The notes beneath the pieces are model-generated. The model was not told the origin of the DNA, did no database searches, and worked only from the letters and a program-made list of their open reading frames with translations. A stretch of DNA of 64,000 bases from a virus. Lineage: Duplodnaviria; Caudoviricetes. Where the stretch lies: IMG/VR virus record IMGVR_UViG_3300035180_001680; one strand, written 5' to 3'. Numbering within the stretch: position 1 is the stretch's first letter; every line of letters begins with the position of its first letter. The translations under genes were made by a program, and so were the position numbers. This document shows, piece by piece, positions 1 through 64,000 of this stretch.

Positions 1-1
1 T

Positions 2-3000
2 AATTTTGCACCACCTGTTGATTTTGATAAACTTGTTAATTGGGGAAAATATTATTGGTATGATCCTGCCGGTTCAGCACCTCAATATATAACAATAAAA
101 AACACTTGCGCGAGTGCTGTGGCTCGGGTTAATGTTTTAACATCGAGTATAGCAAGCTATATTGCTGGAGGACCGGCACCAGGAGTATCTCAATCAGAAT
201 TTGACACCACTGTTGCTCAAATGCAATCCGAACTCTCACGGCTTCAAATTATTAGAGATTGCGCTTGTTATAATGGAAGGGTTGGTTGGGATATGACACA
301 GTGGGATGACAATTCTCTCAATTGGTGGCACATAAATGAATTTACTGCAGAACCACCTACTGGTCCTATAAATACAGCACCATCATCTCCTCCACTATAT
401 TCATTGTGGTTTGATACTGATGCCAAGCAATTTAAACGATGGATGGGAAGTAGTTGGGTTAGTTATGATAATATATCTGAACTTACTGTTGGTTCTACTG
501 TTTATACTTTTAACCCATTTTTTTGGTATGATATTAACGACGTTGATAAAATTAACGACTCAGATCCGATTGGAACGCCACCCCGTCCAAAACTAAGAGC
601 ATGGGATGGAGAAAAATGGGTTCTCTTTGCTCCTTCTGATTTATCTTCGGGAATTTTTCCATGGGACTCTGTTGAATCTTCTCTCTGTGTAACCCAAACA
701 GATGATTGGTCTGCCCAAAATAAGTGGTACCACCAAGCGGATGTTCCAAATATTTCATTGGCAATTAGAGCAACAATGCCAATTATTGAGTATAATCCGA
801 ATATTGAATTAAACCAGTGGTCATATACAAAATATAAATGGTCGTACAGAGGAAGTTATCTACAAGATTGGATAAGCGTAGATAGTGAACCAACACTTTA
901 TGAAATGGGTATAAAATTTAAAGTTTTAGGTATATCGACTTCTACAATATCAAACCCTGGAACAATTACTGTTGATGGTGATCATAGAAGTATGCTTCAA
1001 CCTGGGAACAAAATCCACGTCAATGAAGTACCTTCCTCTGTATTCACATTAACGATATATCAAGCAGATACGACTCACGGTCCAGGTAGTGATGGTTATG
1101 ATCCTGAAACAAACACTACTAAATTTTTAGTAGTAGAAGATACAGCACAAGTCATATTGGGATTAACAACTGATACAACAGTCGATTTTGTTCTTACCAC
1201 AACGAGTCTTGGTGACACTTGGGTAAGTTTCTTCTCACAATGGGCTTTAACAGAAACACCAACTCCGGTTCCTGTGAATCTTCAAACCCGTCCAACAGTA
1301 ATTCCTCAATTGTCATTTGGACCTTTACCTACTGCTGGATATAACACTTTTGTACTCCCTGATCTTTTCTTGGTTGGTAGAGATACTATTCGTGTTTATG
1401 TTGACGGAAAACGTCAATACGGAACGTATATTGAAGGATGGAGTACAAACATCCCCGGGGAGTACATTTCTGGGAACTTTACTGGGGCCAACGATCCATC
1501 GTATTCCAATATTGCTGAAACGGCAGTCGTTTCGTCTACTGGACATTCATATCCTGGAACACACGGGAATACAATTCAGTTCTTTGATCCTGTTTCTCAA
1601 TTTTCAAATGTATCGATAGAAACAATTCCAGCGGCACTGAGCGATCAATATCTATCTGAGATAGAAGTAAGAACTTCTACAGATGCAAATTTTTATACAA
1701 CAAACTTTAGTTCAATTTTTACAACTCTAATTAAATATCGTCTTGTTGAACAAATCAAAACCGAACAAACACAATATCCATTATTTGATATTTTTAATGT
1801 TGATGGAACAACAACCTATACAGCCAACAATATCTTTGGGTTTCAGGAAGGATCAACATATTCTGTGGATCCTAGAGTTGGTCGAAGAATTGCGGTCACC
1901 AATAATGGAAAAGAATTTGGTTTTGAACAACAATTACTTAATACTGACACAGGTGCAATAACTTGTTATAAAGATTCTTGGGCTATTGAAACTTCAAACC
2001 CCGCTGGGCTTCAAAGTATTTGGAGACGTGGAATTCCTGAATCAGATTCTCAATATGTTCCAAAACAAAGAAATGAGTATCAATTAGCTTATGGAGATTC
2101 ATATGTTGATTCTAATGGAGTAAAACGGATTGCTGGAATTGATACACCTTTGGGTCCAACAGATTGGGAAATTCCAAGTCAGATGATGTTTAACATTCAT
2201 CATGAAAACCGAAAGGTTGTGTTATTTTCAGAGATATATACTCACTTTACGTCTATTATTAATGCTCAAACCCCTCCTGTTGAGTTTAGTTCTGCAACTT
2301 CTGATTTTTATAGATTGTTAAATATACCAAACTTTGGTGTTGGTGGGACTATAAAAGAATTTAATGATAGTTATGACACATTCTTATCTGCAATGTTTCA
2401 AACGTCAACGAATCCAAGAGCTATTATTGATTTTGCTCGTTCTCGATATGATTACAATCTAACACTTCTACAAGAATACTTTTTACAGAATGCCATTTTG
2501 TTACTTACAAATATGAGCGATCCTTTCTATCAGGATATTAATAAAGCTATTTCTGATTACGTTATAACATTGTTTGAACAGAATGAATTCCTCGATAATT
2601 CATTTGGTGATTCAACTACACACAACACGTTAACAGGACTTGGTATTAAAAATTGGATAACAACTCTTCCATATTTAAAACTATCACGTCCAGTTGTTCC
2701 AGCAATATTATTTGATGTAGATTTGGGAATTAAACAGGTTCTTCATCATGATGGACATATTTCCAATATCTCTGTTCCGTCGTCAACATCAAAATCGATT
2801 TATACGAAACTGTTACAGTCAACAAACGGAGTTCAAGGTCCAATAACAACGCGCCCTGTTTGGCCGACGGTACAAAAAGGACAATATTGGATGGACACGG
2901 GTGGGGTGTTGTACAGATTTAATGTTATTAGTACATCTGGTGGAGCACCTTCGATTTTTAATCCAGTAGGAACATATTGGTTAGATGGAACAAGTGGACT

Positions 3001-6000
3001 TTTATATGTTAGAACGAACTCAGTACCACTTGGCTGGGAGATCGTTAAAGACAAAAATGGCCATATAACTCCAGGATATATTGAACCAGCTTGGAAACCA
3101 ATTGTATTGGAAGAAATTATAGCGAATGTGATTTATCAAGCTGAACTTAAATTATATGAAGCTGTTCCAGATTTTGATTCCACAGTGTTTGATTTTTCAA
3201 CACTACTATCATCAACATCTGAACAAGATGTATTCGTTACATATTTAAAAGAACAATACTTTGATTATATTCAACAGACTAACAGTAATCCATCTGTTAA
3301 CAATTTTGATATAAGCAATCCGTTTACATGGAACTATAACTCTATTTCTCCGAGTTATATTCCAGCTGTTAAAGTCGGTTCACCAACTATATGGGATGCG
3401 AGCTACCAAGGAATATATGAGAAAAACTTTGGAACGCAGTATCCACATCTTTTGCCTTGGAAATTACAAGGATATTATAACAAACCAACTTGGTGGGATA
3501 GTCAATACAAAGACACCTCTGGTCTCCGCCGTTGGACGAATTCGATGTGGAATAATATTAAAAATGGAATAATTCCCGTTGGAGCTTTACTTCCGGACAA
3601 CATCACAGTTGGAACTGGGTTAGTCGAATCTCCTACACAAGCACCGGTATACAATTTTATGTGTGTTGACACATCAACCGATACATTGCTTGCTCCATAT
3701 GTTCAAGGGAATACTAACACTTTCCTTAATAGTGTTAGTATTATCAACCAATATATCCCATCATTCTCTGACCCATTCTCTTTTGGTCAACAGGGTGTTA
3801 CGGAATATACCTGGAGAAATTCTTCTTATTTCCTATATGGATTGTTACATATTGCATTTAGAATGCAACCCGTGAGATTCCTACATGATGTGTTTGGACC
3901 AACATTTATCAACGTTGCTGGATTGCAAATTGATAACAGAACTAAAAAGGTTTACTCACACAAAGACGCAATATTCCACGGAGATTTGAATTCCGCTGAT
4001 CAGAATATTGTATTAAACGGATTAAATCAGTGGTATGTAAACTTTATTAGATTCAACAATCTTGATATAAACACTTCTGATTTTAAAGAGAAATGGATTA
4101 ATTGGAATGCAAACTTAACATACCAAACTGGCTCTTTTATTAATTCCAAATCTTTGGATGTTGCTGCAGATTATTTTTCTATTATACCTCAAGATTATCA
4201 AGTTCTTATTAAGAAAACTCCTGATATGAAAAATTTCTGGGTAGATGCTTTATTAGTAACGACAGAATCTGTAGGAACGGATTGGACTTTAAATCATAAC
4301 AACAAAGTTCCAAAATACTATGGTTCAGATTGGGTGTTTAGGTTGAGTACACCATCACCAATTGGACACACGATTAATTATTATGGTATTAAGAGTTATC
4401 CGTGTTCGTTTAATACAATTAACGACGTTGGTTCCACTATTGGTGCTATTGTGCTTCCATGGGCAAACGTTGCTGGAACACCAATCCCAGGAGAAGATAT
4501 TCTTTATGTTCAAGACGATACGTTGACATGGTTTACTGGTTCACCAGTTCAGGTAACTTCGGCAGAACTTTATCCAACTCCTCTTGCACCAAACACAACA
4601 TATTACATTATAAAAGTTGCTGATAACCAATTCAAACTTGCATCTTCGTATAATAACGCTGTTAATGGAATTTCAATTGATATAACCAGTCCTGGTTCAG
4701 CGGTATACATTGAAGAGTTAGTTGGAACATTTGTTGCTTTAGACGGAACACAAACATCAAATATATGGAAACACATTGCACTCGACAAGAGAACAACGAA
4801 TACAAGTCTTGTTCCAATGTATGTTACTGGAGTCCAATCGGTTATCAATTTAATTGATGGGTATTCAAATTGGTTAATGGACCAAGGGTGGGCTTTCAAT
4901 GAACCAGAAGCAGTAGAAGTTGATATCCAAACTGGAAAAATTTTGAATTGGCAAACAGAAATTGAACGTTTAATTGGAAGAATTTATTCTGGTTTAGGTT
5001 TGGTTACTATTCAAGGCAACCCAACGTCACCAGGTAGTATTTCAGTATTAGGTAATTTGATTCAAGGGGTGGGTTACTCGTCAGGAAAATATATTAATAT
5101 TCAAACTGAAACCATTACCGGAACAGGTTCAGGGGCAACTGTTAATATTGTGGTACAAGACAATAAGGTATTTTCTGTAAATATTAACAAAATTGGAATG
5201 CAGTATAATACGGGTGATACTATCTCTGTCCTTGGAGCTAACTTTGGAGGTGGAGACGATATAATACTTACAGTACTAAACGTTTTCCCAGTGTCGCTCA
5301 ATCAACCAATTTCAGGAGAAGTCTTACATGAAGTTAATCCTTTCAGAAACAATATATGGTTTAAAACACCACGAGGAATAATATCGAATATATATTCACA
5401 ATCTTATTCAGATGTTCGTGTTGATTCCACAGTATATGATCAGTTTGGAGATACTCTTCCAAGTTCATCTGTTTTCATATTTCGAGAAGACACGAAGAGT
5501 CGTATCAGAGAATGCTTTCTTTGTGGAAGTGTGTATTCGCAGTCAGGGGCGGTAAATTCAAACCAAGATGCAGCTATTAATCCGTATACCACTCCTCATT
5601 TAGGTGGTGCACACTTGTTCCTGGATGGGTATGAACATGCAATTGTTTTTAATGATTATACAACCGATGGTTTCTTAATATTTGATCCATTTATCGGATT
5701 GAGTACAAGTAAATTCACTCTTGCCTTTGAAAAAGGTGCTGCTTATACGTTTAGACCAAACATAGGTGGTTATTTCTTAAATGGTGAACAAACAGTTCAA
5801 AACATTGAAAATACTGTTGACAATATGCAATTGTATTATGATACGTTTAAAGTAAATGAAACTGCTGACTTTCTTGATTACGCTCGTGCTGCTTTAGGAT
5901 ACGAATCACCAGATTACCTTGACAATATCGGTATTAATTCAAAATCTAAATTTATATTTTGGAGAGGTATGATTCACAACAAAGGATCAATTAACGCAGT

Positions 6001-8341
6001 TAAAGCTTTTATTAATGCAAGATTGTTTGTTGACGCAAAAATCGACGATTTTTGGGCTTACAAAGTTGGTGAGTTTGGAAATCTAACAAGAAAATATTTT
6101 AATGACATTAACATTGAACCTGAAGATATTAAGAAAAATGAATTAAGGTTAGAATTCGCTTCTTCAAATATCGATCCAACCTTCATAACGATTACACCAA
6201 CAGATGATGTTCGTTGGGAATATTTTCCTGATCAGCGTTCTACGATAAATCCAACATTAGATTTTTATTTTAGTGCTGGTGTGATTGGTGTTATTACTGG
6301 AACATGCAATGGAAGTCCTGTTGACGTAATACTACCAAACAATGATGGTTATCAAGTTGTGAAATTTGATCCAGTTACAAAAATCTCTTCTGTTTTGGTA
6401 AGTGGCGTTTCTCAACTTAACAACAACCATATTACTATTACAAGTTCTGATAACTTTAATTATTCTGTTTATGTGTTTTCTGTTTCAAAACAAAAACACA
6501 ATCCAGCAAAGTTAATAGATAAACAATCCAAGGATGTGATATCGTCTATTATGATTTGGCATCCAGCTGTTGGATTCCATTATCAAGTTCCTATAAGTTT
6601 AATCGATATACAACGTGATAATGATCCAGCAACGTATAACAATACCATTTCATCTGGATTAACAGGAACTATGTATTATCAAGAAGAATTTGTTCCAAGA
6701 ACAAATTGGAATTCACAGGAAGTTGGAAAGATTTGGTTGCGAACTAGCTCATTTGGATATACACCATACTATGATCCAATAGTTTATCCTAACGTTAGTG
6801 ATAGAATTACAAACTGGGGCAAACCTACAGATTGGAGTTCTTTTGATGTCTTACAATGGACTGAATCTCCTGTAACTCCTGAAAATTGGGACGCGTATGT
6901 AATATCACAAGCATCTAATACAGAATTAGACCAGTATTCATTACCTTCTGGAACTCCGATGAAAGTAATTTATAGACGTGTCAATATTAACACAGATTCT
7001 ACTTTACCACCAACTTATTCAGATTATCAAAGAATAGACACAAATCCAAGAATTCAGGTTTTATATGATACTATTAGTAGTGTTTCAGTATTCCCAGTTC
7101 AATTTTTAGAACAAATTGATTTAAGGTTGGATCATAACATTGATAATGGTCAAGTTGTAAACGTTTATGTTAATGGAATATTAAAAACGACCACACACAC
7201 AACTTCTATAATAAGTACGATTTTAAATGAACCACCAACGAATCCTATGGACAAAGATTCGTATAAGGTTGGAACAATTCCGACTGGAGATTGGACACCA
7301 TTCGCAATTGGTGATATCGTTCAGTGGAATGAAACAACCTCGAGTTGGGATGTGTTAACCACTGGTGCTGAGTTTGATGCTCTTTCCAGTGTGGGTGCTT
7401 ATGTTACTTTTGATCCAACAACATTAAACGTTGGTGACACGATTACATTTGAATATCCTTTATTTAATGTTGATGTTTCAACTCTTCCGAACACGATGAT
7501 TGAATATACTTTATTTACACCATACACCAGTGTTAATACAATAGACAATCAAGGAAACATAGTAGACACAAAGTATTACTTCTGGGTTATGAATAAGAAC
7601 GTTAGACCAACGGCAACCACACTTTCATTATCTGAAATTAAATCCTTGTTGAAAGTTCCGTCAGTACCATATATGTTTATGTTGGGTATTGATGGAACAC
7701 TCCAACGTTTCAATAGTGTTGTAATCAGAGGAATTTCAAGATTTATTTCACAAAACGACAGATTTAAAGTTCGTTTCCAAACAGACGCATCTCTCCGTGA
7801 TGATAGTGATATTTCTTCCAGTCTAACAAAGAAAAATGTTCATACACAATGGGAATTGTTTAGACAAGAACAGAACGTTGTAATATCCAGAACGTTGTGG
7901 AATAAATTAACAGAGTCTGTCGTAGGATATAAGTTACATGACGATAATACTCCTGTTCCATCTTTGGATAGGGTTTTATATGATCAATTAAATGGTAGTG
8001 CAACGAGAATTGGTATGGGAGAAGGTCAAAGTTTTGTAGATAAAGATTTGGCTCTAAATACAATTATTAATGAAATTGAAAATCCAAATTATGATTTATC
8101 TCCTATTGACAAATCAGCATTTCTCGATACATACAGTTTCGATACACCAGAGAATATTTTGACTGCTATGGATTACATTTATAACACTTTTGCATACTCT
8201 GATACCAATAGAATATTTTTCTCATGTCTCCACGATGCAATGTCACTAAAAAGTGAATATGGAGACATATTTAAAACTTCAGCCATTGCGTTGCATGGAA
8301 TAAAAATATTAGAAACTTCAAAAGAGGCAATGAATGGCTAA
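2..8341 (+). CDS. Very large virion structural protein (baseplate wedge-like, >2,770 aa), 5'-truncated by the window edge
   Basis: Frame is open from base 2 (NFAPPVDFDKLVNWGKYYW...), upstream of the GTG at 119 used by the ORF track. Trp/Tyr/Pro/Thr-rich beta-type composition, at the head of a structural cluster. Product name is inferred from size, composition and context. Confidence 0.7.
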   Translation, partial: NFAPPVDFDKLVNWGKYYWYDPAGSAPQYITIKNTCASAVARVNVLTSSIASYIAGGPAPGVSQSEFDTTVAQMQSELSRLQIIRDCACYNGRVGWDMTQWDDNSLNWWHINEFTAEPPTGPINTAPSSPPLYSLWFDTDAKQFKRWMGSSWVSYDNISELTVGSTVYTFNPFFWYDINDVDKINDSDPIGTPPRPKLRAWDGEKWVLFAPSDLSSGIFPWDSVESSLCVTQTDDWSAQNKWYHQADVPNISLAIRATMPIIEYNPNIELNQWSYTKYKWSYRGSYLQDWISVDSEPTLYEMGIKFKVLGISTSTISNPGTITVDGDHRSMLQPGNKIHVNEVPSSVFTLTIYQADTTHGPGSDGYDPETNTTKFLVVEDTAQVILGLTTDTTVDFVLTTTSLGDTWVSFFSQWALTETPTPVPVNLQTRPTVIPQLSFGPLPTAGYNTFVLPDLFLVGRDTIRVYVDGKRQYGTYIEGWSTNIPGEYISGNFTGANDPSYSNIAETAVVSSTGHSYPGTHGNTIQFFDPVSQFSNVSIETIPAALSDQYLSEIEVRTSTDANFYTTNFSSIFTTLIKYRLVEQIKTEQTQYPLFDIFNVDGTTTYTANNIFGFQEGSTYSVDPRVGRRIAVTNNGKEFGFEQQLLNTDTGAITCYKDSWAIETSNPAGLQSIWRRGIPESDSQYVPKQRNEYQLAYGDSYVDSNGVKRIAGIDTPLGPTDWEIPSQMMFNIHHENRKVVLFSEIYTHFTSIINAQTPPVEFSSATSDFYRLLNIPNFGVGGTIKEFNDSYDTFLSAMFQTSTNPRAIIDFARSRYDYNLTLLQEYFLQNAILLLTNMSDPFYQDINKAISDYVITLFEQNEFLDNSFGDSTTHNTLTGLGIKNWITTLPYLKLSRPVVPAILFDVDLGIKQVLHHDGHISNISVPSSTSKSIYTKLLQSTNGVQGPITTRPVWPTVQKGQYWMDTGGVLYRFNVISTSGGAPSIFNPVGTYWLDGTSGLLYVRTNSVPLGWEIVKDKNGHITPGYIEPAWKPIVLEEIIANVIYQAELKLYEAVPDFDSTVFDFSTLLSSTSEQDVFVTYLKEQYFDYIQQTNSNPSVNNFDISNPFTWNYNSISPSYIPAVKVGSPTIWDASYQGIYEKNFGTQYPHLLPWKLQGYYNKPTWWDSQYKDTSGLRRWTNSMWNNIKNGIIPVGALLPDNITVGTGLVESPTQAPVYNFMCVDTSTDTLLAPYVQGNTNTFLNSVSIINQYIPSFSDPFSFGQQGVTEYTWRNSSYFLYGLLHIAFRMQPVRFLHDVFGPTFINVAGLQIDNRTKKVYSHKDAIFHGDLNSADQNIVLNGLNQWYVNFIRFNNLDINTSDFKEKWINWNANLTYQTGSFINSKSLDVAADYFSIIPQDYQVLIKKTPDMKNFWVDALLVTTESVGTDWTLNHNNKVPKYYGSDWVFRLSTPSPIGHTINYYGIKSYPCSFNTINDVGSTIGAIVLPWANVAGTPIPGEDILYVQDDTLTWFTGSPVQVTSAELYPTPLAPNTTYYIIKVADNQFKLASSYNNAVNGISIDITSPGSAVYIEELVGTFVALDGTQTSNIWKHIALDKRTTNTSLVPMYVTGVQSVINLIDGYSNWLMDQGWAFNEPEAVEVDIQTGKILNWQTEIERLIGRIYSGLGLVTIQGNPTSPGSISVLGNLIQGVGYSSGKYINIQTETITGTGSGATVNIVVQDNKVFSVNINKIGMQYNTGDTISVLGANFGGGDDIILTVLNVFPVSLNQPISGEVLHEVNPFRNNIWFKTPRGIISNIYSQSYSDVRVDSTVYDQFGDTLPSSSVFIFREDTKSRIRECFLCGSVYSQSGAVNSNQDAAINPYTTPHLGGAHLFLDGYEHAIVFNDYTTDGFLIFDPFIGLSTSKFTLAFEKGAAYTFRPNIGGYFLNGEQTVQNIENTVDNMQLYYDTFKVNETADFLDYARAALGYESPDYLDNIGINSKSKFIFWRGMIHNKGSINAVKAFINARLFVDAKIDDFWAYKVGEFGNLTRKYFNDINIEPEDIKKNELRLEFASSNIDPTFITITPTDDVRWEYFPDQRSTINPTLDFYFSAGVIGVITGTCNGSPVDVILPNNDGYQVVKFDPVTKISSVLVSGVSQLNNNHITITSSDNFNYSVYVFSVSKQKHNPAKLIDKQSKDVISSIMIWHPAVGFHYQVPISLIDIQRDNDPATYNNTISSGLTGTMYYQEEFVPRTNWNSQEVGKIWLRTSSFGYTPYYDPIVYPNVSDRITNWGKPTDWSSFDVLQWTESPVTPENWDAYVISQASNTELDQYSLPSGTPMKVIYRRVNINTDSTLPPTYSDYQRIDTNPRIQVLYDTISSVSVFPVQFLEQIDLRLDHNIDNGQVVNVYVNGILKTTTHTTSIISTILNEPPTNPMDKDSYKVGTIPTGDWTPFAIGDIVQWNETTSSWDVLTTGAEFDALSSVGAYVTFDPTTLNVGDTITFEYPLFNVDVSTLPNTMIEYTLFTPYTSVNTIDNQGNIVDTKYYFWVMNKNVRPTATTLSLSEIKSLLKVPSVPYMFMLGIDGTLQRFNSVVIRGISRFISQNDRFKVRFQTDASLRDDSDISSSLTKKNVHTQWELFRQEQNVVISRTLWNKLTESVVGYKLHDDNTPVPSLDRVLYDQLNGSATRIGMGEGQSFVDKDLALNTIINEIENPNYDLSPIDKSAFLDTYSFDTPENILTAMDYIYNTFAYSDTNRIFFSCLHDAMSLKSEYGDIFKTSAIALHGIKILETSKEAMNG

Positions 8342-10688
8342 CACTATCAGTAATCTTGATCCGATCCTCGCTCTTGTAAATTTTACACAAGATATTAAAC
8401 CATTCCATTCGAAACTTATTGAAGTTTTAGTCGAATACGTTTATTCTGAAAACATTAAAGTTTCTGTAACAGAACTGTTTGATATGAAAATTGACTCTGT
8501 ATACGATTTTAGTAATGTTGGGTGTATGGAAGGTTATGGAACTCAACCCTGGGGTGAAACGTATGTTCGGAAACTAAATTCTACAGTTGATATGAATCAG
8601 TGTTCTTTTGAACCAATTAATGAGCGCCCGGGGACATTGATAACAAGTTCTGGACAATCTATTTGTGTAATTAATATTGAATATCCTAACATTTTATATG
8701 TGGCTGGTGATCAAACATCTACCTTTCCCATTGGAACTAAATTTACAATTGCAAATACTTTTTCCAATGACGGAGAGTGGAGAGTAATAGAAATTCCTGT
8801 TACAACAACACAACCTCAACGAAACGAAAATCATATTTTAACCGAAATTCCTGTTACAAAATTAATTGTTGAATGTATCTCGGATAAAATAACTCTCCGA
8901 CTGTTTGCAGCATATTCTACGGATAGTGCTATCGGTGCTTCTCCGGTAAACCTTCGTTCTATGAAGAATGTTATGTATGTTACAGGTGATGTGTCCCAAT
9001 ATTTTTCAGTCGGAAATTCTTTTACAATTACTAACTCAAATAATCATCACAACGGTTCTTGGTTAATTAATAAAATATGTAATGATATAACCTTTTCAGA
9101 ATTAACAGTTCAACACGTAACTGATACCACAGCGGATGGTATAATTTATTCAAGTGTAATTCCAGATCCAACAGTCCACTGGGCAACCGGGACATTGTGG
9201 TATGCTCCTACACCAAATGAATTATCTGAATGGGATGGTAGTAATTGGATCTTGGTTACTCCACCAGTTGTAGCAAACACCCCTCCTGTATCCCCTGTAA
9301 TTGGAGAATACTGGTATAAAACGTCATCACAAACATTATTCCAATATTCTGTTAATTCTGTATGGATTACAATTGATAGTCAATATTTTGTATTAAGTGA
9401 AACCGTTCCAGTTAATGATCTTGATCCAATGTATAATCATCCTATTATTGATCCACTTTCACCGACATTTAACATAATAAACGTAGAATCTTTAACTCAA
9501 CCATTAATTCCATTCGTCGAAGGTTTCAATGGGAACACTGGGTGTTCGGTTGCGTCTACAGTGTTTGATTCATCTTTTCCAAGTGCAACATTTTCTGTTG
9601 CTGGACAACAGACGGCGAGTTTTAGTGTCGGTTCAACATTTATAATTAAAGATTCAACTGGAAACGATGGTGTGTGGAATGTTAGTTCTGTTCAATATAA
9701 ATTATTAACGAACACAACTGAAGTTACTGCACTTTTTGCCCAAATTTCTACAGTTGTTGATGCAACAAACGGGAATCCTTCAGAATTGTTTATGACTTGG
9801 GATCCGATATATGGATATGGTGTTGCTGGTTTAGATCTTAATATTCCGTTGATTAGTGGAGATGTTGAAATATTAAACGTTTCCAATTTTGATCTCCCAA
9901 ATGTTTGTTCGCGGATTCCATCAACGACAGCATTAACAAAAATCAAAGAAACCGTTGATTTTGAAATTGGATTCCCAACTCAATCTGTTCCTGTAGATAT
10001 TGTTTCGGTTACACTTCCTGTTGGTGAAAATCCTGGAACATTCGTGGTTGTTGATCCTTCTGGGCCAAACGACTTAACTCATTATTTCGTTCCAGGTTCT
10101 ATATTTATTATTGAAGGTTCTGGAAACAATGATGGAGAATGGACTGTTGCTCAATCAACATATGATCCAATTTCTACTCAAACTACTATTGTTCCCGTGG
10201 AGCCACTTCCTGGAATTCCTTCGCGTATAGAAGGGCAACCTCAAGAAATAGTATTACCGTATGGACAAATTGTGGAAGAGGTTGCTGTTTTCTCTGAAAG
10301 AATAAATGTAGATATAGACGAGAATGTAAATCCTGCTGGTTGGGGATACATGTATTATTCAGCACCAACAACTCCAATTATTGGAATTGATATAATCAAC
10401 AATACGGTTACTGTAAAAGGTGATTTAAGAAGAATGTTCAGTGTTGGTTCACAAGTTACTATTCAACAATCGGTTAATGATATTGGAGCTTGGAACTGGG
10501 TTGTAACTAACATTCAAGTGGATACTGTTAACTATGCATATACAACAATCACTCTTTCTGGTGGAACATTAATATCAACTTTACAAATGGGGACACTTTC
10601 TGGACAACCAACTTGGTTATCAGGACGTGGGTGGGGTCAAGGGTGGTCTTCGGAATTGGATCCTTGGTTAGTTGTTACGACTACGTAA
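8334..10688 (+). CDS. Virion structural protein with five internal repeats (784 aa)
   Basis: Overlaps the upstream gene. Five copies of a V.GD....F..G..F.I.....NDG.W.V motif. Confidence 0.6.
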   Translation: MANTISNLDPILALVNFTQDIKPFHSKLIEVLVEYVYSENIKVSVTELFDMKIDSVYDFSNVGCMEGYGTQPWGETYVRKLNSTVDMNQCSFEPINERPGTLITSSGQSICVINIEYPNILYVAGDQTSTFPIGTKFTIANTFSNDGEWRVIEIPVTTTQPQRNENHILTEIPVTKLIVECISDKITLRLFAAYSTDSAIGASPVNLRSMKNVMYVTGDVSQYFSVGNSFTITNSNNHHNGSWLINKICNDITFSELTVQHVTDTTADGIIYSSVIPDPTVHWATGTLWYAPTPNELSEWDGSNWILVTPPVVANTPPVSPVIGEYWYKTSSQTLFQYSVNSVWITIDSQYFVLSETVPVNDLDPMYNHPIIDPLSPTFNIINVESLTQPLIPFVEGFNGNTGCSVASTVFDSSFPSATFSVAGQQTASFSVGSTFIIKDSTGNDGVWNVSSVQYKLLTNTTEVTALFAQISTVVDATNGNPSELFMTWDPIYGYGVAGLDLNIPLISGDVEILNVSNFDLPNVCSRIPSTTALTKIKETVDFEIGFPTQSVPVDIVSVTLPVGENPGTFVVVDPSGPNDLTHYFVPGSIFIIEGSGNNDGEWTVAQSTYDPISTQTTIVPVEPLPGIPSRIEGQPQEIVLPYGQIVEEVAVFSERINVDIDENVNPAGWGYMYYSAPTTPIIGIDIINNTVTVKGDLRRMFSVGSQVTIQQSVNDIGAWNWVVTNIQVDTVNYAYTTITLSGGTLISTLQMGTLSGQPTWLSGRGWGQGWSSELDPWLVVTTT

Positions 10689-10730
10689 ACGGGGAACAAA
10701 ACCCCTCCTAAATAAATATAAACATAACAA

Positions 10731-10738
10731 TATAAATA
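10731..10738 (+). promoter_or_regulatory. T4-type late promoter TATAAATA
   Basis: Exact consensus 23 nt before the ATG at 10761. A gp55-like sigma is encoded in the window. Confidence 0.75.
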
Positions 10739-10760
10739 TTAATAATAAAAAGGAAAAACT

Positions 10761-11729
10761 ATGTATGTGCCTTTCAGACAAGGATTAGTTCGTTTGCAGG
10801 TTGATAGTAATTCAAACCCTGCGGCATTACAAAAAGTAAGTGGTGGACAATTTATCAATCTTGTAGTATCTCCCACTCCCACTATCATAAATTTTGCCTT
10901 TAATGATACAGATTATTTGTTTGAAGAAACAGTAACAGTGACACATGCATGGGGTCCTTTCACAGGTTCTAACGATCAATGGTTATATTGGGACATTGAT
11001 CCCGTAACTGCAGTTAGAACATTTGGATATACTTCACACGAACCGAAATACCTTTATTCAGCACCTACAAATCCTGCTACAAATCAACACTGGTTTGACT
11101 TGACAAACACATTAATGAATTACTGGAATGGATCCAGGTGGGTTCCTTGTATCCGGTGTTTTGCTGCAAAATATGATAATAGTTCAGTAATCATTCCATA
11201 CCTTCCAGGTTCACAAGCAGGTATAAATGTTGGAGTAAACTCTGGATTTATTTTGTTTGATGATGACGAAAAACCGATAAAAAAGTGGCAACGTGATAAT
11301 AAGGGTCAATACCTAACGACAGAATCACCAATCATCTCACATCTTTCGAGAGTTTCAAATGTTGTGTTGGAAGGTGCAACCGATTTATGCATTGCGAAAG
11401 AAGCAATTCCCCAGTGGTCTGTTGTTGCTTACCAAGATTATAACACTCTTGTTTTAGCATCTTACTTGGATCAAACCAAACCAGCGGCTGGGATTGTAAA
11501 GTGGAATATGAATATTGGTGATCAAGGAATAATTCATTCTGGCGGATATATAACAAACAATAATTGGAATTGGACGGTTCCAGCCTCTACTCCTTTATTT
11601 GTTGGAGCATCAGGACAAATTACAACTGTTGTTCCTCAAACAGGTTCAATACAACGAATAGGGATGGTGGTTGATTCTGATACAATTTATGTTAGTATCG
11701 AAGAACAAGTCATTCTTGATCAATCATAA
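10761..11729 (+). CDS. Virion structural / tail-associated protein (322 aa)
   Basis: Late promoter and RBS (AAGGA). Beta-rich protein within the structural cluster. Confidence 0.55.
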   Translation: MYVPFRQGLVRLQVDSNSNPAALQKVSGGQFINLVVSPTPTIINFAFNDTDYLFEETVTVTHAWGPFTGSNDQWLYWDIDPVTAVRTFGYTSHEPKYLYSAPTNPATNQHWFDLTNTLMNYWNGSRWVPCIRCFAAKYDNSSVIIPYLPGSQAGINVGVNSGFILFDDDEKPIKKWQRDNKGQYLTTESPIISHLSRVSNVVLEGATDLCIAKEAIPQWSVVAYQDYNTLVLASYLDQTKPAAGIVKWNMNIGDQGIIHSGGYITNNNWNWTVPASTPLFVGASGQITTVVPQTGSIQRIGMVVDSDTIYVSIEEQVILDQS

Positions 11730-11742
11730 GGAGGAATTATAG

Positions 11743-13038
11743 ATGTCTAATTTGGTTCCATTATATATTGACAAGGACACAGGTAAGTGGGTTGCAAAAA
11801 GTAATCCGAGTAGTGGAGGTGGAAGTAGTGGAGGTGTTGATCCACTTGTGTGGACTGAAAACAACAACTTACGAACATTAACAGGGTTTATCGATAAAGG
11901 TGTGTTACAGTTAGTTCGGTCTGCGAGTTTTAATCCGAATAATTTACTAGAATTAGTTCTTGCAACTTTTTCACCGACACTGTCGGCTTCACCACTTCCA
12001 TCAACCTCACTTAATTGGGACGTTCCTGCTAATGGTTTTAATATTTCAGTTGCTAATCCGCCGGATTTTACAACAGAATATATTAGTTCTGTTAGAAGTA
12101 TTACAGCTACAACAGGTTCAATAAGTCCTTTGGAAAATTTTACAGCTGGGTCTATGCTCCCAACACCAAGCGGTGGAATAAGCTGGACACAACAATTTAC
12201 AACTCCACCATCTGGGTATATTCGTCCTATTTCTACTACAATTAACGGAGGCAGTGTTAACGGAGTTATTAGTTTTAATTACTCAACAGGTTCCGGAGAG
12301 CTACCGTTTACAGATAACGCTGCCCAAGTAAACATTACATGGGTAACACCAACCTTAACACTGTTGTTGGGAAATTTAACCGGTCAAACATTCTTATCAT
12401 CATATACTTCTACTCCATATACAATTACTGTTTCAGGTATAAATAATGTTGCTGCTGTATGTTCTAGTTCTGTTACTCCTGTTGGAGGAAATGTTAACAA
12501 TCCAACATCCAACGGAACGTTTACATTTACAGTTCCAATCACCAAAGACAACATTAGTATAACAAGAACTTTAACTTGTTTAACAACGTTTACAAGACCT
12601 GTATCAGTTACTGGGACATCCTATACAGCTCAACTGTCGTCGTCGGCATCTATTTTATCTGCAGCATTCACGTATCCATCTCTTTATTTGTGGACAGCAT
12701 CTGTTGCAGTTGTTCCAACAGTTAGTAATATCGTTAATGGAACAGGCTTCGCTGCTGGAGTAACACAGTTGGGAGATCAAGTAAAAGCACTTTCTGGGTA
12801 TATCATGAATAATGCAGTTGTTCCTCAAGCATTCTGGTTTGCAGTCAAAACTTCGGCAACTCAACCAACAACGTTTAAAACTGGTGCTTCACCATCATTA
12901 TTATCAGATGTCTCCGTTACAACAGGAAATTCTGTATCGTTACAACCAACCCCGCTACCTTCTGGTTATGTTCCTGTTAGCTACAATTTATATGGAATTA
13001 TTCTACAGCCTGGTAATACATATGTGAGTATATCATGA
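11743..13038 (+). CDS. Ser/Thr-rich Ig-like virion protein (431 aa)
   Basis: Strong RBS AGGAGG. Thr/Ser/Pro-rich beta-strand composition, in the tail-fibre cluster. Confidence 0.55.
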   Translation: MSNLVPLYIDKDTGKWVAKSNPSSGGGSSGGVDPLVWTENNNLRTLTGFIDKGVLQLVRSASFNPNNLLELVLATFSPTLSASPLPSTSLNWDVPANGFNISVANPPDFTTEYISSVRSITATTGSISPLENFTAGSMLPTPSGGISWTQQFTTPPSGYIRPISTTINGGSVNGVISFNYSTGSGELPFTDNAAQVNITWVTPTLTLLLGNLTGQTFLSSYTSTPYTITVSGINNVAAVCSSSVTPVGGNVNNPTSNGTFTFTVPITKDNISITRTLTCLTTFTRPVSVTGTSYTAQLSSSASILSAAFTYPSLYLWTASVAVVPTVSNIVNGTGFAAGVTQLGDQVKALSGYIMNNAVVPQAFWFAVKTSATQPTTFKTGASPSLLSDVSVTTGNSVSLQPTPLPSGYVPVSYNLYGIILQPGNTYVSIS

Positions 13039-13601
13039 GTGGAAATTATAACGGACTAACCAAAAATACATGGCCTGGAACTTGGGCACCAAACTCCAAT
13101 GCTCCTATTGCAATTGATACTGACCTTCGTGGAACTTTGCAAAGTATTTCAGGAACTGTTGGAGATTATTTAACAAACATTTCAGGTCAACGTTTAACAG
13201 AAGGTATGTTAGTATATCTTCAAAATGGATATACAGCTGGATCTTTTGTTCGCTCTGGAGATACGTATTATAAATATGTCAGTCAGACTGGAGAAGTAAG
13301 AGATTTCGCTACTGGTGCTTTACCAAATAGTGAAATTAATTGGATAGAAACAAATTTAGGAAGTGGTCAAATTATTTCCTTTCCAGCGTTTGGGTATGTT
13401 CATACACAAATATCTTCTGTGAACCAATGGGTAATTCAACACAATCAAAATACTACATCATTAATTTGTCAAATATACACAACAGCCAGGGAACACATCT
13501 TTCCTGACTCAACCATAATTGATGACGCAAACCAAATTACTGTAACATTTACAACCCCAATGAGTGGTTTCGCCCATTTAATATTGTTCAAACCAGCATA
13601 A
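13035..13601 (+). CDS. Tail-fibre-associated protein with a C-terminal W-x-I-x-HN domain (188 aa)
   Basis: ATGA overlap with the previous gene. The C-terminal domain is shared with genes at 13992-18457. Confidence 0.55.
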   Translation: MSGNYNGLTKNTWPGTWAPNSNAPIAIDTDLRGTLQSISGTVGDYLTNISGQRLTEGMLVYLQNGYTAGSFVRSGDTYYKYVSQTGEVRDFATGALPNSEINWIETNLGSGQIISFPAFGYVHTQISSVNQWVIQHNQNTTSLICQIYTTAREHIFPDSTIIDDANQITVTFTTPMSGFAHLILFKPA

Positions 13602-13622
13602 ATAACATAAAAGGATATTAGA

Positions 13623-13862
13623 ATGCAATATAAAACGAGTGATATAGTTTTGGCTGCTTGCTTAAAAATTAATAGTTATGAACTTGATACTATTACAGTT
13701 GAAACTAATGGAAAAGGAACGTTTGTTTTTAATAACGTCAGTGATGATTTTTTACAAAATTTTGATTTTGGAAAGATTTTAGTTGAACCAATCACATTCA
13801 ACAATACAATTAAACAATTAACGACATCAGTGCGTAGATTAAATAAGAGTTCCACAGAATAA
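13623..13862 (+). CDS. Small conserved protein, DUF5659-like (79 aa)
   Basis: TSDIVLAACL...GKGTFVF...VEPITF pattern recognised from memory. CATAAATA at 13597-13604. Confidence 0.45.
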   Translation: MQYKTSDIVLAACLKINSYELDTITVETNGKGTFVFNNVSDDFLQNFDFGKILVEPITFNNTIKQLTTSVRRLNKSSTE

Positions 13863-13991
13863 CGTAGGGAATCAACGAAGTTTTTGAATGTAACTTTATA
13901 ACCATAAATATAAACATGATAGAAATATCTTTTGGTATGTTTTTGCAAAAACACACAGGTTTAAACAACAAAAAATTTTCAGGAGAATAAA

Positions 13992-16838
13992 ATGCAAGTT
14001 AATGGTAATTTAAAATTTTCTACACTAGGCGCTGGTGAACTTCAGAATGCAGTGATGGAACGGGTATCCGATTTGACCTCTTTGGCGGCAACAACAGCGG
14101 GTCGTATTGCTTTCCAAACAGGTGCTGGAACGACATATCCTGGAATTGGTTATTACTACGCTGATGGTGCAGCTTGGGTGCGCTTAGCAACAGGTGGAAA
14201 CGCCACAGCTCTTCAAACAGAAGTTGATAACATTGAGACTGCTGTTGGTTTAAAAGCTGACGGAACGTTTAATGCTGGCTCATATACAGGTGCATGGTAT
14301 ATTACGGCGCCAGCTTCTGTTGCAGATGCAATTATGCAATTGGACGCAGCAATTAATTCTGCTAATGAGTTGTCAGAATTGTTAGACGTTAACACAGGTT
14401 TACACAATGCTAATGCAACGAATGGACAATTCCTTCAATATCAAGCCATTGATCCATATGATCCATATGGAACCGGTGATGCAAAGTGGCATAATCATAC
14501 ATTAGTTCTTGCTGATGTAACCGATGTTACAACAACAGCAACAGAAGTTAATCAACTTTATTCTGCTGGTGCAGTAAATGCAGACTTCGTTAAGCTTCAT
14601 GCAATTACAGAAACAGCTGCTAACATCAATGGTTTTGATGCACGTATTACAAACAACGAAGGTGATGTTCTAAATCTAGAAACATTCACAGGTATGACTG
14701 ACGGTTCAGCTGCTCATAGCTATTCTTCAACAACAATTGTTGGTTCGACTGACAGTCTTCAAGTTGCTATCGGTAAGTTGGATGCAGCCACAGGTGCAGT
14801 TGCTACAGGCGGTACCGGAATTCTTGCTTCTAATGGTACAACAATTTCCTATCGTACATTAACAGCTCCTACAGCTGGTATTACAGTCACAAACGGGAAT
14901 GGTGCTTCTGGTAACCCAACACTTGCTCTTGCGAATGACTTGGCTGCTTATGAAGGTTTGACAACAACTGGTTATGTCGTCCGTACGGGTAATGGTACAG
15001 CAACAACACGTTCACTCGCAGTTAATTCTGGTCAGTTAGTTATTACTGGTGATGCTTCTGGTGTTACTACAGATACAACATTTGGTCTTGCAACTGTTAC
15101 AGATTCAGGTTCAGGTACATTCTTGAAGTTAGCTACAGACACATTTGGTCGTGTAACAGGAACTACAGCAGTTGTTACTGCAGACATTACAGCTCTTGTT
15201 GATGCAACTTATGTTAACGTTGCTGGTGACACAATGACTGGTAATTTGGTCATGTCCTCTGGTACATATATCACTCTTCCAGATGCCCCAACAGCAAACA
15301 CACAAGCAGCTAACAAGGCATATGTTGATTCAGCAGTTAATGGTCTTTCATGGAAGCCTGCAGTTGTAGTTGCAACCACAGGAAATGTAACAATTACTGC
15401 TCCTGGTGCCGCGATTGATGGTATTACTCTTACAGCGGGTGACCGTGTATTGGTAAAAGATCAAACAACTGCTTCCGAAAATGGTATCTATGTGTTCAAT
15501 GGTGCAGCTACAGCAATGACTCGTGCAGCAGATATGAATACAGCAGCAGAATTTGATGGATCAGCTACATTCGTTCAGCAAGGTACAGTCAACGAAGGTA
15601 CAGGTTGGACAGAAACAGCTACAGTTACTACAGTTGGAACCGACAGTGTTGCATTCAGCCAGTTCTCTGGTGGTCAAGCATTCGTTTGGGGTACAGGTTT
15701 GGCTAACACTGGTAACACAGTTTACATTAACATGGGTGCTGGTATTGTTCAATTACCTACTGATGAAGTTGGTGTTGACGTTGTATCTGGTAAGGCTGTT
15801 CAGCTTACAAGTACAGCTACAGGTGGTCAGTTAACATTCGTTCTTGATTCAGGTTCTGGAATGGAACAGTCTGCTACAGGCTTGAAGATCAGTGCTGCTG
15901 GTGTTACAAATGCAATGTTAGCACATCCTTCATTCACAATTAACGGTGATACAGCTACCGATACATTAGTTCTTGGTGATACGTTACAAATCAAGGGTGA
16001 CTCCGTACAAGGTATCGCTTCTGATGTTGTTGAATCCCCAGCAGGAACTTCTACATTCACAATCACAGCTGCTAATGCTTCTTCTTCACAGAAGGGTGTT
16101 GCTAAGTTTGATGCAACTGAATTTACAGTAACTTCTGGTAGTGTTGTTCTTGGAACAATTGGTAACAGTAAGCTTGCAAACAGTTCCATCACAATGGCTG
16201 CTGATACAGGTACTGCTGATCCAGTCGCTCTTGGTGAAACATTCTCAGTATTAGGAACTTCAGGTCAAGGTATCACAACTGCAGTTACAGCTAACACAAT
16301 CACAATCAATGCTTCTGATGCTTCTTCTTCACAGAAGGGTGTTGCTAGTTTCGGTACAGACTTCACAGTTACAACCGGTGCAGTTGCGTTATCACACAAC
16401 ACCATTACAGTTGCTGGTGATACAGGTTCTAGTACAGTAGCTCTTGGTGCAACATTGACGATTGCTGGTAGTTCAACAGTTACTACAACTGAAAGCGCTG
16501 GAACAGTTACTGTTTCTGTGAACACAGCAGGTATTAACCTTGGTGATTTGCATGATGTTGGCACAGCTCCTGCAACAGCTTCTGGAACAGCTCTTATTGC
16601 TGATGGTACTGCATGGCAAGCACAGAAGATTTATCACCAAGGAACAGTTGGAACAGCTGCTACATCATGGACGATCACACACAATATTGGTCAGAAATAT
16701 GTTGTTGTTACAATCGTTGATAATTTAGATGAAGTTATTATTCCACAAAGCATCACATTTACAGATGCAAACACAGTTACAGTTACTTTTAACACAGCTG
16801 TCGCTGGAACCTGTATTGTTATGGGTGTTAAGGGTTAA
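13992..16838 (+). CDS. Long tail fibre / receptor-binding-like protein (948 aa)
   Basis: CATAAATA at 13903-13910 and RBS AGGAG. Thr/Ala/Gly/Val-rich, with internal repeats (ASSSQKGVA x2, IT.AGDTG...LG.T x3) and a C-terminal W-x-I-x-HN domain. Confidence 0.7.
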   Translation: MQVNGNLKFSTLGAGELQNAVMERVSDLTSLAATTAGRIAFQTGAGTTYPGIGYYYADGAAWVRLATGGNATALQTEVDNIETAVGLKADGTFNAGSYTGAWYITAPASVADAIMQLDAAINSANELSELLDVNTGLHNANATNGQFLQYQAIDPYDPYGTGDAKWHNHTLVLADVTDVTTTATEVNQLYSAGAVNADFVKLHAITETAANINGFDARITNNEGDVLNLETFTGMTDGSAAHSYSSTTIVGSTDSLQVAIGKLDAATGAVATGGTGILASNGTTISYRTLTAPTAGITVTNGNGASGNPTLALANDLAAYEGLTTTGYVVRTGNGTATTRSLAVNSGQLVITGDASGVTTDTTFGLATVTDSGSGTFLKLATDTFGRVTGTTAVVTADITALVDATYVNVAGDTMTGNLVMSSGTYITLPDAPTANTQAANKAYVDSAVNGLSWKPAVVVATTGNVTITAPGAAIDGITLTAGDRVLVKDQTTASENGIYVFNGAATAMTRAADMNTAAEFDGSATFVQQGTVNEGTGWTETATVTTVGTDSVAFSQFSGGQAFVWGTGLANTGNTVYINMGAGIVQLPTDEVGVDVVSGKAVQLTSTATGGQLTFVLDSGSGMEQSATGLKISAAGVTNAMLAHPSFTINGDTATDTLVLGDTLQIKGDSVQGIASDVVESPAGTSTFTITAANASSSQKGVAKFDATEFTVTSGSVVLGTIGNSKLANSSITMAADTGTADPVALGETFSVLGTSGQGITTAVTANTITINASDASSSQKGVASFGTDFTVTTGAVALSHNTITVAGDTGSSTVALGATLTIAGSSTVTTTESAGTVTVSVNTAGINLGDLHDVGTAPATASGTALIADGTAWQAQKIYHQGTVGTAATSWTITHNIGQKYVVVTIVDNLDEVIIPQSITFTDANTVTVTFNTAVAGTCIVMGVKG

Positions 16839-16853
16839 TTTTAAAACTCTTAC

Positions 16854-16880
16854 AAAAAAGCCTCTTCGGAGGCTTTTTTT
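16854..16880. terminator. Rho-independent terminator with C(UUCG)G tetraloop
   Basis: AAAAAAGCCTC-TTCG-GAGGCTTTTTTT directly after the fibre gene. Confidence 0.9.
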
Positions 16881-16932
16881 GTTTCTCCTAAATCATAAAT
16901 ACTACTATGACACAAACTACGGAGAATAAAAA

Positions 16933-17343
16933 ATGAAATCTTATGGAGATATTGACCTTAACAACAACCAAATGCAGCGCATGGCTCTTCAAGAAGAAGC
17001 AAATCTCCCAAACCCCCCCGTAGTTGGTAGAATTGCTTACACAGGAAAGAGAGTTTGGATTTGTGCTGAAATTACTCTTGGAGTTCCAGCTTGGATTCCT
17101 TTAACAGGAACAACAAATACATATACGCATGATCAAACTACTGCTTCCTCATCTTGGACTGTCGTTCACAATCTGAATGCAGGTAGTCCATTAGTTCAGG
17201 TTTATGATAATACAGGAAACATGTTAATTCCTAATTCGGTTGTCCCAATTAACAATAATAGTCTTACGATAACCTTTGGAACTAGTATTACAGGTCGTGC
17301 AGTTGTTATGTTTGGTGATACCACAGTTTATCCAACAGTTTAA
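16933..17343 (+). CDS. Small tail-fibre-related protein (136 aa)
   Basis: CATAAATA at 16894-16901 and RBS GGAG. N-terminal MKSYG...VVGRIAY module plus one HN domain. Confidence 0.6.
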   Translation: MKSYGDIDLNNNQMQRMALQEEANLPNPPVVGRIAYTGKRVWICAEITLGVPAWIPLTGTTNTYTHDQTTASSSWTVVHNLNAGSPLVQVYDNTGNMLIPNSVVPINNNSLTITFGTSITGRAVVMFGDTTVYPTV

Positions 17344-17359
17344 TTTAAGGAGGCATGTT

Positions 17360-17995
17360 GTGAAATTTTATGGTGACTTAAATTTAAACGATAACCAAGC
17401 TCAACAAATGGCTTTGCAAGTTGAAGCAGATTTTCCCTTAACACCTGTTGTAGGAAGAATTACCTTTAAAGGTAAACGAGTTTGGATTTGTATTCAGGCT
17501 GGTGTAAACACTATTTGGGTTCCATTAGGACCAAAACATGACACATTTGTGTTAACACAGTCTACGCCAAGCACTTCTTGGACAATTCAACACAATTTCA
17601 ACACAACAACTGCAATAACAACAACTCCAATATATCCTCTTGTTCAAATATTTGATGATACGAACAATCAAATTATTCCAGATGCAATACATTATGTGGA
17701 CGATTCCTCTATTATGGTTACATTCAATACAGCTGCATCGGGAACTGCTGTTTGTATGTATGGAGATGATAATTTGTATGGAGGTTTAATTACTCCACAA
17801 TATGCATACGAATATACACAATCAACACCATCAGCCACTTGGGTTGTTCGTCATTGGTTAGGTTATGTTCCTAATGTTCGTGTATTCAATGGTACTGGAG
17901 AAGAAATTCAACCTTATTCCATTAAAGTTGATGATGCTTTTCAGGTCACAATAACATTTACCAGTGCAATTACTGGTGTTGCTAAACTGGTTTAA
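17360..17995 (+). CDS. Small tail-fibre-related protein with two HN domains (GTG start, 211 aa)
   Basis: AGGAGG at 17348-17353 and in-frame GTG at 17360 give MKFYGDLNL, paralogous to the N-terminus of the 16933 gene. The ORF-track start at 17276 is probably too early. Confidence 0.6.
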   Translation: MKFYGDLNLNDNQAQQMALQVEADFPLTPVVGRITFKGKRVWICIQAGVNTIWVPLGPKHDTFVLTQSTPSTSWTIQHNFNTTTAITTTPIYPLVQIFDDTNNQIIPDAIHYVDDSSIMVTFNTAASGTAVCMYGDDNLYGGLITPQYAYEYTQSTPSATWVVRHWLGYVPNVRVFNGTGEEIQPYSIKVDDAFQVTITFTSAITGVAKLV

Positions 17996-18234
17996 TGGAG
18001 AAAATCATGGGAATGAAAACAATTTCAAATAAGTTTTATTTTGAACAATCTACAGCATCAACAACTTGGACAATTACACATAATCTTCAAACGAATATGC
18101 CTTGTGTAGATTTTTGGGTTATGGATGGAGGAACATATACAAAGATTATGCCTTCATCAATGATTGTTTCTAATGCTAATACGTTAGTTGCCACATTTTC
18201 GTCAGCACAAGCTGGTCGTGCTACAGTAGTTTAA
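17995..18234 (+). CDS. Single HN-domain protein (79 aa)
   Basis: FYFEQSTASTTWTITHNL...TFSSAQAGRATVV. A later Met start is possible. Confidence 0.55.
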   Translation: MEKIMGMKTISNKFYFEQSTASTTWTITHNLQTNMPCVDFWVMDGGTYTKIMPSSMIVSNANTLVATFSSAQAGRATVV

Positions 18235-18244
18235 GGAGAAACTC

Positions 18245-18457
18245 ATGGCTCAATATAATCACATTCAATCAACGAGTTCGTCTTCTTGGACAATTGCTCA
18301 TAACTTAGGAACAAACGCTGAAGTTATAGACGTGTATGTTGTCAATTCTGGAAATCTGGAGAAAATCCTCCCATTAAGTGTTCAACATACAGACATTAAC
18401 ACAATAACAGTCACATTTACTACAGGATTTACAGGAAATGTAAGGGTTGTTGGTTAA
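18245..18457 (+). CDS. Single HN-domain protein (70 aa)
   Basis: RBS AAGGAG. YNHIQSTSSSSWTIAHNL...TFTTGFTGNVRVVG. Confidence 0.6.
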   Translation: MAQYNHIQSTSSSSWTIAHNLGTNAEVIDVYVVNSGNLEKILPLSVQHTDINTITVTFTTGFTGNVRVVG

Positions 18458-18491
18458 AGTATAAATAGATAAAATTAATTGGAGAAAACAA

Positions 18492-19094
18492 ATGAAATTA
18501 CGTGGAACACTTGAAAATAAAAAATATAGTACCTTAACAGAATGGGAAGACGATGAAGATGATTTGTCCCCATCCGAAAAAGCACTGGTTGCAAAGGCAG
18601 ATAAAGATTTATCTAAACGTGGTGTTAAGGTTAAAGATTTTGACCCTGATAAAGTTGTTGGGAATAAAAGTTCAAAAGACGAAGACGATGATGAGGCACC
18701 AAGTGGTAAATCAACACCAAAGCCCGCAAATAAAACAGCCAAATCAACAGAACATAACGGTGGTGAAGCTTCTACAAAGTCACGCGGAGAAAAGGTTGCA
18801 CAAGCTCGTAAATTTCTACAAGACCATCCAAATGCAACCAGAAAAGAGTTTACCGTGTTCGTTGCAAATCATGGAGTTTCTCCTGCCTACGCAAATACGA
18901 TGTTCTACTTGATGAAAAACAAACTTCGAGAAGTGTTTTATATTATGAATGATAACGGAGAAGTTTTAGCAGAAGGTGATGAATGGACCGTATTTGAAGA
19001 TTATGGAAAACGTTTGCAGATGTTTAAGAGTGAATGGACTGCGAAAAGCAAAACTCTTAAAAAGGGTGGAAAAGTTAAACAGTTTAAACTTTAA
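18492..19094 (+). CDS. Late, highly charged protein with a capsid-targeting-like leader (200 aa)
   Basis: TATAAATA at 18460-18467 and RBS GGAG. Starts MKLRGTLE...LTE, with D/E- and K-rich blocks. Confidence 0.5.
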   Translation: MKLRGTLENKKYSTLTEWEDDEDDLSPSEKALVAKADKDLSKRGVKVKDFDPDKVVGNKSSKDEDDDEAPSGKSTPKPANKTAKSTEHNGGEASTKSRGEKVAQARKFLQDHPNATRKEFTVFVANHGVSPAYANTMFYLMKNKLREVFYIMNDNGEVLAEGDEWTVFEDYGKRLQMFKSEWTAKSKTLKKGGKVKQFKL

Positions 19095-19119
19095 AATTCT
19101 CAAGGGAAGGGAAGATTTG

Positions 19120-19144
19120 GGGGCGAAGAAATTCGCCCCTTTTT
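19120..19144 (+). terminator. Rho-independent terminator
   Basis: GGGGCGAA-GAAA-TTCGCCCC-TTTTT. Confidence 0.85.
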
Positions 19145-19200
19145 ATGTTTAACTCTATTTTAATTGAATCATAAATACTTTCACTATTATCTTGTAACCA

Positions 19201-20721
19201 ATGTTAAAAAGTATTTTAAAACAAAATGGTATTCTAACTGAAAAAGGAATTTCTAATAATTATAAAAGAATATTAGTTAAACATCCTTCGATTGAACAAC
19301 AAATAATTGATTTTACTAAATTTCTTGATATAGAAGATTATTTACCTTCTATGAAAGAACGGTTATTGTGTATTTTCAAAGACATAACTTCGGTTCCTAG
19401 ATGTCCACAATGTGGGAAGATTTCATCATTTGTTCAATCTTCGTATAGAACTTTTTGTTCCTCAATATGTGCTCAATCCAATATTCAAACAAGAAATAAA
19501 CACAAACAAACTATGTTAAAAACATATGGTGTGGAATATGGGGGACAAACAGATGAACAAAAACAAAAAAGAAAAAATACTTGTTTGTTTCGTTACGGAG
19601 TTGATCATCATTGGAAAAATTCATCCATTCAACAAAAACGCATCAATACATTTGCTTCAAATTATGGAGTAATAAACCCTCAACAACAATACTTTAGTGA
19701 TGAAACTTTGTCGTTGTTAAATGATATAAATTGGTTGACGCATGAACACCATGTTTTACAAAAATCGTGTGCAGAAATATCCAACAATCTACAAGTAAAT
19801 CCTACCACAGTTTCGAATTACTTACACAAGTACAATATTCCTATTAAACATTTTAATACATCACTTGCTCAACGAGAAATTGGTTCATTTCTTCAAAATT
19901 TCACCTCCGTGGAACTCAACAATAGAACAATCTTAACTTCTGGTAAAGAAATTGATGTTTTTTTACCAGATTATAATATTGCTATAGAATATTGTGGATT
20001 GTATTGGCATAGTGATTATTTTGAACGTAACACCAAAAATTCACATTTAAATAAATTAAACGAATTGTTACTTAAAGACATTAGATTAATAACAATTTTT
20101 GAAGATGAGTGGACACTAAAACAGGATATAGTAAAATTGAAATTGCTTGCGATATTAGGAAAAGACCCTCGTAAACGGGTATTTGCTAGACAAACATATA
20201 TATCTAATGTTTCAACACAAGAAAAACAAATATTTTTTGAAAATACTCATATTCAAGGTAATGGTCCAAGTTCTATTAATATTGGTTTGTATGATACACA
20301 CGAACTAGTTGCTTGTATGGGATTAATCAAACAAAAAAATAATAGATATATAATTAATAGATATTCTACTTCTGCACAAGTTGTGGGAGGTTTTAGTAAA
20401 CTACTAACATATTTTATTAAAAACTATAATCCCACGCAACTTGTATCTTTTGCTGACAGAAGATGGGGAGAAGGGAATTTGTATCACAAAACTGGTTTTA
20501 GTTTGGAGTATATCATTACTCCTGATTATCATTATGTTGTTAATCACAAACGAATACACAAATTTAATTTTAGACACAACAATCTTAAAAAAATTCTTAC
20601 TAAGTATGATGAACACTCGAGTGAAGTTGTTAACTGTAAAAATAATGGAATTTTTAGAATATGGGATTGTGGGTTAATAAAGTTCACCATAAATACAGCA
20701 CAACGTGGAGAAACACAATGA
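19201..20721 (+). CDS. Putative free-standing homing endonuclease, Hef/Vsr-like PD-(D/E)XK fold with Zn ribbon and C-terminal GNAT-like region (506 aa)
   Basis: CPQC...C-x3-C, KTYGVE-type repeats, EIDVFLPDYNIAIEYCGLYWHS and C-terminal RIWDCG. Paralogous to 22396-23898. Confidence 0.65.
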   Translation: MLKSILKQNGILTEKGISNNYKRILVKHPSIEQQIIDFTKFLDIEDYLPSMKERLLCIFKDITSVPRCPQCGKISSFVQSSYRTFCSSICAQSNIQTRNKHKQTMLKTYGVEYGGQTDEQKQKRKNTCLFRYGVDHHWKNSSIQQKRINTFASNYGVINPQQQYFSDETLSLLNDINWLTHEHHVLQKSCAEISNNLQVNPTTVSNYLHKYNIPIKHFNTSLAQREIGSFLQNFTSVELNNRTILTSGKEIDVFLPDYNIAIEYCGLYWHSDYFERNTKNSHLNKLNELLLKDIRLITIFEDEWTLKQDIVKLKLLAILGKDPRKRVFARQTYISNVSTQEKQIFFENTHIQGNGPSSINIGLYDTHELVACMGLIKQKNNRYIINRYSTSAQVVGGFSKLLTYFIKNYNPTQLVSFADRRWGEGNLYHKTGFSLEYIITPDYHYVVNHKRIHKFNFRHNNLKKILTKYDEHSSEVVNCKNNGIFRIWDCGLIKFTINTAQRGETQ

Positions 20722-21809
20722 ATTTTAATAATAAAGACTTCCTTCCTGTTAGTGTAAAAGGACATGTACGCATTACAGACGATTTAAATAATGTCTTATT
20801 AGATAAGACAAACGCTATACACCCTGAAAATATGGCACGTGTTTTTGCACGAGCACTCTCAAATGAAAATAATTTTTACATTTATCGTATGGCATTTGGT
20901 AATGGTGGAACAATCGTTGATGCTGCATACACGATTACATACAAAACACCAAATGACGGACAAGCGCCAGACACAGCAGGGTGGAAATCATCTCTCTATA
21001 ACGAGACATACAGTGAGATTGTCGATGACTCATCTGCTTTGGATGACACGGGACCTGGAGCATCTCCCATAAATGATGTTGCAAAAAATTCTGTTGTTAG
21101 TTCAGAGAGTGGATTAATTTCATCTGTTACAGTTTCTGTTACACTAAATCCATTTGAGCCTGCTGGACAATCTACTACTGATATTCTTCCACCTTCCGAA
21201 TCTACAGGGGATGCATTTGTTTTTGATGAAATCGGGTTATATACAACAGGAGCACCACACAACGCAACTCTTGGTTATCAGGAAGTGAATGTAAGTAACA
21301 AACTAGATACTGATTCTTCGGGTTTGGCTGTTAATACAAATTATACATTTACTATTTCCGTCGATGGTGGAACAGCACAGGTTATAACAATTGACACAGG
21401 TATAGGTAGTGGTGCAGGTGGTGATATTTTATTTAGTGATTTAACAAATATCATTAACTCCGTGTTAGTTGGTGCAACTGTTGCTATATCTAATGCATCT
21501 GGGACTGTGAACACCTTTGGAAATCTTCGCTTTGTATCTAATTCAAGTGGTAGCACTTCATCTATTAACATCACGACGCCCTCAACGATTCCATCTAATT
21601 GGTTGTTTTCTAATTTGACAGGTTTTGGGGGGAGCGTGAGTCCTGCTGTTGCTGGTCAAGATCAAGGTTTTCAAAATGATCCAACCAATCCTGCTTTGGA
21701 GGGTGAACGATTATTAACACATTTAATTTTCAGTCCCGTGAGAAAGAGTGCCAATAGAACATTGACTATTAAGTACGTTTTATCGATTCAGGTAGCACGA
21801 AGTACATAA
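20718..21809 (+). CDS. Virion structural protein (363 aa)
   Basis: CATAAATA at 20688-20695 and GGAG at 20707-20710 support the ATG at 20718 rather than 20661. NAIHPENM...MAFGNGG motif recalled from jumbo-phage structural proteins. Confidence 0.6.
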   Translation: MNFNNKDFLPVSVKGHVRITDDLNNVLLDKTNAIHPENMARVFARALSNENNFYIYRMAFGNGGTIVDAAYTITYKTPNDGQAPDTAGWKSSLYNETYSEIVDDSSALDDTGPGASPINDVAKNSVVSSESGLISSVTVSVTLNPFEPAGQSTTDILPPSESTGDAFVFDEIGLYTTGAPHNATLGYQEVNVSNKLDTDSSGLAVNTNYTFTISVDGGTAQVITIDTGIGSGAGGDILFSDLTNIINSVLVGATVAISNASGTVNTFGNLRFVSNSSGSTSSINITTPSTIPSNWLFSNLTGFGGSVSPAVAGQDQGFQNDPTNPALEGERLLTHLIFSPVRKSANRTLTIKYVLSIQVARST

Positions 21810-21819
21810 TTCTTCTGAA

Positions 21820-21852
21820 AAAATAAAAGGCCCCTTTGGGGCCTTTTATTTT
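21820..21852. terminator. Bidirectional terminator between convergent genes
   Basis: 15-bp perfect stem AAAATAAAAGGCCCC-TTT-GGGGCCTTTTATTTT. Confidence 0.9.
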
Positions 21853-21865
21853 GTGTGGCTTCATA

Positions 21866-22321
21866 TTATCTTGTTCGACCTCGAGCAGGTGCTTTAGCAG
21901 TTTCAACAGCGGCTTGTAATTGACTTGAATCTGTCATTGGTGCCATTGGTTCTGATTGGTTGTTTGCAAACGTGGTTTGGTTTGAATATGGGCCTTGTGC
22001 TTGAACAGGTGTTCCGTATTGTCCACTTCCAAATGGTAGAACTTGTCCTGATGGAGTTCTAACTTTAACAAGTTGGTTAAAATACGTCAAAGCATTAACG
22101 CCGTTACCAAGTGTGATTTGAGACATCAAATCCCAGAGTTCGTAAAGTTCAGCATTACGGTTACGAAGAATCTTCAATAACCGTTGTTTATCAACCATAT
22201 CAAGTGGTTTAATTGGGAAAAACCAAACATGACCATCATTCGAACGTTTCATGATTGCACATTCAGTTAAAATTCCACCTTCCAATTCCAGCCATTCAAT
22301 GTTTCTATATTTTCCTTGCAT
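21866..22321 (-). CDS. Conserved hypothetical jumbo-phage protein (151 aa)
   Basis: RBS AAGGAG before the ATG at 22321. LDMVDKQRL...YELWDLM...GNGVNAL.YF.QLVKV motif. Confidence 0.55.
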   Translation of the reverse strand: MQGKYRNIEWLELEGGILTECAIMKRSNDGHVWFFPIKPLDMVDKQRLLKILRNRNAELYELWDLMSQITLGNGVNALTYFNQLVKVRTPSGQVLPFGSGQYGTPVQAQGPYSNQTTFANNQSEPMAPMTDSSQLQAAVETAKAPARGRTR

Positions 22322-22395
22322 TTGTTTCTCCTTAAATGTGTTATGCATATGCATGACAAATATTTACACTAAGAAAAAAAGAAGGAACCAATCGT

Positions 22396-23898
22396 TTATG
22401 GTTTCCAAGTCCACACATCATTGCCACAATCCCATATACGATCATAACCACTATTGATCATATTATTCCATTCAGTTTTAAGTGGATCGAATAAATCCAA
22501 TTTTTCACTCAATTTGTGTTTCTGAAATACGTTCCTTGAGTATAGTTGATATGGATTGTTTCTGTGAAAATACCAATAATTGGGTGAACTTGTGTGGGAT
22601 AATGTAAACCCCAAATTTAAATATACTCCTCCTGTGTTATATCGTTTATCGCTATAGGATATTACAGACGTGGGAGATTTTTCTAAAATGAAGTGTTTAA
22701 ATAATTTAGATGCACCCCCCACAACAGTGGTGTTAAGTTTTGAAGCAAATCGGATTAATTCGTACTCTTCTTTTCCATATCGCGGTTTTCCAAAAGTCAT
22801 AACACTTACTAATTTATTTTCAAACGTAAGACCTATGTTATAAGAACTACCAACATCACCTTGAATATGATACGCATTCATAAAATTTCTTCTTTCTGAA
22901 AAATTAACATTTACGATATTACATTTTCGGGCGTATATTTTTTCAGTATTTTTATTTAATAATGATAAAATTCTCGATTTTACAATATCTTTTTTATTAA
23001 TCCACTCAACGTCTATAATGTGAATTAATCTAATACCATGTAAATTTAACATATTTGTTTTGGATATATGATATGTTCTGTTTTTTCCATTCAATTCACT
23101 ATGCCAGTATACTCCATCAATTTCTATAGCAATTGAGTATTCTGGAAGATAAACATCTACTTCTGGTCCAAACTTTTTTACTCTCGTTTGTACTTCGATT
23201 CCAAGTGAAGCAATAAAATCGCAAACTTCACGTTCTGGTTGAGATTGGAAATGTTGTTGAACGGCGATATCAAACAAATTGAATCGTTTTTGGATTAATG
23301 ACGGACTTACGTTAAGTTCTGTTGCAATCTGAATTAAGGATTTATTTTTATTCTCTTCAGTTAACCAACCTGGGTCATCAATTTTGTGTAAAATGTCTTT
23401 AATTTTAAATGTGTTTGGATAAAGACCATCTCGTAATAAATTATTTTTTTCTATTTGATCATTCTTGTGTTTATCTGATCCCAAGTAGCTTGATGTTCCG
23501 TATCTTTCAACCATTGTAGATTGAATCTGGTGCTGAATAGATGGAACTTTTGCTGGGATTTTTTCCCCATATTTATCTTCCATTTTTTGGTAATATTTTT
23601 CTCTTATTTCAGGAACTTTTTGAACACACGAGCGACAATATGTTGCATAGTGTTTTTTGCCTTGACTAAATTGAATTAAGTTAGAACAATACCCACACGT
23701 TGGAGATTCACTTATATTATGTAATATGCAATAAAGTCGTTCATATGTTGAAACGTGTTCAGGTAAAAATTTTGTTAATTCTCTGATTCGGTTAAATAAA
23801 AATTCATGTTTGTTTATAATTTTATTATACGACGGAGATATAGTTAATTTACCATTCCGTTGTATAAAAAGGTTATATTCCATTAATTGTGATTTCAC
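22396..23898 (-). CDS. Second Hef/Vsr-like putative homing endonuclease (about 500 aa)
   Basis: CGYC...C-x2-C, EVDVYLPEYSIAIEIDGVYWHS, GGASKLF...SYSDKRY and RIWDCG. Same architecture as 19201-20721. Confidence 0.65.
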   Translation of the reverse strand: MKSQLMEYNLFIQRNGKLTISPSYNKIINKHEFLFNRIRELTKFLPEHVSTYERLYCILHNISESPTCGYCSNLIQFSQGKKHYATYCRSCVQKVPEIREKYYQKMEDKYGEKIPAKVPSIQHQIQSTMVERYGTSSYLGSDKHKNDQIEKNNLLRDGLYPNTFKIKDILHKIDDPGWLTEENKNKSLIQIATELNVSPSLIQKRFNLFDIAVQQHFQSQPEREVCDFIASLGIEVQTRVKKFGPEVDVYLPEYSIAIEIDGVYWHSELNGKNRTYHISKTNMLNLHGIRLIHIIDVEWINKKDIVKSRILSLLNKNTEKIYARKCNIVNVNFSERRNFMNAYHIQGDVGSSYNIGLTFENKLVSVMTFGKPRYGKEEYELIRFASKLNTTVVGGASKLFKHFILEKSPTSVISYSDKRYNTGGVYLNLGFTLSHTSSPNYWYFHRNNPYQLYSRNVFQKHKLSEKLDLFDPLKTEWNNMINSGYDRIWDCGNDVWTWKP

Positions 23899-23973
23899 TA
23901 TATTTCATTCAACCGTTTTGTATATTATATACGAAAACCAACAAAAAGTGTATAGAAATTTACGTATAGAAAT

Positions 23974-24783
23974 TTACGTGATTGTGATTCTATTCAGCGC
24001 AGCAATCGCAGTTGGACTTATTTGGTCTTTGTTGATTGTTTGATTGTGTATATCCTGAACACAAGGATTTGTGGTATTCAAAGAACTTAAAAAATGAAAA
24101 TTTAAAAGATCTTTCATTGCCTTTCCGAGTTCTGCTGTTTCTTTTTGAACTAATGTTGTGAAGTCTCCAATTGCTTTTTTTACAGCTGTTACTATATCAC
24201 TAACAGCACTACCTATTTTTGTTGTAAAATCTGACAAACCTTGAAGAAATGATTTGACAACAGGGTTTCCGACAACATCTTTAGCTAAATCTTTTATTGA
24301 GTTATAAATCTTTCCTGTAAATGCAGAAATATCATCAAATACACTCTGGAATGCTGATTTTATACTTGTTAAAGCATCTCCGATAACTGAAGAAATCTTT
24401 TTTATGGTTCCAAAAATATCATCAAACAAACTTGGGCAACCAGAAGAGTTTGTTGTTGGTCCTGGTTGGGTGGGTTCAGCTTGGCTTATTATATTTCTAA
24501 CAGCAGATACTGATTGTGTCAATGCAAGCTCTTGGGGCATTTTATCTATCTTCCCGGGAGAACCATTTGAACCAAGGAAATGATTTGATACGATAGTATC
24601 AAAATTATCAAAAGCACTAACGGTTGGGTGTGGTAAACCCAAATAATCATGAATATCAAGTAGAGAAGTTTTTTCATCCAATAACACATTTCGTCCTTCT
24701 GCTGAAGGATCTTTATATAAACTTCCAATTGTTCCCACTGGTTGTTGACCAGCAGCTAATAAACCTGTAACTGTATCAATCAT
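23974..24783 (-). CDS. Hypothetical protein, probably baseplate-associated, with amphipathic helical C-half (269 aa)
   Basis: GGAG RBS before the ATG at 24783. Directly downstream of the PAAR gene. Confidence 0.45.
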   Translation of the reverse strand: MIDTVTGLLAAGQQPVGTIGSLYKDPSAEGRNVLLDEKTSLLDIHDYLGLPHPTVSAFDNFDTIVSNHFLGSNGSPGKIDKMPQELALTQSVSAVRNIISQAEPTQPGPTTNSSGCPSLFDDIFGTIKKISSVIGDALTSIKSAFQSVFDDISAFTGKIYNSIKDLAKDVVGNPVVKSFLQGLSDFTTKIGSAVSDIVTAVKKAIGDFTTLVQKETAELGKAMKDLLNFHFLSSLNTTNPCVQDIHNQTINKDQISPTAIAALNRITIT

Positions 24784-24793
24784 TTTATCTCCA

Positions 24794-25093
24794 TTATAAA
24801 TTATCAAACACGTCTGGGGAACCTGTTACAACTGAATATGGTCCACAGTTAGAACCTGTGTCTCCAATTCTATGTGCTGGCTGATTTTCAAGAAATACAT
24901 CTGGAGAACCTGTAAAAGCAGTAGTCATGTGTCCACAACTGGAAATCCCTAGTGTTCCAACAATACAAGAAATTTGACCATTTGCAAATGTTGAATTGGC
25001 TCCAGTTACGAACGTAGTAACATATGTAACTGGAGAATCATGACAAGGACACACTCCAATTCCTATGTCTCCTACTCTTGTTTGTGCTGGCAT
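24794..25093 (-). CDS. PAAR-like spike tip protein (T4 gp5.4-like, 99 aa)
   Basis: MPAQTRVGD...C..H...GANSTFANG...CGH...GSPDVF...PAHRIGD...GSPDVF. CATAAATA on the minus strand at 25126-25133. Confidence 0.85.
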   Translation of the reverse strand: MPAQTRVGDIGIGVCPCHDSPVTYVTTFVTGANSTFANGQISCIVGTLGISSCGHMTTAFTGSPDVFLENQPAHRIGDTGSNCGPYSVVTGSPDVFDNL

Positions 25094-25142
25094 TTTTTAC
25101 CTTTTTAATAAATACGTATATACAATATTTATGAGAGATAAT

Positions 25143-25592
25143 ATGGTAACGACATTTATATCCACACTGGGTGAAATTGCAACTGTGATTGGTAATTTTT
25201 TTACTTTTATAGCTACAAGTCTTCCTTTTTCTACAGCATCGTGGTTCGTAATTTCAATCATGGGTTTCTTTGTTTGGTTATTTGTTAAAGCAGACAAAAA
25301 TCCAAATAGTCCCATTCGGTGGGAACAATTAATAGTAGACAGCGCCACAAGCAAAACATCTCCATATAAGATGGGATACTTAATTGGTGTAATCATATCA
25401 ACGTGGGTAATTATAACATTTGCAGATAAAGGACATCTAGAAGTTGATGTATTGGGTGTTTACTTGACATATCTCGTCGGTGGTGCAGGTTTTAATGAGT
25501 GGTTGAAACACGGAAAAATTCCAAACCGAGACGATGATTCATCTGATTCGGGTGGAACTAAAGCTCCACCACCCCCAAAAGATGGGACTTAA
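25143..25592 (+). CDS. Small multi-pass membrane protein, holin candidate (149 aa)
   Basis: About three hydrophobic segments and a charged, Pro-rich C-tail. AATAAATA at 25107-25114. The start could also be 25131. Confidence 0.45.
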   Translation: MVTTFISTLGEIATVIGNFFTFIATSLPFSTASWFVISIMGFFVWLFVKADKNPNSPIRWEQLIVDSATSKTSPYKMGYLIGVIISTWVIITFADKGHLEVDVLGVYLTYLVGGAGFNEWLKHGKIPNRDDDSSDSGGTKAPPPPKDGT

Positions 25593-26509
25593 CCCATTAA
25601 TAGTGGAACAAATAAGTCCAGCTGACTTACAACTTTTTTGAGTTGATATTTTCCAAGGAATTTAATGAAATGGAAATGAGAATATTTGCCTGGATTGTTA
25701 ATTTCATGTTCAATAACTTCAAAAATTTTCCTACGAATACAAGCTGGTTGGTTTGTTAAACTCATCAATAATTGATTTTCTTCAAACAAATCCCCAACTA
25801 CCATCGTTCTGTTATTTTGATCTGTCCATGTTTCTTTCATCATATTTAAACGTTTATATGGGTCTGTGTATGTTTCTTTGATTCGTGTTTTGCGAATCCT
25901 TGGATATGCAGACTGAACATTATCACCAATATCTCCACGAAGACACTTGGTATACATAAAGTAATCAACATCATTATCCCATTCTTCAAGAGTTCTATTT
26001 TTTCCAGTTGCTGGATCAATTAATTGAACGTTAGGATACTTCAGTAACTGAATCATGTCTTTATCTGCTGATAGAATGATAACTGTATCTTGGTCAGAAT
26101 ATATTTCCGCAACACCTGCGATTAAATCATCTGCTTCCAACATATCACCTGCTAAACACACAATTCCGGTATGTTCTCTCATTAATGTTTCAAAATCACT
26201 AATAAACGTTAAGAAAATTTCATAACGTTTTCTTTCACTTGGAGTCATATTTTGACGACGTTGACCCTTATATAATTTTTGGGAATAACAATCCTCAGAC
26301 TTTGTGTAGTATTTTCTCCAATTATCACGATCAAAAACAAAAATGGTTTTTGTTGGCTTATATAATTTATGATATTTGTTGAGTGTAGTCAATGATGAAT
26401 GATATGCAAGTGCTGCAAGTGTTTCACTATCTTCGCGGGCGTTTACATAAAAAGTTTTATGTAGTATATTTGACATATCAACGCAGAGGAAAGTTTCTGA
26501 ATTATTCAT
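25589..26509 (-). CDS. rnh: T4 RNase H-like 5'-3' exonuclease (FEN1/PIN fold, 306 aa)
   Basis: LCVDMSN, IFVFD, LEADDLIA, ILSADKDMIQL and LRGDIGDNV acidic motifs. Confidence 0.85.
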   Translation of the reverse strand: MNNSETFLCVDMSNILHKTFYVNAREDSETLAALAYHSSLTTLNKYHKLYKPTKTIFVFDRDNWRKYYTKSEDCYSQKLYKGQRRQNMTPSERKRYEIFLTFISDFETLMREHTGIVCLAGDMLEADDLIAGVAEIYSDQDTVIILSADKDMIQLLKYPNVQLIDPATGKNRTLEEWDNDVDYFMYTKCLRGDIGDNVQSAYPRIRKTRIKETYTDPYKRLNMMKETWTDQNNRTMVVGDLFEENQLLMSLTNQPACIRRKIFEVIEHEINNPGKYSHFHFIKFLGKYQLKKVVSQLDLFVPLLMG

Positions 26510-26771
26510 ATTTTGAAGTTTGTGTATCGTTCATATTTTCCATTACATGCTTATACATATGTGCAACCCATTTTTGAACAATGGTTTCATCATCCACACC
26601 TGAATATCCATTGTTTTTTAAATAAGTAACAAAAGCATCATTCCAATCCAATTCTATTTTAATCCCTTTTGCATCAACGTGATCACCAACAACCTGAACC
26701 CAAGGTTCGTTGCTGTCTTTTTTATTATCTTCGTTGGATTGATTATTCTTCTTTTTGAATAGGCCAAACAT
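26502..26771 (-). CDS. Conserved hypothetical protein (89 aa)
   Basis: EPWVQV...IELDWNDAFV..L..NGY.G.DDE.IV.KW pattern. Overlaps both neighbours. Confidence 0.55.
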   Translation of the reverse strand: MFGLFKKKNNQSNEDNKKDSNEPWVQVVGDHVDAKGIKIELDWNDAFVTYLKNNGYSGVDDETIVQKWVAHMYKHVMENMNDTQTSKYE

Positions 26772-27099
26772 GGATTGAATCCTCTTTAAAAATTAATTCG
26801 TTTACAACATCAATTTGTTTTTGAAAACTAATTTGATAATTTCTGTCACTTTGTGTGATAATCACATCATATTTAGGAATGGTTTGTCCAGGGTAAACAA
26901 TATCAAACAGGGGTGATGCAATAAGATATTTTATGTTATCGATTCCAAGGATTGAGTTCTCAACACCAATAACTATACCATAACTTAATACTCTTTGAAT
27001 TAGTTCCGGATTATTCCTCACATTATGCCATGCAACCATGACTATACCTATACGATCTTCTGTTACAAAATTAGATGGCTGGGAAGACATATACATCAA
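26743..27099 (-). CDS. Hypothetical protein (118 aa)
   Basis: ORF overlapping both neighbours in the same operon. Confidence 0.45.
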   Translation of the reverse strand: MMYMSSQPSNFVTEDRIGIVMVAWHNVRNNPELIQRVLSYGIVIGVENSILGIDNIKYLIASPLFDIVYPGQTIPKYDVIITQSDRNYQISFQKQIDVVNELIFKEDSIHVWPIQKEE

Positions 27100-27781
27100 C
27101 TCCTAAAATACGAACTTTCATTATACCACTCAAATTTAATTCGACAGTCTGTTCGGGGTCTTGTTTAAACAATGCAATAAGTGTTTTAACAGGATAACGA
27201 TGAACAAACATTACATCTTCGCGTTCTTCTATCGAAATAGCTTGGGCTGAAAAATCATGCGAAAATACATCATTGTTGGTGTCAACTAATTCAAAGCGCA
27301 TTCCGTCTGCGTTACTAATAAGCGTTAAGTGTTCAACACCCATCGCACTTTGTGCTTTAACTAGTGTTTCCACGGCATCTTGATTTATCGAAAACTGATA
27401 AATCATAGGATTTTTAACATTTTTTGGAGATTTGAATATTGTTGCGTTTGCACAACGATAATCAACTTTAAGATTTTTAGCTTTGAATGTTAATTGTGTA
27501 ACCTGATTTGTCCCATCTTTTGTAGAAATTTCACCTTCTATGGAGACATCTGGACGACCATCGACTAAAGCGTATCGTGATGAAAACAAATCAAGTCGCC
27601 CAAGACCCATTCCATCAAATGGAAATTCAGGAACATCGTCTTTATGTAGAATAAACACTGTTTTGTTTTCATCTAAACCACGAACAAGGTCTTTCTCAAA
27701 AACTGCTGAATCAATTCCTGCTATTTTTGCTACTTTGATTACATTCCGAATATAATCTATTATTGATTTGTTAATCTTCAT
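27071..27781 (-). CDS. DNA polymerase sliding clamp (gp45-like, about 236 aa)
   Basis: Size, two-domain beta pattern and replication context. YRCANA...PK motif. Start chosen at MKINK (27781). Confidence 0.6.
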   Translation of the reverse strand: MKINKSIIDYIRNVIKVAKIAGIDSAVFEKDLVRGLDENKTVFILHKDDVPEFPFDGMGLGRLDLFSSRYALVDGRPDVSIEGEISTKDGTNQVTQLTFKAKNLKVDYRCANATIFKSPKNVKNPMIYQFSINQDAVETLVKAQSAMGVEHLTLISNADGMRFELVDTNNDVFSHDFSAQAISIEEREDVMFVHRYPVKTLIALFKQDPEQTVELNLSGIMKVRILGVDVYVFPAI

Positions 27782-28085
27782 ATTGCACATCCAGTATGTG
27801 TTGTTCGCTTTGAGTGTATACATATTGATCTAAATTCATAATAAATCTCATAGCCATTGCTGCTGTTTGAATTGCCTCACTTCGAATTTCTTCCAGGCTC
27901 GTTTTGTGGGGTTCATGTGAATACTGAAGAACAGCTTTATTCAATTCTCCGTATTCTTCACCTAAAACAGCAAGAGCATGAAGTGGGTCTGTAGGCCAAT
28001 TTGGAAATTTCGCTTTTGCTTTTTTGAGTTCAAGAACAATGTTATAAATCGCGTCTGATAGTGAATAGTCTGGTACCAATGACAT
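27771..28085 (-). CDS. MazG-like nucleotide pyrophosphohydrolase (104 aa)
   Basis: LGEEYGEL...EEIRSEAIQ..A matches the EExGE...E/D helical pattern. Confidence 0.65.
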   Translation of the reverse strand: MSLVPDYSLSDAIYNIVLELKKAKAKFPNWPTDPLHALAVLGEEYGELNKAVLQYSHEPHKTSLEEIRSEAIQTAAMAMRFIMNLDQYVYTQSEQHILDVQYED

Positions 28086-28225
28086 AGTGCGTCCTTTGTT
28101 ATAATTATTATTGTTTATTATTCTAATAATTATACACCGAGAAGATAAAGAAAAACAACATTTTAATGTTCAATTGACTACTTTCTTATTGTTGCTACAC
28201 CAGAAACATTTTCCAGTGTGCAGTT

Positions 28226-28768
28226 TCATTTCGAAAGTCCTTTAATAAATTCGTTGTATGGTTTAGCCCGTTCTGTATCTTTTGCAATAGCAGGTTCTGC
28301 TTCAGGCCATCTTCCCTTGATGATATAACGAGCATACCAATAAGCCCACCGTGGATCTTTTGTAATAACATGTTCTGCTTTAGGAAATCTTCCTTTGATG
28401 ACATCACGAGCATACCAATAAGCCCAACGTGGATCTTTTGCAATAGCAGGTTCTCCTTCAGGCCATCTTCCTTCAATGACATCACGAGCATACAAAAAAG
28501 CCCATTCTGGATCTTTTGCAATAGCAGGTTCTCCTTCAGGCCACTTTCCCTTGATGACATCACGATCATAACTATAAGCCCACTGTGGATCTGTTGCAAC
28601 AACAGATTCTGCTTCTTTTTTCTGTTGTGCGTTTAATTTTCCACTTTTTAGTGCCTCATATGCCATCTGTGGAGTAGCCATGTGCTTTTTATCAAACCCA
28701 TGCAATTTTTCTGGGTTTGAATGATATTTGTATAAATCCATTGCTTCAAACAAGTCGCGTAATTTCAT
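28226..28768 (-). CDS. Array unit 27 (180 aa, 4 repeats, last)
   Basis: Head, repeats and cap. Confidence 0.9.
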   Translation of the reverse strand: MKLRDLFEAMDLYKYHSNPEKLHGFDKKHMATPQMAYEALKSGKLNAQQKKEAESVVATDPQWAYSYDRDVIKGKWPEGEPAIAKDPEWAFLYARDVIEGRWPEGEPAIAKDPRWAYWYARDVIKGRFPKAEHVITKDPRWAYWYARYIIKGRWPEAEPAIAKDTERAKPYNEFIKGLSK

Positions 28769-29385
28769 TTCGAAAGTCCTTTGATGAATTCGTTGTAATT
28801 TTTAGCCCACTTTGGATCTTTTGCAATAGCAGGTTCTCCTTCAGGCCATCTTTCTTTGATGACATCACGAGCATACCCATAAGCCCACTTTGGATCTTTT
28901 GCAATGACAGATTCTGCTTCAGGCCATCTTCCTTTGATGACATCACGAGCATACCCATAAGCCAACTCTGGATCTTTTGCAATAGCAGGTTCTCCTTTAG
29001 GAAACCTTCCTTTGATGACCTCACGAGCATACCAATAAGCCAAACGTGGATCTTTTGCAACAGTAGGTTCTGCTTCAGGAAATCTTTCCTTGATGACATC
29101 ACGAGCATAAATATAAGCCAAACGTGGATCTTTTGCAATGACAGATTCTCCTTTAGGCCATCTTCCCTTGATGACATCATGAGCATACTCATAAGCCCAC
29201 TTTGTGTCTGTTGCAACAACAGATTCTGCTTCTTTCTTTTGTTGTGCATTCAGTTTTCCACTCTCCAGTGCCTCATATGCCATCTCAGGCGTAGCCATGT
29301 GCTTTTTATCAAACCCATGCAATTTTTCTGGGTTTGAATGATATTTGTATAAATCCATTGCTTCGAGTAAGTCACGTAGTTTCAT
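28765..29385 (-). CDS. Array unit 26 (206 aa, 5 repeats)
   Basis: Leader MKLRDLLEA. Confidence 0.9.
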   Translation of the reverse strand: MKLRDLLEAMDLYKYHSNPEKLHGFDKKHMATPEMAYEALESGKLNAQQKKEAESVVATDTKWAYEYAHDVIKGRWPKGESVIAKDPRLAYIYARDVIKERFPEAEPTVAKDPRLAYWYAREVIKGRFPKGEPAIAKDPELAYGYARDVIKGRWPEAESVIAKDPKWAYGYARDVIKERWPEGEPAIAKDPKWAKNYNEFIKGLSK

Positions 29386-30080
29386 TTCGAAAGTCCTTTG
29401 ATGTCTTGTTTATACCGTTTAGCATATGTTGGATCTTTTGCAATAGCAGGTTCTTATTCAGGCCATCTTCCTTTGATGACAGAACGAGCATAATTATAAG
29501 TCCAACGTGGGTCTTTTGCAATAGCAGGTTCTGCTTCAGGCCATCTTCCTTTGACGGCATCACGAGCATACAAAAAAGCCCATTCTGGATCTTTTGCAAT
29601 AGCAGGTTCTCCTTTAGGAAATCTTTCTTTGATAACATTACTAGCATACCAATAAGCCCACCGTGGATCTTTTGCAATAGCAGGTTCTCCTTCAAACCAT
29701 CTTCCTTTGATGACATCACGAGCATACAAAAAAGCCCATTCTGGGTCTTTTGCAATAGCAGGTTCTGCTTCAGACCATCTTCCTTTGATGACATCACGAG
29801 CATACAAAAAAGCCCATTCTGGGTCTTTTGCAATAGCAGGTTCTGCTTCAGACCATCTTCCTTTGATGACATTACGAGCATAACTATAAGCCCACTGTGG
29901 ATCTGTTGCAACAACAGACTCTGCTTCTTTTTTCTGTTGTGTGTTTAATTTTCCACCTTTTAATGCAAAAAAAGCCATCTCAGGAGTAGCCATGTGTTTT
30001 TTATCAAACCCATGCAATTTTTCTGGATTCGAGTGATATTTGTATAAATCCATTGCTTCAAACAAGTCGCGTAATTTCAT
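29382..30080 (-). pseudogene. Array unit 25, premature stop (208 of 232 aa, C-cap lost)
   Basis: In-frame TAA at 29454-29456 (GAA TAA GAA where siblings have GAA GCA/GGA GAA). The cap downstream is intact and in frame. Confidence 0.8.
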
Positions 30081-30775
30081 TTCGAAAGTCCTTTGATGTC
30101 TTGTTTATACCGTTTAGCATATGTCGGATCTTTTGCAATAACAGGTTCTGCTTCAGGAAATCTTCCTTTGATGACATTACGAGCATAATACGAAGCCCAC
30201 TGTGGATCTTTTGCAATAACAGATTCTGCTTCAGGAAATCTTCCTTTGATGACATTACGAGCATACCAATAAGCATACTGTGGATCTTTTGCAATAGCAG
30301 GTTCTCCTTCAGGCCATCTTCCTTTGATGGCACCACGAGCATACTCATAAGCCCATTCTGGATGTTTTGCAATAGCAGGTTCTCCTTCAGGCCATCTTCC
30401 TTTAATGACATCATGAGTATACCAATAAGCATACTCTGGATGTTTTGCAATAGCAGGTTCTCCTTCAGGCCATCTTCCTTTAGTGACATCATGAGTATAC
30501 CAATAAGCATACTTTGGATCTTTTGCAATAGCAGGTTCTCCTTCAGGCCATCTTCCTTTGATGGCATCACGAGCGTACTCATAAGCCCACCGTGGATCTG
30601 TTGCAACAACAGACTCTGCTTCTTTTTTCTGTTGTGCGTTTAATTTTCCACCTTTTAATGATTCAAAAGCCATCTCAGGCGTAGCCATGTGCTTTTTATC
30701 ATATCCATGCAATTTCTCTGGATTTGAGTGGTATTTGTATAAGTCCATTGCTTCGAATAAGTCACGTAATTTCAT
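30077..30775 (-). CDS. Array unit 24 (232 aa, 6 repeats)
   Basis: Cap allele DPTYAKRYKQDIKGLSK. Confidence 0.9.
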   Translation of the reverse strand: MKLRDLFEAMDLYKYHSNPEKLHGYDKKHMATPEMAFESLKGGKLNAQQKKEAESVVATDPRWAYEYARDAIKGRWPEGEPAIAKDPKYAYWYTHDVTKGRWPEGEPAIAKHPEYAYWYTHDVIKGRWPEGEPAIAKHPEWAYEYARGAIKGRWPEGEPAIAKDPQYAYWYARNVIKGRFPEAESVIAKDPQWASYYARNVIKGRFPEAEPVIAKDPTYAKRYKQDIKGLSK

Positions 30776-31314
30776 TTTGAAAGTCCTTTAATAAATTCGT
30801 TGTATGGTTTAGCCCACTCTGGATGTTTTGCAATAACAGGTTCTGCTTCAGGAAATCTTTCTTTGATGACATCACGAGCATACCCATAAGCCCACTCTGG
30901 ATCTTTTGCAATAACAGATTCTGCTTCAGGAAATCTTCCTTTGATGACATTACGAGCATACTCATAAGCCCAATCTGCTTTTTTTGCAATAGCAGGTTCT
31001 CCTTCAGGCCATCTTCCTTTGATGACATAACGAGCATACAAACAAGCCCAACGTGTATCTTTTGCAATGACAGATTCTCCTTTAGGAAATCTTTCTTTGA
31101 TGACATTACGAGCATACAAACAAGCCCATCTTGGATCTGTTGCAACAACAGACTCTGCTTCTTTTTTCTGTTGTGCGTTTAATTTTTCACCTTTTAATGC
31201 TTCAAAAGCCATCTCAGGCGTAGCCATGTGCTTTTTATCATATCCATGTAACTTCTCTGGATTTGAATGATATTTATATAAATCCATTGCTTCGAACAGA
31301 TCACGTAATTTCAT
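30772..31314 (-). CDS. Array unit 23 (180 aa, 4 repeats)
   Basis: Head, repeats and cap. Confidence 0.9.
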   Translation of the reverse strand: MKLRDLFEAMDLYKYHSNPEKLHGYDKKHMATPEMAFEALKGEKLNAQQKKEAESVVATDPRWACLYARNVIKERFPKGESVIAKDTRWACLYARYVIKGRWPEGEPAIAKKADWAYEYARNVIKGRFPEAESVIAKDPEWAYGYARDVIKERFPEAEPVIAKHPEWAKPYNEFIKGLSK

Positions 31315-31931
31315 TTCGAAAGTCCTTTAACAAATTCTTTGTATTTTTTAGCCCATTCTGGATCTTTTGCAATAACAGGTTCTGCTTCAGGAAATCTTCT
31401 TTTAATGACATCACGAGCATACCCATAAGCCCACTGTGGATCTTTTGCAATAGCAGGTTCTCCTTTAGGAAATCTTCTTTCGATGACTTGTTGAGCATAC
31501 ACATAAGCCCAATCTGCTTTTTTTGCAATAGCAGGTTCTCCTTTAGGAAATCTTTCCTTGATGACATTACGAGCATACAAACAAGCCCACTTTGGATCTT
31601 TTGCAATAGCAGGTTCTCCTTCAGGCCATCTTCCTTTAGTGACATCATGAGTATACCAATAAGCATACTCTGGATCTTTTGCAATAGCAGGTTCTGCTTC
31701 AGGAAATCTTCCTTTGATGATATCATCAGCATAATTATAAGCCCAACGTGGATCTTTTGCAATAACAGACTCTGCTTCTTTTTTCTGTTGTGCGTTTAAT
31801 TTTCCACTCTTTAGTGCTTCAAAAGCCATCTCAGGAGTAGCCATGTGTTTTTTATCATATCCATGTAACTTCTCTGGATTTGAGTGGTATTTGTATAAAT
31901 CCATTGCTTCGAATAAGTCACGTAATTTCAT
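31311..31931 (-). CDS. Array unit 22 (206 aa, 5 repeats)
   Basis: Head, repeats and cap. Confidence 0.9.
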   Translation of the reverse strand: MKLRDLFEAMDLYKYHSNPEKLHGYDKKHMATPEMAFEALKSGKLNAQQKKEAESVIAKDPRWAYNYADDIIKGRFPEAEPAIAKDPEYAYWYTHDVTKGRWPEGEPAIAKDPKWACLYARNVIKERFPKGEPAIAKKADWAYVYAQQVIERRFPKGEPAIAKDPQWAYGYARDVIKRRFPEAEPVIAKDPEWAKKYKEFVKGLSK

Positions 31932-32548
31932 TTTGAAAGTCCTTTGATGAATTCGTTGTATGGCTTAGCCCATTCTGGAACTTTTGCAATAACAGGTTCT
32001 GCTTCAGGAAATCTTCCTTTGATGACAGAACGAGCATAATATGAAGCCCACTGTGGATCTCTTGCAATAGCAGGTTCTCCTTCAGTCCATCTTCCTTTGA
32101 TGACATCACTAGCATACCAATAAGCCCAACGTGGATCTTTTGCAATAACAGATTCTGCTTCAGGAAATCTTCCTTTGATGACATCACGAGCATAATATGA
32201 AGCCCACTCTGGATGTTTTGCAATAACAGATTCTGCTTCAGGAAATCTTCCTTTGATGACTTGTTGAGCATACACATAAGCCCAATCTGCTTTTTTTGCA
32301 ATAACAGGTTCTGCTTCAGTAAATCTTCTTTCGATGACTTGTTGAGCATACCTATAAGCCCACCGTGGATCTTTTGCAACAACAGACTCTGCTTCTTTTT
32401 TCTGTTGTGCATTTAATTTTCCACTCTTTAATGCTTCAAAAGCCATCTCAGGCGTGGCCATGTGTTTTTTATCATATCCATGCAATTTTTCTGGGTTTGA
32501 ATGATATTTGTATAAATCCATTGCTTCGAATAGATCACGCAATTTCAT
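31928..32548 (-). CDS. Array unit 21 (206 aa, 5 repeats)
   Basis: Head, repeats and cap. Confidence 0.9.
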   Translation of the reverse strand: MKLRDLFEAMDLYKYHSNPEKLHGYDKKHMATPEMAFEALKSGKLNAQQKKEAESVVAKDPRWAYRYAQQVIERRFTEAEPVIAKKADWAYVYAQQVIKGRFPEAESVIAKHPEWASYYARDVIKGRFPEAESVIAKDPRWAYWYASDVIKGRWTEGEPAIARDPQWASYYARSVIKGRFPEAEPVIAKVPEWAKPYNEFIKGLSK

Positions 32549-33165
32549 TTCGAAAGTCCTTTAATAAATTCGTTGTATTTTTTAGCCCACTCTGGATTTT
32601 TTGCAATAGCAGGTTCTGCTTCAGGCCATCTTCCTTTGATGACATCACGAGCATACCAATAAGCATACTGTGGATCTTTTGCAATAGCAGGTTCTCCTTC
32701 AGGCCATCTTCCTTTGATGCTATCATCAGCATACTCATAAGCCCATTCTGGATCTTTTGCAATAGCAGGTTCTGCTTCAGGCCATCTTCCTTTGATGACA
32801 TTATGAGCATAATATGTGGCCCACTCTGGATGTTTTGCAATAACAGGTTCTGCTTTAGGCCATCTTCCTTCAATGATATCATCAGCATACCAATAAGCCC
32901 ACTGTGGGTTTTTTGCAATAACAGGTTCTGCCTCAGGCCATCTTCCTTGGATGATAGAACGAGCATACCAACAAGCAAACTTTGGATCTGTTGCAACAAC
33001 AGACTCTGCTTCTTTTTTCTGTTGCGCATTCAGTTTTCCACTCTCTAGTGCCTGATATGCCATCTCAGGCGTAGCCATGTGCTTTTTATCATATCCATGT
33101 AACTTCTCTGGATTTGAGTGGTATTTGTATAAATCCATCGCTTCGAATAAGTCACGTAGTTTCAT
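32545..33165 (-). CDS. Array unit 20 (206 aa, 5 repeats)
   Basis: Head, repeats and cap. Confidence 0.9.
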   Translation of the reverse strand: MKLRDLFEAMDLYKYHSNPEKLHGYDKKHMATPEMAYQALESGKLNAQQKKEAESVVATDPKFACWYARSIIQGRWPEAEPVIAKNPQWAYWYADDIIEGRWPKAEPVIAKHPEWATYYAHNVIKGRWPEAEPAIAKDPEWAYEYADDSIKGRWPEGEPAIAKDPQYAYWYARDVIKGRWPEAEPAIAKNPEWAKKYNEFIKGLSK

Positions 33166-33782
33166 TTTGAAAGTCCTTTGATGAATTCGTTGTATTTTTT
33201 AGCCCACTTTGGATCTTTTGCAATAACAGGTTCTCCTTCAGGCCATCTTCCTTTGATGACATAACGAGCATACTCATAAGCCCAACCTGGATCTTTTGCA
33301 ATAACAGGTTCTGCTTCAGTCCATCTTCCTTTGATGACATAACGAGCATACCAATAAGCCCACCTTGGGTCTTTTACAATAGCAGGTTCTGCCTTAGGCC
33401 ATCTTCCTTGGATGATAGAGCGAGCATATTCATAAGCCCAATCTGCTTTTTTTGCAATAACAGGTTCTGCTTCAGGCCATCTTCCTTTGATGACTTGTTG
33501 AGCATACACACAAGCCCAATCTGCTTTTTTTGCAATAACAGGTTCTGCTTCAGGAAATCTTCTTTCGATGACTTGTTGGGCGTACTCATAAGCCCACCGT
33601 GGATCTGTTGCAACAACAGATTCTGCTTCTTTCTTTTGTTGTGCATTTAATTTTCCACTCTTTAGTGCCTCATAAGCCATCTCAGGAGTAGCCATGTGTT
33701 TTTTATCATATCCATGTAACTTCTCTGGATTTGAATGATATTTGTATAAATCCATTGCTTCGAATAGATCACGTAATTTCAT
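33162..33782 (-). CDS. Array unit 19 (206 aa, 5 repeats)
   Basis: Head, repeats and cap. Confidence 0.9.
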   Translation of the reverse strand: MKLRDLFEAMDLYKYHSNPEKLHGYDKKHMATPEMAYEALKSGKLNAQQKKEAESVVATDPRWAYEYAQQVIERRFPEAEPVIAKKADWACVYAQQVIKGRWPEAEPVIAKKADWAYEYARSIIQGRWPKAEPAIVKDPRWAYWYARYVIKGRWTEAEPVIAKDPGWAYEYARYVIKGRWPEGEPVIAKDPKWAKKYNEFIKGLSK

Positions 33783-34399
33783 TTTGAAAGTCCTTTGATG
33801 TCTTGTTTATACCGTTTAGCATATGTTGGGTCTTTTGCAATAGCAGGTTCTCCTTCAATCCATCTTCCTTTGATGACATCACTAGCATACCAATAAGCCC
33901 AACGTGGATCTTTTGCAATAACAGATTCTGCTTCAGGAAATCTTCCTTTGATGACATCGCGAGCATACAACCAAGCCCATTCTGGATCTTTTACAATAAC
34001 AGATTCTGCTTCAGGAAATCTTCCTTTAATGACATCATGAGCGTACATATAAGCCGTCCGTGGATTTTTTGCAATAACAGATTCTGCTTCAGGAAATCTT
34101 CCTTTGATGAAATCACGAGCATACAAAAAAGCCCATTCTGGATCTTTTGCAATAACAGATTCTGCTTCAGGCCATCTTCCTTTGATGATATCATCAACAT
34201 ACCTATAAGCCCAACGTGGATCTTTTGCGATAACAGACTCTGCTTCTTTTTTCTGTTGTGCATTTAATTTTCCACCTTTTAATGCTCCAAAAGCCATCTC
34301 AGGCGTAGCCATGTGTTTTTTATCAAACCCATGCAATTTTTCTGGGTTTGAATGATATTTGTATAAATTCATCGCTTCGAATAAGTCGCGTAGTTTCAT
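33779..34399 (-). CDS. Array unit 18 (206 aa, 5 repeats)
   Basis: Cap allele DPTYAKRYKQDIKGLSK. Confidence 0.9.
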   Translation of the reverse strand: MKLRDLFEAMNLYKYHSNPEKLHGFDKKHMATPEMAFGALKGGKLNAQQKKEAESVIAKDPRWAYRYVDDIIKGRWPEAESVIAKDPEWAFLYARDFIKGRFPEAESVIAKNPRTAYMYAHDVIKGRFPEAESVIVKDPEWAWLYARDVIKGRFPEAESVIAKDPRWAYWYASDVIKGRWIEGEPAIAKDPTYAKRYKQDIKGLSK

Positions 34400-35094
34400 T
34401 TCGAAAGTCCTTTGATGAATTCGTTGTATTTTTTAGCCCACCTTGGATCTTTTACAATAGCAGGTTCTCCTTTAGGAAATCTTCCGTTGATGACATCATG
34501 AGCATACCAATAAGCCGTCCGTGGATTTTTTGCAACAGCAGGTTCTCCCTTAGGAAATCTTTCCTCGATGACATCACGAGCATACCAATAAGCATACTCT
34601 GGATCTTTTGCAATAACAGGTTCTGCTTCAGGCCATCTTCCTTTGATGACATTACGAACATACTCATAAGCCCATTCTGGATCTTTTGCAATAACAGGTT
34701 CCGCTTTAGGCCACCTTCCCTTAATGACATCATGAGCATACCAATAAGCATACTCTGGATCTTTTGCAATAACAGGTTCCGCTTTAGGCCACCTTCCCTT
34801 AATGACATCATGAGCATACCAATAAGCATACTCTGGATCTTTTGTAATAACAGGTTCCGCTTTAGGAAATCTTCCTTCAATGACATCACGAGCATACCAA
34901 TAAGCCCACTTTATATCTGTTGCAACAACAGATTCTGCTTCTTTTTTCTGTGGTGTATTTAATTTTCCACTCTTTAGTGCCTCATATGCCATCTGTGGAG
35001 TAGCCATGTGCTTTTTATCATATCCATGCAATTTCTCTGGATTCGAGTGATATTTGTATAAATCCATCGCTTCGAATAGATCACGTAGTTTCAT
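34396..35094 (-). CDS. Array unit 17 (232 aa, 6 repeats)
   Basis: Contains an exact 78-bp tandem duplication at 34676-34844. Confidence 0.9.
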   Translation of the reverse strand: MKLRDLFEAMDLYKYHSNPEKLHGYDKKHMATPQMAYEALKSGKLNTPQKKEAESVVATDIKWAYWYARDVIEGRFPKAEPVITKDPEYAYWYAHDVIKGRWPKAEPVIAKDPEYAYWYAHDVIKGRWPKAEPVIAKDPEWAYEYVRNVIKGRWPEAEPVIAKDPEYAYWYARDVIEERFPKGEPAVAKNPRTAYWYAHDVINGRFPKGEPAIVKDPRWAKKYNEFIKGLSK

Positions 35095-35789
35095 TTTGAA
35101 AGTTCTTTGATGTATTGTTTATAATATTTAGCATACTCTGGATCTTTTGCAATAACAGATTCTCCTTTAGGAAATCTTTCTTTGATGACATCATGAGCGT
35201 ACATATAAGCCGTCCGTGGATTTTTTGCAATAGCAGGTTCTCCTTCAGGCCATCTTCCTTTGATGACATCACGAGCATACCAAAAAGCATAATCTGGATC
35301 TTTTGCAATGACAGATTCTCCTTTAGGAAATCTTTCTTTAATGATATAACGAGCATACTCATAAGCCCAATCTGCTTTTTTTGCAACAGCAGGTTCTCCT
35401 TTAGGAAATCTTTCTTTGATGATATCATGAGCGTACATATAAGCCATCCGTGGATCTTTTGCAATAACAGATTCTGCTTCAGGAAATCTTCCTTTGATGA
35501 AATCACGAGCATACAAAAAAGCCCATTCTGGATCTTTTGCAATAGCAGGTTCTCCTTTAGGAAATCTTTCTTTGATGACATTACTGACATACCAATAAGC
35601 CCACTTTGTATCTGTTGCAACAACAGACTCTGCTTCTTTTTTCTGTTGTGCATTTAGTTTTCCACTCTTTAGTGCCTCATATGCCATCTCAGGCGTAGCC
35701 ATGTGCTTTTTATCATATCCATGCAATTTCTCTGGATTTGAGTGGTATTTGTATAAGTTCATCGCTTCGAATAAGTCACGTAATTTCAT
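35091..35789 (-). CDS. Array unit 16 (232 aa, 6 repeats)
   Basis: Head, repeats and cap. Confidence 0.9.
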   Translation of the reverse strand: MKLRDLFEAMNLYKYHSNPEKLHGYDKKHMATPEMAYEALKSGKLNAQQKKEAESVVATDTKWAYWYVSNVIKERFPKGEPAIAKDPEWAFLYARDFIKGRFPEAESVIAKDPRMAYMYAHDIIKERFPKGEPAVAKKADWAYEYARYIIKERFPKGESVIAKDPDYAFWYARDVIKGRWPEGEPAIAKNPRTAYMYAHDVIKERFPKGESVIAKDPEYAKYYKQYIKELSK

Positions 35790-36484
35790 TTTGAAAGTCC
35801 TTTGATGAATTCTTTGTAATTTTTAGCCAGGTGTGGATCTTTTGCAATGACAGATTCTGCTTCAGGAAATCTTTCCTTGATGACATCACGAGCATACCCA
35901 TAAGCATAATCTGGATCTTTTGCAATAGCAGGTTCTCCTTTGGGAAATCTTTCTTTAATGACATCACGAGCATAACTATAAGCCCACCGTGGATCTTTTG
36001 CAATAACAGGTTCTGCTTCAGGAAATCTTCCTTTGATGACAGAATGAGCATACCAATAAGCATACTCTGGATCTTTTGCAATAACAGGTTCTCCTTTAGG
36101 AAATCTTCCTTTGATGACATCACGAGCATAATATGAAGCCCACCGTGGATCTTTTGCAATAACAGACTCTGCTTCAGGAAAGCTTCCTTTGATGACATCA
36201 CGAGCATAATATGAAGCAAACTTTGGATCTGTTGCAACAACAGGTTCTCCTTCAGGAAATCTTCCTTTGATGACATCACGAGCATAATATGAAGCAAACT
36301 TTGGATCTGTTGCAACAACAGATTCTGCTTCTTTCTTTTGTTGTGCATTCAGTTTTCCACTCTCTAGTGCCTCATAGGCCATCTCAGGAGTAGCCATGTG
36401 TTTTTTATCATATCCATGTAACTTCTCTGGATTCGAGTGGTATTTGTATAAATCCATTGCTTCGAGTAGATCACGCAATTTCAT
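35786..36484 (-). CDS. Array unit 15 (232 aa, 6 repeats)
   Basis: Leader MKLRDLLEA. Tandem DPKFASYYARDVIKG modules. Confidence 0.9.
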   Translation of the reverse strand: MKLRDLLEAMDLYKYHSNPEKLHGYDKKHMATPEMAYEALESGKLNAQQKKEAESVVATDPKFASYYARDVIKGRFPEGEPVVATDPKFASYYARDVIKGSFPEAESVIAKDPRWASYYARDVIKGRFPKGEPVIAKDPEYAYWYAHSVIKGRFPEAEPVIAKDPRWAYSYARDVIKERFPKGEPAIAKDPDYAYGYARDVIKERFPEAESVIAKDPHLAKNYKEFIKGLSK

Positions 36485-37179
36485 TTTGAAATTCCTTTAA
36501 TAAATTCTTTGTATTTTTTGGTCCATTCTGAATCTTTTGCAATAATAGGTTCTGCTTCAGGAAATCTTCCTTTGATGACATAACGAGCATACCAATAAGC
36601 CCAACCTGAATCTTTTGCAATAATAGGTTCTGCTTCAGGAAATCTTCCTTTGATGACATTACGAGCATACCAATAAGCCCACTGTGGGTTTTTTGCAATA
36701 ACCGGTTCTGCTTCAGACCATCTTCCTTTAGTGACATCACGAGCATAATCATAAGCCCATTTTGGATGTTTTGCAATAGCAGGTTCTGCTTCAGGCCATC
36801 TTCCTTTGATGACATCACGAGCGTACGTATAAGCCGACCGTGGATCTTTTGCAATGACAGATTCTCCTTTAGGAAATCTTTCTTTGATGACATTACAAGC
36901 ATACCAATAAGCCCATTCAGGATCTTTTGCAATAACAGGTTCTGCCTTAGGCCATCTTCCTTGGATGACATCACGAGCATAATATGAAGCAAACTCTGGA
37001 TCTGTTACAACAACAGATTCTGCTTCTTTCTTTTGTTGTGCATTTAATTTTCCACTCTTTAGTGCCTCATAAGCCATCTCAGGCGTAGCCATGTGTTTTT
37101 TATCAAACCCATGCAATTTTTCTGGGTTTGAATGATATTTGTATAAATCCATTGCTTCGAGTAGATCACGCAATTTCAT
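36481..37179 (-). CDS. Array unit 14 (232 aa, 6 repeats)
   Basis: Leader MKLRDLLEA. Confidence 0.9.
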   Translation of the reverse strand: MKLRDLLEAMDLYKYHSNPEKLHGFDKKHMATPEMAYEALKSGKLNAQQKKEAESVVVTDPEFASYYARDVIQGRWPKAEPVIAKDPEWAYWYACNVIKERFPKGESVIAKDPRSAYTYARDVIKGRWPEAEPAIAKHPKWAYDYARDVTKGRWSEAEPVIAKNPQWAYWYARNVIKGRFPEAEPIIAKDSGWAYWYARYVIKGRFPEAEPIIAKDSEWTKKYKEFIKGISK

Positions 37180-37718
37180 TTTGAAATTCCTTTAATAAAT
37201 TCTTTGTATTTTTTGGTCCATTTTGGATGTTTTGCAATAGCAGGTTCTGCTTCAGGAAATCTTCCTTTGATGACAGAACGAGCATACCAACAAGCCCATT
37301 CTGGATCTTTTGCAATAGCAGGTTCTCCTTTAGGAAATCTTTCTTTGATGACACTACAAGCATACCAATAAGCCCATTCAGGATCTTTTGCAATAGCAGG
37401 TTCTCCTTTAGGAAATCTTCCTTTGATGACATCACGAGCATAACTATAAGCCCACTGTGGATCTGTTGCAATAACAGGTTCTGCCTTAGGCCATCTTCTT
37501 TGGATGACAGAACGAGCATACCAATAAGCAAACTCTGGATCTGTTACAATAACAGATTCTGCTTCTTTCTTTTGTTGTGCATTCAGTTTTCCGCTCTCTA
37601 GTGCCTGATATGCCATCTGTGGAGTAGCCATGTGCTTTTTATCAAACCCATGCAATTTCTCTGGATTCGAGTGATATTTGTATAAATCCATTGCTTCGAG
37701 TAAGTCACGTAATTTCAT
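37176..37718 (-). CDS. Array unit 13 (180 aa, 4 repeats)
   Basis: Leader MKLRDLLEA. Confidence 0.9.
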   Translation of the reverse strand: MKLRDLLEAMDLYKYHSNPEKLHGFDKKHMATPQMAYQALESGKLNAQQKKEAESVIVTDPEFAYWYARSVIQRRWPKAEPVIATDPQWAYSYARDVIKGRFPKGEPAIAKDPEWAYWYACSVIKERFPKGEPAIAKDPEWACWYARSVIKGRFPEAEPAIAKHPKWTKKYKEFIKGISK

Positions 37719-38335
37719 TTCGAAAGTCCTTTGATGAATTCGTTGTAATTTTTAGCCAGGTGTGGATCTTTTGCAATAGCAGATTCTGCTTCAGGAAATC
37801 TTCCTTTAATGACATAACGAGCATACGTATAAGCCCACTGTGGATCTTTTGCAATGACAGATTCTCCTTTAGGAAATCTTTCTTTGATGACTTGTTGAGC
37901 ATACACATAAGCCCAATCTGCTTTTTTTGCAATAGCAGGTTCTCCTTTAGGAAACCTTCCTTCGATAACATTACGAGCATACAAACAAGCCCACTCTGGA
38001 TCTTTTGCAATGACAGATTCTCCTTTAGGAAATCTTTCTCCAATGACATCTATAGCATACTCATAAGCCAACTCTGGATCTTTTGCAATAATAGGTTCTC
38101 CTTTAGGAAACCTTCCTTTGATGACATTACGAGCATACTCATAAGCAAACTTTGGATCTGTTGCAACAACAGATTCTGCTTCTTTTTTCTGTGGTACATT
38201 TAATTTTCCACTCTTTAGTGCCTCATAGGCCATCTCAGGAGTAGCCATGTGCTTTTTATCATATCCATGTAACTTCTCTGGATTTGAATGATATTTGTAT
38301 AAATCCATCGCTTCGAATAGATCACGTAATTTCAT
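37715..38335 (-). CDS. Array unit 12 (206 aa, 5 repeats)
   Basis: Head, repeats and cap. Confidence 0.9.
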   Translation of the reverse strand: MKLRDLFEAMDLYKYHSNPEKLHGYDKKHMATPEMAYEALKSGKLNVPQKKEAESVVATDPKFAYEYARNVIKGRFPKGEPIIAKDPELAYEYAIDVIGERFPKGESVIAKDPEWACLYARNVIEGRFPKGEPAIAKKADWAYVYAQQVIKERFPKGESVIAKDPQWAYTYARYVIKGRFPEAESAIAKDPHLAKNYNEFIKGLSK

Positions 38336-38952
38336 TTTGAAAGTCCTTTGATGAATTCGTTGTATGGCTTAGCCCACTGTGGATCTTTTGCAATAACAGG
38401 TTCTGCTTCAGGCCATCTTCCTTTGATGACATGACGAGCATACCAATAAGCCCAACCTGGATCTTTTGCAATAACAGGTTCTGCTTCAGGCCATCTTCCC
38501 CTGATGACATCACGAGCATACGGACAAGCCCGCGTTGGATCTGTTGCAATAGCAGGTTCTCCTTTAGGAAATCTTCCTTTGATGATATCATCAGCATAAT
38601 TATAAGCCCAACGTGGATCTTTTGCAATAACAGGTTCTGCTTCAGGAAATCTTTCTTTGATGACATCACGAGCATACAAAAAAGCCCATTCTGGATCTTT
38701 TGCAATAGCAGGTTCTCCTTTAGGAAATCTTTCTTTGATGACATTACAAGCATACCAATAAGCCCACTGTGGGTTTTTTGCAACAACAGACTCTGCTTCT
38801 TTTTTCTGTTGTGCGTTTAATTTTCCATCTTTTAATGCTCCACAAGCCATCTCAGGCGTAGCTATGTGCTTTTTATCATATCCAGGTAACGTCTCTGGAT
38901 TCGAGTGATATTTGTATAAATCCATCGCTTCGAATAGATCACGTAATTTCAT
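38332..38952 (-). CDS. Array unit 11 (206 aa, 5 repeats)
   Basis: Head variant ETLPGYDKKHI, shared with unit 2. Confidence 0.9.
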   Translation of the reverse strand: MKLRDLFEAMDLYKYHSNPETLPGYDKKHIATPEMACGALKDGKLNAQQKKEAESVVAKNPQWAYWYACNVIKERFPKGEPAIAKDPEWAFLYARDVIKERFPEAEPVIAKDPRWAYNYADDIIKGRFPKGEPAIATDPTRACPYARDVIRGRWPEAEPVIAKDPGWAYWYARHVIKGRWPEAEPVIAKDPQWAKPYNEFIKGLSK

Positions 38953-39645
38953 TTTGAAAGTCCTTTGATGAATTCGTTGTATTTTTTAGCCCATCTTAGA
39001 TCTTTTACAATAGCAGGTTCTCCTTCAGGCCATCTTCCTTCGATGAAATCACGAGCATACCAATAAGCATACTGTGGGTTTTTTGCAATAGCCGGTTCTC
39101 CTTCAGGCCATTTTCCTTTGATGATATCATCAACATATATAAGCCCAATTTGCTTTTTTTGCAATAACAGATTCTGCTTCAGGAAATCTTCCTTTGATGA
39201 CATTATAAGCATACTCATAAGCCCACCGTGGATCTTTTGCAATAGCAGGTTCTCCTTCAGGCCATCTTCCTTTAATGAAATCGCGAGCATAATTATAAGC
39301 CCAATGTGGATCTTTTGCAATAACAGGTTCTACTTCAGGCCATCTTCCTTTGATGACATAACGAGCATACCAATAAGCCCATTCTGGATCTTTTGCAATA
39401 ACAGATTCTGCTTTAGGCCATCTTCCTTTAATGACATAATGAGCATACTCATAAGCCCATTCTGGATCTTTTGCAACAACAGATTCTGCTTCTTTTTTCT
39501 GTTGTGCATTCAGTTTTCCACTCTTTAGTGCCTCATATGCCATCTGTGGAGTAGCCATGTGTTTTTTATCATATCCATGTAACTTCTCTGGATTCGAGTG
39601 GTATTTGTATAAATCCATTGCTTCGAATAGATCACGTAGTTTCAT
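38949..39645 (-). pseudogene. Array unit 10, frameshifted (would be 232 aa, 6 repeats)
   Basis: 697 nt instead of 699. A 2-nt loss in a TATATAT run at about 39135-39141 gives ...WAYIC*, and the rest continues in another frame. Confidence 0.8.
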
Positions 39646-40262
39646 TTCGAAAGTCCTTTGATGTCTTGTTTATACCGTTTAGCATATGTTGGATCTTTTG
39701 CAATAACAGGTTCTGCTTCAGGAAATCTTCCTTTGATGACATCACGAGCATACCCATAAGCAAACTCTGGATCTTTTGCAATAACAGGTTCTGCTTTAGG
39801 CCATCTTCCTTTGATGACATCATGAGTATACCAATAAGCCGACTTTGGATATTTTGCAATAACAGATTCTGCTTCAGAAAATCTTCCTTTGATGACATCA
39901 CGAGCATAATATGAAGCCCAACCTGGATCTTTTGCAATAACAGGTTCTGCTTCAGGCCATCTTCCTTTGATGACATCACGAGCATACAAACAAGCCCACT
40001 GTGGATTTTTTGCAATAGCAGGTTCTCCTTTAGGAAATCTTCTTTCGGTGACATCACGAGCATAATAATGAGCCAACTCTGGAACTTTTGCAATAACAGA
40101 CTCTGCTTCTTTTTTCTGTTGTGCGTTTAATTTTCCACTCTTTAGTGCCTCATAGGCCATCTCAGGAGAAACCATGTGCCTTTTATCATATCCATGTAAC
40201 TTCTCTGGATTTGAGTGGTATTTGTATAAATTCATTGCTTCGAATAAGTCACGTAGTTTCAT
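39642..40262 (-). CDS. Array unit 9 (206 aa, 5 repeats)
   Basis: Cap allele DPTYAKRYKQDIKGLSK. Confidence 0.9.
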   Translation of the reverse strand: MKLRDLFEAMNLYKYHSNPEKLHGYDKRHMVSPEMAYEALKSGKLNAQQKKEAESVIAKVPELAHYYARDVTERRFPKGEPAIAKNPQWACLYARDVIKGRWPEAEPVIAKDPGWASYYARDVIKGRFSEAESVIAKYPKSAYWYTHDVIKGRWPKAEPVIAKDPEFAYGYARDVIKGRFPEAEPVIAKDPTYAKRYKQDIKGLSK

Positions 40263-40879
40263 TTCGAAAGTCCTTTAATAAATTCGTTGTAATTTTTAGT
40301 CGACTGTAGGTTTTTTGCAATAGCAGGTTCTCCTTCAGGCCATCTTCCTTTGATGACATGACGAGCATAATATGAAGCCCACCGTGGAGCTTTTGCAATA
40401 GCAGGTTCTCCTTCAGGCCATCTTCCTTTGATGACATCACGAGCATACCCATAAGCATACTCTGGGTGTTTTGCAATGACAGATTCTCCTTTAGGAAATC
40501 TTTCTTCGATGACATAACGAGCATAATATGAAGCCCATTGTGGATCTTTTGCAATAGCAGGTTCTCCTTCAGGCCATCTTCCTTTAATGACACCATGAGC
40601 ATACCAATAAGCATACTCTGGGTGTTTTGCAATGATAGATTCTCCTTTAGGAAATCTTTCTTTGATGACTCGTTGAGCATACTCATAAGCCCACTGTGGA
40701 TCTGTTGCAACAACAGACTCTGCTTCTTTTTTCTGTTGTGCATTCAGTTTTCCACTCTCTAGTGCCTCATAAGCCATCTCAGGAGTAGCCATGTGCTTTT
40801 TATCAAACCCATGCAATTTTTCTGGGTTTGAATGATATTTGTATAAATCCATTGCTTCGAATAAGTCACGTAATTTCAT
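40259..40879 (-). CDS. Array unit 8 (206 aa, 5 repeats)
   Basis: Head, repeats and cap. Confidence 0.9.
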   Translation of the reverse strand: MKLRDLFEAMDLYKYHSNPEKLHGFDKKHMATPEMAYEALESGKLNAQQKKEAESVVATDPQWAYEYAQRVIKERFPKGESIIAKHPEYAYWYAHGVIKGRWPEGEPAIAKDPQWASYYARYVIEERFPKGESVIAKHPEYAYGYARDVIKGRWPEGEPAIAKAPRWASYYARHVIKGRWPEGEPAIAKNLQSTKNYNEFIKGLSK

Positions 40880-41730
40880 TTTGAAATTCCTTTAATAAAT
40901 TCGTTGTATTTTTTAGCCCACTTTGGATGTTTTGCAATAACAGATTCTGCTTCAGGAAATCTTCCCCTGATGACATTATGAGCATACCAATAAGCCCAAC
41001 GTGGATCTTTTGCAATAACAGGTTCTGCTTCAGGCCATCTTCCTTTAATGAAATCACGAGCATACGTATAAGCCCAATCTGCTTTTTTTGCAATAGCAGG
41101 TTCTGCTTCAGGCCATCTTCCTTTGATGACATCACGAGCATACAAAAAAGCCCGTTCTGGATCTTTTGCAATAGCAGGTTCTCCTTTAGGAAATCTTTCT
41201 TTGATGACAAAATGAGCGTAATATGAAGCCCACTGTGGATCTGTTGCAATAGCAGGTTCTCCTTTAGGCCATCTTCCTTTAATGACATCACGAGCATAAC
41301 TATAAGCATACCCTGGAACTTTTGCAATAGCAGGTTCTGCTTCAGGCCATCTTTCTTTGATGACATCACGAGCGTACCAATAAGCCGACTCTGGAACTTT
41401 TGCAAAGACAGATTCTCCTTCAGGCCATCTTCCTTTGATGACATCACGAGCATACCAATAAGCCAACTCTAGATCTTTTGCAATAACAGGTTCTCCTTTA
41501 GGAAACCTTCCTTTGATGAAATCACGAGCGTACTCATAAGCCCATCTTGGATCTTTTGCAACAACAGATTCTGCTTCTTTTTTCTGTTGTGCATTTAATT
41601 TTCCACCTTTTAATGCTTCAAAAGCCATCTCAGGAGTAGCCATGTGTTTTTTATCAAACCCATGCAATTTCTCTGGATTCGAGTGATATTTGTATAAATC
41701 CATTGCTTCGAATAAGTCACGTAGTTTCAT
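40876..41730 (-). CDS. Array unit 7 (284 aa, 8 repeats)
   Basis: Head, repeats and cap. Confidence 0.9.
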   Translation of the reverse strand: MKLRDLFEAMDLYKYHSNPEKLHGFDKKHMATPEMAFEALKGGKLNAQQKKEAESVVAKDPRWAYEYARDFIKGRFPKGEPVIAKDLELAYWYARDVIKGRWPEGESVFAKVPESAYWYARDVIKERWPEAEPAIAKVPGYAYSYARDVIKGRWPKGEPAIATDPQWASYYAHFVIKERFPKGEPAIAKDPERAFLYARDVIKGRWPEAEPAIAKKADWAYTYARDFIKGRWPEAEPVIAKDPRWAYWYAHNVIRGRFPEAESVIAKHPKWAKKYNEFIKGISK

Positions 41731-42815
41731 TTCGAAAGTCCTTTGATGAATTCGTTGTATTTTTTAGTCCATCTTGGATCTTTTGCAATAACAGATTCTG
41801 CTTCAGGCCATCTTCCTTTAATGACATGACGAGCATACCAATAAGCATACTCTGGATGTTTTACAATAGCAGGTTCTCCTTCAGACCATCTTCCTTTGAT
41901 GACATAACGAGCATACTCATAAGCCCACCGTGGGTTTTTTGCAATAACAGGTTCTCCTTCAGGCCATCTTCCTTTGATGACATAATGAGCATACACACAA
42001 GCCCACTGTGGATCTTTTGCAATAACAGGTTCTCCTTTAGGAAACCTTCCTTTGATGACATTGAGAGCATACTCATAAGCCAACTCTGGATCTTTTGCAA
42101 TAACAGGTTCTCCTTTAGGAAACCTTCCTTTGATGACATTGAGAGCATACGCATAAGCCCAATATGCTTTTTTTGCAATAGCAGGTTCTCCTTCAGGCCA
42201 TCTTCCTTTAATGAAATCACGAGCATACATATAAGCCCAACCTGGATCTTTTGCAATAACATGTTCTACTTCAGGCCATCTTCCTTTGATGACATAACGA
42301 GCATACTCACAAGCCCAATGTGGATCTTTTGCAATAGCAGGTTCTCCTTTAGGAAACCTTCCTTTAATGAAATCATGAGCATACGTATAAGCCCAATCTG
42401 CTTTTTTTGCAATAGCGGGTTCTCCTTCAGGCCATCTTCCTTTGATGAAATTACGAGCATACGCATAAGCCCACTTTGGATCTTTTGCAATAACAGGTTC
42501 TCCTTTAGTAAACCTTCCTTTGATGACATCTGTAGCATACTCATAAGCCAACTCTGGAACTTTTGCAATGACAGATTCTGCTTTAGGCCATCTTCCTTTG
42601 ATGACATTACGAGCATACCTATAAGCCCACGTTGTATCTGTTGCAACAACAGATTCTGCTTCTTTCTTTTGTTGTGCATTTAATTTTCCACTCTTTAGTG
42701 CCTCATAGGCCATCTCAGGAGTAGCCATGTGTTTTTTATCAAACCCATGCAATTTTTCTGGATTCGAGTGGTATTTGTATAAATCCATTGCTTCGAATAA
42801 GTCACGTAGTTTCAT
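41727..42815 (-). CDS. Array unit 6 (362 aa, 11 repeats, longest)
   Basis: Head, 11 repeats and cap. Confidence 0.9.
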   Translation of the reverse strand: MKLRDLFEAMDLYKYHSNPEKLHGFDKKHMATPEMAYEALKSGKLNAQQKKEAESVVATDTTWAYRYARNVIKGRWPKAESVIAKVPELAYEYATDVIKGRFTKGEPVIAKDPKWAYAYARNFIKGRWPEGEPAIAKKADWAYTYAHDFIKGRFPKGEPAIAKDPHWACEYARYVIKGRWPEVEHVIAKDPGWAYMYARDFIKGRWPEGEPAIAKKAYWAYAYALNVIKGRFPKGEPVIAKDPELAYEYALNVIKGRFPKGEPVIAKDPQWACVYAHYVIKGRWPEGEPVIAKNPRWAYEYARYVIKGRWSEGEPAIVKHPEYAYWYARHVIKGRWPEAESVIAKDPRWTKKYNEFIKGLSK

Positions 42816-43585
42816 TTCGAAAGTCCTTTGATGAATTCGTTGTATTTTTTAGCCCACTGTGGATCTTTTGCAATAGCAGGTTCTCCTTCAGGCCATCTTC
42901 CTTTGATGACATCACGAACATACAAAAAAGCCAACTCTGGATTTTTTGCAATAACAGGTTCTGCTTCATGCCATCTTCCTTTGATGACATAACGAGCATA
43001 CGCATAAGCATACTCTGGAACTTTTGCAATAGCAGGTTCTCCTTTAGGAAACCTTCCTTTGATAACATTATGAGCATACAAATAAGCCAACTCTGGATCT
43101 TTTGCAAAGACATATTCTCCTTTAGGAAATCTTTCTTTAATGACATCTTCAGCATACTCATAAGCCCACTGTGGATTTTTTGCAATAGCAGGTTCTCCTT
43201 CAGGCCATCTTCCTTTGATGACACCACGAGCATACCAATAAGCATACTTTGGATCTTTTGCAATAGCAGGTTCTCCTTCAGGCCATCTTCCTTTGATGAC
43301 ATAATGATACTCATAAGCCCACTTTGGATCTTTTGCAATAACAGGTTCTGCTTCAGGCCATCTTCCTTTGATGACATTACAAGCATACTCATAAGCCCAC
43401 CGTGGATCTGTTGCAACAACAGATTCTGCTTCTTTCTTTTGTTGTGCATTCAGTTTTCCACTCTCTAGTGCCCCATAGGCCATCTCAGGCGTAGCCATGT
43501 GTTTTTTATCATATCCATGCAATTTTTCTGGATTTGAGTGGTATTTGTATAAATCCATTGCTTCAAATAAGTCACGTAATTTCAT
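42812..43585 (-). CDS. Array unit 5 (257 aa, 7 repeats, one codon deleted)
   Basis: Repeat 2 reads AYEYHYVIK, lacking the conserved Ala9. Confidence 0.9.
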   Translation of the reverse strand: MKLRDLFEAMDLYKYHSNPEKLHGYDKKHMATPEMAYGALESGKLNAQQKKEAESVVATDPRWAYEYACNVIKGRWPEAEPVIAKDPKWAYEYHYVIKGRWPEGEPAIAKDPKYAYWYARGVIKGRWPEGEPAIAKNPQWAYEYAEDVIKERFPKGEYVFAKDPELAYLYAHNVIKGRFPKGEPAIAKVPEYAYAYARYVIKGRWHEAEPVIAKNPELAFLYVRDVIKGRWPEGEPAIAKDPQWAKKYNEFIKGLSK

Positions 43586-44358
43586 TTTGAAATTCCTTTG
43601 ATGAATTGGTTATACTGTTTAGCATATGTTGGGTCTTTTGCAATAACAGGTTCTGCTTCAGGAAATCTTCCTTTGATGACATCACGAGCATACTCATAAG
43701 CCCACCGTGGATCTTTTGCAATAGCAGGTTCTCCTTCAGGCCATCTTCCTTTAATGACAGAACGAGCATAGTATAAAGCCCAATCTGCTTTTTTTGCAAT
43801 AACAGGTTCTCCTTCAGACCATCTTCCTTTGATGACATCACGAGCATAACCATAAGCCCAATCTGGATCTTTTGCAATAGCAGGTTCTCCTTTAGGCCAT
43901 CTTCCTTTGATGATATTACGAGCATACTCATAAGCCCACTGTGGACCTGTTGCAATAGCAGGTTCTCCTTTAGGCCATCTTCCTTTGATGACATCACGAG
44001 CATACCAATAAGCCAACCGTGGATCTTTTGCAATAACAGGTTCTGCTTCAGGCCATCTTCCTTTGATGGCATCGCGAGCATACCAATAAGCCAACTCTGG
44101 ATCTTTTGCAATAACAGGTTCTGCTTCAGGCCATCTTCTTTTGATGACAGAACGAGCATACCAATGAGCATACTCTGGATCTGTTACAATAACAGATTCT
44201 GCTTCTTTCTTTTGTTGTGCGTTTAATTTTCTACTCTTTAGTGCTTTAAAAGCCATCTCAGGCGTAGCCATGTGCTTTTTATCAAACCCATGCAATTTTT
44301 CTGGGTTTGAATGATATTTGTATAAATCCATCGCTTCGAATAAGTCACGTAGTTTCAT
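43582..44358 (-). CDS. Array unit 4 (258 aa, 7 repeats)
   Basis: Head, repeats and cap. ATGA overlap. Confidence 0.9.
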   Translation of the reverse strand: MKLRDLFEAMDLYKYHSNPEKLHGFDKKHMATPEMAFKALKSRKLNAQQKKEAESVIVTDPEYAHWYARSVIKRRWPEAEPVIAKDPELAYWYARDAIKGRWPEAEPVIAKDPRLAYWYARDVIKGRWPKGEPAIATGPQWAYEYARNIIKGRWPKGEPAIAKDPDWAYGYARDVIKGRWSEGEPVIAKKADWALYYARSVIKGRWPEGEPAIAKDPRWAYEYARDVIKGRFPEAEPVIAKDPTYAKQYNQFIKGISK

Positions 44359-45209
44359 TTTGAAATTCCTTTGATGTATTGTTTATAATATTTAGCATAC
44401 TCTGGATGTTTTGCAATAACAGGTTCTCCTTCAGGAAATCTTCCTTTGATGACATCACGAGCATACCAATAAGCATACTCTGGATGTTTTGCAATAACAG
44501 GTTCTCCTTCAGGAAATCTTCCTTTGATGACATCACGAGCATACCAATATGCTGACCCTGACTCTTTTGCAATAGCAGGTTCTCCTTCAGTCCATCTTCC
44601 TTTAATTACAGAACGAGCATAATGTAAAGCCCACCGTGGATCTTTTGCAATAGCAGGTTCTGCTCCAGGCCATCTTCCTTTGATGACATAACAAGCATAC
44701 TCATAAGCCCACTCTAGATCTTTTACAATAGCAGGTTCTCCTTCAGGCCATCTTCCTTCGACGACATCGTGAGCGTACATATAAGCCATCCGTGGATCTT
44801 TTGCAATAACAGGTTCTGCTTTAGGCCATCTTCCCTTGATGACATCACGAGCATAAATATAAGCCCACTTTGGATCTTTTGCAATAACAGGTTCTGTTTT
44901 AGGCCATCTTCCTTTGATGACATAACGAGCATACCTATAAGCCCACTCTGGAACTTTTGCAAAGACAGATTCTCCTTCAGGCCATCTTCCTTTGATGACA
45001 TCACGAGCATAAATGTAAACCAACTCTGGATCTGTTGCAACAACAGATTCTGCTTCTTTTCTCTGTTGTGCGTTTAATTTTCCACCTTTTAATGCTTCAA
45101 AAGCCATCTCAGGAGTAGCCATGTGTTTTTTATCAAACCCATGCAATTTTTTTGGATTCGAGTGATATTTGTATAAATCCATTGCTTCGAATAAGTCGCG
45201 TAGTTTCAT
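44355..45209 (-). CDS. Array unit 3 (284 aa, 8 repeats)
   Basis: Contains an exact 78-bp tandem duplication near its 3' end. Confidence 0.9.
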   Translation of the reverse strand: MKLRDLFEAMDLYKYHSNPKKLHGFDKKHMATPEMAFEALKGGKLNAQQRKEAESVVATDPELVYIYARDVIKGRWPEGESVFAKVPEWAYRYARYVIKGRWPKTEPVIAKDPKWAYIYARDVIKGRWPKAEPVIAKDPRMAYMYAHDVVEGRWPEGEPAIVKDLEWAYEYACYVIKGRWPGAEPAIAKDPRWALHYARSVIKGRWTEGEPAIAKESGSAYWYARDVIKGRFPEGEPVIAKHPEYAYWYARDVIKGRFPEGEPVIAKHPEYAKYYKQYIKGISK

Positions 45210-45904
45210 TTCGAAAGTCCTTTGATGAATTCGTTGTATTTGTTAGCCCATTCTGGATCTTTTGCAATAGCAGGTTCTCCTTCAGGCCATCTTCCTTTAA
45301 TGACATGACGAGCATACACATAAGCCCACTTTGGATCTTTTGCAATAGCAGGTTCTGCTTCAGGAAATCTTTCTTTAATGACATAATAAGCATAATATGA
45401 AGCCGACTGTAGATCTTTTACAATAGCAGGTTCTCCTTCAGGCCATCTTCCTTTAATGACATGACGAGCATACAACCAAGCCCATTCTGGATCTTTTGCA
45501 ATAACAGGTTCTGCTTTAGTCCATCTTCCTTTAATGACATGATGAGCATACCAACAAGCCCACTCTGGATCTTTTGCAATAACAGGTTCTGCTTTAGGCC
45601 ATCTTCCTTTGATGACATAACGAGCATAACTATAAGCCCACTCTGAATCTTCTGCAATAACAGGTTCTACTTTAGGCCATCTTCCTTTGATGACATAACG
45701 AGCATACCTATAAGCCCATCGTGGATCTGTTGCAATAACAGACTCCGCTTCTTTTTTCTGTTGTGCGTTTAGTTTTCCACTCTTTAGTGCCTCATAGGCC
45801 ATCTCAAGAGTAATTATGTGCTTTTTATCATATCCAGGTAACGTCTCTGGATTCGAGTGATATTTGTATAAGTCCATTGCTTCAAATAAGTCACGTAATT
45901 TCAT
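45206..45904 (-). CDS. Array unit 2 (232 aa, 6 repeats)
   Basis: Head variant ETLPGYDKKHI, shared with unit 11. Confidence 0.9.
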   Translation of the reverse strand: MKLRDLFEAMDLYKYHSNPETLPGYDKKHIITLEMAYEALKSGKLNAQQKKEAESVIATDPRWAYRYARYVIKGRWPKVEPVIAEDSEWAYSYARYVIKGRWPKAEPVIAKDPEWACWYAHHVIKGRWTKAEPVIAKDPEWAWLYARHVIKGRWPEGEPAIVKDLQSASYYAYYVIKERFPEAEPAIAKDPKWAYVYARHVIKGRWPEGEPAIAKDPEWANKYNEFIKGLSK

Positions 45905-46521
45905 TTTGAAAGTCCTTTAATAAATTCGTTGTATTTGTTAGCCCACTGTGGATCTTTTGCAATAGCAGGTTCTCCTTTAGGAAACCTTCCTTTGATGACA
46001 TGACGAGCATACGCATAAGCCCAATATGCTTTTTTTGCAATAGCAGGTTCTGCTTCAGGCCATCTTCCTTTAATGACATAACGAGCATACCCACAAGCAT
46101 ACTCTGGATCTTTTGCAATAGCAGGTTCTCCTTTAGGAAACCTTCCTTTGATGACATTGAGAGCATACGCATAAGCCCAATATGCTTTTTTTGCAATAGC
46201 AGGTTCTGCTTCAGGCCATCTTCCTTTGATGACATCACGAGCATACGCATGAACCCACAGTAGATCTTTTGCAATAACAGGTTCCGCTTTAGGCCATCTT
46301 CCCTTAATGACATAATGAGCATACCAATAAGCCCACTGTGGATCTGTTGCAACAACAGACTCTGCTTCTTTTTTCTGTTGTGCGTTTAATTTTCCACCTT
46401 TTAATGCTCTAAAAGCCATCTCAGGCGTAGCTATGTGTTTTTTATCATATCCATGTAACTTCTCTGGGTTTGAATGATATTTGTATAAATCCATTGCTTC
46501 GAATAAGTCGCGCAATTTCAT
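45901..46521 (-). CDS. Array unit 1 (206 aa, 5 repeats)
   Basis: Head, repeats and cap. Starts 6 nt after the 526-aa ORF. Confidence 0.9.
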   Translation of the reverse strand: MKLRDLFEAMDLYKYHSNPEKLHGYDKKHIATPEMAFRALKGGKLNAQQKKEAESVVATDPQWAYWYAHYVIKGRWPKAEPVIAKDLLWVHAYARDVIKGRWPEAEPAIAKKAYWAYAYALNVIKGRFPKGEPAIAKDPEYACGYARYVIKGRWPEAEPAIAKKAYWAYAYARHVIKGRFPKGEPAIAKDPQWANKYNEFIKGLSK

Positions 46522-46527
46522 TTTGAT

Positions 46528-48108
46528 TCACTTCTGTGACATGCTCATATATTTGTCTTTAATTATTTTTTCTAGGAACTTACTCCATTCTGGATATGAT
46601 GAAAGAAGTTTTATTTCTGTCTTGGTGATTTCTTGGTCTCGTTCGTTCATTAGCTGTCCTGATTCGTAATGAAATTGAAATTTACGTTGTCGACCCTGAG
46701 CGTCCTTCTCTGCTATTATAATCACGAAGAGTGGATCATTTTTAGAATAATAATCGAAGTTGCTTTTATTTACAGTACACCATTTTGTACCTGATGCATA
46801 ATAGCATGCTGCTTCGTGTGTCAGTAACCTCACAGCGAGGAACTTATCTGTTTTGATTAGCACTTCAACACCAGTCTGTTTGGTTTCTTTTTTAACGGAA
46901 CGATTACTTTTATGCTCTTTTGTTCCTTCAACTGCATCATACAATTGGTCCAAATTTGCAAATCTGTTTATGTCTTTTTGTTCTGGAGGCAACGAATTTT
47001 TCTTTTTGATAAACTCCGATAACGTATCCTTTATGCGTTCAACGTCCTCAACACGAAATTGTCTCAATGAATACATTCGTAAAATAAATGTTATAAAAGC
47101 TCCACGCTCTCCTGATGGGTCGGCTTGACTTAGTGTCGTGATGATGTGTTTGACATTTTGTGCCGGTTCGTGATCTTTTAATAAAGATTTCGCAGAACCA
47201 TCCTTGTCTGCTGCATCGAGTAATTTCGTTCCAAACTGTTTTGTTAATAATTCCATTTTTTGTTCAATACCTTCACTTAACAAAAATTGTAAAAGCGTTA
47301 TTTTTTTCATTTTATTTTCTTTCAACCGTGGATTTTCTTTTTTATGTGATAACACTTTTTCGTCACTTGTTGGCCACGAATATACATATTTCCCTGCAAA
47401 ATCTTTCACTAACATAAAAGTATATCCAAGAGTTTTGAAAATTTTAATATCAGCTGAGTAATCTGGAATTCTGTCATGAAAAATTAACTCTGCTTCTGTA
47501 TCACGACGCCCGTGATGTAGTACATAATTCGCGACTGCGTTAATTTCTTTATCTGTATTTGGTCCTTGACCCCCAAGACTTGCCAACACTTGGATGTCTT
47601 CTATTTTTGTATCAGTGAAAGGTTTAAAAACTGCGCGACCGATAGAGCGAATACCCGATGCCAAATAACCAGGTAGGTGTTTAACCATGTGCCACTCTGG
47701 GATGATTTTGTTGTCATTCGTAGATAATGCTTTCGACATTAATTTAGGTAAATTTTGTGGTGTAACAAGATCTGTTGATGGTTTTGTTTTAGGTGAGGAA
47801 GTTCTCCCCCCTGCATTTCTTGCAGCTTGTTCATCAGATATTTCATCTTGATGTGACAAATCTGCTTTGCTTAATTTTTTAGTAGCCTCGTGTGAAGACA
47901 AAGATCGTGTTTTGGCTGCTGTGGCTTCACGTGATGCTGTCTTCAATTTATTTGCAGACAGTTTTTCTTTTTCTTTTTCTTCTTTTGTTTTATATTCTTT
48001 TTTGTCAGTAGTAGATGGAAACTGATCCTGTTCATGGTCCAAACGAATTTGGTCAAATTTATCTTTTATTGATGAATGTGTTTTGGTATTAGTTTGTTGT
48101 TTTTTCAT
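46528..48108 (-). CDS. Late protein heading the array operon (526 aa, possibly two fused genes)
   Basis: TATAAATA promoter upstream. Internal MKKITLLQFLLSE at 47310. The C-half has the ACYYASGTKWCT...KFQFHYESGQLMNE motif. Confidence 0.65.
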   Translation of the reverse strand: MKKQQTNTKTHSSIKDKFDQIRLDHEQDQFPSTTDKKEYKTKEEKEKEKLSANKLKTASREATAAKTRSLSSHEATKKLSKADLSHQDEISDEQAARNAGGRTSSPKTKPSTDLVTPQNLPKLMSKALSTNDNKIIPEWHMVKHLPGYLASGIRSIGRAVFKPFTDTKIEDIQVLASLGGQGPNTDKEINAVANYVLHHGRRDTEAELIFHDRIPDYSADIKIFKTLGYTFMLVKDFAGKYVYSWPTSDEKVLSHKKENPRLKENKMKKITLLQFLLSEGIEQKMELLTKQFGTKLLDAADKDGSAKSLLKDHEPAQNVKHIITTLSQADPSGERGAFITFILRMYSLRQFRVEDVERIKDTLSEFIKKKNSLPPEQKDINRFANLDQLYDAVEGTKEHKSNRSVKKETKQTGVEVLIKTDKFLAVRLLTHEAACYYASGTKWCTVNKSNFDYYSKNDPLFVIIIAEKDAQGRQRKFQFHYESGQLMNERDQEITKTEIKLLSSYPEWSKFLEKIIKDKYMSMSQK

Positions 48109-48132
48109 GATAAACCCTCATAATATAAGATG

Positions 48133-48140
48133 TATTTATA
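48133..48140 (-). promoter_or_regulatory. T4-type late promoter TATAAATA for the 526-aa gene and array operon
   Basis: Exact consensus on the minus strand, 25 nt upstream of the ATG at 48108. Confidence 0.75.
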
Positions 48141-48529
48141 ACAAGATTGGTTTTGTTATCAATCTTACAGATAATATCAAAAGGGTGGTGTAAATGTGAA
48201 TACCTCACTCGTTCCAATTTGTTCTTTATCTGAAAAATCAGAGAGTGTGTAACGTTTTGATTATTGGTCAGGGACGAGAAATATTTCAGACAATTTCATT
48301 TAAATTTTGATTCAAGAGAAAACACAAATTCGTCCCAACCTACCTTGATCCACCTTGGAAGTTTTTCCAATCATGAGCAGAATGTTGATACTTTATTACA
48401 CCCTTCGAGTAAAGAGGGTAAATCGTGACATCGAGTTTTGAATGAATGTATAAGTGCAGTCGTTTGTGTTACCCCATCAGTTAAGTTATACACTTAAACA
48501 CAAAACATAGTTGGGGTCAACAATTATTT

Positions 48530-48925
48530 TCAAAATTCCACTAAATCGTTTAACATTTCTTCTTTTTTAATATCTTCTTCGCTTGTCCACTCTGGGATAA
48601 TCACTCCAATACTATCTTCTATCCATTTAGCAAGCACTCTCCTATGACAAAACTCTCCTGCACTTTCATAACAAAGCAGTCGAGTGTTATCCGGTAATGC
48701 ATCAACAATTTTTTGAGGATCATATTTACGAGATATCAAAAGATTGATATATCTGGTGGAATATTCTTCTTCAGTAATAATTCCACGTTTTATACCTGTT
48801 ACAAGTTCCCATGTTGGAGCGAGTTGTGGTAAACACTTCCCTTCATACCAATCAGGTGGTTTAACGCTGATTGCATACGAAAGAGAGTATTTTCCAGAAC
48901 GAGTGTAGTTAGATGTGTAAATCAA
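48530..48925 (-). CDS. DUF488-like protein (131 aa)
   Basis: YTS...AIS..PPDWY.G.....LAP.W...LLCYE...FCHRR.LA.W pattern. Confidence 0.65.
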   Translation of the reverse strand: MIYTSNYTRSGKYSLSYAISVKPPDWYEGKCLPQLAPTWELVTGIKRGIITEEEYSTRYINLLISRKYDPQKIVDALPDNTRLLCYESAGEFCHRRVLAKWIEDSIGVIIPEWTSEEDIKKEEMLNDLVEF

Positions 48926-49065
48926 CGTTTTATTTGTAATCTGTTTGAGATTTTAAGAAATCAACATATAATTTGGGTGGTGCTACTTCTTTCCAAATTT
49001 CAGAACAATTGGTTGTTTAAGTTGTTGTAATTTGCTTGTTGATATAATCGTTTAACTTTCCTTAA

Positions 49066-52000
49066 TTAAAATTCCACTTCTTCTTCGATGAATACGCTTT
49101 GGGGGCTTGGTACTTCTAAATTGATAACAACAAAGATTTTACGAAGTGTTTCATCAACCAATTTTTCAATTTGAACCTTTTTGTCAATAATCGGTTCAAA
49201 CTCTTCCAAAAACCATTGTGGTATAATAGTCAAATCGGTAGGGATTGCGATTGCTTTAAATCTACCAAACATGCGTTTTAAATAAAAGACTTTGATCTTC
49301 ATATTTGATGTTATCGACAGGCTCTCTTTATCTCCGTATTCCTGTAACATATTATTCCAAAATATCCCTGCTGCGACGTGTCCAGGTAATCTTGTCTTCT
49401 CATTCAACTTCCAGGCTGCAGTATATTCCTCGATCCCCTTTATCCCTTTAGGAAGTCCAATTGACATCACATCAACAGACTCGTTGAGTTCTGTTTTGAA
49501 ATCTACGATATCTCTCGACAACACATCCCAACTTTCACCTTTCAATAACCGTTCAACATACAAAGACAGTTTTTTTGCAATTGGTTTCGGTAAAGTAGTC
49601 TTTTTCAATTCAAGACCCATAATTTTCATCTTATCAACGTGATGACCATCTAAGTCAACCAAATGAAGAACATAACGCTTCTTATCGACGAATATACCAC
49701 GATCGGAAACGACTTCGCGACCACACTTGATGATATCGTCGTATCCTGGATTGCATAAGAATGCTTCTTGCATAAATCCTTGGAATGACTTGTTAACTTG
49801 GTTTGCAACAGCGTCTGCAATCAACGTAGCTTCTTCTTGATCTCTTCCGTGAGTATTAAAGTATACGGAATCTGTGTTATGAACTAAGATATTATTTGCA
49901 AAGAATGTATGAGTGTTGTCAACTTCGATATCATACACATAATCACAATATTGTATTTCTTCTATCTTATAAACATTTACTAATTCAAAATCATACTTTG
50001 AAATTTCAGATTTTCTTTTTCCGTTTTTAACTAAATGCATTTTATCTTGTTTTCTGTTTTGAACAAACCCAACCACATTAAAAAAATCATTTGCATTCTT
50101 AACTGTAAGCCGTTTTGTGAATGTTCCGGAGAATGTCCCTTTATACGAATTTTCGGTTTGTTCGGAGAACCAAGTGGATGAAATCCCGCAACGAAATAAT
50201 AACTTTTGTGCACCAACGATTAACTGTTCATCGATATTACACAATCCGACGGTTCCGTTCATATTAACAAACCCATCTACTGAGAACCATCCTTTCATAA
50301 AAGACGATATGTTGCTTGGAATTTCATTGAACATCCAAGCAGGGATTTGTTTATTTCCAGTTGAATACAACTCTCTTCGTAAAAACTTTTTCAGTTGGGT
50401 TCCACTGATTTGAATATCGTGGACGTTAGGTTTAACTGTGTAGGAAGACAACCAACCTTGTTGTTTTAGTGGGACTATCAGTTTAGAAACAACTTCGTCT
50501 AAATCTTGTTTACCTAACGATAACAGAACTCCACCTGTGTCTGTTGTATCTACATACCCATCTCCCAACACATATCCCATTAACACGTACATCTCAGTTG
50601 AAAGTTCTTTTGATTCAATGATTGTTTGAGGGAGAGTTTTTTGGTATATCAGAGTCTTGATTTCTGTTCCCAAATCCGTCGGTTTAACTTTAGATATGTG
50701 AGCATTGTTGTATTTTTTCCTAAATTTCGAATTTACGTATCCCATGAGAGAATGGTCTTCAGTAACATTAATGTATTGACTGTTTGTAATCCACACTCGA
50801 TACATTTTTTTATTACACCTGTGTCTCATCACGTAATTGATTTGTGAATATTCGGTTTTGTTTAATTCTTCATTATACGTTAACACCTGTGGTAAATCTG
50901 TAATACAATATTCTTTGTTTCCACGAACATAATCAACCTTCGTGAAAAGTGTTTGTATTTCAATCTCTTTCATTGCTGTATTGATAACGGAATCACCAGA
51001 CACAGAATCACCGTAGATGATTGATTCTGCAGGAAATATTCCTTTGAATTCGGATCCATCGAGTGCATATGTTGGATCGTTTCCGTCCTTTTCAGCACTT
51101 TTCACAGAACTATATAATGGAAAGTTTGTGTCGTATTCCTCGTCATCAAGAATCTCGGCTGTTTTACGAACCTGGTGACGTAGAATGGCTCTTCCAGTTC
51201 CGGTCGTTGATTCACCCATTCTTAAATCAAAGAATCGGAAGTAGTAATTTGTTAATGCTCCATAAAAACTGTTCAATTTAATCTTAAACACATACTGCAA
51301 TCTATCATAGTATGCTGATTGTTCCATCAACTCTTCTTTTTCTGTTTCGTCAGAAGCGAGTTGAGCTTTTTCGTAATATTCATTCTTTAACTTTTGGTAT
51401 TCTTTTCTCTGCTTATACCACTTTGCAAGAATAGTTGGAACAATCCCTGGTTTATTTTGATCAAACACAGTTCCAAAACCACTAACAACCCACTTCTTCT
51501 GTTTTAGATATTGTCTCCACTCACTTGCAGTTCCTTCTTGTAATTCTCCGTTGTCGTATTCCAGCGTTATTGTATTATCAGAGTTTGCAACGATCTCTTC
51601 CCAATCAGATATATTTCCTGTGAACTGCCCAATCAACGTTTCCGGGCTGATATTAATGCTTCGTATTGAACTTGGATACAGACTATTTATATCAATAGAA
51701 CCAATCCACTCATGCATTCCAATCTGTGGTAATAGAACATATGCTCCCTGAATCCTTCCGTCTGGTTTTTCAGTCCAATCAGGAACTTTAACGTCAAGTT
51801 CGTAATGACAGTAATTTACCACAGCGAAATCAGATAATTTTAATGTTCCAAACACATCTTTAAATTGAGACGTTGATGTGTGACACATCACATTTGCAAG
51901 TGCAATATATCCTAATTTCTGTTCAAATCCTTTCAGAATTTCTGTATCTCGAATGTTATATCGAATGAAATGATTGAAATCATTTTTATACAATTCAGCT

Positions 52001-52860
52001 AAAGAACCTTCATATTCTAATTTAGGCAAATGTGGGAGAATCTCTTCTGCAATTGACTCTAATTTGTAAGATGGGCGTTCAGCAACTTCATATTTTCTGA
52101 ATAAATTCATATAATCTAAATGAACACGCCCAGATAAGTCACAAGTTATTGCCTGTTGTTTGAACACTTCAACTTCACGGTATCTCGGTAAATTAGCACC
52201 ATCAAACGATAAACGACGTAATGCACTTTTTCCTAAGGTTTTTTCGATTCGTTTTGCAATATATGGTATATCGAAGAAATCACTGTTCCAACCGGATAAA
52301 ATATCAGAATCTTCAATCTCTTCTAGTAATATATTAATTAATTCTTTTTCGTTTGGAACTATGACAATTTCCGATAATTCTTCCAAAGCTGTATCAAACG
52401 TAGTTGGGTCCCATCCTGGTGGTGGTATCGCAATGACAATAGAACGATTCGTGTGAATATGGTGTAGTGCTATTGCGTTTATTGGTGCATATGGATTTTT
52501 CGCTGAAGAGAATCCAATTTTTGGATTGTAATCAACCTCAATATCCAATAAAGTTATATTTGGAGTTGGGGGTGTAACATTATAATAATGCTCAGATAAC
52601 ACCTTAATATCTGGCATTATATCAGATTCATACAGTGTTGTACGTGTTAATTTTCTTTTTGTTTCTGAAAATTGTGCATATGTGTCAAAGTCATGCCTCA
52701 TTAACTTCTTACCAAAAATACTTGTATAATTCCCATTCTCGGCTTCTGTATAGAAATACAACGGAGCTGGGTAAGTCTTTACTTCCCGAACCCCGTTGTT
52801 TCTTTCCCATACTACAACTTCATTTTCGTTTTTATTAAATAATGCTGAAATATAACTCAT
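49066..52860 (-). CDS. Family B DNA polymerase (T4 gp43-like) with an intein (1,264 aa precursor)
   Basis: Exonuclease motifs DIE, GWNSDFFDIPY and YNIRD. Polymerase motifs SIDINSLYPS, KIKLNSFYG, YGD|TDS and KKRY. Confidence 0.95.
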   Translation of the reverse strand: MSYISALFNKNENEVVVWERNNGVREVKTYPAPLYFYTEAENGNYTSIFGKKLMRHDFDTYAQFSETKRKLTRTTLYESDIMPDIKVLSEHYYNVTPPTPNITLLDIEVDYNPKIGFSSAKNPYAPINAIALHHIHTNRSIVIAIPPPGWDPTTFDTALEELSEIVIVPNEKELINILLEEIEDSDILSGWNSDFFDIPYIAKRIEKTLGKSALRRLSFDGANLPRYREVEVFKQQAITCDLSGRVHLDYMNLFRKYEVAERPSYKLESIAEEILPHLPKLEYEGSLAELYKNDFNHFIRYNIRDTEILKGFEQKLGYIALANVMCHTSTSQFKDVFGTLKLSDFAVVNYCHYELDVKVPDWTEKPDGRIQGAYVLLPQIGMHEWIGSIDINSLYPSSIRSINISPETLIGQFTGNISDWEEIVANSDNTITLEYDNGELQEGTASEWRQYLKQKKWVVSGFGTVFDQNKPGIVPTILAKWYKQRKEYQKLKNEYYEKAQLASDETEKEELMEQSAYYDRLQYVFKIKLNSFYGALTNYYFRFFDLRMGESTTGTGRAILRHQVRKTAEILDDEEYDTNFPLYSSVKSAEKDGNDPTYALDGSEFKGIFPAESIIYGDSVSGDSVINTAMKEIEIQTLFTKVDYVRGNKEYCITDLPQVLTYNEELNKTEYSQINYVMRHRCNKKMYRVWITNSQYINVTEDHSLMGYVNSKFRKKYNNAHISKVKPTDLGTEIKTLIYQKTLPQTIIESKELSTEMYVLMGYVLGDGYVDTTDTGGVLLSLGKQDLDEVVSKLIVPLKQQGWLSSYTVKPNVHDIQISGTQLKKFLRRELYSTGNKQIPAWMFNEIPSNISSFMKGWFSVDGFVNMNGTVGLCNIDEQLIVGAQKLLFRCGISSTWFSEQTENSYKGTFSGTFTKRLTVKNANDFFNVVGFVQNRKQDKMHLVKNGKRKSEISKYDFELVNVYKIEEIQYCDYVYDIEVDNTHTFFANNILVHNTDSVYFNTHGRDQEEATLIADAVANQVNKSFQGFMQEAFLCNPGYDDIIKCGREVVSDRGIFVDKKRYVLHLVDLDGHHVDKMKIMGLELKKTTLPKPIAKKLSLYVERLLKGESWDVLSRDIVDFKTELNESVDVMSIGLPKGIKGIEEYTAAWKLNEKTRLPGHVAAGIFWNNMLQEYGDKESLSITSNMKIKVFYLKRMFGRFKAIAIPTDLTIIPQWFLEEFEPIIDKKVQIEKLVDETLRKIFVVINLEVPSPQSVFIEEEVEF
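49876..51006 (-). mobile_element. Intein with LAGLIDADG homing endonuclease (377 aa) at the YGD|TDS site
   Basis: Starts SVSGDSVI after YGD and ends ILVHN before T. LMGYVLGDG and FMKGWFSVDG blocks. VYDIEV block F. Confidence 0.92.
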
Positions 52861-52867
52861 TCTTTCC

Positions 52868-53188
52868 CTATTTTGTTTTTATACCTACGTTTAATCTGGG
52901 TCCTTTTAATGAAGAACAACAGGTGGGATATTGCAATCCTGCAATACCATAAAACTCTATTGGACGATGAATCATATTACACTCTGGACACATCCAAGCA
53001 TTTAATGAATAGTTACCACCAGACATCTTATATGGATCATATTCATGTCTGTAAGTATATCTGTTATTAAATGCTTTTGCTATATGTTTCCTTTCACAAA
53101 CATCTTTTCTGATTTCGCAAGATGAACACAACAAAACATATTTTTGTTTGACGTATTCCAAAAATTGTTGGAACATTTTAGTCCTCAT
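52868..53188 (-). CDS. Hypothetical Cys-rich (Zn-binding) protein (106 aa)
   Basis: CSSC, CPEC and CC motifs. Overlaps dsbA. Confidence 0.45.
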   Translation of the reverse strand: MRTKMFQQFLEYVKQKYVLLCSSCEIRKDVCERKHIAKAFNNRYTYRHEYDPYKMSGGNYSLNAWMCPECNMIHRPIEFYGIAGLQYPTCCSSLKGPRLNVGIKTK

Positions 53189-53492
53189 CAGAATGTTCTA
53201 CTCCACCGACAATCTGTTCGTATAGTTCTTCAAATTCACTATTTTCAGCCTTAACTTCATCAAAAGCATGTTTATACATTGTCTTGGCCATTTTTCCCGA
53301 ATACTTCGGAGCGATACCAAACTGCTTTTTAATCTCATCTTTAATTTCTTTGATAGAAATTTTCTCATCATCAGCTCGTCTTAATGCGTGAACGATTTCT
53401 TCCAACATTGTCCGAAGCTTGTCACGATCAGCGGGTGATGATGGGGCAGAATTATTTACCGGGGCTGTTTCTTTTTCTTTTTTAATACGCAT
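53178..53492 (-). CDS. dsbA: DsbA-like double-stranded DNA-binding protein (104 aa)
   Basis: IKEIKDEIKKQFG...K.....YK..FDE...E..E.EELYE pattern like T4 DsbA. Sigma70 promoter upstream. Confidence 0.65.
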   Translation of the reverse strand: MRIKKEKETAPVNNSAPSSPADRDKLRTMLEEIVHALRRADDEKISIKEIKDEIKKQFGIAPKYSGKMAKTMYKHAFDEVKAENSEFEELYEQIVGGVEHSDED

Positions 53493-53530
53493 AATAGTAT
53501 CTCCCTTTAGTTGTTTTAATTTATCTAATA

Positions 53531-53559
53531 ATTATAAATTACTAAAAAGGGTATGACAA
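53531..53559 (-). promoter_or_regulatory. Sigma70-type promoter TTGTCA-17-TATAAT
   Basis: Near-consensus boxes with 17-bp spacing upstream of dsbA. Confidence 0.75.
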
Positions 53560-53564
53560 CAATA

Positions 53565-56180
53565 TTATTGGGGTGTAAATAACCCACCATTTAACTGATA
53601 TTCAGCCTTTAACTGTTCAAGACAAATATATCCCTGTCCAGATGCTGGACCAAGAGAAGCCCATGTTTTGTTGAGTTTTTGAATTGCTGAATCTATATTT
53701 CCATTTTTAATGTCTGTCAACGCATTATGTTCTGAAAATAGGATTGTAGCGGCACGTTCCTGTTCTTGAACTGTGAATGTTTTAAATAACGAAGGATAGT
53801 TTTTCTGTAAACCTTTCCACGTTGAATATGTTATTTGAAATGCCCCTGCTGCTGAAGATGGTAATGACACATCTTTTTTATATTTTACATATACTTGAGG
53901 GTGTTTTGAGAAGTCTGAAAAATGCATGTTTGTAAAGGAACCAAGACTCGTTAGCGTTCCTGTCACTCCTAATTTTGATAATAAAAGTTTAGGGTCAATT
54001 GGGAATACCCAAGTTCCTGGTGATTCTGCTGCACCAATTCCGGCCCACATAACAACGAATCCGTCGACTATTCTCGTCCAGCCATCTGATTGGTAAGTTC
54101 CTTCAGCATATCTCAACATTTTAAGGAACGCTTGAACGTTTTTACTTCCAGTTTGACCATCACCACCATCGTTGATTTTGATTAATGGTCTACTCTTAAC
54201 ACAGCCCCCTGTTTGTTTTGTTCCTTTTGCAGCAGACGATTTTGCTTGGTGTCCTGTTCTGTTTTCTGCTGTTCCGGTTGTTTTTCCACTATCCGTCGTT
54301 GCCACGGGTGACTCATCGGTTAAACTATCAACATTAGAAACCTGAACAAGGTGCAATTTTTGTGTAAAAATACCATTATTAAAAGAATTATCCACAGACA
54401 TTACAAAAAATATACCATTAAACCAAAATGGATTTTGAAATGCTTTTTGATCCGGATAATTACCATTTTTAAAATCAACGAAACCAGTAGTCAAATCAAC
54501 GTAAGGCATATACACGTTGATTTTAACGTAATATGGGGTAGCTGCAACACCCGAAGGTTGAAACTTTTGTATTTCAGACGCAAACAATCTTGGGTTTCCT
54601 GTTATTGTAAGCTCTGCTGTTATTGCTTGAATTGCTGAATATTTTCGAAGTGCATCTTGGAACGCATCGTATTCAACTGCATCTTTTAAAGGAGATGACC
54701 TCGAAAACGGAATACTGGGAAGTAATGAATCAGTAGTGGTATCCGTAGTTGTTCTTGGTGGAACAGCAGATAACACATTTGTTTTCGTTTGTCCAGTTTG
54801 TGTTTTTTGGGCTGTTGCTTGCTCGGTTACTGTTTTTGCATATAACAATCCTTGCCCGATATGATCGAAATGAATTCCAAAATCAATAACATCATCATTT
54901 TTTCCAGAAAACATATAATCATATTGTAACAATTTACCCTCTGTCAATTGTTTCTGTAAAAACGAATTAAACTGTTCTGGATCTAAAGCTTTTGTCACAG
55001 AGGTTTGATTTGCATCTGTTTGTCCTGTTTTGGATGTGTAACTTTTAAAAACTGCAACAGGAATTCGAACAAGTTTATACACGTTCGTTGAAGTTACTTT
55101 ATTATTTTTATCTGTTGTCTGACGAACAGTTGTATGAACCTCGGGACGATACACATAAAATACATTGGGGTCATCAGTGGGTTGAGGAATTTTGATTTCA
55201 TCTCTAATCTGTTTACAGAAACCAACTAGATTGTATAAAGTTCTAACTATTGTTGCGCCAAGAGTGGGTGAAAAAACCCATTCATTTTTTGTAGTTTTTA
55301 AGTAATCGTTTATTCCGCTCTCCAGCGAATATTCACTACCTTGGTACGTTGGATCTAAAACAATTTCATATGTTGGAACAATTTGGTTGGTTATTTTATT
55401 ATCAACAAGTGTCTGGATTGTTTTGGAACCAAGTTCATTTAAGTTTTTGTTATATGAATCAGCAAACGATTTTAAGGTAAATCCTTGTACAACAAACGGG
55501 TGGCCACCTGCAGTTCCTGTTATTGGGGAATTTGCACTACCATCAGAGATTGGAAGAGCCTGAATTACATATGTTGTTCCTGTATTTGTGAATTCAAAAT
55601 CAATGTTTATTATTTTTAAAGGATACGGAGCAATATCAGATATTGTTTCTATGGAACCGTCATATCTGTGCCCCACAAATATAGTTTTTAACACATACTG
55701 AATAGTTGTTTGAGTCGCACCTAAAGCATTTTGAGCAGCTAATAAGAATTCAATAAAGCGTGTCCCAAATGGTTCTGTTATAGTCAAAGACGTGACTGCA
55801 CCAAAAAGACCTGGAGAAGCTGTTTTGGTTTCAACGTCATGAAGATTTCCTGGAGGTTCTCCACCAATAACATATGTTGTCATTTCAAGGTTTACTATTT
55901 GGAGATAAGAATCTGTCATTGAATTTAAAATAACAACATATGGTTTAGAACCATTAGCAGTATCAATCGAACGTGTAGTGTATCGCTCTTGACCAGTTCC
56001 TAACATATCAGGGTGTTGGTATACGTCAACGTTAGTCCCAAGAGGAGAATTCAGTGCGTCAATAACTGAACTATCATTAACACCCAACAATATGTGATGA
56101 TAAGAATAGGACCTAAAATCTTTTAATCGGTTAGCTTTAGGGTTGAGTGTTGGATCATTAAGTGTTTCGTCGTAAATCAT
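53565..56180 (-). CDS. Baseplate hub-like protein with C-terminal lambda R-like lytic transglycosylase (871 aa)
   Basis: YDYMFSGKN.DV.DF and LTITGNP hub-like motifs. C-terminal AFLKMLRYAEG...DFSKHP...AAGAFQI...WASL aligns by eye with lambda R. Confidence 0.75.
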   Translation of the reverse strand: MIYDETLNDPTLNPKANRLKDFRSYSYHHILLGVNDSSVIDALNSPLGTNVDVYQHPDMLGTGQERYTTRSIDTANGSKPYVVILNSMTDSYLQIVNLEMTTYVIGGEPPGNLHDVETKTASPGLFGAVTSLTITEPFGTRFIEFLLAAQNALGATQTTIQYVLKTIFVGHRYDGSIETISDIAPYPLKIINIDFEFTNTGTTYVIQALPISDGSANSPITGTAGGHPFVVQGFTLKSFADSYNKNLNELGSKTIQTLVDNKITNQIVPTYEIVLDPTYQGSEYSLESGINDYLKTTKNEWVFSPTLGATIVRTLYNLVGFCKQIRDEIKIPQPTDDPNVFYVYRPEVHTTVRQTTDKNNKVTSTNVYKLVRIPVAVFKSYTSKTGQTDANQTSVTKALDPEQFNSFLQKQLTEGKLLQYDYMFSGKNDDVIDFGIHFDHIGQGLLYAKTVTEQATAQKTQTGQTKTNVLSAVPPRTTTDTTTDSLLPSIPFSRSSPLKDAVEYDAFQDALRKYSAIQAITAELTITGNPRLFASEIQKFQPSGVAATPYYVKINVYMPYVDLTTGFVDFKNGNYPDQKAFQNPFWFNGIFFVMSVDNSFNNGIFTQKLHLVQVSNVDSLTDESPVATTDSGKTTGTAENRTGHQAKSSAAKGTKQTGGCVKSRPLIKINDGGDGQTGSKNVQAFLKMLRYAEGTYQSDGWTRIVDGFVVMWAGIGAAESPGTWVFPIDPKLLLSKLGVTGTLTSLGSFTNMHFSDFSKHPQVYVKYKKDVSLPSSAAGAFQITYSTWKGLQKNYPSLFKTFTVQEQERAATILFSEHNALTDIKNGNIDSAIQKLNKTWASLGPASGQGYICLEQLKAEYQLNGGLFTPQ

Positions 56181-56488
56181 TATATTATTTCAGTATTAAC
56201 TCGTGTTGGGGTTGGAATAACAATGTTCATTCCTTCAACAAATTCCGTATTAATATCTAGTATATTGTTGTATTGAAGAATAACCCACATATATGATGGG
56301 GAACCATATGCATCAAATGCCAGTAAATCAGGGCGAAGATGATATTTTGAATTTATTGTGAGCAAAATATCATCTTTGCTTTGTGTAAAAACAATACGTT
56401 CCCACCACCCCAAACGGGTTGGGAACTGTTCGGTGATTCCACCTCTAACATATCTTGATTTTAAATTTTTAGTTGAATTTGTTGACAT
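56180..56488 (-). CDS. Baseplate wedge protein, T4 gp53-like (102 aa)
   Basis: Y.LRPDLLA...YG....WVILQYNNILD...F..G..I.IP. Confidence 0.8.
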   Translation of the reverse strand: MSTNSTKNLKSRYVRGGITEQFPTRLGWWERIVFTQSKDDILLTINSKYHLRPDLLAFDAYGSPSYMWVILQYNNILDINTEFVEGMNIVIPTPTRVNTEII

Positions 56489-57261
56489 TAAAATCCGTCC
56501 AATATTCCGCTTGTGTATTTAGCGAGGTTGAATTGATTGACTTCTTGGGGTGCATGAGATTCTGTTAAATCAATACTAACCGACATTATAACAGGGAAAG
56601 GGACACCTCCTAAGGCGTCAATTTGCCCTCTCATTGCTGTTGGAATATACGTAACATCATTTGGATAGGTTATTGATAAATTAGATAATACAACAGGGAC
56701 TCGGTTTATGTTTCCCATATAAGTTTTAGATTCTTGTTTGGATTGATTTCCACTTACTTGGGTGTATGCAGAAAAATAGAGAATTTCTGGTGGAGCACCC
56801 AATCGTTTCTTTAATGATTTGGTTTCTGCTTGCAATCTTGAATAAGGATCTAAATTCAATGTTTCACCTGATTGAATTTGAGTGAAAAATGCGTTGAGTT
56901 GTGATTGGTCAAATTCAGTTTGACCATAATAAGGCATTCTCCAAGAACGTAAGATGTTTAATGTTTGAATGTTATCTCGAGCTTCTGATGGTGTTCTTGA
57001 TATCAATTTTACATCGTTCATATTATATGTTCTTGATGGTGTACCCTTATACATTTGAAATGATGTAGGGCCATGAAGAACTTGGATAGCATCATACAAA
57101 ACTTGACCATTTTCTGCAATTTGAGGAGATACGTTTAATACCACAACCTTTTGTGAATATTGTGTCTTATCAGAATAAACTGATTGATCAATCGCTGAAA
57201 TTAGTTTAACTTTAAAATCTTCTGTTGTTGGTGGTTGAACAATTGGCATATATGGTTCCAT
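56488..57261 (-). CDS. Baseplate / tail-tube initiator-like protein (257 aa)
   Basis: GAPP..L.F....VPVVL..LSI.YP...YIP...P...S.SI.L.E pattern. CATAAATA on the minus strand at 57322-57329. Confidence 0.65.
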   Translation of the reverse strand: MEPYMPIVQPPTTEDFKVKLISAIDQSVYSDKTQYSQKVVVLNVSPQIAENGQVLYDAIQVLHGPTSFQMYKGTPSRTYNMNDVKLISRTPSEARDNIQTLNILRSWRMPYYGQTEFDQSQLNAFFTQIQSGETLNLDPYSRLQAETKSLKKRLGAPPEILYFSAYTQVSGNQSKQESKTYMGNINRVPVVLSNLSITYPNDVTYIPTAMRGQIDALGGVPFPVIMSVSIDLTESHAPQEVNQFNLAKYTSGILDGF

Positions 57262-57332
57262 TAAAACATAAATATGTTGTTATATGAGTAAAGTCTGTTC
57301 TTACTTATGTGACTGTGTTGATATTTATGTTG

Positions 57333-57361
57333 TTGTCACGTGATACAAAAAATTGTATAAT
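57333..57361 (+). promoter_or_regulatory. Sigma70-type promoter TTGTCA-17-TATAAT upstream of the late sigma gene
   Basis: Exact spacing, with the same -35 box as the dsbA promoter. Confidence 0.75.
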
Positions 57362-57395
57362 ATACATCTATAATAATTATAATAAAGGACCGCCA

Positions 57396-57965
57396 ATGAG
57401 CAATCCAATAACTGAAACACCAGTAACAACCGAAGTAGTAGCACCAACCTCTCCAAAGAAAAATTACCTCAACAACAAAGATTTACTTTTTCAAGTAGTT
57501 ACAAGCAAGAAAAGGGGTATCATGTCAAATGAATTAGCCAATATGTTACTAACTTTGACTAGTCGTTACGCAAAAAAAGGCAATTTCGCGAACTATTCTT
57601 ATAACGATGACATGCAGGCTTATGCTATGTTAATGCTTTGTAAAACTTGGTCGGCATTCGATGAAAACAAGAGTTCAAACCCCTTTGCTTTTTTTACCCA
57701 ATGTATTAAACATTCTTTTATTCAATACTTAAACCAAGAACGTAGAGTTCGAGACATCAAAAACAAATCACTAATAGAAAACGGGTTTAATCCATCTTTG
57801 AGTTACACTCTTGACCATGAAGAAGAATTTCATGAACGGCGAGAAGCAATGATAAACGGTAATTTAGATGAATATGCGAGGAATAACGTAACGATCGTTG
57901 AAGATACAGAATTCAGTGATCCTGATGAAGTTAAAACAGAGACAGATACTCCTACAGAAGAATAA
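57396..57965 (+). CDS. T4 gp55-like late sigma factor (189 aa)
   Basis: YLNNKDLL, NFANYSYNDDMQ.YA...FDENKSSNPFAFFTQC. RBS AAGGA before the ATG at 57396. Confidence 0.88.
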   Translation: MSNPITETPVTTEVVAPTSPKKNYLNNKDLLFQVVTSKKRGIMSNELANMLLTLTSRYAKKGNFANYSYNDDMQAYAMLMLCKTWSAFDENKSSNPFAFFTQCIKHSFIQYLNQERRVRDIKNKSLIENGFNPSLSYTLDHEEEFHERREAMINGNLDEYARNNVTIVEDTEFSDPDEVKTETDTPTEE

Positions 57966-57973
57966 AATCTTTT

Positions 57974-59026
57974 ATGAACAAACAAAATAAACTGAAAAAA
58001 GCCGCAGTTTTCACCGATCTTCACTATGGTCGGAAATCTAACTCCGATCAACATAATCAAGATTGTATCAATTTTCTGGAGTGGTTTTGTTCAGAAGTTA
58101 AAAAAGATCCTGAAATTGATCATATTATTTTCATGGGAGATTGGCATGAAAACAGAAGTGCTTTGAATATTTCAACGATGTTGTATTCCTTTAAGGGTGC
58201 AAAAATAATAAACAATCTCGGCCTACCAGTTTATTTTATAGTTGGAAATCATGATTTGTATTATAGACACACAAGAGATATTCATTCTTTGTTTCACTTT
58301 TCATCACTGTCTAATTTTAATATAATTGACGAACCGACTGTATGTGAAGATACTTACAAACCAATTTTATTATGTCCATATTTGTTTCATCATGAATACG
58401 TTGAATTATCACAGTACTTAAAACTTCCAATTTGGTTTGGTCATTTTGAATTCCAGGGATTTATGATAACAGGATATAATAATGTTATGCCAACTGGTCC
58501 CAATTGTGATGACTTTAAAGAGCCGAAGCATATATTTTCGGGACATTTTCATAAAAGGCAAGCAAACAAAAACGTAGTTTATATTGGAAATACTTTTCCA
58601 ATGGATTTCAGTGATGCAGGTGATACTTCTCGTGGAATGACAACATATGACTATGTGAATGATAAAATTGAATTTATTGATTGGGGTAATTGTCCAAAGT
58701 ACACAAAAACATCACTCTCGTCTTTGGTAGATGGGAAAACTATTTTATTACCTGAATCGCGAGTGAAGTGTGTAGCTGATATTGCTTTATCGTATGAAGA
58801 AGTTAGTGTGTTAAGGCAGACGTTTATTGAATCTTATAAACTACGAGAATTAGTTATTGAAGATTCTGATGAAATTGCAAATGTTATCAGTGGAACAGAA
58901 ATTGATATCGACACAAATGAATTAATGACAATAAGTGATATGATGCTTCAACTATTAAGTAGTATTGATACAGAACATATTGATAATGAAATGTTAATCG
59001 AAATATACAAATCTTTGAAGGTATAA
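57974..59026 (+). CDS. Recombination endonuclease subunit, gp47/Mre11/SbcD-like (350 aa)
   Basis: Metallophosphoesterase motifs DLH, GDW, GNHD and GHFH. Confidence 0.92.
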   Translation: MNKQNKLKKAAVFTDLHYGRKSNSDQHNQDCINFLEWFCSEVKKDPEIDHIIFMGDWHENRSALNISTMLYSFKGAKIINNLGLPVYFIVGNHDLYYRHTRDIHSLFHFSSLSNFNIIDEPTVCEDTYKPILLCPYLFHHEYVELSQYLKLPIWFGHFEFQGFMITGYNNVMPTGPNCDDFKEPKHIFSGHFHKRQANKNVVYIGNTFPMDFSDAGDTSRGMTTYDYVNDKIEFIDWGNCPKYTKTSLSSLVDGKTILLPESRVKCVADIALSYEEVSVLRQTFIESYKLRELVIEDSDEIANVISGTEIDIDTNELMTISDMMLQLLSSIDTEHIDNEMLIEIYKSLKV

Positions 59027-59028
59027 AA

Positions 59029-60807
59029 ATGGAAATTAGATTTAAAACATTAACTTTAACGAATTTTATGTCTTATGGAAAAGTTAAAACAGTTATTGAC
59101 TTACAAAGAACCGGAACAACTTTAATCCTTGGTGAAGATTTAGATAATACTACCGAAGGACAAAGTAGTAACGGTGTTGGGAAAACGACTGTTATGAATG
59201 CTTTAACATATGCTTTATACGATAGACCAATTTCAGATATTAAAATCGATGAGCTTATTAATAATGTTAATAAAACTCATATGGAAGTTATTGTAGAATT
59301 TGTAAAAGGTGGTATTCCGTATCGTGTGGAACGAAGAAGAAAATCAGGAAAAAGTGGAAGAGATAACACTGTTCATTTGTTTATTGATGGAAAAGATAAG
59401 ACAAGAGGTGGTCCACACATTATGGATAAAGTAATTCTTGATATCATTGGAATGCCTTATGATATGTTCGTTCGTATTGTTGTTATTTCTGCAACACACT
59501 CTCCATTCCTTGATATGCCTGTTAATTCTCACTACCAAGCAAATCAGACTGATTTTATAGAACGACTATTTAATCTTACTGTATTATCTGAACAAGCTGT
59601 TATGTTAAAAGATTTGATTAAAAATACAGAAGATTCTATGAATATCAACAAAATGCGGATAGAACAGCTTGAAAAAGAACACATGCGTTTTGTAGAACAA
59701 ATCAAATCAGCAAAAATGAGAGTTGAGAATTGGAACAGTTCAAACTCTAAAACAATATTAACGTACGAACGCCAGTTAACAGAAGCTGAAGGAATTAATG
59801 TCGATGAAGAGCAAAAACTTCATCACGAGATTGATGAATTGGAAAGAAAATCTCGGGAAATTTTACAAGAAAAGAAACAAACCAAATCAATGATTGAAAA
59901 GTATAAAAAGATGATTGATGAGAGTACTCATGAACTTAAACACTTAACAGATCAACGATGTCCATATTGTTTACAACAATATGCTGATGCCGACTCTAAA
60001 ATCGACTCGTGTAAAGAAAGAATTGAAACATCAAATACACAACACGAAAAACTCATGAAAGAACTTGGTTTTATAGAAGAGGACGAACATGACCTTCAGC
60101 AGTTGTTAAAAGTATTAAAAAAGAGGCGACAGGTTAATGACGTAGACCAATTATTGGAAATACATTCACATAAACAAACTATACATCAAAAAGTTCAAGA
60201 CTTAAAAAATGCTGAAAATCCATTTTTAGAACCGCTTAAGGAATTAGAAGATTATCATCTTGACACAATTGATTATTCTGACTTGAATAAGTTGAAGAAA
60301 ACTCAAGACCATCAACAATTCTTACTAAAACTCTTAACGAAAAAAGACAGTTTTGTTCGTAAAGCGTTGTTAAATAAGAACTTACCATTCTTGAATACAC
60401 GACTTCACCACAATTTAACACAGTTGGGTTTAACACACAAAGTTGAATTCACTCATGAAATGACTGCCAATATTAGTTTGTTTGGAAGGCCGTTGAGTTT
60501 TGGCAACCTGTCTAATGGGCAACGCGCGAGAGTAAATTTGGCTCTCGCGTTAGCTTTTAGAGACGTTCTCCAAAAATTACATACTCCAATTAACATATGT
60601 TTACTTGATGAAGTTCTTGATGTTGGGTTAGACGCGGTTGGTGTTCAATCTGCTGGAAGAATGCTAAAAAAGAAAGCTCGAGATGAAAATCTGAACATCT
60701 TTATCATTTCACACAGAGATGAGATTGGGAATATCTTTGATAGGACAATGATGGTTCAAATGCAAAAAGGATTTAGTTCTATCAAAGATGTAACGGAACA
60801 AATTTAA
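59029..60807 (+). CDS. Recombination ATPase subunit, gp46/Rad50/SbcC-like (592 aa)
   Basis: Walker A NGVGKT, CPYC zinc hook, LSNGQ signature, LLDE Walker B and ISH. Confidence 0.93.
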   Translation: MEIRFKTLTLTNFMSYGKVKTVIDLQRTGTTLILGEDLDNTTEGQSSNGVGKTTVMNALTYALYDRPISDIKIDELINNVNKTHMEVIVEFVKGGIPYRVERRRKSGKSGRDNTVHLFIDGKDKTRGGPHIMDKVILDIIGMPYDMFVRIVVISATHSPFLDMPVNSHYQANQTDFIERLFNLTVLSEQAVMLKDLIKNTEDSMNINKMRIEQLEKEHMRFVEQIKSAKMRVENWNSSNSKTILTYERQLTEAEGINVDEEQKLHHEIDELERKSREILQEKKQTKSMIEKYKKMIDESTHELKHLTDQRCPYCLQQYADADSKIDSCKERIETSNTQHEKLMKELGFIEEDEHDLQQLLKVLKKRRQVNDVDQLLEIHSHKQTIHQKVQDLKNAENPFLEPLKELEDYHLDTIDYSDLNKLKKTQDHQQFLLKLLTKKDSFVRKALLNKNLPFLNTRLHHNLTQLGLTHKVEFTHEMTANISLFGRPLSFGNLSNGQRARVNLALALAFRDVLQKLHTPINICLLDEVLDVGLDAVGVQSAGRMLKKKARDENLNIFIISHRDEIGNIFDRTMMVQMQKGFSSIKDVTEQI

Positions 60808-61157
60808 AGTTTTATTACTCTGTCTGACAATACTTGGTTGAGAGCAGTTGGTGTGTTCCCTCTTCGGGCAACTTCTGTTCTAACACTATGTTGGATATTA
60901 TCTGGTAAACCCTTAATTGTATCCATTACAATTTTTGTAGCTTGGTTAATCTGTCCAGAATGATCATCATTCTTTGGTTTTTTTCTTTTCCGGTTCTTCT
61001 TCTCTTGAACCAAATAATGCCGACATTTTTTGGAATAAGTATTAACCGAGGAATCTAATCTGTTGGCTTGTGTCCTATAACCTTTGTTTTTTAACACTGG
61101 AATTAAGTGTTTGATAACAGTCAATAAACTACCACATTGTTCAATGGGGTAGTTCAC
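60804..61157 (-). CDS. Hypothetical basic protein (117 aa)
   Basis: ORF convergent with gp46. K/R-rich. Confidence 0.4.
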   Translation of the reverse strand: MNYPIEQCGSLLTVIKHLIPVLKNKGYRTQANRLDSSVNTYSKKCRHYLVQEKKNRKRKKPKNDDHSGQINQATKIVMDTIKGLPDNIQHSVRTEVARRGNTPTALNQVLSDRVIKL

Positions 61158-61211
61158 TCAGGTAACTATTTGAAATATTAACGTAAATATTCTCAACTTT
61201 TGGGGTATTTT

Positions 61212-61700
61212 ATGTTTCTGGGACTCGATCAATCATACAAATCTTTTGGGTATTGTCTTTTAGATAATAACAGCAATCTTATTGATTTTGGAACCATTAA
61301 AACTACCGATAAAGACGGTGATAAGGTTGATCGCTGCACTATCATTACAAAACAAATCATCCAGTATGTTGAAAAACATAGGCCAGTAAATATCACAATA
61401 GAAGGATTGGCATTTGGGATGAGAGGAGACGCTACCCGTGATTTGGCTGGGTTATTTTTTGTATTAGTAACTTCGCTACGCAATTACGGGTTTAATCCTG
61501 TAGTAGTAACTCCTCTTTCATTAAAAAAATTTGCAACTGGAAGTGGGAAATCTGAAAAAGCACAAATGGTAGATGCCCTACCACAAGAAGTTAAAGACAA
61601 GTTCATCGATGCTGGATACAAAAAAACCACCGGTCTTACAGATTTAGCGGATGCTTATTTTTTGTCTAAATATGCGTCTACTATAAATACTACAAAATAG
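61212..61700 (+). CDS. RuvC-like Holliday junction resolvase (162 aa)
   Basis: FLGLDQS...GYC, ITIEG, SLKKFATGSG...K..M and DLADAY. Confidence 0.82.
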   Translation: MFLGLDQSYKSFGYCLLDNNSNLIDFGTIKTTDKDGDKVDRCTIITKQIIQYVEKHRPVNITIEGLAFGMRGDATRDLAGLFFVLVTSLRNYGFNPVVVTPLSLKKFATGSGKSEKAQMVDALPQEVKDKFIDAGYKKTTGLTDLADAYFLSKYASTINTTK

Positions 61701-61710
61701 GAGAGATTAA

Positions 61711-62100
61711 ATGTCTTTTAAATTACTTAAAGAAATGATGGATGGGGAATTTTCATTTGATACATCCATGGGGCAAGGTGGAGATAATCAAGAACCGAAT
61801 CCAGCCGCTAATATATTTTCAAAACAAACACAAGACCATCCTGATGTAATCGCTATGGATGTTCCTACTTTAATTCGTATCATGGAATGGGCACACGAAG
61901 ACTGCAAAGACGATGTAATGCTTCATCAGTTCGCAAATGCTTTAATTCTTACAAGTTTTAGACATTCACCTTTGGATATTGATGATTATCAAGAGGTTGT
62001 TGATTCACTTACAACAGAACCGAACGGTGGTGGTAGTGGAACAACGGAACCAAGTCAACCAACAATGAGTAGAGAACCTGTAGCTATTTTCAATAATTAA
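61711..62100 (+). CDS. Late hypothetical protein with LLKE leader (129 aa)
   Basis: TATAAATA at 61682-61689 and RBS AGGAG. DVPTLIRIMEWAHED motif. Confidence 0.55.
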   Translation: MSFKLLKEMMDGEFSFDTSMGQGGDNQEPNPAANIFSKQTQDHPDVIAMDVPTLIRIMEWAHEDCKDDVMLHQFANALILTSFRHSPLDIDDYQEVVDSLTTEPNGGGSGTTEPSQPTMSREPVAIFNN

Positions 62101-62117
62101 AAACATTCAATCAAGAG

Positions 62118-62143
62118 AAAAGGTCAATTCGTTGACCTTTTTT
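62118..62143 (+). terminator. Terminator hairpin overlapping a sigma70 -35 box
   Basis: AAAAGGTCAA-TTCG-TTGACCTTTT-TT. TTGACC-17-TATAGT at 62132-62160. Confidence 0.75.
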
Positions 62144-62191
62144 CTATTTTGGGGTATAGTTAAATTGTTTTCAACTTTTTAAGGGCCTACA

Positions 62192-62692
62192 ATGTCTGAC
62201 GAACTAGAACCTGAAATTATATACGTTAATCAATTAAACGCCGCGTTGCTGAATGAAGTTAACCAACCAACTAACGAGTTCCCGGAATTTTTTGCTGGAT
62301 GGTACATTGATGGTTTGTTTGCTGGTGGTTCCTTAACTCACCGAGCTGTCTGGACTTGGTATATTTGGCTGTTCGATGCAAAAGCACTTGCACTTGCTGC
62401 CTCAATTGGTGTTATCACGAGTGATTCGTTTAAACCTCGTGATATAACAGGAAATGTGTTGATGAATTTGTTTATATTCTTTCTAACATCAATCATTGGT
62501 TTTGTTGTTCCCGTCACTTTGGGAATATTGCATGACGTATTTTTACTACCAATTGAGTTCTTAGGAAATTTCCGAATAGCTTGTAAGTTGAGAGAACAAG
62601 GAAATCAGTGGCAATGGACGAACGGAAAAACTAACGTAGAAAGAGTTGAGTTTATTAAAAACACACTTCAATATTCACCGTTTAACAACTAA
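62192..62692 (+). CDS. Hypothetical early membrane protein (166 aa)
   Basis: Two to three hydrophobic segments, behind a sigma70 promoter. Confidence 0.5.
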   Translation: MSDELEPEIIYVNQLNAALLNEVNQPTNEFPEFFAGWYIDGLFAGGSLTHRAVWTWYIWLFDAKALALAASIGVITSDSFKPRDITGNVLMNLFIFFLTSIIGFVVPVTLGILHDVFLLPIEFLGNFRIACKLREQGNQWQWTNGKTNVERVEFIKNTLQYSPFNN

Positions 62693-62766
62693 TTAGGCTG
62701 TGTGATTGTTGAATAGTATACAGGAATAACGTATACTATTCGAAATCCTCATAAAAAGAACTGTCA

Positions 62767-64000
62767 ATGACAATATTAAATTACTTTACTCCAAATACAC
62801 ACAAACCCAGAGAATCTCAAATTACAGCACTCGAGTGGATAGAAAAACAAAGTGCAAAGTATATCATATGTGAAATTCCAGTCGGTGGAGGTAAATCTGA
62901 TATTGCCTTAACATTCGCAGAATACTTAAACAATGGAAAGAACCTTCCTAATGGTTCCTACATTCTTACACCACAAAAAGTTTTACAACACCAATACGAA
63001 AAAACATTTGAACACATTTCACCTCCAATTCTCGCAACGTTATATGGAAAAGGTAACTATAAATGTGCATCAAGAAATACAACTTGTGACATTGGAGGTA
63101 TTCTAAAACCAAAATGTTCTGCTTGTCCACACGAATACGCGAAGACTTTAGCTAAAGTAAGACCCCATGTTGTTTTAAACTATAAGCTCGCATTGTTATT
63201 ATTGGGTTTTACAACAATATTTAAAAGTACACGAAAGTTGATGATATTTGACGAGTGTCATAACATGGAACAAGAATTAACAGAATTTGATTCTGTTTTA
63301 ATTTCAAAAAAACGATGCGAGAAATACAATCTCCCATATAAAGAATTCCCGAATATAACATTGGCCTTTAAATGGTTACAATACACGTATCTAGAAGCAT
63401 TGTTACATCTCGTTGATGAAATGACGGAAGAATATTCATACATGCTTGATTCAGCTTATTCTGTTGAATCCAATGAAGATATTAAAAAAATTCGGGAATT
63501 GAACTCACTGTCGGAACACGCTGGAACCATTGAAGCTCTTATAACTGGGAGTGATGTAGAACAAATTGAAGATTTGTATGTTCTTATAAAAGACCCGAAT
63601 TTTATTAAATTTAAGAGATTGTCTGCTGCTCACAGTTTTCAATCAATATTAGAGCCACGTGCAGAAAAATTCTTATTTCTATCATCTACTGTTCTTGATT
63701 ATAAACAATTCTGTGCTGATTTAGGTATAAATGAAAAAGAAACAGCTTTTCTTTCGTTGGATTCTGAATTTCCCAAAGAACATCGTCCAATCTTTTACAT
63801 GCCAGTTATGAAAATGAACGCTTCGTGGAAAGAAGATCAAAACAGAACAGGTAGAAAAGAATTAAGTTCAACACTTATTAAACTGTTAAACGATCACCAT
63901 TCAAGTGAATCGGGTATTATTCATACTGCAAATTTCGCAATTTCAAAGTGGATAATAGGAGAGTTAACAGACAAAATTCCTCATAAAATCTTTCATCACA
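62767..64000 (+). CDS. DinG/XPD-family Fe-S helicase, 3'-truncated (absent from the ORF track)
   Basis: Hand translation: MTILNYF...KPRESQ, Walker A PVGGGKS, TPQK.LQ.QY, GKGNYKC...C...C..CP cluster and IFDECH. Confidence 0.85.
   Translation, partial: MTILNYFTPNTHKPRESQITALEWIEKQSAKYIICEIPVGGGKSDIALTFAEYLNNGKNLPNGSYILTPQKVLQHQYEKTFEHISPPILATLYGKGNYKCASRNTTCDIGGILKPKCSACPHEYAKTLAKVRPHVVLNYKLALLLLGFTTIFKSTRKLMIFDECHNMEQELTEFDSVLISKKRCEKYNLPYKEFPNITLAFKWLQYTYLEALLHLVDEMTEEYSYMLDSAYSVESNEDIKKIRELNSLSEHAGTIEALITGSDVEQIEDLYVLIKDPNFIKFKRLSAAHSFQSILEPRAEKFLFLSSTVLDYKQFCADLGINEKETAFLSLDSEFPKEHRPIFYMPVMKMNASWKEDQNRTGRKELSSTLIKLLNDHHSSESGIIHTANFAISKWIIGELTDKIPHKIFHH

What the first reader, a model, noticed from the sequence alone, without database searches (positions are those of the whole stretch)
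28226..46521. Repeat modules, half-modules and caps are reshuffled between non-adjacent genes
Seen: KKADWAYVYAQQVI occurs in units 12, 21 and 22, each with a different second half (KERFPKGES, KGRFPEAES, ERRFPKGEP). NPRTAYMYAHD is in units 16 and 18, DPRMAYMYAHD in 3 and 16, KKAYWAYAYALNVIKGRFPKGEP in 1 and 6, YAYWYTHDVTKG in 22 and 24, and DPEWAFLYARD in 11, 16, 18, 25 and 27. Cap PTYAKRYKQDIK is in units 9, 18, 24 and 25. Head ETLPGYDKKHI is DNA-identical over about 50 bp in units 2 and 11, 7 kb apart. A rare synonymous haplotype (ggttccgctttaggcca) is shared by units 1 and 17. Inference: gene conversion or unequal crossover assembles new combinations, loosely like VLR cassette assembly.
Basis: partly seen in the sequence, partly recalled or inferred. 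Interest (0 to 1): 0.82.

Follow-up and report, generated by a model that had tools for sequence, protein, structure and literature searches.

The report
Recombination-shuffled repeat-gene array in a giant phage
An uncultured giant phage carries 27 back-to-back copies of a small helical-repeat protein gene whose sequence variants have been shuffled among all copies by recombination, so the locus looks like a fast-evolving repertoire of binding proteins rather than a set of simple duplicates.

Summary
Window 46521-28226 (minus strand) holds 27 translationally coupled paralogues. Each has a 59-aa head, 4-11 repeats of 26 aa (156 in all) and a 17-aa cap.

Four results point to recombination:
- 55-67% of informative site pairs show all four gametes.
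- Incompatibility rises with distance (PHI z = -6 to -12). This holds for third codon positions alone.
- LD is gone by about 30 bp.
- Distance matrices of head, repeat and cap segments are uncorrelated (Mantel r about 0).

Exact tracts of 50 bp or more are 4-8 times commoner than under free assortment. The longest is 100 bp.

A sister strain with a 98.6% identical upstream gene carries only 12 units. They are not collinear with the window's, yet they share the same two alleles at 41 of 59 head sites.

So gene conversion plus in-register unequal crossover is well supported. VLR-like programmed assembly is not: all units are complete genes, and I found no silent cassettes, deaminase or reverse transcriptase among the ORFs scanned. 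An assembly artefact is unlikely.

First readers of this scan flagged this same stretch several times. None flagged it on other DNA.

The parts
28226..46521 (-). Array of 27 tandem paralogous genes. Stop and next start overlap as ATGA. Each gene has a 177-nt head, n x 78-nt repeats (n = 4-11, 156 in all) and a 54-nt cap including the stop.
   Evidence: ORF list and parsing. Protein lengths are 180/206/232/258/284/362 aa, i.e. 76 + 26n.
46528..48108 (-). Upstream 526-aa gene, probably the first gene of the same operon. Its C-terminal 250 aa is a PcfJ-like domain that other phages fuse directly to the same 26-aa repeats.
   Evidence: Alignment with the N-domains of L001 and L004. AFDB fold hits to A0A5C7J2L6 residues 4-276 and to PcfJ-like proteins. 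The residues compared (411-526) are 97% identical to the sister strain (113 of 116).
48133..48140 (-). TATAAATA, a match to the T4-type late-promoter consensus, upstream of the 526-aa gene.
   Evidence: Pattern search. The motif count in the window is not above chance, so this is a lead only.
38949..39645 (-). Unit 10, broken by a 2-nt deletion in repeat 5, near 39138.
   Evidence: An independent Logan contig of run X1 spans 39014-39184 with no difference.
29382..30080 (-). Unit 25, with an in-frame TAA at 29456-29454 in repeat 6. The cap still follows in frame.
   Evidence: Runs X2 and X3 read C on the + strand at 29456, giving an intact GAA. X1 matches the window.
42104..42189 (-). 86-nt exact tract in unit 6 (repeat 7), identical to 46122-46207 in unit 1 (repeat 3). 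Flanks are 81-86% identical.
46122..46207 (-). Partner of the 86-nt tract, in unit 1 (repeat 3).
33859..33958 (-). Longest internal exact match (100 nt), in unit 18 repeats 4-5. It equals 32086-32185 in unit 21 repeats 3-4.
32086..32185 (-). Partner of the 100-nt tract, in unit 21.
35457..35544 (-). 88-nt exact tract covering unit 16 repeat 2 (DPEWAFLYARDF...). It equals 34067-34154 in unit 18 repeat 2.
34684..34844 (-). Unit 17 repeats 2 and 3 are an identical 78-nt tandem duplicate (91-nt exact match). This indicates a recent in-register one-repeat duplication. They also carry the rare GCG haplotype shared with unit 1.
45815..45871 (-). Head of unit 2, nt 34-90 (ETLPGYDKKHI). The 57 nt are identical to unit 11 at 38863-38919.
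38863..38919 (-). Partner tract in the head of unit 11.
37847..37924 (-). Unit 12 repeat 4 (KADWAYVYAQQVI...). Its first half is shared exactly with unit 21 r2 (32216-32293) and unit 22 r4 (31443-31520). Identity breaks near nt 38-41 of the repeat.
39642..39695 (-). Cap of type PTYAKRYKQDIK in unit 9. The same type is at 33779-33832 (unit 18), 30077-30130 (unit 24) and 29382-29435 (unit 25).
28587..28609 (.). A 10-bp-stem palindrome at the head/repeat junction (codons ESVVATDP). It is present in about 12 of the 27 units.
   Evidence: Function untested.

Best explanation
The 18.3-kb locus is a lineage-specific multigene family in an uncultured jumbo phage. The phage has T4-type core genes, and its DNA polymerase is 46% identical to those of Xanthomonas phages XacN1 and Xoo-sp13.

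The 27 genes encode small alpha-solenoid proteins. Each has a conserved head, 4-11 helical-hairpin repeats of 26 aa, and a cap.

The differences between copies are not a record of duplication followed by divergence. They form a pool of mostly two-state variants, carried in tracts of tens of bp up to about 100 bp. Homologous recombination between paralogues has reassorted these tracts among all units, regardless of position in the gene or in the array.

Two processes are inferred:
- Short-tract ectopic gene conversion, within a genome and probably also between co-infecting genomes. This moves half-repeats, repeats, head segments and caps.
- In-register unequal crossover or slippage. This changes the repeat number per gene in steps of 78 bp, and the gene number per array.

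Selection then acts on the result. It is purifying on the head and on scaffold positions, and diversifying on about eight repeat positions. The likely outcome is a repertoire of different binding surfaces.

Shown: the mosaic structure, the recombination signal, the copy-number differences between strains, and the predicted fold.

Inferred: the enzymes involved (the phage's own recombination system), the timescale (evolutionary, not per infection), and the binding function.
For: 1. Incompatible sites. 55-67% of informative site pairs are four-gamete incompatible. Incompatibility is lower for nearby sites: PHI z = -8.9 (heads), -12.3 (5-repeat units) and -9.1 (6-repeat units), all p <= 0.001. 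The signal survives dropping pairs 3 nt or less apart and using third codon positions only (z = -3.5 to -9).

2. LD decay. In heads, r2 falls from 0.28 at 2-3 nt to the baseline of about 0.04 by about 30 nt. The four-gamete fraction rises from 0.34 (10 nt or less) to 0.78 (31-60 nt).

3. No shared tree. Mantel r is about 0 between distance matrices of head thirds, repeat 1, repeat 2, last repeat and cap. Similarity is also uncorrelated with array position. Amino-acid states in the two repeat halves are only weakly associated.

4. The phylogeny is not a star. 48 of 66 variable head sites are non-singletons, and 61 of 66 are biallelic.

5. Long shared tracts. There is an excess of exact tracts. 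A GENECONV-like test gives 7 of 55 and 4 of 28 pairs at p < 0.01, with tracts of 40-80 nt.

6. Sister strain L007/L013.
- Its upstream gene is 98.6% identical in DNA, yet it has 12 units and no collinearity with the window's array.
- Only one unit pair reaches 94.5% identity. The rest sit at the paralogue level of 85-90%.
- Array 31-mer sharing is 0.35 against 0.73 for the flank.
- Divergence between the two arrays equals divergence within each array.
- 41 of 59 head columns and 27 of 37 repeat columns carry the same two alleles in both arrays.

7. Unequal crossover.
- Gene lengths follow 76 + 26n aa.
- Unit 17 has identical adjacent repeats.
- In another phage carrying the same repeat, two near-identical genomes differ by exactly one 78-bp repeat and 1 mismatch.
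- Three contigs of a related strain (run X4) join different window units in repeat register.

8. Selection. pN/pS is 0.10 in heads (pS 0.40) and 1.48 in repeats (pS 0.13).

9. Fold. The AlphaFold2 model has pLDDT 88 and is a helical-hairpin solenoid.
Against: - No single-molecule read spans the array, so the long-range order of units rests on a short-read assembly.
- Only one sister array was retrievable, because close relatives appear to be withheld by the tools. Discrete conversion events therefore could not be polarised or dated.
- Synonymous divergence in heads is high (pS 0.40), so some incompatibilities must come from repeated mutation.
- LD between neighbouring amino-acid positions could partly reflect structural coupling rather than linkage.
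- The binding function is wholly inferred.
- The PHROGs scan of unit 1 and the PDB fold search of unit 12 gave no match. The only Pfam hit, in units 1 and 6, is a partial HTH_35 match.
Confidence: 0.8

Rival explanations
1. Assembly artefact. A short-read assembler threaded arbitrarily through a repeat graph, or concatenated units from several strains, and so created false mosaics.
For: The genome is an uncultured metagenomic assembly. LD decays on a scale similar to k-mer lengths. Logan k=31 contigs break at both array edges.
Against: - 127 of 270 biallelic head site pairs 30 nt or less apart already show all four gametes. That distance is within a single read or k-mer.
- The longest internal exact repeat is 100 nt, so reads longer than that (typical Illumina lengths of about 150 nt; the library is not on record) could resolve the array uniquely.
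- Independent assemblies of the sister array from two samples agree at 5202 of 5203 nt and 6609 of 6609 nt.
- In run X1, unit-specific contigs have depths of 41-59 and the flanks 53-67. This fits all units sitting in one genome at one copy each. It is a rough check only.
- 25 of 27 ORFs are intact with exact 78-nt periodicity.
Confidence: 0.04
2. No recombination. Old duplicates diverged independently, and limited allowed states plus convergent selection and saturation recreate the same motifs.
For: Variation is concentrated at a few repeat positions with small residue alphabets. Head pS is 0.40, so multiple hits occur.
Against: - Homoplasy does not depend on distance, yet incompatibility and LD clearly do, even at third codon positions.
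- Shared peptides are also identical at synonymous sites, in tracts up to 100 nt.
- A rare synonymous GCG marks units 1 and 17 only.
- 61 of 66 variable head sites have just two alleles, and the same two recur in the sister strain.
Confidence: 0.04
3. Programmed or high-frequency diversification: a dedicated mechanism (VLR-like copy choice, cassette switching, or break-stimulated conversion at the junction palindromes) reshuffles units during each infection cycle.
For: - The reassortment is extreme.
- A conserved palindrome sits at the head/repeat junction in about 12 units.
- SbcC-like and 5'-3' exonuclease genes lie in the same window.
- The array differs strongly between strains with near-identical flanks.
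Against: - All units are complete genes in one operon. There is no expression site and no silent cassettes.
- No RT, deaminase or site-specific recombinase was found in the flanking ORFs scanned.
- Variable columns show no adenine bias.
- Run X1 shows one array haplotype with no alternative letters or joints at 10% or more. Two samples carry the sister array at 99.98-100% identity.
- Contigs would hide rare variants, so low-frequency switching is not excluded.
Confidence: 0.08

Closest known systems
Plant NLR / LRR resistance-gene clusters, e.g. the RPP8 family (PMC6771003, abstract only, from the listing)
   Same: Tandem complete paralogues built from short structural repeats. Intergenic exchange and unequal crossover create new repeat combinations and copy-number variation. 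Polymorphisms are shared between paralogues. Replacement changes concentrate at particular repeat positions.
   Different: This is a phage operon of 27 tiny alpha-helical repeat genes under translational coupling, not eukaryotic beta-strand LRR receptors. No signalling domain is attached. LD decays within about 30 bp, which from my own knowledge is far shorter than in such clusters.
Mosaic antigen gene families of parasites (Plasmodium var, trypanosome VSG; own knowledge)
   Same: A large family of paralogues recombines ectopically, so each gene is a mosaic of short shared blocks. No gene tree holds across segments.
   Different: Those families use one-at-a-time expression and mostly dispersed or subtelomeric copies. 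Here all units appear to be co-transcribed and co-translated, so the repertoire would be expressed together.
Lamprey VLR assembly
   Same: Short repeat modules with N- and C-terminal caps are combined through short stretches of homology.
   Different: VLR has an incomplete germline gene, flanking non-coding cassettes, somatic copy-choice and CDA deaminases. None of the features testable here was found.
Diversity-generating retroelements of phages
   Same: A phage-encoded means of varying a binding protein at selected positions.
   Different: No reverse transcriptase was found in the ORFs scanned. There is no template/variable repeat pair and no adenine-specific pattern.
Lineage-specific expansions in jumbo phages and giant viruses, e.g. 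about 35 zinc-ribbon copies in Bacillus phage G (PMC7824862); ankyrin/MORN/F-box families in giant viruses (own knowledge)
   Same: Dozens of small paralogues of one domain type in a very large viral genome.
   Different: For those expansions I found no description of near-free recombination among copies, nor of alleles shared between strains' arrays.

Membership tests
Multigene family evolving by ectopic gene conversion and unequal crossover | Several complete paralogues in tandem | tested here: met
   27 units, of which 25 have intact ORFs, with ATGA overlaps.
Multigene family evolving by ectopic gene conversion and unequal crossover | Statistical signal of recombination among paralogues: distance-dependent incompatibility, LD decay, significant shared tracts | tested here: met
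   PHI z = -6 to -12. LD gone by about 30 nt. GENECONV-like excess about 13 times chance.
Multigene family evolving by ectopic gene conversion and unequal crossover | Segment genealogies incongruent with a whole-gene tree | tested here: met
   Mantel r is about 0 between segments.
Multigene family evolving by ectopic gene conversion and unequal crossover | Copy-number variation of genes and repeats between close relatives | tested here: met
   27 against 12 units beside a 98.6% identical flank. A clean 78-bp indel between L001 and L003.
VLR-type somatic cassette assembly | An incomplete expressed gene flanked by non-coding donor cassettes | tested here: not met
   Every unit has its own start, head, cap and stop.
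VLR-type somatic cassette assembly | An associated AID/APOBEC-type deaminase | tested here: not met
   None among the flanking ORFs scanned with Pfam and PHROGs. The rest of the genome could not be searched, because the assembly is not held.
VLR-type somatic cassette assembly | Array differs between individuals of one population | tested here: inconclusive
   Run X1 contigs show a single haplotype, but contigs drop rare variants.
Silent-cassette antigenic variation (vls / pilS type) | One expression site plus promoterless partial cassettes | tested here: not met
   All units are complete and coupled. No terminator-like site lies on the coding strand inside the array.
Diversity-generating retroelement | Reverse transcriptase, a TR/VR pair, adenine-specific variation | tested here: not met
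   No RT in the ORFs scanned. The consensus base at variable columns is G 15, T 5, C 4, A 4.
Genomic accordion (recent gene amplification, poxvirus type) | Near-identical tandem copies | tested here: not met
   The best identity between any two same-length units is 84-89%.
Pfam PF13693 HTH_35 (winged helix-turn-helix) | A match to the whole 75-position domain model | tested here: not met
   The score passes the cut-off only for the 11-repeat unit, by summing repeated hits to model positions 32-50. The model is an all-helical solenoid.
Alpha-solenoid repeat proteins (HEAT-like / LRV / DUF4116-like) | Stacked helical hairpins with a regular period | tested here: met
   The AF2 model has pLDDT 88, with a helix of about 12 residues and one of about 7 per 26 aa. 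AFDB hits include DUF4116, LRV and HEAT entries at E about 0.02-0.05. No PDB match reaches E <= 0.001.

The most novel reading that the evidence does not exclude
The array is a selected combinatorial repertoire. The phage would express some 25 different solenoid binders at once, and rapid short-tract recombination would keep generating new surfaces against variable host targets such as defence proteins or receptors. That recombination might be stimulated by the palindrome at each head/repeat junction and by the phage's own SbcCD- and UvsX-type machinery. This would be a viral counterpart of NLR or VLR receptor repertoires. The link to the upstream PcfJ-like domain, which other phages fuse to the same repeats, would make the units interchangeable targeting subunits for one effector.
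Probability: 0.2. Interest if true: 0.88.

Novelty: new variant of a known kind. Interest (0 to 1): 0.66.

Why it matters
Recombination-driven mosaic gene families are textbook for parasites' antigens and for plant and animal immune receptors. I found no account of one in a bacteriophage.

Here the paralogues behave like a freely recombining population inside one genome. Strains whose neighbouring gene is 98.6% identical carry arrays of 27 and 12 units drawn from the same variant pool.

If the proteins are binders, this locus would show how a virus of bacteria keeps a diversified recognition repertoire without a DGR. It would also supply a natural library of a very short (26-aa) helical repeat scaffold.

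There is a practical lesson as well: ordinary gene trees and orthology calls are meaningless inside such arrays.

Tried and rejected
- The window's own assembly is not held. The nearest record, G001, lacks the family.
- A tblastn search of unit 6 against the phage collection found nothing.
- Head-bearing relatives were sought in viral contigs and metagenome contigs. The searches found only distant repeat proteins with other N-termini (L001-L006, L010-L012) or nothing. Close relatives seem to be withheld.
- A head-only protein search returned just P0001, P0003 and P0005. The 211-kb contig carrying P0003 could not be fetched.
- Look-ups of the window's flanking proteins returned only Logan contigs that stop at the array edges.
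- Foldseek against the PDB gave no significant match for the unit or for the upstream domain.
- The protein-atlas search gave only automatic HTH_35 labels on viral clusters.
- Literature searches found no description of this family, nor of recombining phage gene arrays.
- Runs X2-X4 hold 19-28% of the sampled array words, and X1 holds 42%. Short contigs seem under-indexed, so I did not use these shares as a measure of array divergence.
- Parts of the array lacking X1 contig cover say nothing either way.
- My first regex scan of the loci failed because of a pattern error. It was corrected in the next call.

Full report
**What is there**

Window 46521-28226, minus strand, is an unbroken run of 27 genes whose stop and next start overlap as ATGA.
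- Each gene has a 177-nt head, n x 78-nt repeats and a 54-nt cap. n is 4-11, giving 156 repeats in all.
- Unit 5 has a 3-nt deletion.
- Unit 10 has a 2-nt deletion near 39138 that breaks the frame.
- Unit 25 has an in-frame TAA at 29456-29454.

**Genomic context**

The surroundings are those of a jumbo phage with T4-type core genes:
- a family-B DNA polymerase with an intein (49066-52860);
- an SbcC-like gene;
- a 5'-3' exonuclease;
- a clamp-like gene;
- two homing endonucleases;
- structural genes.

The polymerase is 46% identical to those of Xanthomonas phages XacN1 and Xoo-sp13. The sequence occurs in sediment and microbial-mat metagenomes.

**Check of the observation**

- Unit 1 r3 and unit 6 r7 lie in an 86-nt exact tract.
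- Unit 16 r2 and unit 18 r2 lie in an 88-nt exact tract.
- Unit 18 r4-5 and unit 21 r3-4 share 100 nt.
- The heads of units 2 and 11 share 57 nt.
- The background identity around these tracts is 81-89%.
- The four PTYAKRYKQDIK caps differ by 0-3 nt. Their adjoining repeats differ by 9-17 of 78 nt, and their heads by 16-27 of 177 nt.
- The rare GCG haplotype is confined to unit 1 r1 and unit 17 r1-r3.

Arrays in which each alignment column is shuffled keep the composition but lose all linkage. Against them, exact matches of 50 nt or more number 152 against 18-34, and matches of 70 nt or more number 27 against fewer than 1.

**Is it recombination?**

*Four-gamete and PHI tests.*
- Among informative sites, 67% of pairs (heads), 60% (5-repeat units) and 55% (6-repeat units) fail the four-gamete test.
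- The failures are fewer for close sites: PHI z = -8.9, -12.3 and -9.1, p <= 0.001.
- Two changes inside one codon could mimic this signal. I therefore repeated the test without pairs 3 nt or less apart, and with third codon positions only. It holds, with z = -3.5 to -9.

*Decay with distance.*
- LD in heads falls to baseline by about 30 nt.
- The four-gamete fraction rises from 0.34 at 10 nt or less to about 0.75 beyond 30 nt.

*No whole-gene tree.*
- Distance matrices of head thirds, repeat 1, repeat 2, last repeat and cap are uncorrelated. Only the last two thirds of the head correlate clearly (r = 0.26).
- None of them tracks array position.

*Other checks.*
- A star phylogeny is excluded: 48 of 66 variable head sites are non-singletons.
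- A GENECONV-style run test finds 40-80-nt tracts in about 13 times more pairs than chance predicts.
- The nearest DNA neighbour of a repeat is five or more units away for 84 of 156 repeats, and sits at the same repeat index for only 32.
- The two halves of the repeat assort almost independently.

**Sister strain**

JGI contigs L007/L013 come from one sample and L008 plus L014 from another. They carry the same upstream gene at 98.6% DNA identity, followed by an array of only 12 units and an unrelated downstream flank.
- The two arrays are not collinear. One unit pair reaches 94.5% identity, and all the others sit at the paralogue level of 85-90%.
- Array 31-mer sharing is 0.35 against 0.73 in the flank.
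- Divergence between the arrays equals divergence within each.
- 41 of 59 head columns and 27 of 37 repeat columns carry the same two alleles in both arrays.

So both arrays draw on one old pool of variants that keeps being reassorted, and the arrays are remodelled much faster than the flank mutates.

**Evidence for unequal crossover**

- The gene-length series follows 76 + 26n aa.
- Unit 17 has identical adjacent repeats.
- In another phage lineage with the same repeat, two genomes differ by one clean 78-bp repeat and a single mismatch.
- Three contigs of a related strain (run X4) join different window units exactly in repeat register.

**Artefact?**

An assembly artefact is unlikely, for these reasons.
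- The mosaic is already complete within 30 nt, inside any read.
- The longest internal repeat is 100 nt.
- The sister array was assembled identically from two samples: 99.98% over 5203 nt and 100% over 6609 nt.
- In run X1, unit-specific contigs match the window without a difference, including across the frameshift and the stop codon. Their depths are close to those of the flanks.
- Runs X2 and X3 read GAA at the stop codon of unit 25, so that break is strain-specific.

The long-range unit order is still unverified by single molecules.

**Not programmed assembly**

- All units are complete genes in one apparent operon.
- No terminator-like site lies on the coding strand.
- No reverse transcriptase, deaminase or dedicated recombinase appeared in the flanking ORFs scanned.
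- Variable columns are not adenine-biased.
- Run X1 shows a single array haplotype.

The VLR, silent-cassette, DGR and accordion models each fail a defining feature.

**What the proteins are**

- AlphaFold2 gives a confident helical-hairpin solenoid (pLDDT 88). It has no significant PDB match. Weak AFDB resemblance is to DUF4116, LRV and HEAT entries.
- The Pfam HTH_35 hit is a repeated partial match.
- pN/pS is 0.10 in heads and 1.48 in repeats. The replacement excess lies at repeat positions 7, 11, 15, 17, 20 and others.
- More than 1500 metagenomic proteins carry the repeat, all of them uncharacterised and mostly from viral clusters. They often have other N-terminal domains.
- The C-terminal domain of the upstream 526-aa gene is PcfJ-like. 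In other phages, and in AFDB entry A0A5C7J2L6, it is fused to these same repeats.

A binder repertoire is the most economical reading, but it remains an inference.

**Verdict**

Gene conversion plus unequal crossover is well supported as an evolutionary process. The VLR analogy is not supported. The closest known behaviour is that of NLR/LRR clusters and parasite mosaic antigen families, seen here in a phage.

Noticed in passing
window 46528-48108 (-); L001 5190-9303; L004 641-1930: The C-terminal 250 aa of the gene just upstream of the array is a PcfJ-like domain (conserved GTKWCT and KYQFH motifs). In other phage contigs, and in AFDB entry A0A5C7J2L6, it is fused directly to the same 26-aa repeats. 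Here the domain and the repeats are in separate genes.
   Followed up: partly
window 28587-28609, 33601-33623, 36303-36325, 38154-38176, 43404-43426, 45028-45050 and others: A 10-bp-stem palindrome lies exactly at the head/repeat junction (codons ESVVATDP) in about 12 of 27 units. It could be an mRNA hairpin, a recombination-prone DNA structure, or a by-product of the coding sequence.
   Followed up: no
window 49066-52860 (-): The family-B DNA polymerase is interrupted by an intein carrying a LAGLIDADG domain (residues about 658-995).
   Followed up: no
window 19201-20721 (+) and 22396-23898 (-): Two paralogous large homing-endonuclease-like genes (phrog_3339, DUF7487; the second also has a Vsr/MTES_1575-type nuclease domain) sit on opposite strands close together.
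   Followed up: no
L007/L013 7180-11799: In the sister strain the array is followed by different genes (113 aa, a Peptidase_C1-like 259 aa, 174 aa and others) with no DNA similarity to the window downstream of 28226. The locus therefore borders a variable region or a rearrangement.
   Followed up: partly
window 28110-28120: Contigs of runs X3 and X4 match both sides but carry other letters across about 10 bp just downstream of the array. This is a small strain-specific replacement.
   Followed up: no
L009 7981-10624: A different T4-like phage contig has four members of the family (207, 252, 181 and 207 aa, with a related DLYKYHSNPE head). They lie directly after the portal, prohead protease, scaffold and major capsid genes, which fits a head-associated role.
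   Followed up: no
window 31271-31278 (-): A point variant in the head of unit 23 creates a second exact TATAAATA inside the array. This may be chance.
   Followed up: no
window 2-8341 (+): A very large ORF of at least 2779 aa runs off the window start and is followed by a 784-aa gene. Neither was examined.
   Followed up: no

What the first reader, a model, noticed from the sequence alone, without database searches (positions are those of the whole stretch)
28226..46521. Opposite codon signatures: synonymous scrambling in the head, first-two-base change in variable codons
Seen: the invariant leader is encoded differently among units (ATG AAA TTG CGC GAC TTA TTC; ATG AAA TTA CGT GAC TTA TTT; ATG AAA CTA CGT GAT CTA TTC; ATG AAA TTA CGC GAC TTG TTT). 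In the repeats I read by hand, codons 4 and 7 almost always end in G or T. They use codons unexpected in AT-rich DNA (ACG, GCG, GGG, GTG, AGG, CCG, TCG, CGG) next to TGG and GAG. Inference: purifying selection on the leader and fast non-synonymous change at the binding face. A targeted mutator is a less likely alternative.
Basis: partly seen in the sequence, partly recalled or inferred. Interest (0 to 1): 0.62.

Follow-up and report, generated by a model that had tools for sequence, protein, structure and literature searches.

The report
Phage binder-gene array under diversifying selection
A T4-like giant phage carries 27 back-to-back genes for small helical-repeat proteins whose leader is kept constant while one helix face changes amino acids far faster than silent sites, which points to natural selection for diverse binders and not to a built-in mutator.

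Summary
Window 28226-46521 (minus strand) holds 27 translationally coupled paralogues. Each has a 56-aa head, 4-11 copies of a 26-aa two-helix repeat, and a 20-aa cap.

G-ending rare codons are about 6-fold over background usage.
- **Head:** pS 0.43, pN 0.036.
- **Repeat scaffold:** pS 0.10.
- **Six helix-face codons:** pN 0.39.

- **Third base:** it is a frozen relic of Trp (TGG) or Tyr/Phe (TAT/TTT) ancestral codons. Silent A/C endings are nearly absent because the repeats are young or homogenised by repeat turnover and short-tract exchange.
- **Comparison with other arrays:** two other young arrays from other phages show the same signature at TGG- or TAT-centred positions. Old arrays use all four third bases.
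- **Mutator:** a DGR-type mutator is rejected. The repeat has invariant A and T columns, and no reverse transcriptase was found in the window, a sister fragment or five relatives' records. A related array differs by 1 nt in 5.2 kb between two samples.

This scan had already noted the array itself on this same DNA. Function is inferred, not shown: a diversified binder repertoire, possibly capsid-packaged.

The parts
28226..46521 (-). Tandem array of 27 paralogous genes (head + n x 26-aa repeat + cap), with 4-nt ATGA overlaps between neighbours
45901..46521 (-). gene 1, 206 aa, 5 repeats; starts 6 nt after the stop of the upstream 526-aa ORF
45206..45904 (-). gene 2, 232 aa, 6 repeats
44355..45209 (-). 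gene 3, 284 aa, 8 repeats
43582..44358 (-). gene 4, 258 aa, 7 repeats
42812..43585 (-). gene 5, 257 aa, 7 repeats; repeat 2 lacks one codon
41727..42815 (-). gene 6, 362 aa, 11 repeats (longest)
40876..41730 (-). gene 7, 284 aa, 8 repeats
40259..40879 (-). gene 8, 206 aa
39642..40262 (-). gene 9, 206 aa
38949..39645 (-). gene 10, broken by a frameshift in repeat 5: frame 1 stops at 39130, and the rest of the gene, including the cap, continues in another frame to 38949
38332..38952 (-). gene 11, 206 aa
37715..38335 (-). gene 12, 206 aa
37176..37718 (-). gene 13, 180 aa, 4 repeats
36481..37179 (-). gene 14, 232 aa
35786..36484 (-). gene 15, 232 aa
35091..35789 (-). gene 16, 232 aa
34396..35094 (-). 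gene 17, 232 aa; repeats 2 and 3 differ by 1 nt (recent tandem duplication)
33779..34399 (-). gene 18, 206 aa
33162..33782 (-). gene 19, 206 aa; the member that was folded (pLDDT 92.7)
32545..33165 (-). gene 20, 206 aa
31928..32548 (-). gene 21, 206 aa
31311..31931 (-). gene 22, 206 aa
30772..31314 (-). gene 23, 180 aa; the only copy with TAT at head codon 13, which creates TATAAATA
30077..30775 (-). gene 24, 232 aa
29382..30080 (-). gene 25, cut short by TAA at 29454-29456 (repeat 6, position 23). The cap follows in frame. Two other metagenomes read GAA there
28765..29385 (-). gene 26, 206 aa
28226..28768 (-). gene 27, 180 aa, last of the array
46528..48108 (-). 526-aa ORF of unknown function directly upstream, probably in the same operon
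48133..48140 (-). TATAAATA (T4-type late-promoter octamer) 25 nt upstream of the 526-aa ORF start. Two other copies in the window lie 23-25 nt upstream of the starts of the ORFs at 10761 and 18492

Best explanation
The array is a multigene family of alpha-solenoid proteins in a T4-like giant phage, and one gene contains two evolutionary regimes. The N-terminal leader and head (cap) are old and under strong purifying selection. Their many silent differences are long-standing biallelic polymorphisms that short-tract exchange between paralogues has reshuffled into a unique mosaic in every copy. The 26-aa repeats turn over quickly: repeats are duplicated, lost and exchanged within and between genes, and possibly favoured modules sweep through. 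Their silent sites are therefore nearly uniform. On this young scaffold, amino-acid-changing substitutions at six codons on the exposed face of helix A (positions 6, 7, 9, 10, 13, 14) have been fixed several times faster than silent ones, which indicates positive diversifying selection on a binding surface. The G-or-T endings are a by-product. Positions 6, 7 and 10 descend from aromatic codons: TGG, which is Trp's only codon, or TAT/TTT. Only the first two bases have had time to change, so the rare codons GAG, TTG, GGG, GCG, GTG, AGG, ACG and CGG sit in an AT-rich genome. Shown here: the codon statistics, the fold prediction, the mosaicism, the absence of DGR hallmarks, and recurrence in other arrays. 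Inferred: the binding function, the targets (plausibly host defence or take-over proteins), and the cause of the low silent diversity.
For: Codon tables and third-base excess. pS and pN by region; bootstrap and replication in L005. Nearest-pair spectrum of 23 non-synonymous to 1 synonymous, and 234:37. Repeat divergence is the same within and between genes, so the repeats form one pool. 203 of 206 repeats are unique in DNA, yet identical or 1-2-nt-different repeats occur in tandem and in distant genes. Gene lengths step by 26 aa. LD in heads decays within about 15-30 nt, with the four-gamete fraction reaching 0.97. 31 head polymorphisms are shared with array L005 and none is fixed between the two. 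AF2 pLDDT is 92.7 with helix A at repeat positions 5-16. The variable residues span a 160-degree arc and the conserved A8, Y11, A12, V15 and I16 lie on the opposite side. The same positions are hypervariable across the family in 10 other phage arrays. Old arrays (scaffold third-base diversity 0.5-0.6) use all four third bases. Young ones repeat the signature: L040 position 6 is NNG in 20/22 around TGG, and L031 position 10 is NNT in 24/28 around TAT. Single-copy relatives use A-ending codons at position 6.
Against: No formal recombination-aware codon-model test could be run. The omega estimate depends on taking the repeat's own silent sites (about 0.10) as baseline; against the head's pS (0.43) the variable codons would look near neutral. 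Silent G/T variation does exist at position 6 (CGG 20 against CGT 10). An ancestral TGG at position 6 is inferred only from other arrays. The window is probably a short-read metagenome assembly, so gene order and part of the mosaicism could be assembly chimeras; per-position codon counts are not affected by that. No target, expression or binding data exist.
Confidence: 0.75

Rival explanations
1. A targeted mutator, either a diversity-generating retroelement or an unknown codon-phased mechanism, writes random bases into the first two positions of chosen codons.
For: The pattern superficially resembles DGR targets (template AAY giving NNY): variable first two bases and a restricted third base at ligand-facing residues in a phage protein.
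Against: Many A columns (for example 2.3, 3.1, 3.3, 11.2, 18.3, 19.1, 24.2) and T columns (1.2, 11.1, 20.1) are invariant in 152 repeats. At position 14 the first base varies (A26 C14 G81 T31) while the adjacent A is kept in 137/152. No RVT_1 match was found in the window's larger ORFs, in the sister fragment G001, or in five array-bearing phage records, two of them 70-76% complete, while the control genomes did give matches. L005 and L006, from two samples, differ by 1 nt in 5,203. Contigs from four metagenomes match at 99% or more, and of their 10 SNPs only 2 lie in hypervariable codons. Linked two-base dimorphisms without intermediates (TGG/TTT at position 20) and recurring modules are not random.
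Confidence: 0.04
2. Relaxed constraint only. The helix-face positions are neutral and simply free to drift, while gene conversion homogenises everything else. No positive selection is involved.
For: Measured against the head's pS (0.43), pN at the variable codons (0.39) is about 1. Concerted evolution clearly operates.
Against: Conversion tracts cannot skip single bases. Within the very same codons the always-silent third-base transitions are missing: 3 A/C endings in 304 codons at positions 7 and 10. G to A would also be favoured by this genome's codon usage (GAA .85, TTA over TTG, AGA over AGG). The youngest repeat pairs differ almost only non-synonymously. The residues used are enriched in W, Y, R, D, E, N and H, typical of binding surfaces. 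The same positions stay hypervariable in every lineage.
Confidence: 0.12
3. The silent uniformity of the repeats reflects selection on the nucleotide sequence itself (mRNA or DNA structure, homology kept for programmed cassette exchange, or a codon-aligned antisense ORF) and not youth.
For: Non-preferred codons are kept in nearly all repeats (GTC 125/129 Val, ATC 117/146 Ile). Long open frames run antisense through the repeats.
Against: Older arrays of the same family have scaffold third-base diversity of 0.5-0.6, so there is no family-wide nucleotide constraint. The antisense frame would forbid only TTA, CTA and TCA, so it does not explain the lack of GAA, GGA, GCA or C endings, and TCA occurs 11 times at position 9. 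The antisense products are low-complexity mirror images of the repeat.
Confidence: 0.06
4. Assembly artefact. The array or its mosaic pattern was created by mis-joining reads from several similar genes or strains.
For: In four public runs the array exists only as unitigs of about 100 nt, and none spans it. One run shows a back-joint inside the array (table 5).
Against: 25 of 27 frames are intact, with exact 26-aa length steps and ATGA junctions. Two independent samples assembled the same 5.2 kb of a related array with 1 mismatch. All 30 bins are covered at 99% or more in run X1. Codon-position statistics do not depend on the order of units.
Confidence: 0.03

Closest known systems
T4 internal proteins IPI/IPII/IPIII and their hypervariable locus (capsid targeting sequence, gp21 cleavage)
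   Same: T4-like phage context: PolB, clamp-like protein, RNase H-like exonuclease and Mre11/Rad50-like genes. A TATAAATA octamer heads the operon. There is a short N-terminal MK...L-x-E leader (MKLRDLFE/A). Leaderless relatives begin exactly at the following Met, and another array carries the shorter MKLHE/M. T4 IPs have 10-19-residue propeptides removed by gp21 after Glu, are poorly conserved between phages, and IPI blocks a host restriction system (PMC9026906).
   Different: No sequence similarity to IPs was found. Here there are 27 paralogues of a solenoid fold. Packaging, cleavage and a prohead protease gene in this phage were not shown. Peptidase_S77 was found in two other array-bearing records but not in the 72-kb sister fragment.
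Diversity-generating retroelement targets (e.g. Bordetella phage Mtd); from my own knowledge
   Same: Phage-encoded hypervariation concentrated in the first two bases of codons for ligand-contacting residues.
   Different: No RT, no template repeat, no adenine specificity. The variation is among germline paralogues and is stable between samples.
HEAT-like / designed helical-repeat binder libraries (alphaRep, DARPin-type NNK libraries)
   Same: Two-helix repeats stacked into a solenoid, with a few randomised positions on one helix face. alphaRep libraries are built on HEAT-like repeats with defined variable positions (PMC3754942, abstract). The third-base G/T pattern mimics NNK codons.
   Different: This is natural and has a shorter 26-aa unit. 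Structural matches are only generic (best Z 6.2, Foldseek E above 0.06). The NNK look arises by descent from TGG and TAT, not by design.
Tandem paralogue families with exchange plus positive selection on exposed repeat residues (plant NLR/LRR clusters such as RPP8; poxvirus gene 'accordions'; giant-virus ankyrin arrays)
   Same: Tandem copies, intergenic exchange, and diversifying selection on solvent-exposed positions of a repeat scaffold (RPP8: 10.1101/694240, abstract; the others from my own knowledge).
   Different: Found in a bacteriophage, as a single 18-kb operon of translationally coupled genes, with about 4-fold lower silent diversity in the repeats than in the heads of the same genes.

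Membership tests
Diversity-generating retroelement target | Reverse transcriptase encoded nearby or in the genome | tested here: not met
   No RVT_1 match in the window's large ORFs, in G001, or in five related array-bearing records, with positive controls. The complete genome was not available, so absence is not proven.
Diversity-generating retroelement target | Variation only at positions that are adenine in a template repeat (all template A's mutable) | tested here: not met
   Many A and T columns are invariant in 152 repeats. At position 14 one A varies and its neighbouring A does not.
Diversity-generating retroelement target | Non-coding template copy of the variable region | tested here: inconclusive
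   The only non-genic repeat-like stretches in the window are the remnants of broken genes 10 and 25. The rest of the genome could not be searched.
T4-type capsid-targeted internal protein | Short N-terminal propeptide ending in an (L/I)-x-E cleavage motif | tested here: met
   MKLRDL[FL]E-A is present in all 27 genes. Leaderless homologues start at Met10, and L013 genes carry MKLHE-M. The motif definition is from PMC9026906. This is a sequence resemblance only.
T4-type capsid-targeted internal protein | Late transcription | tested here: inconclusive
   TATAAATA lies 25 nt upstream of the operon's first ORF. The octamer count in the window is not above chance (9 against 5.8). No RNA data.
T4-type capsid-targeted internal protein | Presence in virions and processing by a gp21-type prohead protease | not testable with these tools
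   Needs virion proteomics. Peptidase_S77 was found in two related array-bearing records, but this phage's own genome is not held.
Alpha-solenoid (HEAT-like) repeat protein | Stacked helix-turn-helix repeats forming a superhelix | tested here: met
   AF2 pLDDT 92.7 with alternating 12- and 7-residue helices per 26-aa unit. The best structural neighbours are HEAT/PP2A-A, symplekin, Pumilio and designed helical repeats at Z 5-6. These are generic matches that show fold class only.
Pfam HTH_35 (PF13693) | Full-length match to the 75-position winged-helix model | tested here: not met
   37.9 bits on the 362-aa member comes from summed matches to profile positions 32-50 only, with no single stretch passing. 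The 206-aa member scores 18.8, below the cut-off of 25. The automatic 'HTH' names in the Atlas rest on the same partial hit.
Concertedly evolving tandem multigene family | Copies exchange sequence and change in number; repeats form one pool | tested here: met
   Within-gene repeat divergence equals between-gene divergence. There are 3-11 repeats per gene, near-identical repeats in tandem and across genes, and short-range LD only. However, a second array (L005) shares the same allele pool, so homogenisation is not genome-specific.

The most novel reading that the evidence does not exclude
The array is a phage-encoded 'innate repertoire'. About 25 different solenoid binders, made late, would be loaded into the capsid through a cleavable L-x-E leader and injected with the DNA, so that at least one neutralises whichever defence protein the next host carries. 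The nucleotide uniformity of the repeat scaffold would be kept because it lets T4-type recombination shuffle 10-30-nt segments and whole repeats into new specificities. That would be a germline combinatorial diversity system in a virus of bacteria, working without a reverse transcriptase.
Probability: 0.15. Interest if true: 0.85.

Novelty: new variant of a known kind. Interest (0 to 1): 0.6.

Why it matters
Diversifying selection on tandem repeat-protein families is familiar from plant and animal immunity and from large eukaryotic viruses. In phages, the known route to hypervariable binders is the reverse-transcriptase-based DGR. This array shows a second route.

- It uses a large germline family of short helical repeats.
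- Repeat turnover, short-tract exchange and strong positive selection give almost every one of about 150 repeats a unique binding face.
- The codon signature is a clean internal clock: the third base is frozen while the first two are saturated. It can be used to date and compare such arrays.
- Comparison with other phage arrays suggests the process recurs.
- The family is virus-restricted among its nearest Atlas clusters, widespread in metagenomes, has no Pfam family scoring as a real member (only partial sub-model hits) and has no solved relative.

If the proteins are injected anti-defence binders, they would be a rich source of natural inhibitors and of a compact scaffold for binder design.

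Tried and rejected
- **INPHARED phages:** megablast of the flank and tblastn of a unit found no match.
- **IMG/VR, single protein:** The search for related loci with one protein found nothing. It succeeded only with the alignment.
- **Own assembly:** not held.
- **G001:** this sister fragment (99% identical over window 18000-28118) has no array copy because the contig ends about 400 nt after a junction variant at 28110. It cannot show absence.
- **L005 flank:** it does not match the window or G001. I could not tell whether L005 is a second array of a close relative or the array of another phage.
- **Sequence libraries:** PDB sequence search, NCBIfam and PADLOC gave nothing meaningful.
- **Foldseek against PDB:** nothing at E of 0.001 or below.
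- **Literature:** searches for the family, for HTH_35, and for phage tandem arrays under diversifying selection found no description of it.
- **Expression:** no RNA holder is listed among public runs, so expression is untested.
- **Laid contigs:** they are short unitigs and cannot verify the order of units. One back-joint (46079 to 42066) in run X4 was not pursued.
- **Orthologue-based dN/dS between window and L005:** abandoned because no gene pair is orthologous. The best head identity between arrays (0.91-0.96) is the same as within the array.
- **Antisense-ORF explanation for the missing A endings:** considered and rejected (see rivals).
- **Not run:** no complex prediction, because no partner is known.

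Full report
**What is there**

The window is part of a T4-like giant phage. It holds these genes:
- a family B DNA polymerase with an intein;
- a clamp-like protein;
- an RNase H-like 5'-3' exonuclease;
- Mre11/Rad50-like genes;
- homing endonucleases;
- head-decoration-like proteins.

GC content is about 35%. On the minus strand, 28226-46521 is filled by 27 genes whose stop and start overlap as ATGA.

Every product has three parts:
- a 56-aa head beginning MKLRDL[FL]EAMDLYKYHSNPE;
- 4 to 11 copies of a 26-aa unit (consensus IAKDPxWAYxYARDVIKGRWPEAEPV);
- a 20-aa cap ending KGLSK.

Lengths therefore step by 26 aa (180, 206, 232, 258, 284, 362). Two copies are broken. Gene 10 has a frameshift. 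Gene 25 has a TAA that two other metagenomes read as GAA.

**Checking the observation**

I extracted 152 in-register repeats and tabulated every codon.

| Repeat position | G | T | A | C |
|---|---|---|---|---|
| 7 | 124 | 27 | 1 | 0 |
| 10 | 121 | 29 | 1 | 1 |
| 6 | 96 | 33 | 23 | 0 |

- Other ORFs of the window end codons in G only 12% of the time. They prefer GAA, TTA, AGA, GCA, GGT/GGA and ACA.
- Excluding Trp and Met, position 10 has 71 G-ending codons where 11.8 are expected (p 2e-41). Position 6 has 96 against 20.8.
- The scaffold codons are depleted in G.
- The leader is encoded in 13 (codons 1-7) or 18 (codons 1-9) DNA versions for two protein versions. No two 168-nt heads are identical.
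- Nei-Gojobori estimates:

| Region | pS | pN |
|---|---|---|
| Head | 0.434 | 0.036 |
| Repeat scaffold | 0.097 | 0.131 |
| Six variable codons | 0.276 | 0.385 |

- A tree-free measure, the diversity of synonymous codons among copies with the same residue, is 0.249 in the head and 0.082 in the repeat. The bootstrap intervals do not overlap. 26 of 52 head codons exceed 0.2, against 3 of 23 repeat codons (Fisher p 0.004).

So both halves of the title hold. The caveat is that the third base of the variable codons is a G/T dimorphism and is not invariant.

**What the G/T endings mean**

Third-base transitions (G to A, T to C) are always silent, and G to A would be favoured by this genome's codon usage. 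Even so, only 3 of 304 codons at positions 7 and 10 end in A or C.
- The commonest codons there are TGG (100 and 45 copies), followed by TAT and TTT.
- The G-ending set (TTG, GGG, AGG, CGG, TCG, then GAG, GCG, GTG, ATG, ACG, CCG) lies one or two first- or second-base steps from TGG.
- The T-ending set (AAT, CAT, GAT, ATT, AGT, GGT) lies one or two such steps from TAT.

The rare codons are therefore relics. Trp has a single codon, and only amino-acid-changing bases have moved since.

The family confirms this reading.
- Single-copy relatives in AT-rich phages use A-ending codons at position 6.
- In ten other phage arrays recovered from IMG/VR, the same positions (6, 7, 10, 13, 14, often 9) are the hypervariable ones.
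- Arrays whose scaffold third-base diversity is 0.5-0.6 use all four endings.
- Two younger arrays with different scaffolds repeat the signature. L040 position 6 is NNG in 20 of 22 repeats around TGG. L031 position 10 is NNT in 24 of 28 around TAT.
- First- and second-base diversity at the variable codons is already 0.38-0.45 here, where scaffold third-base diversity is 0.10. It rises only to about 0.6 in the oldest arrays.

**Selection or mutator**

The youngest repeat pairs give the cleanest spectrum.
- Among 16 pairs that differ by 1-2 nt, 26 of 27 differences are at codon positions 1-2. There are 23 non-synonymous codon differences and 1 synonymous, where random mutation would give 23% silent (p 0.015).
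- 85 pairs at 3-4 nt give 234:37 (p 6e-5).

A DGR is excluded by the sequence itself.
- Many A and T columns never vary in 152 repeats.
- At position 14 the first base takes all four values while the adjacent A is kept in 137 copies.
- No reverse transcriptase domain appears in the window's large ORFs, in the 72-kb sister fragment, or in five array-bearing phage records. The control genomes gave matches.

The array is also stable.
- A closely related array was assembled from two samples with 1 difference in 5,203 nt.
- Contigs from four metagenomes (sediment and microbial mat) lie on this array at 99% identity or more. They show ten single-base differences, of which only two fall in hypervariable codons and four are silent.

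**Why head and repeats differ in silent diversity**

Repeat-to-repeat divergence is the same within a gene as between genes. 203 of 206 repeats are unique, yet identical or nearly identical repeats occur side by side (gene 17; L005 gene 7) and in distant genes. Repeat number varies from 3 to 11.

In the heads, 39 biallelic sites are in linkage only over about 15 nt. All four gametes are present for 78-97% of site pairs 16-60 nt apart (89% beyond 60 nt). The second array, L005, shares 31 of the polymorphisms and shows no fixed difference.

I read this as an old pool of head alleles reshuffled by very short exchange tracts. The repeats would be renewed by duplication, loss and exchange, and perhaps by sweeps of favoured modules. 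Nucleotide-level constraint on the repeats is unlikely, because older arrays have freely diverged silent sites. This step is inference.

**Structure and likely function**

AlphaFold2 on an alignment of paralogues and metagenomic relatives gives a confident alpha-solenoid (pLDDT 92.7).
- Helix A spans repeat positions 5-16 and helix B spans positions 21-27.
- On a helical wheel the variable positions occupy a 160-degree arc. The conserved A8, Y11, A12, V15 and I16 occupy the opposite side.
- The variable residues are rich in W, Y, R, D, E, N and H.
- Structural neighbours are only generic HEAT-like and designed helical repeats (Z up to 6.2).
- There is no solved or curated relative. The HTH_35 label is a partial-profile artefact.
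- The nearest Atlas clusters are 94-100% viral by their few members with a taxon record. The word-indexed search found 755 metagenomic relatives.

A lead from another first-stage note was partly checked.
- TATAAATA sits 25 nt upstream of the 526-aa ORF that precedes the array by 6 nt.
- The first nine residues, MKLRDLFEA, are an add-on. Leaderless relatives start exactly at Met10, and another array carries MKLHE before the same Met.
- T4 internal proteins carry 10-19-residue capsid-targeting propeptides that gp21 removes after Glu, and their locus is hypervariable (PMC9026906).
- Packaging is therefore plausible but unproven.

**Verdict**

The thing itself is a new variant of a known kind: a tandem multigene family of repeat-protein binders under diversifying selection, here in a phage and without a retroelement.

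Noticed in passing
window 28110-28162: Structural polymorphism at the downstream edge of the array. In G001 and in contigs of runs X3 and X4, the sequence after 28110 continues into unrelated DNA (CTTTCTTTATCTCTC...). Other contigs enter the array at 28162 from a different sequence (GGTGATGCTCTGCC...). This looks like an insertion or replacement between the clamp-side flank and the array in sister strains.
   Followed up: partly
window 29454-29456: Gene 25 is truncated by TAA in this assembly, but metagenome runs X2 and X3 read GAA. The nonsense allele is therefore polymorphic in nature.
   Followed up: yes
window 38949-39645: Gene 10 is interrupted by a frameshift inside repeat 5. The cap continues in another frame. 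This is either a pseudogene or a sequencing error.
   Followed up: partly
head codon 13 of all 27 genes (e.g. window 31271-31278 in gene 23): Tyr codon 13 is TAC in 26/27 genes here and 11/12 in L005, although the background prefers TAT (352:112). TAT would create TATAAATA, the T4-type late-promoter octamer, inside every gene. One gene in each array has it. This may be silent-site selection against internal promoters.
   Followed up: partly
window 49066-52860 (-): The family B DNA polymerase is interrupted by an intein with a LAGLIDADG homing endonuclease domain.
   Followed up: no
window 19201-20721 (+) and 22396-23898 (-): Two paralogous ~500-aa homing endonuclease genes (phrog_3339/559) lie on opposite strands. 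They share about 70% DNA identity over roughly 200 nt.
   Followed up: no
window 2-8341 (+): A giant ORF of at least 2,779 aa runs off the window's start. A 2,552-aa ORF lies two genes upstream of the family member in locus L007. Not analysed.
   Followed up: no
repeat position 20 (all repeats): A strict two-base dimorphism, TGG (Trp, 82) against TTT (Phe, 70), with no TTG or TGT intermediates in 206 repeats. It is strongly linked to positions 18 and 22. This suggests two ancient helix-B types, not a product of stepwise mutation.
   Followed up: partly
loci L041, L019, L031 (IMG/VR): In other phages the same 26-aa repeat is fused to a different ~250-aa N-terminal domain starting MRL[KR]EF..ILEY. 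It also occurs in tandem clusters of 3-6 genes. The repeat module is combined with several head types.
   Followed up: no
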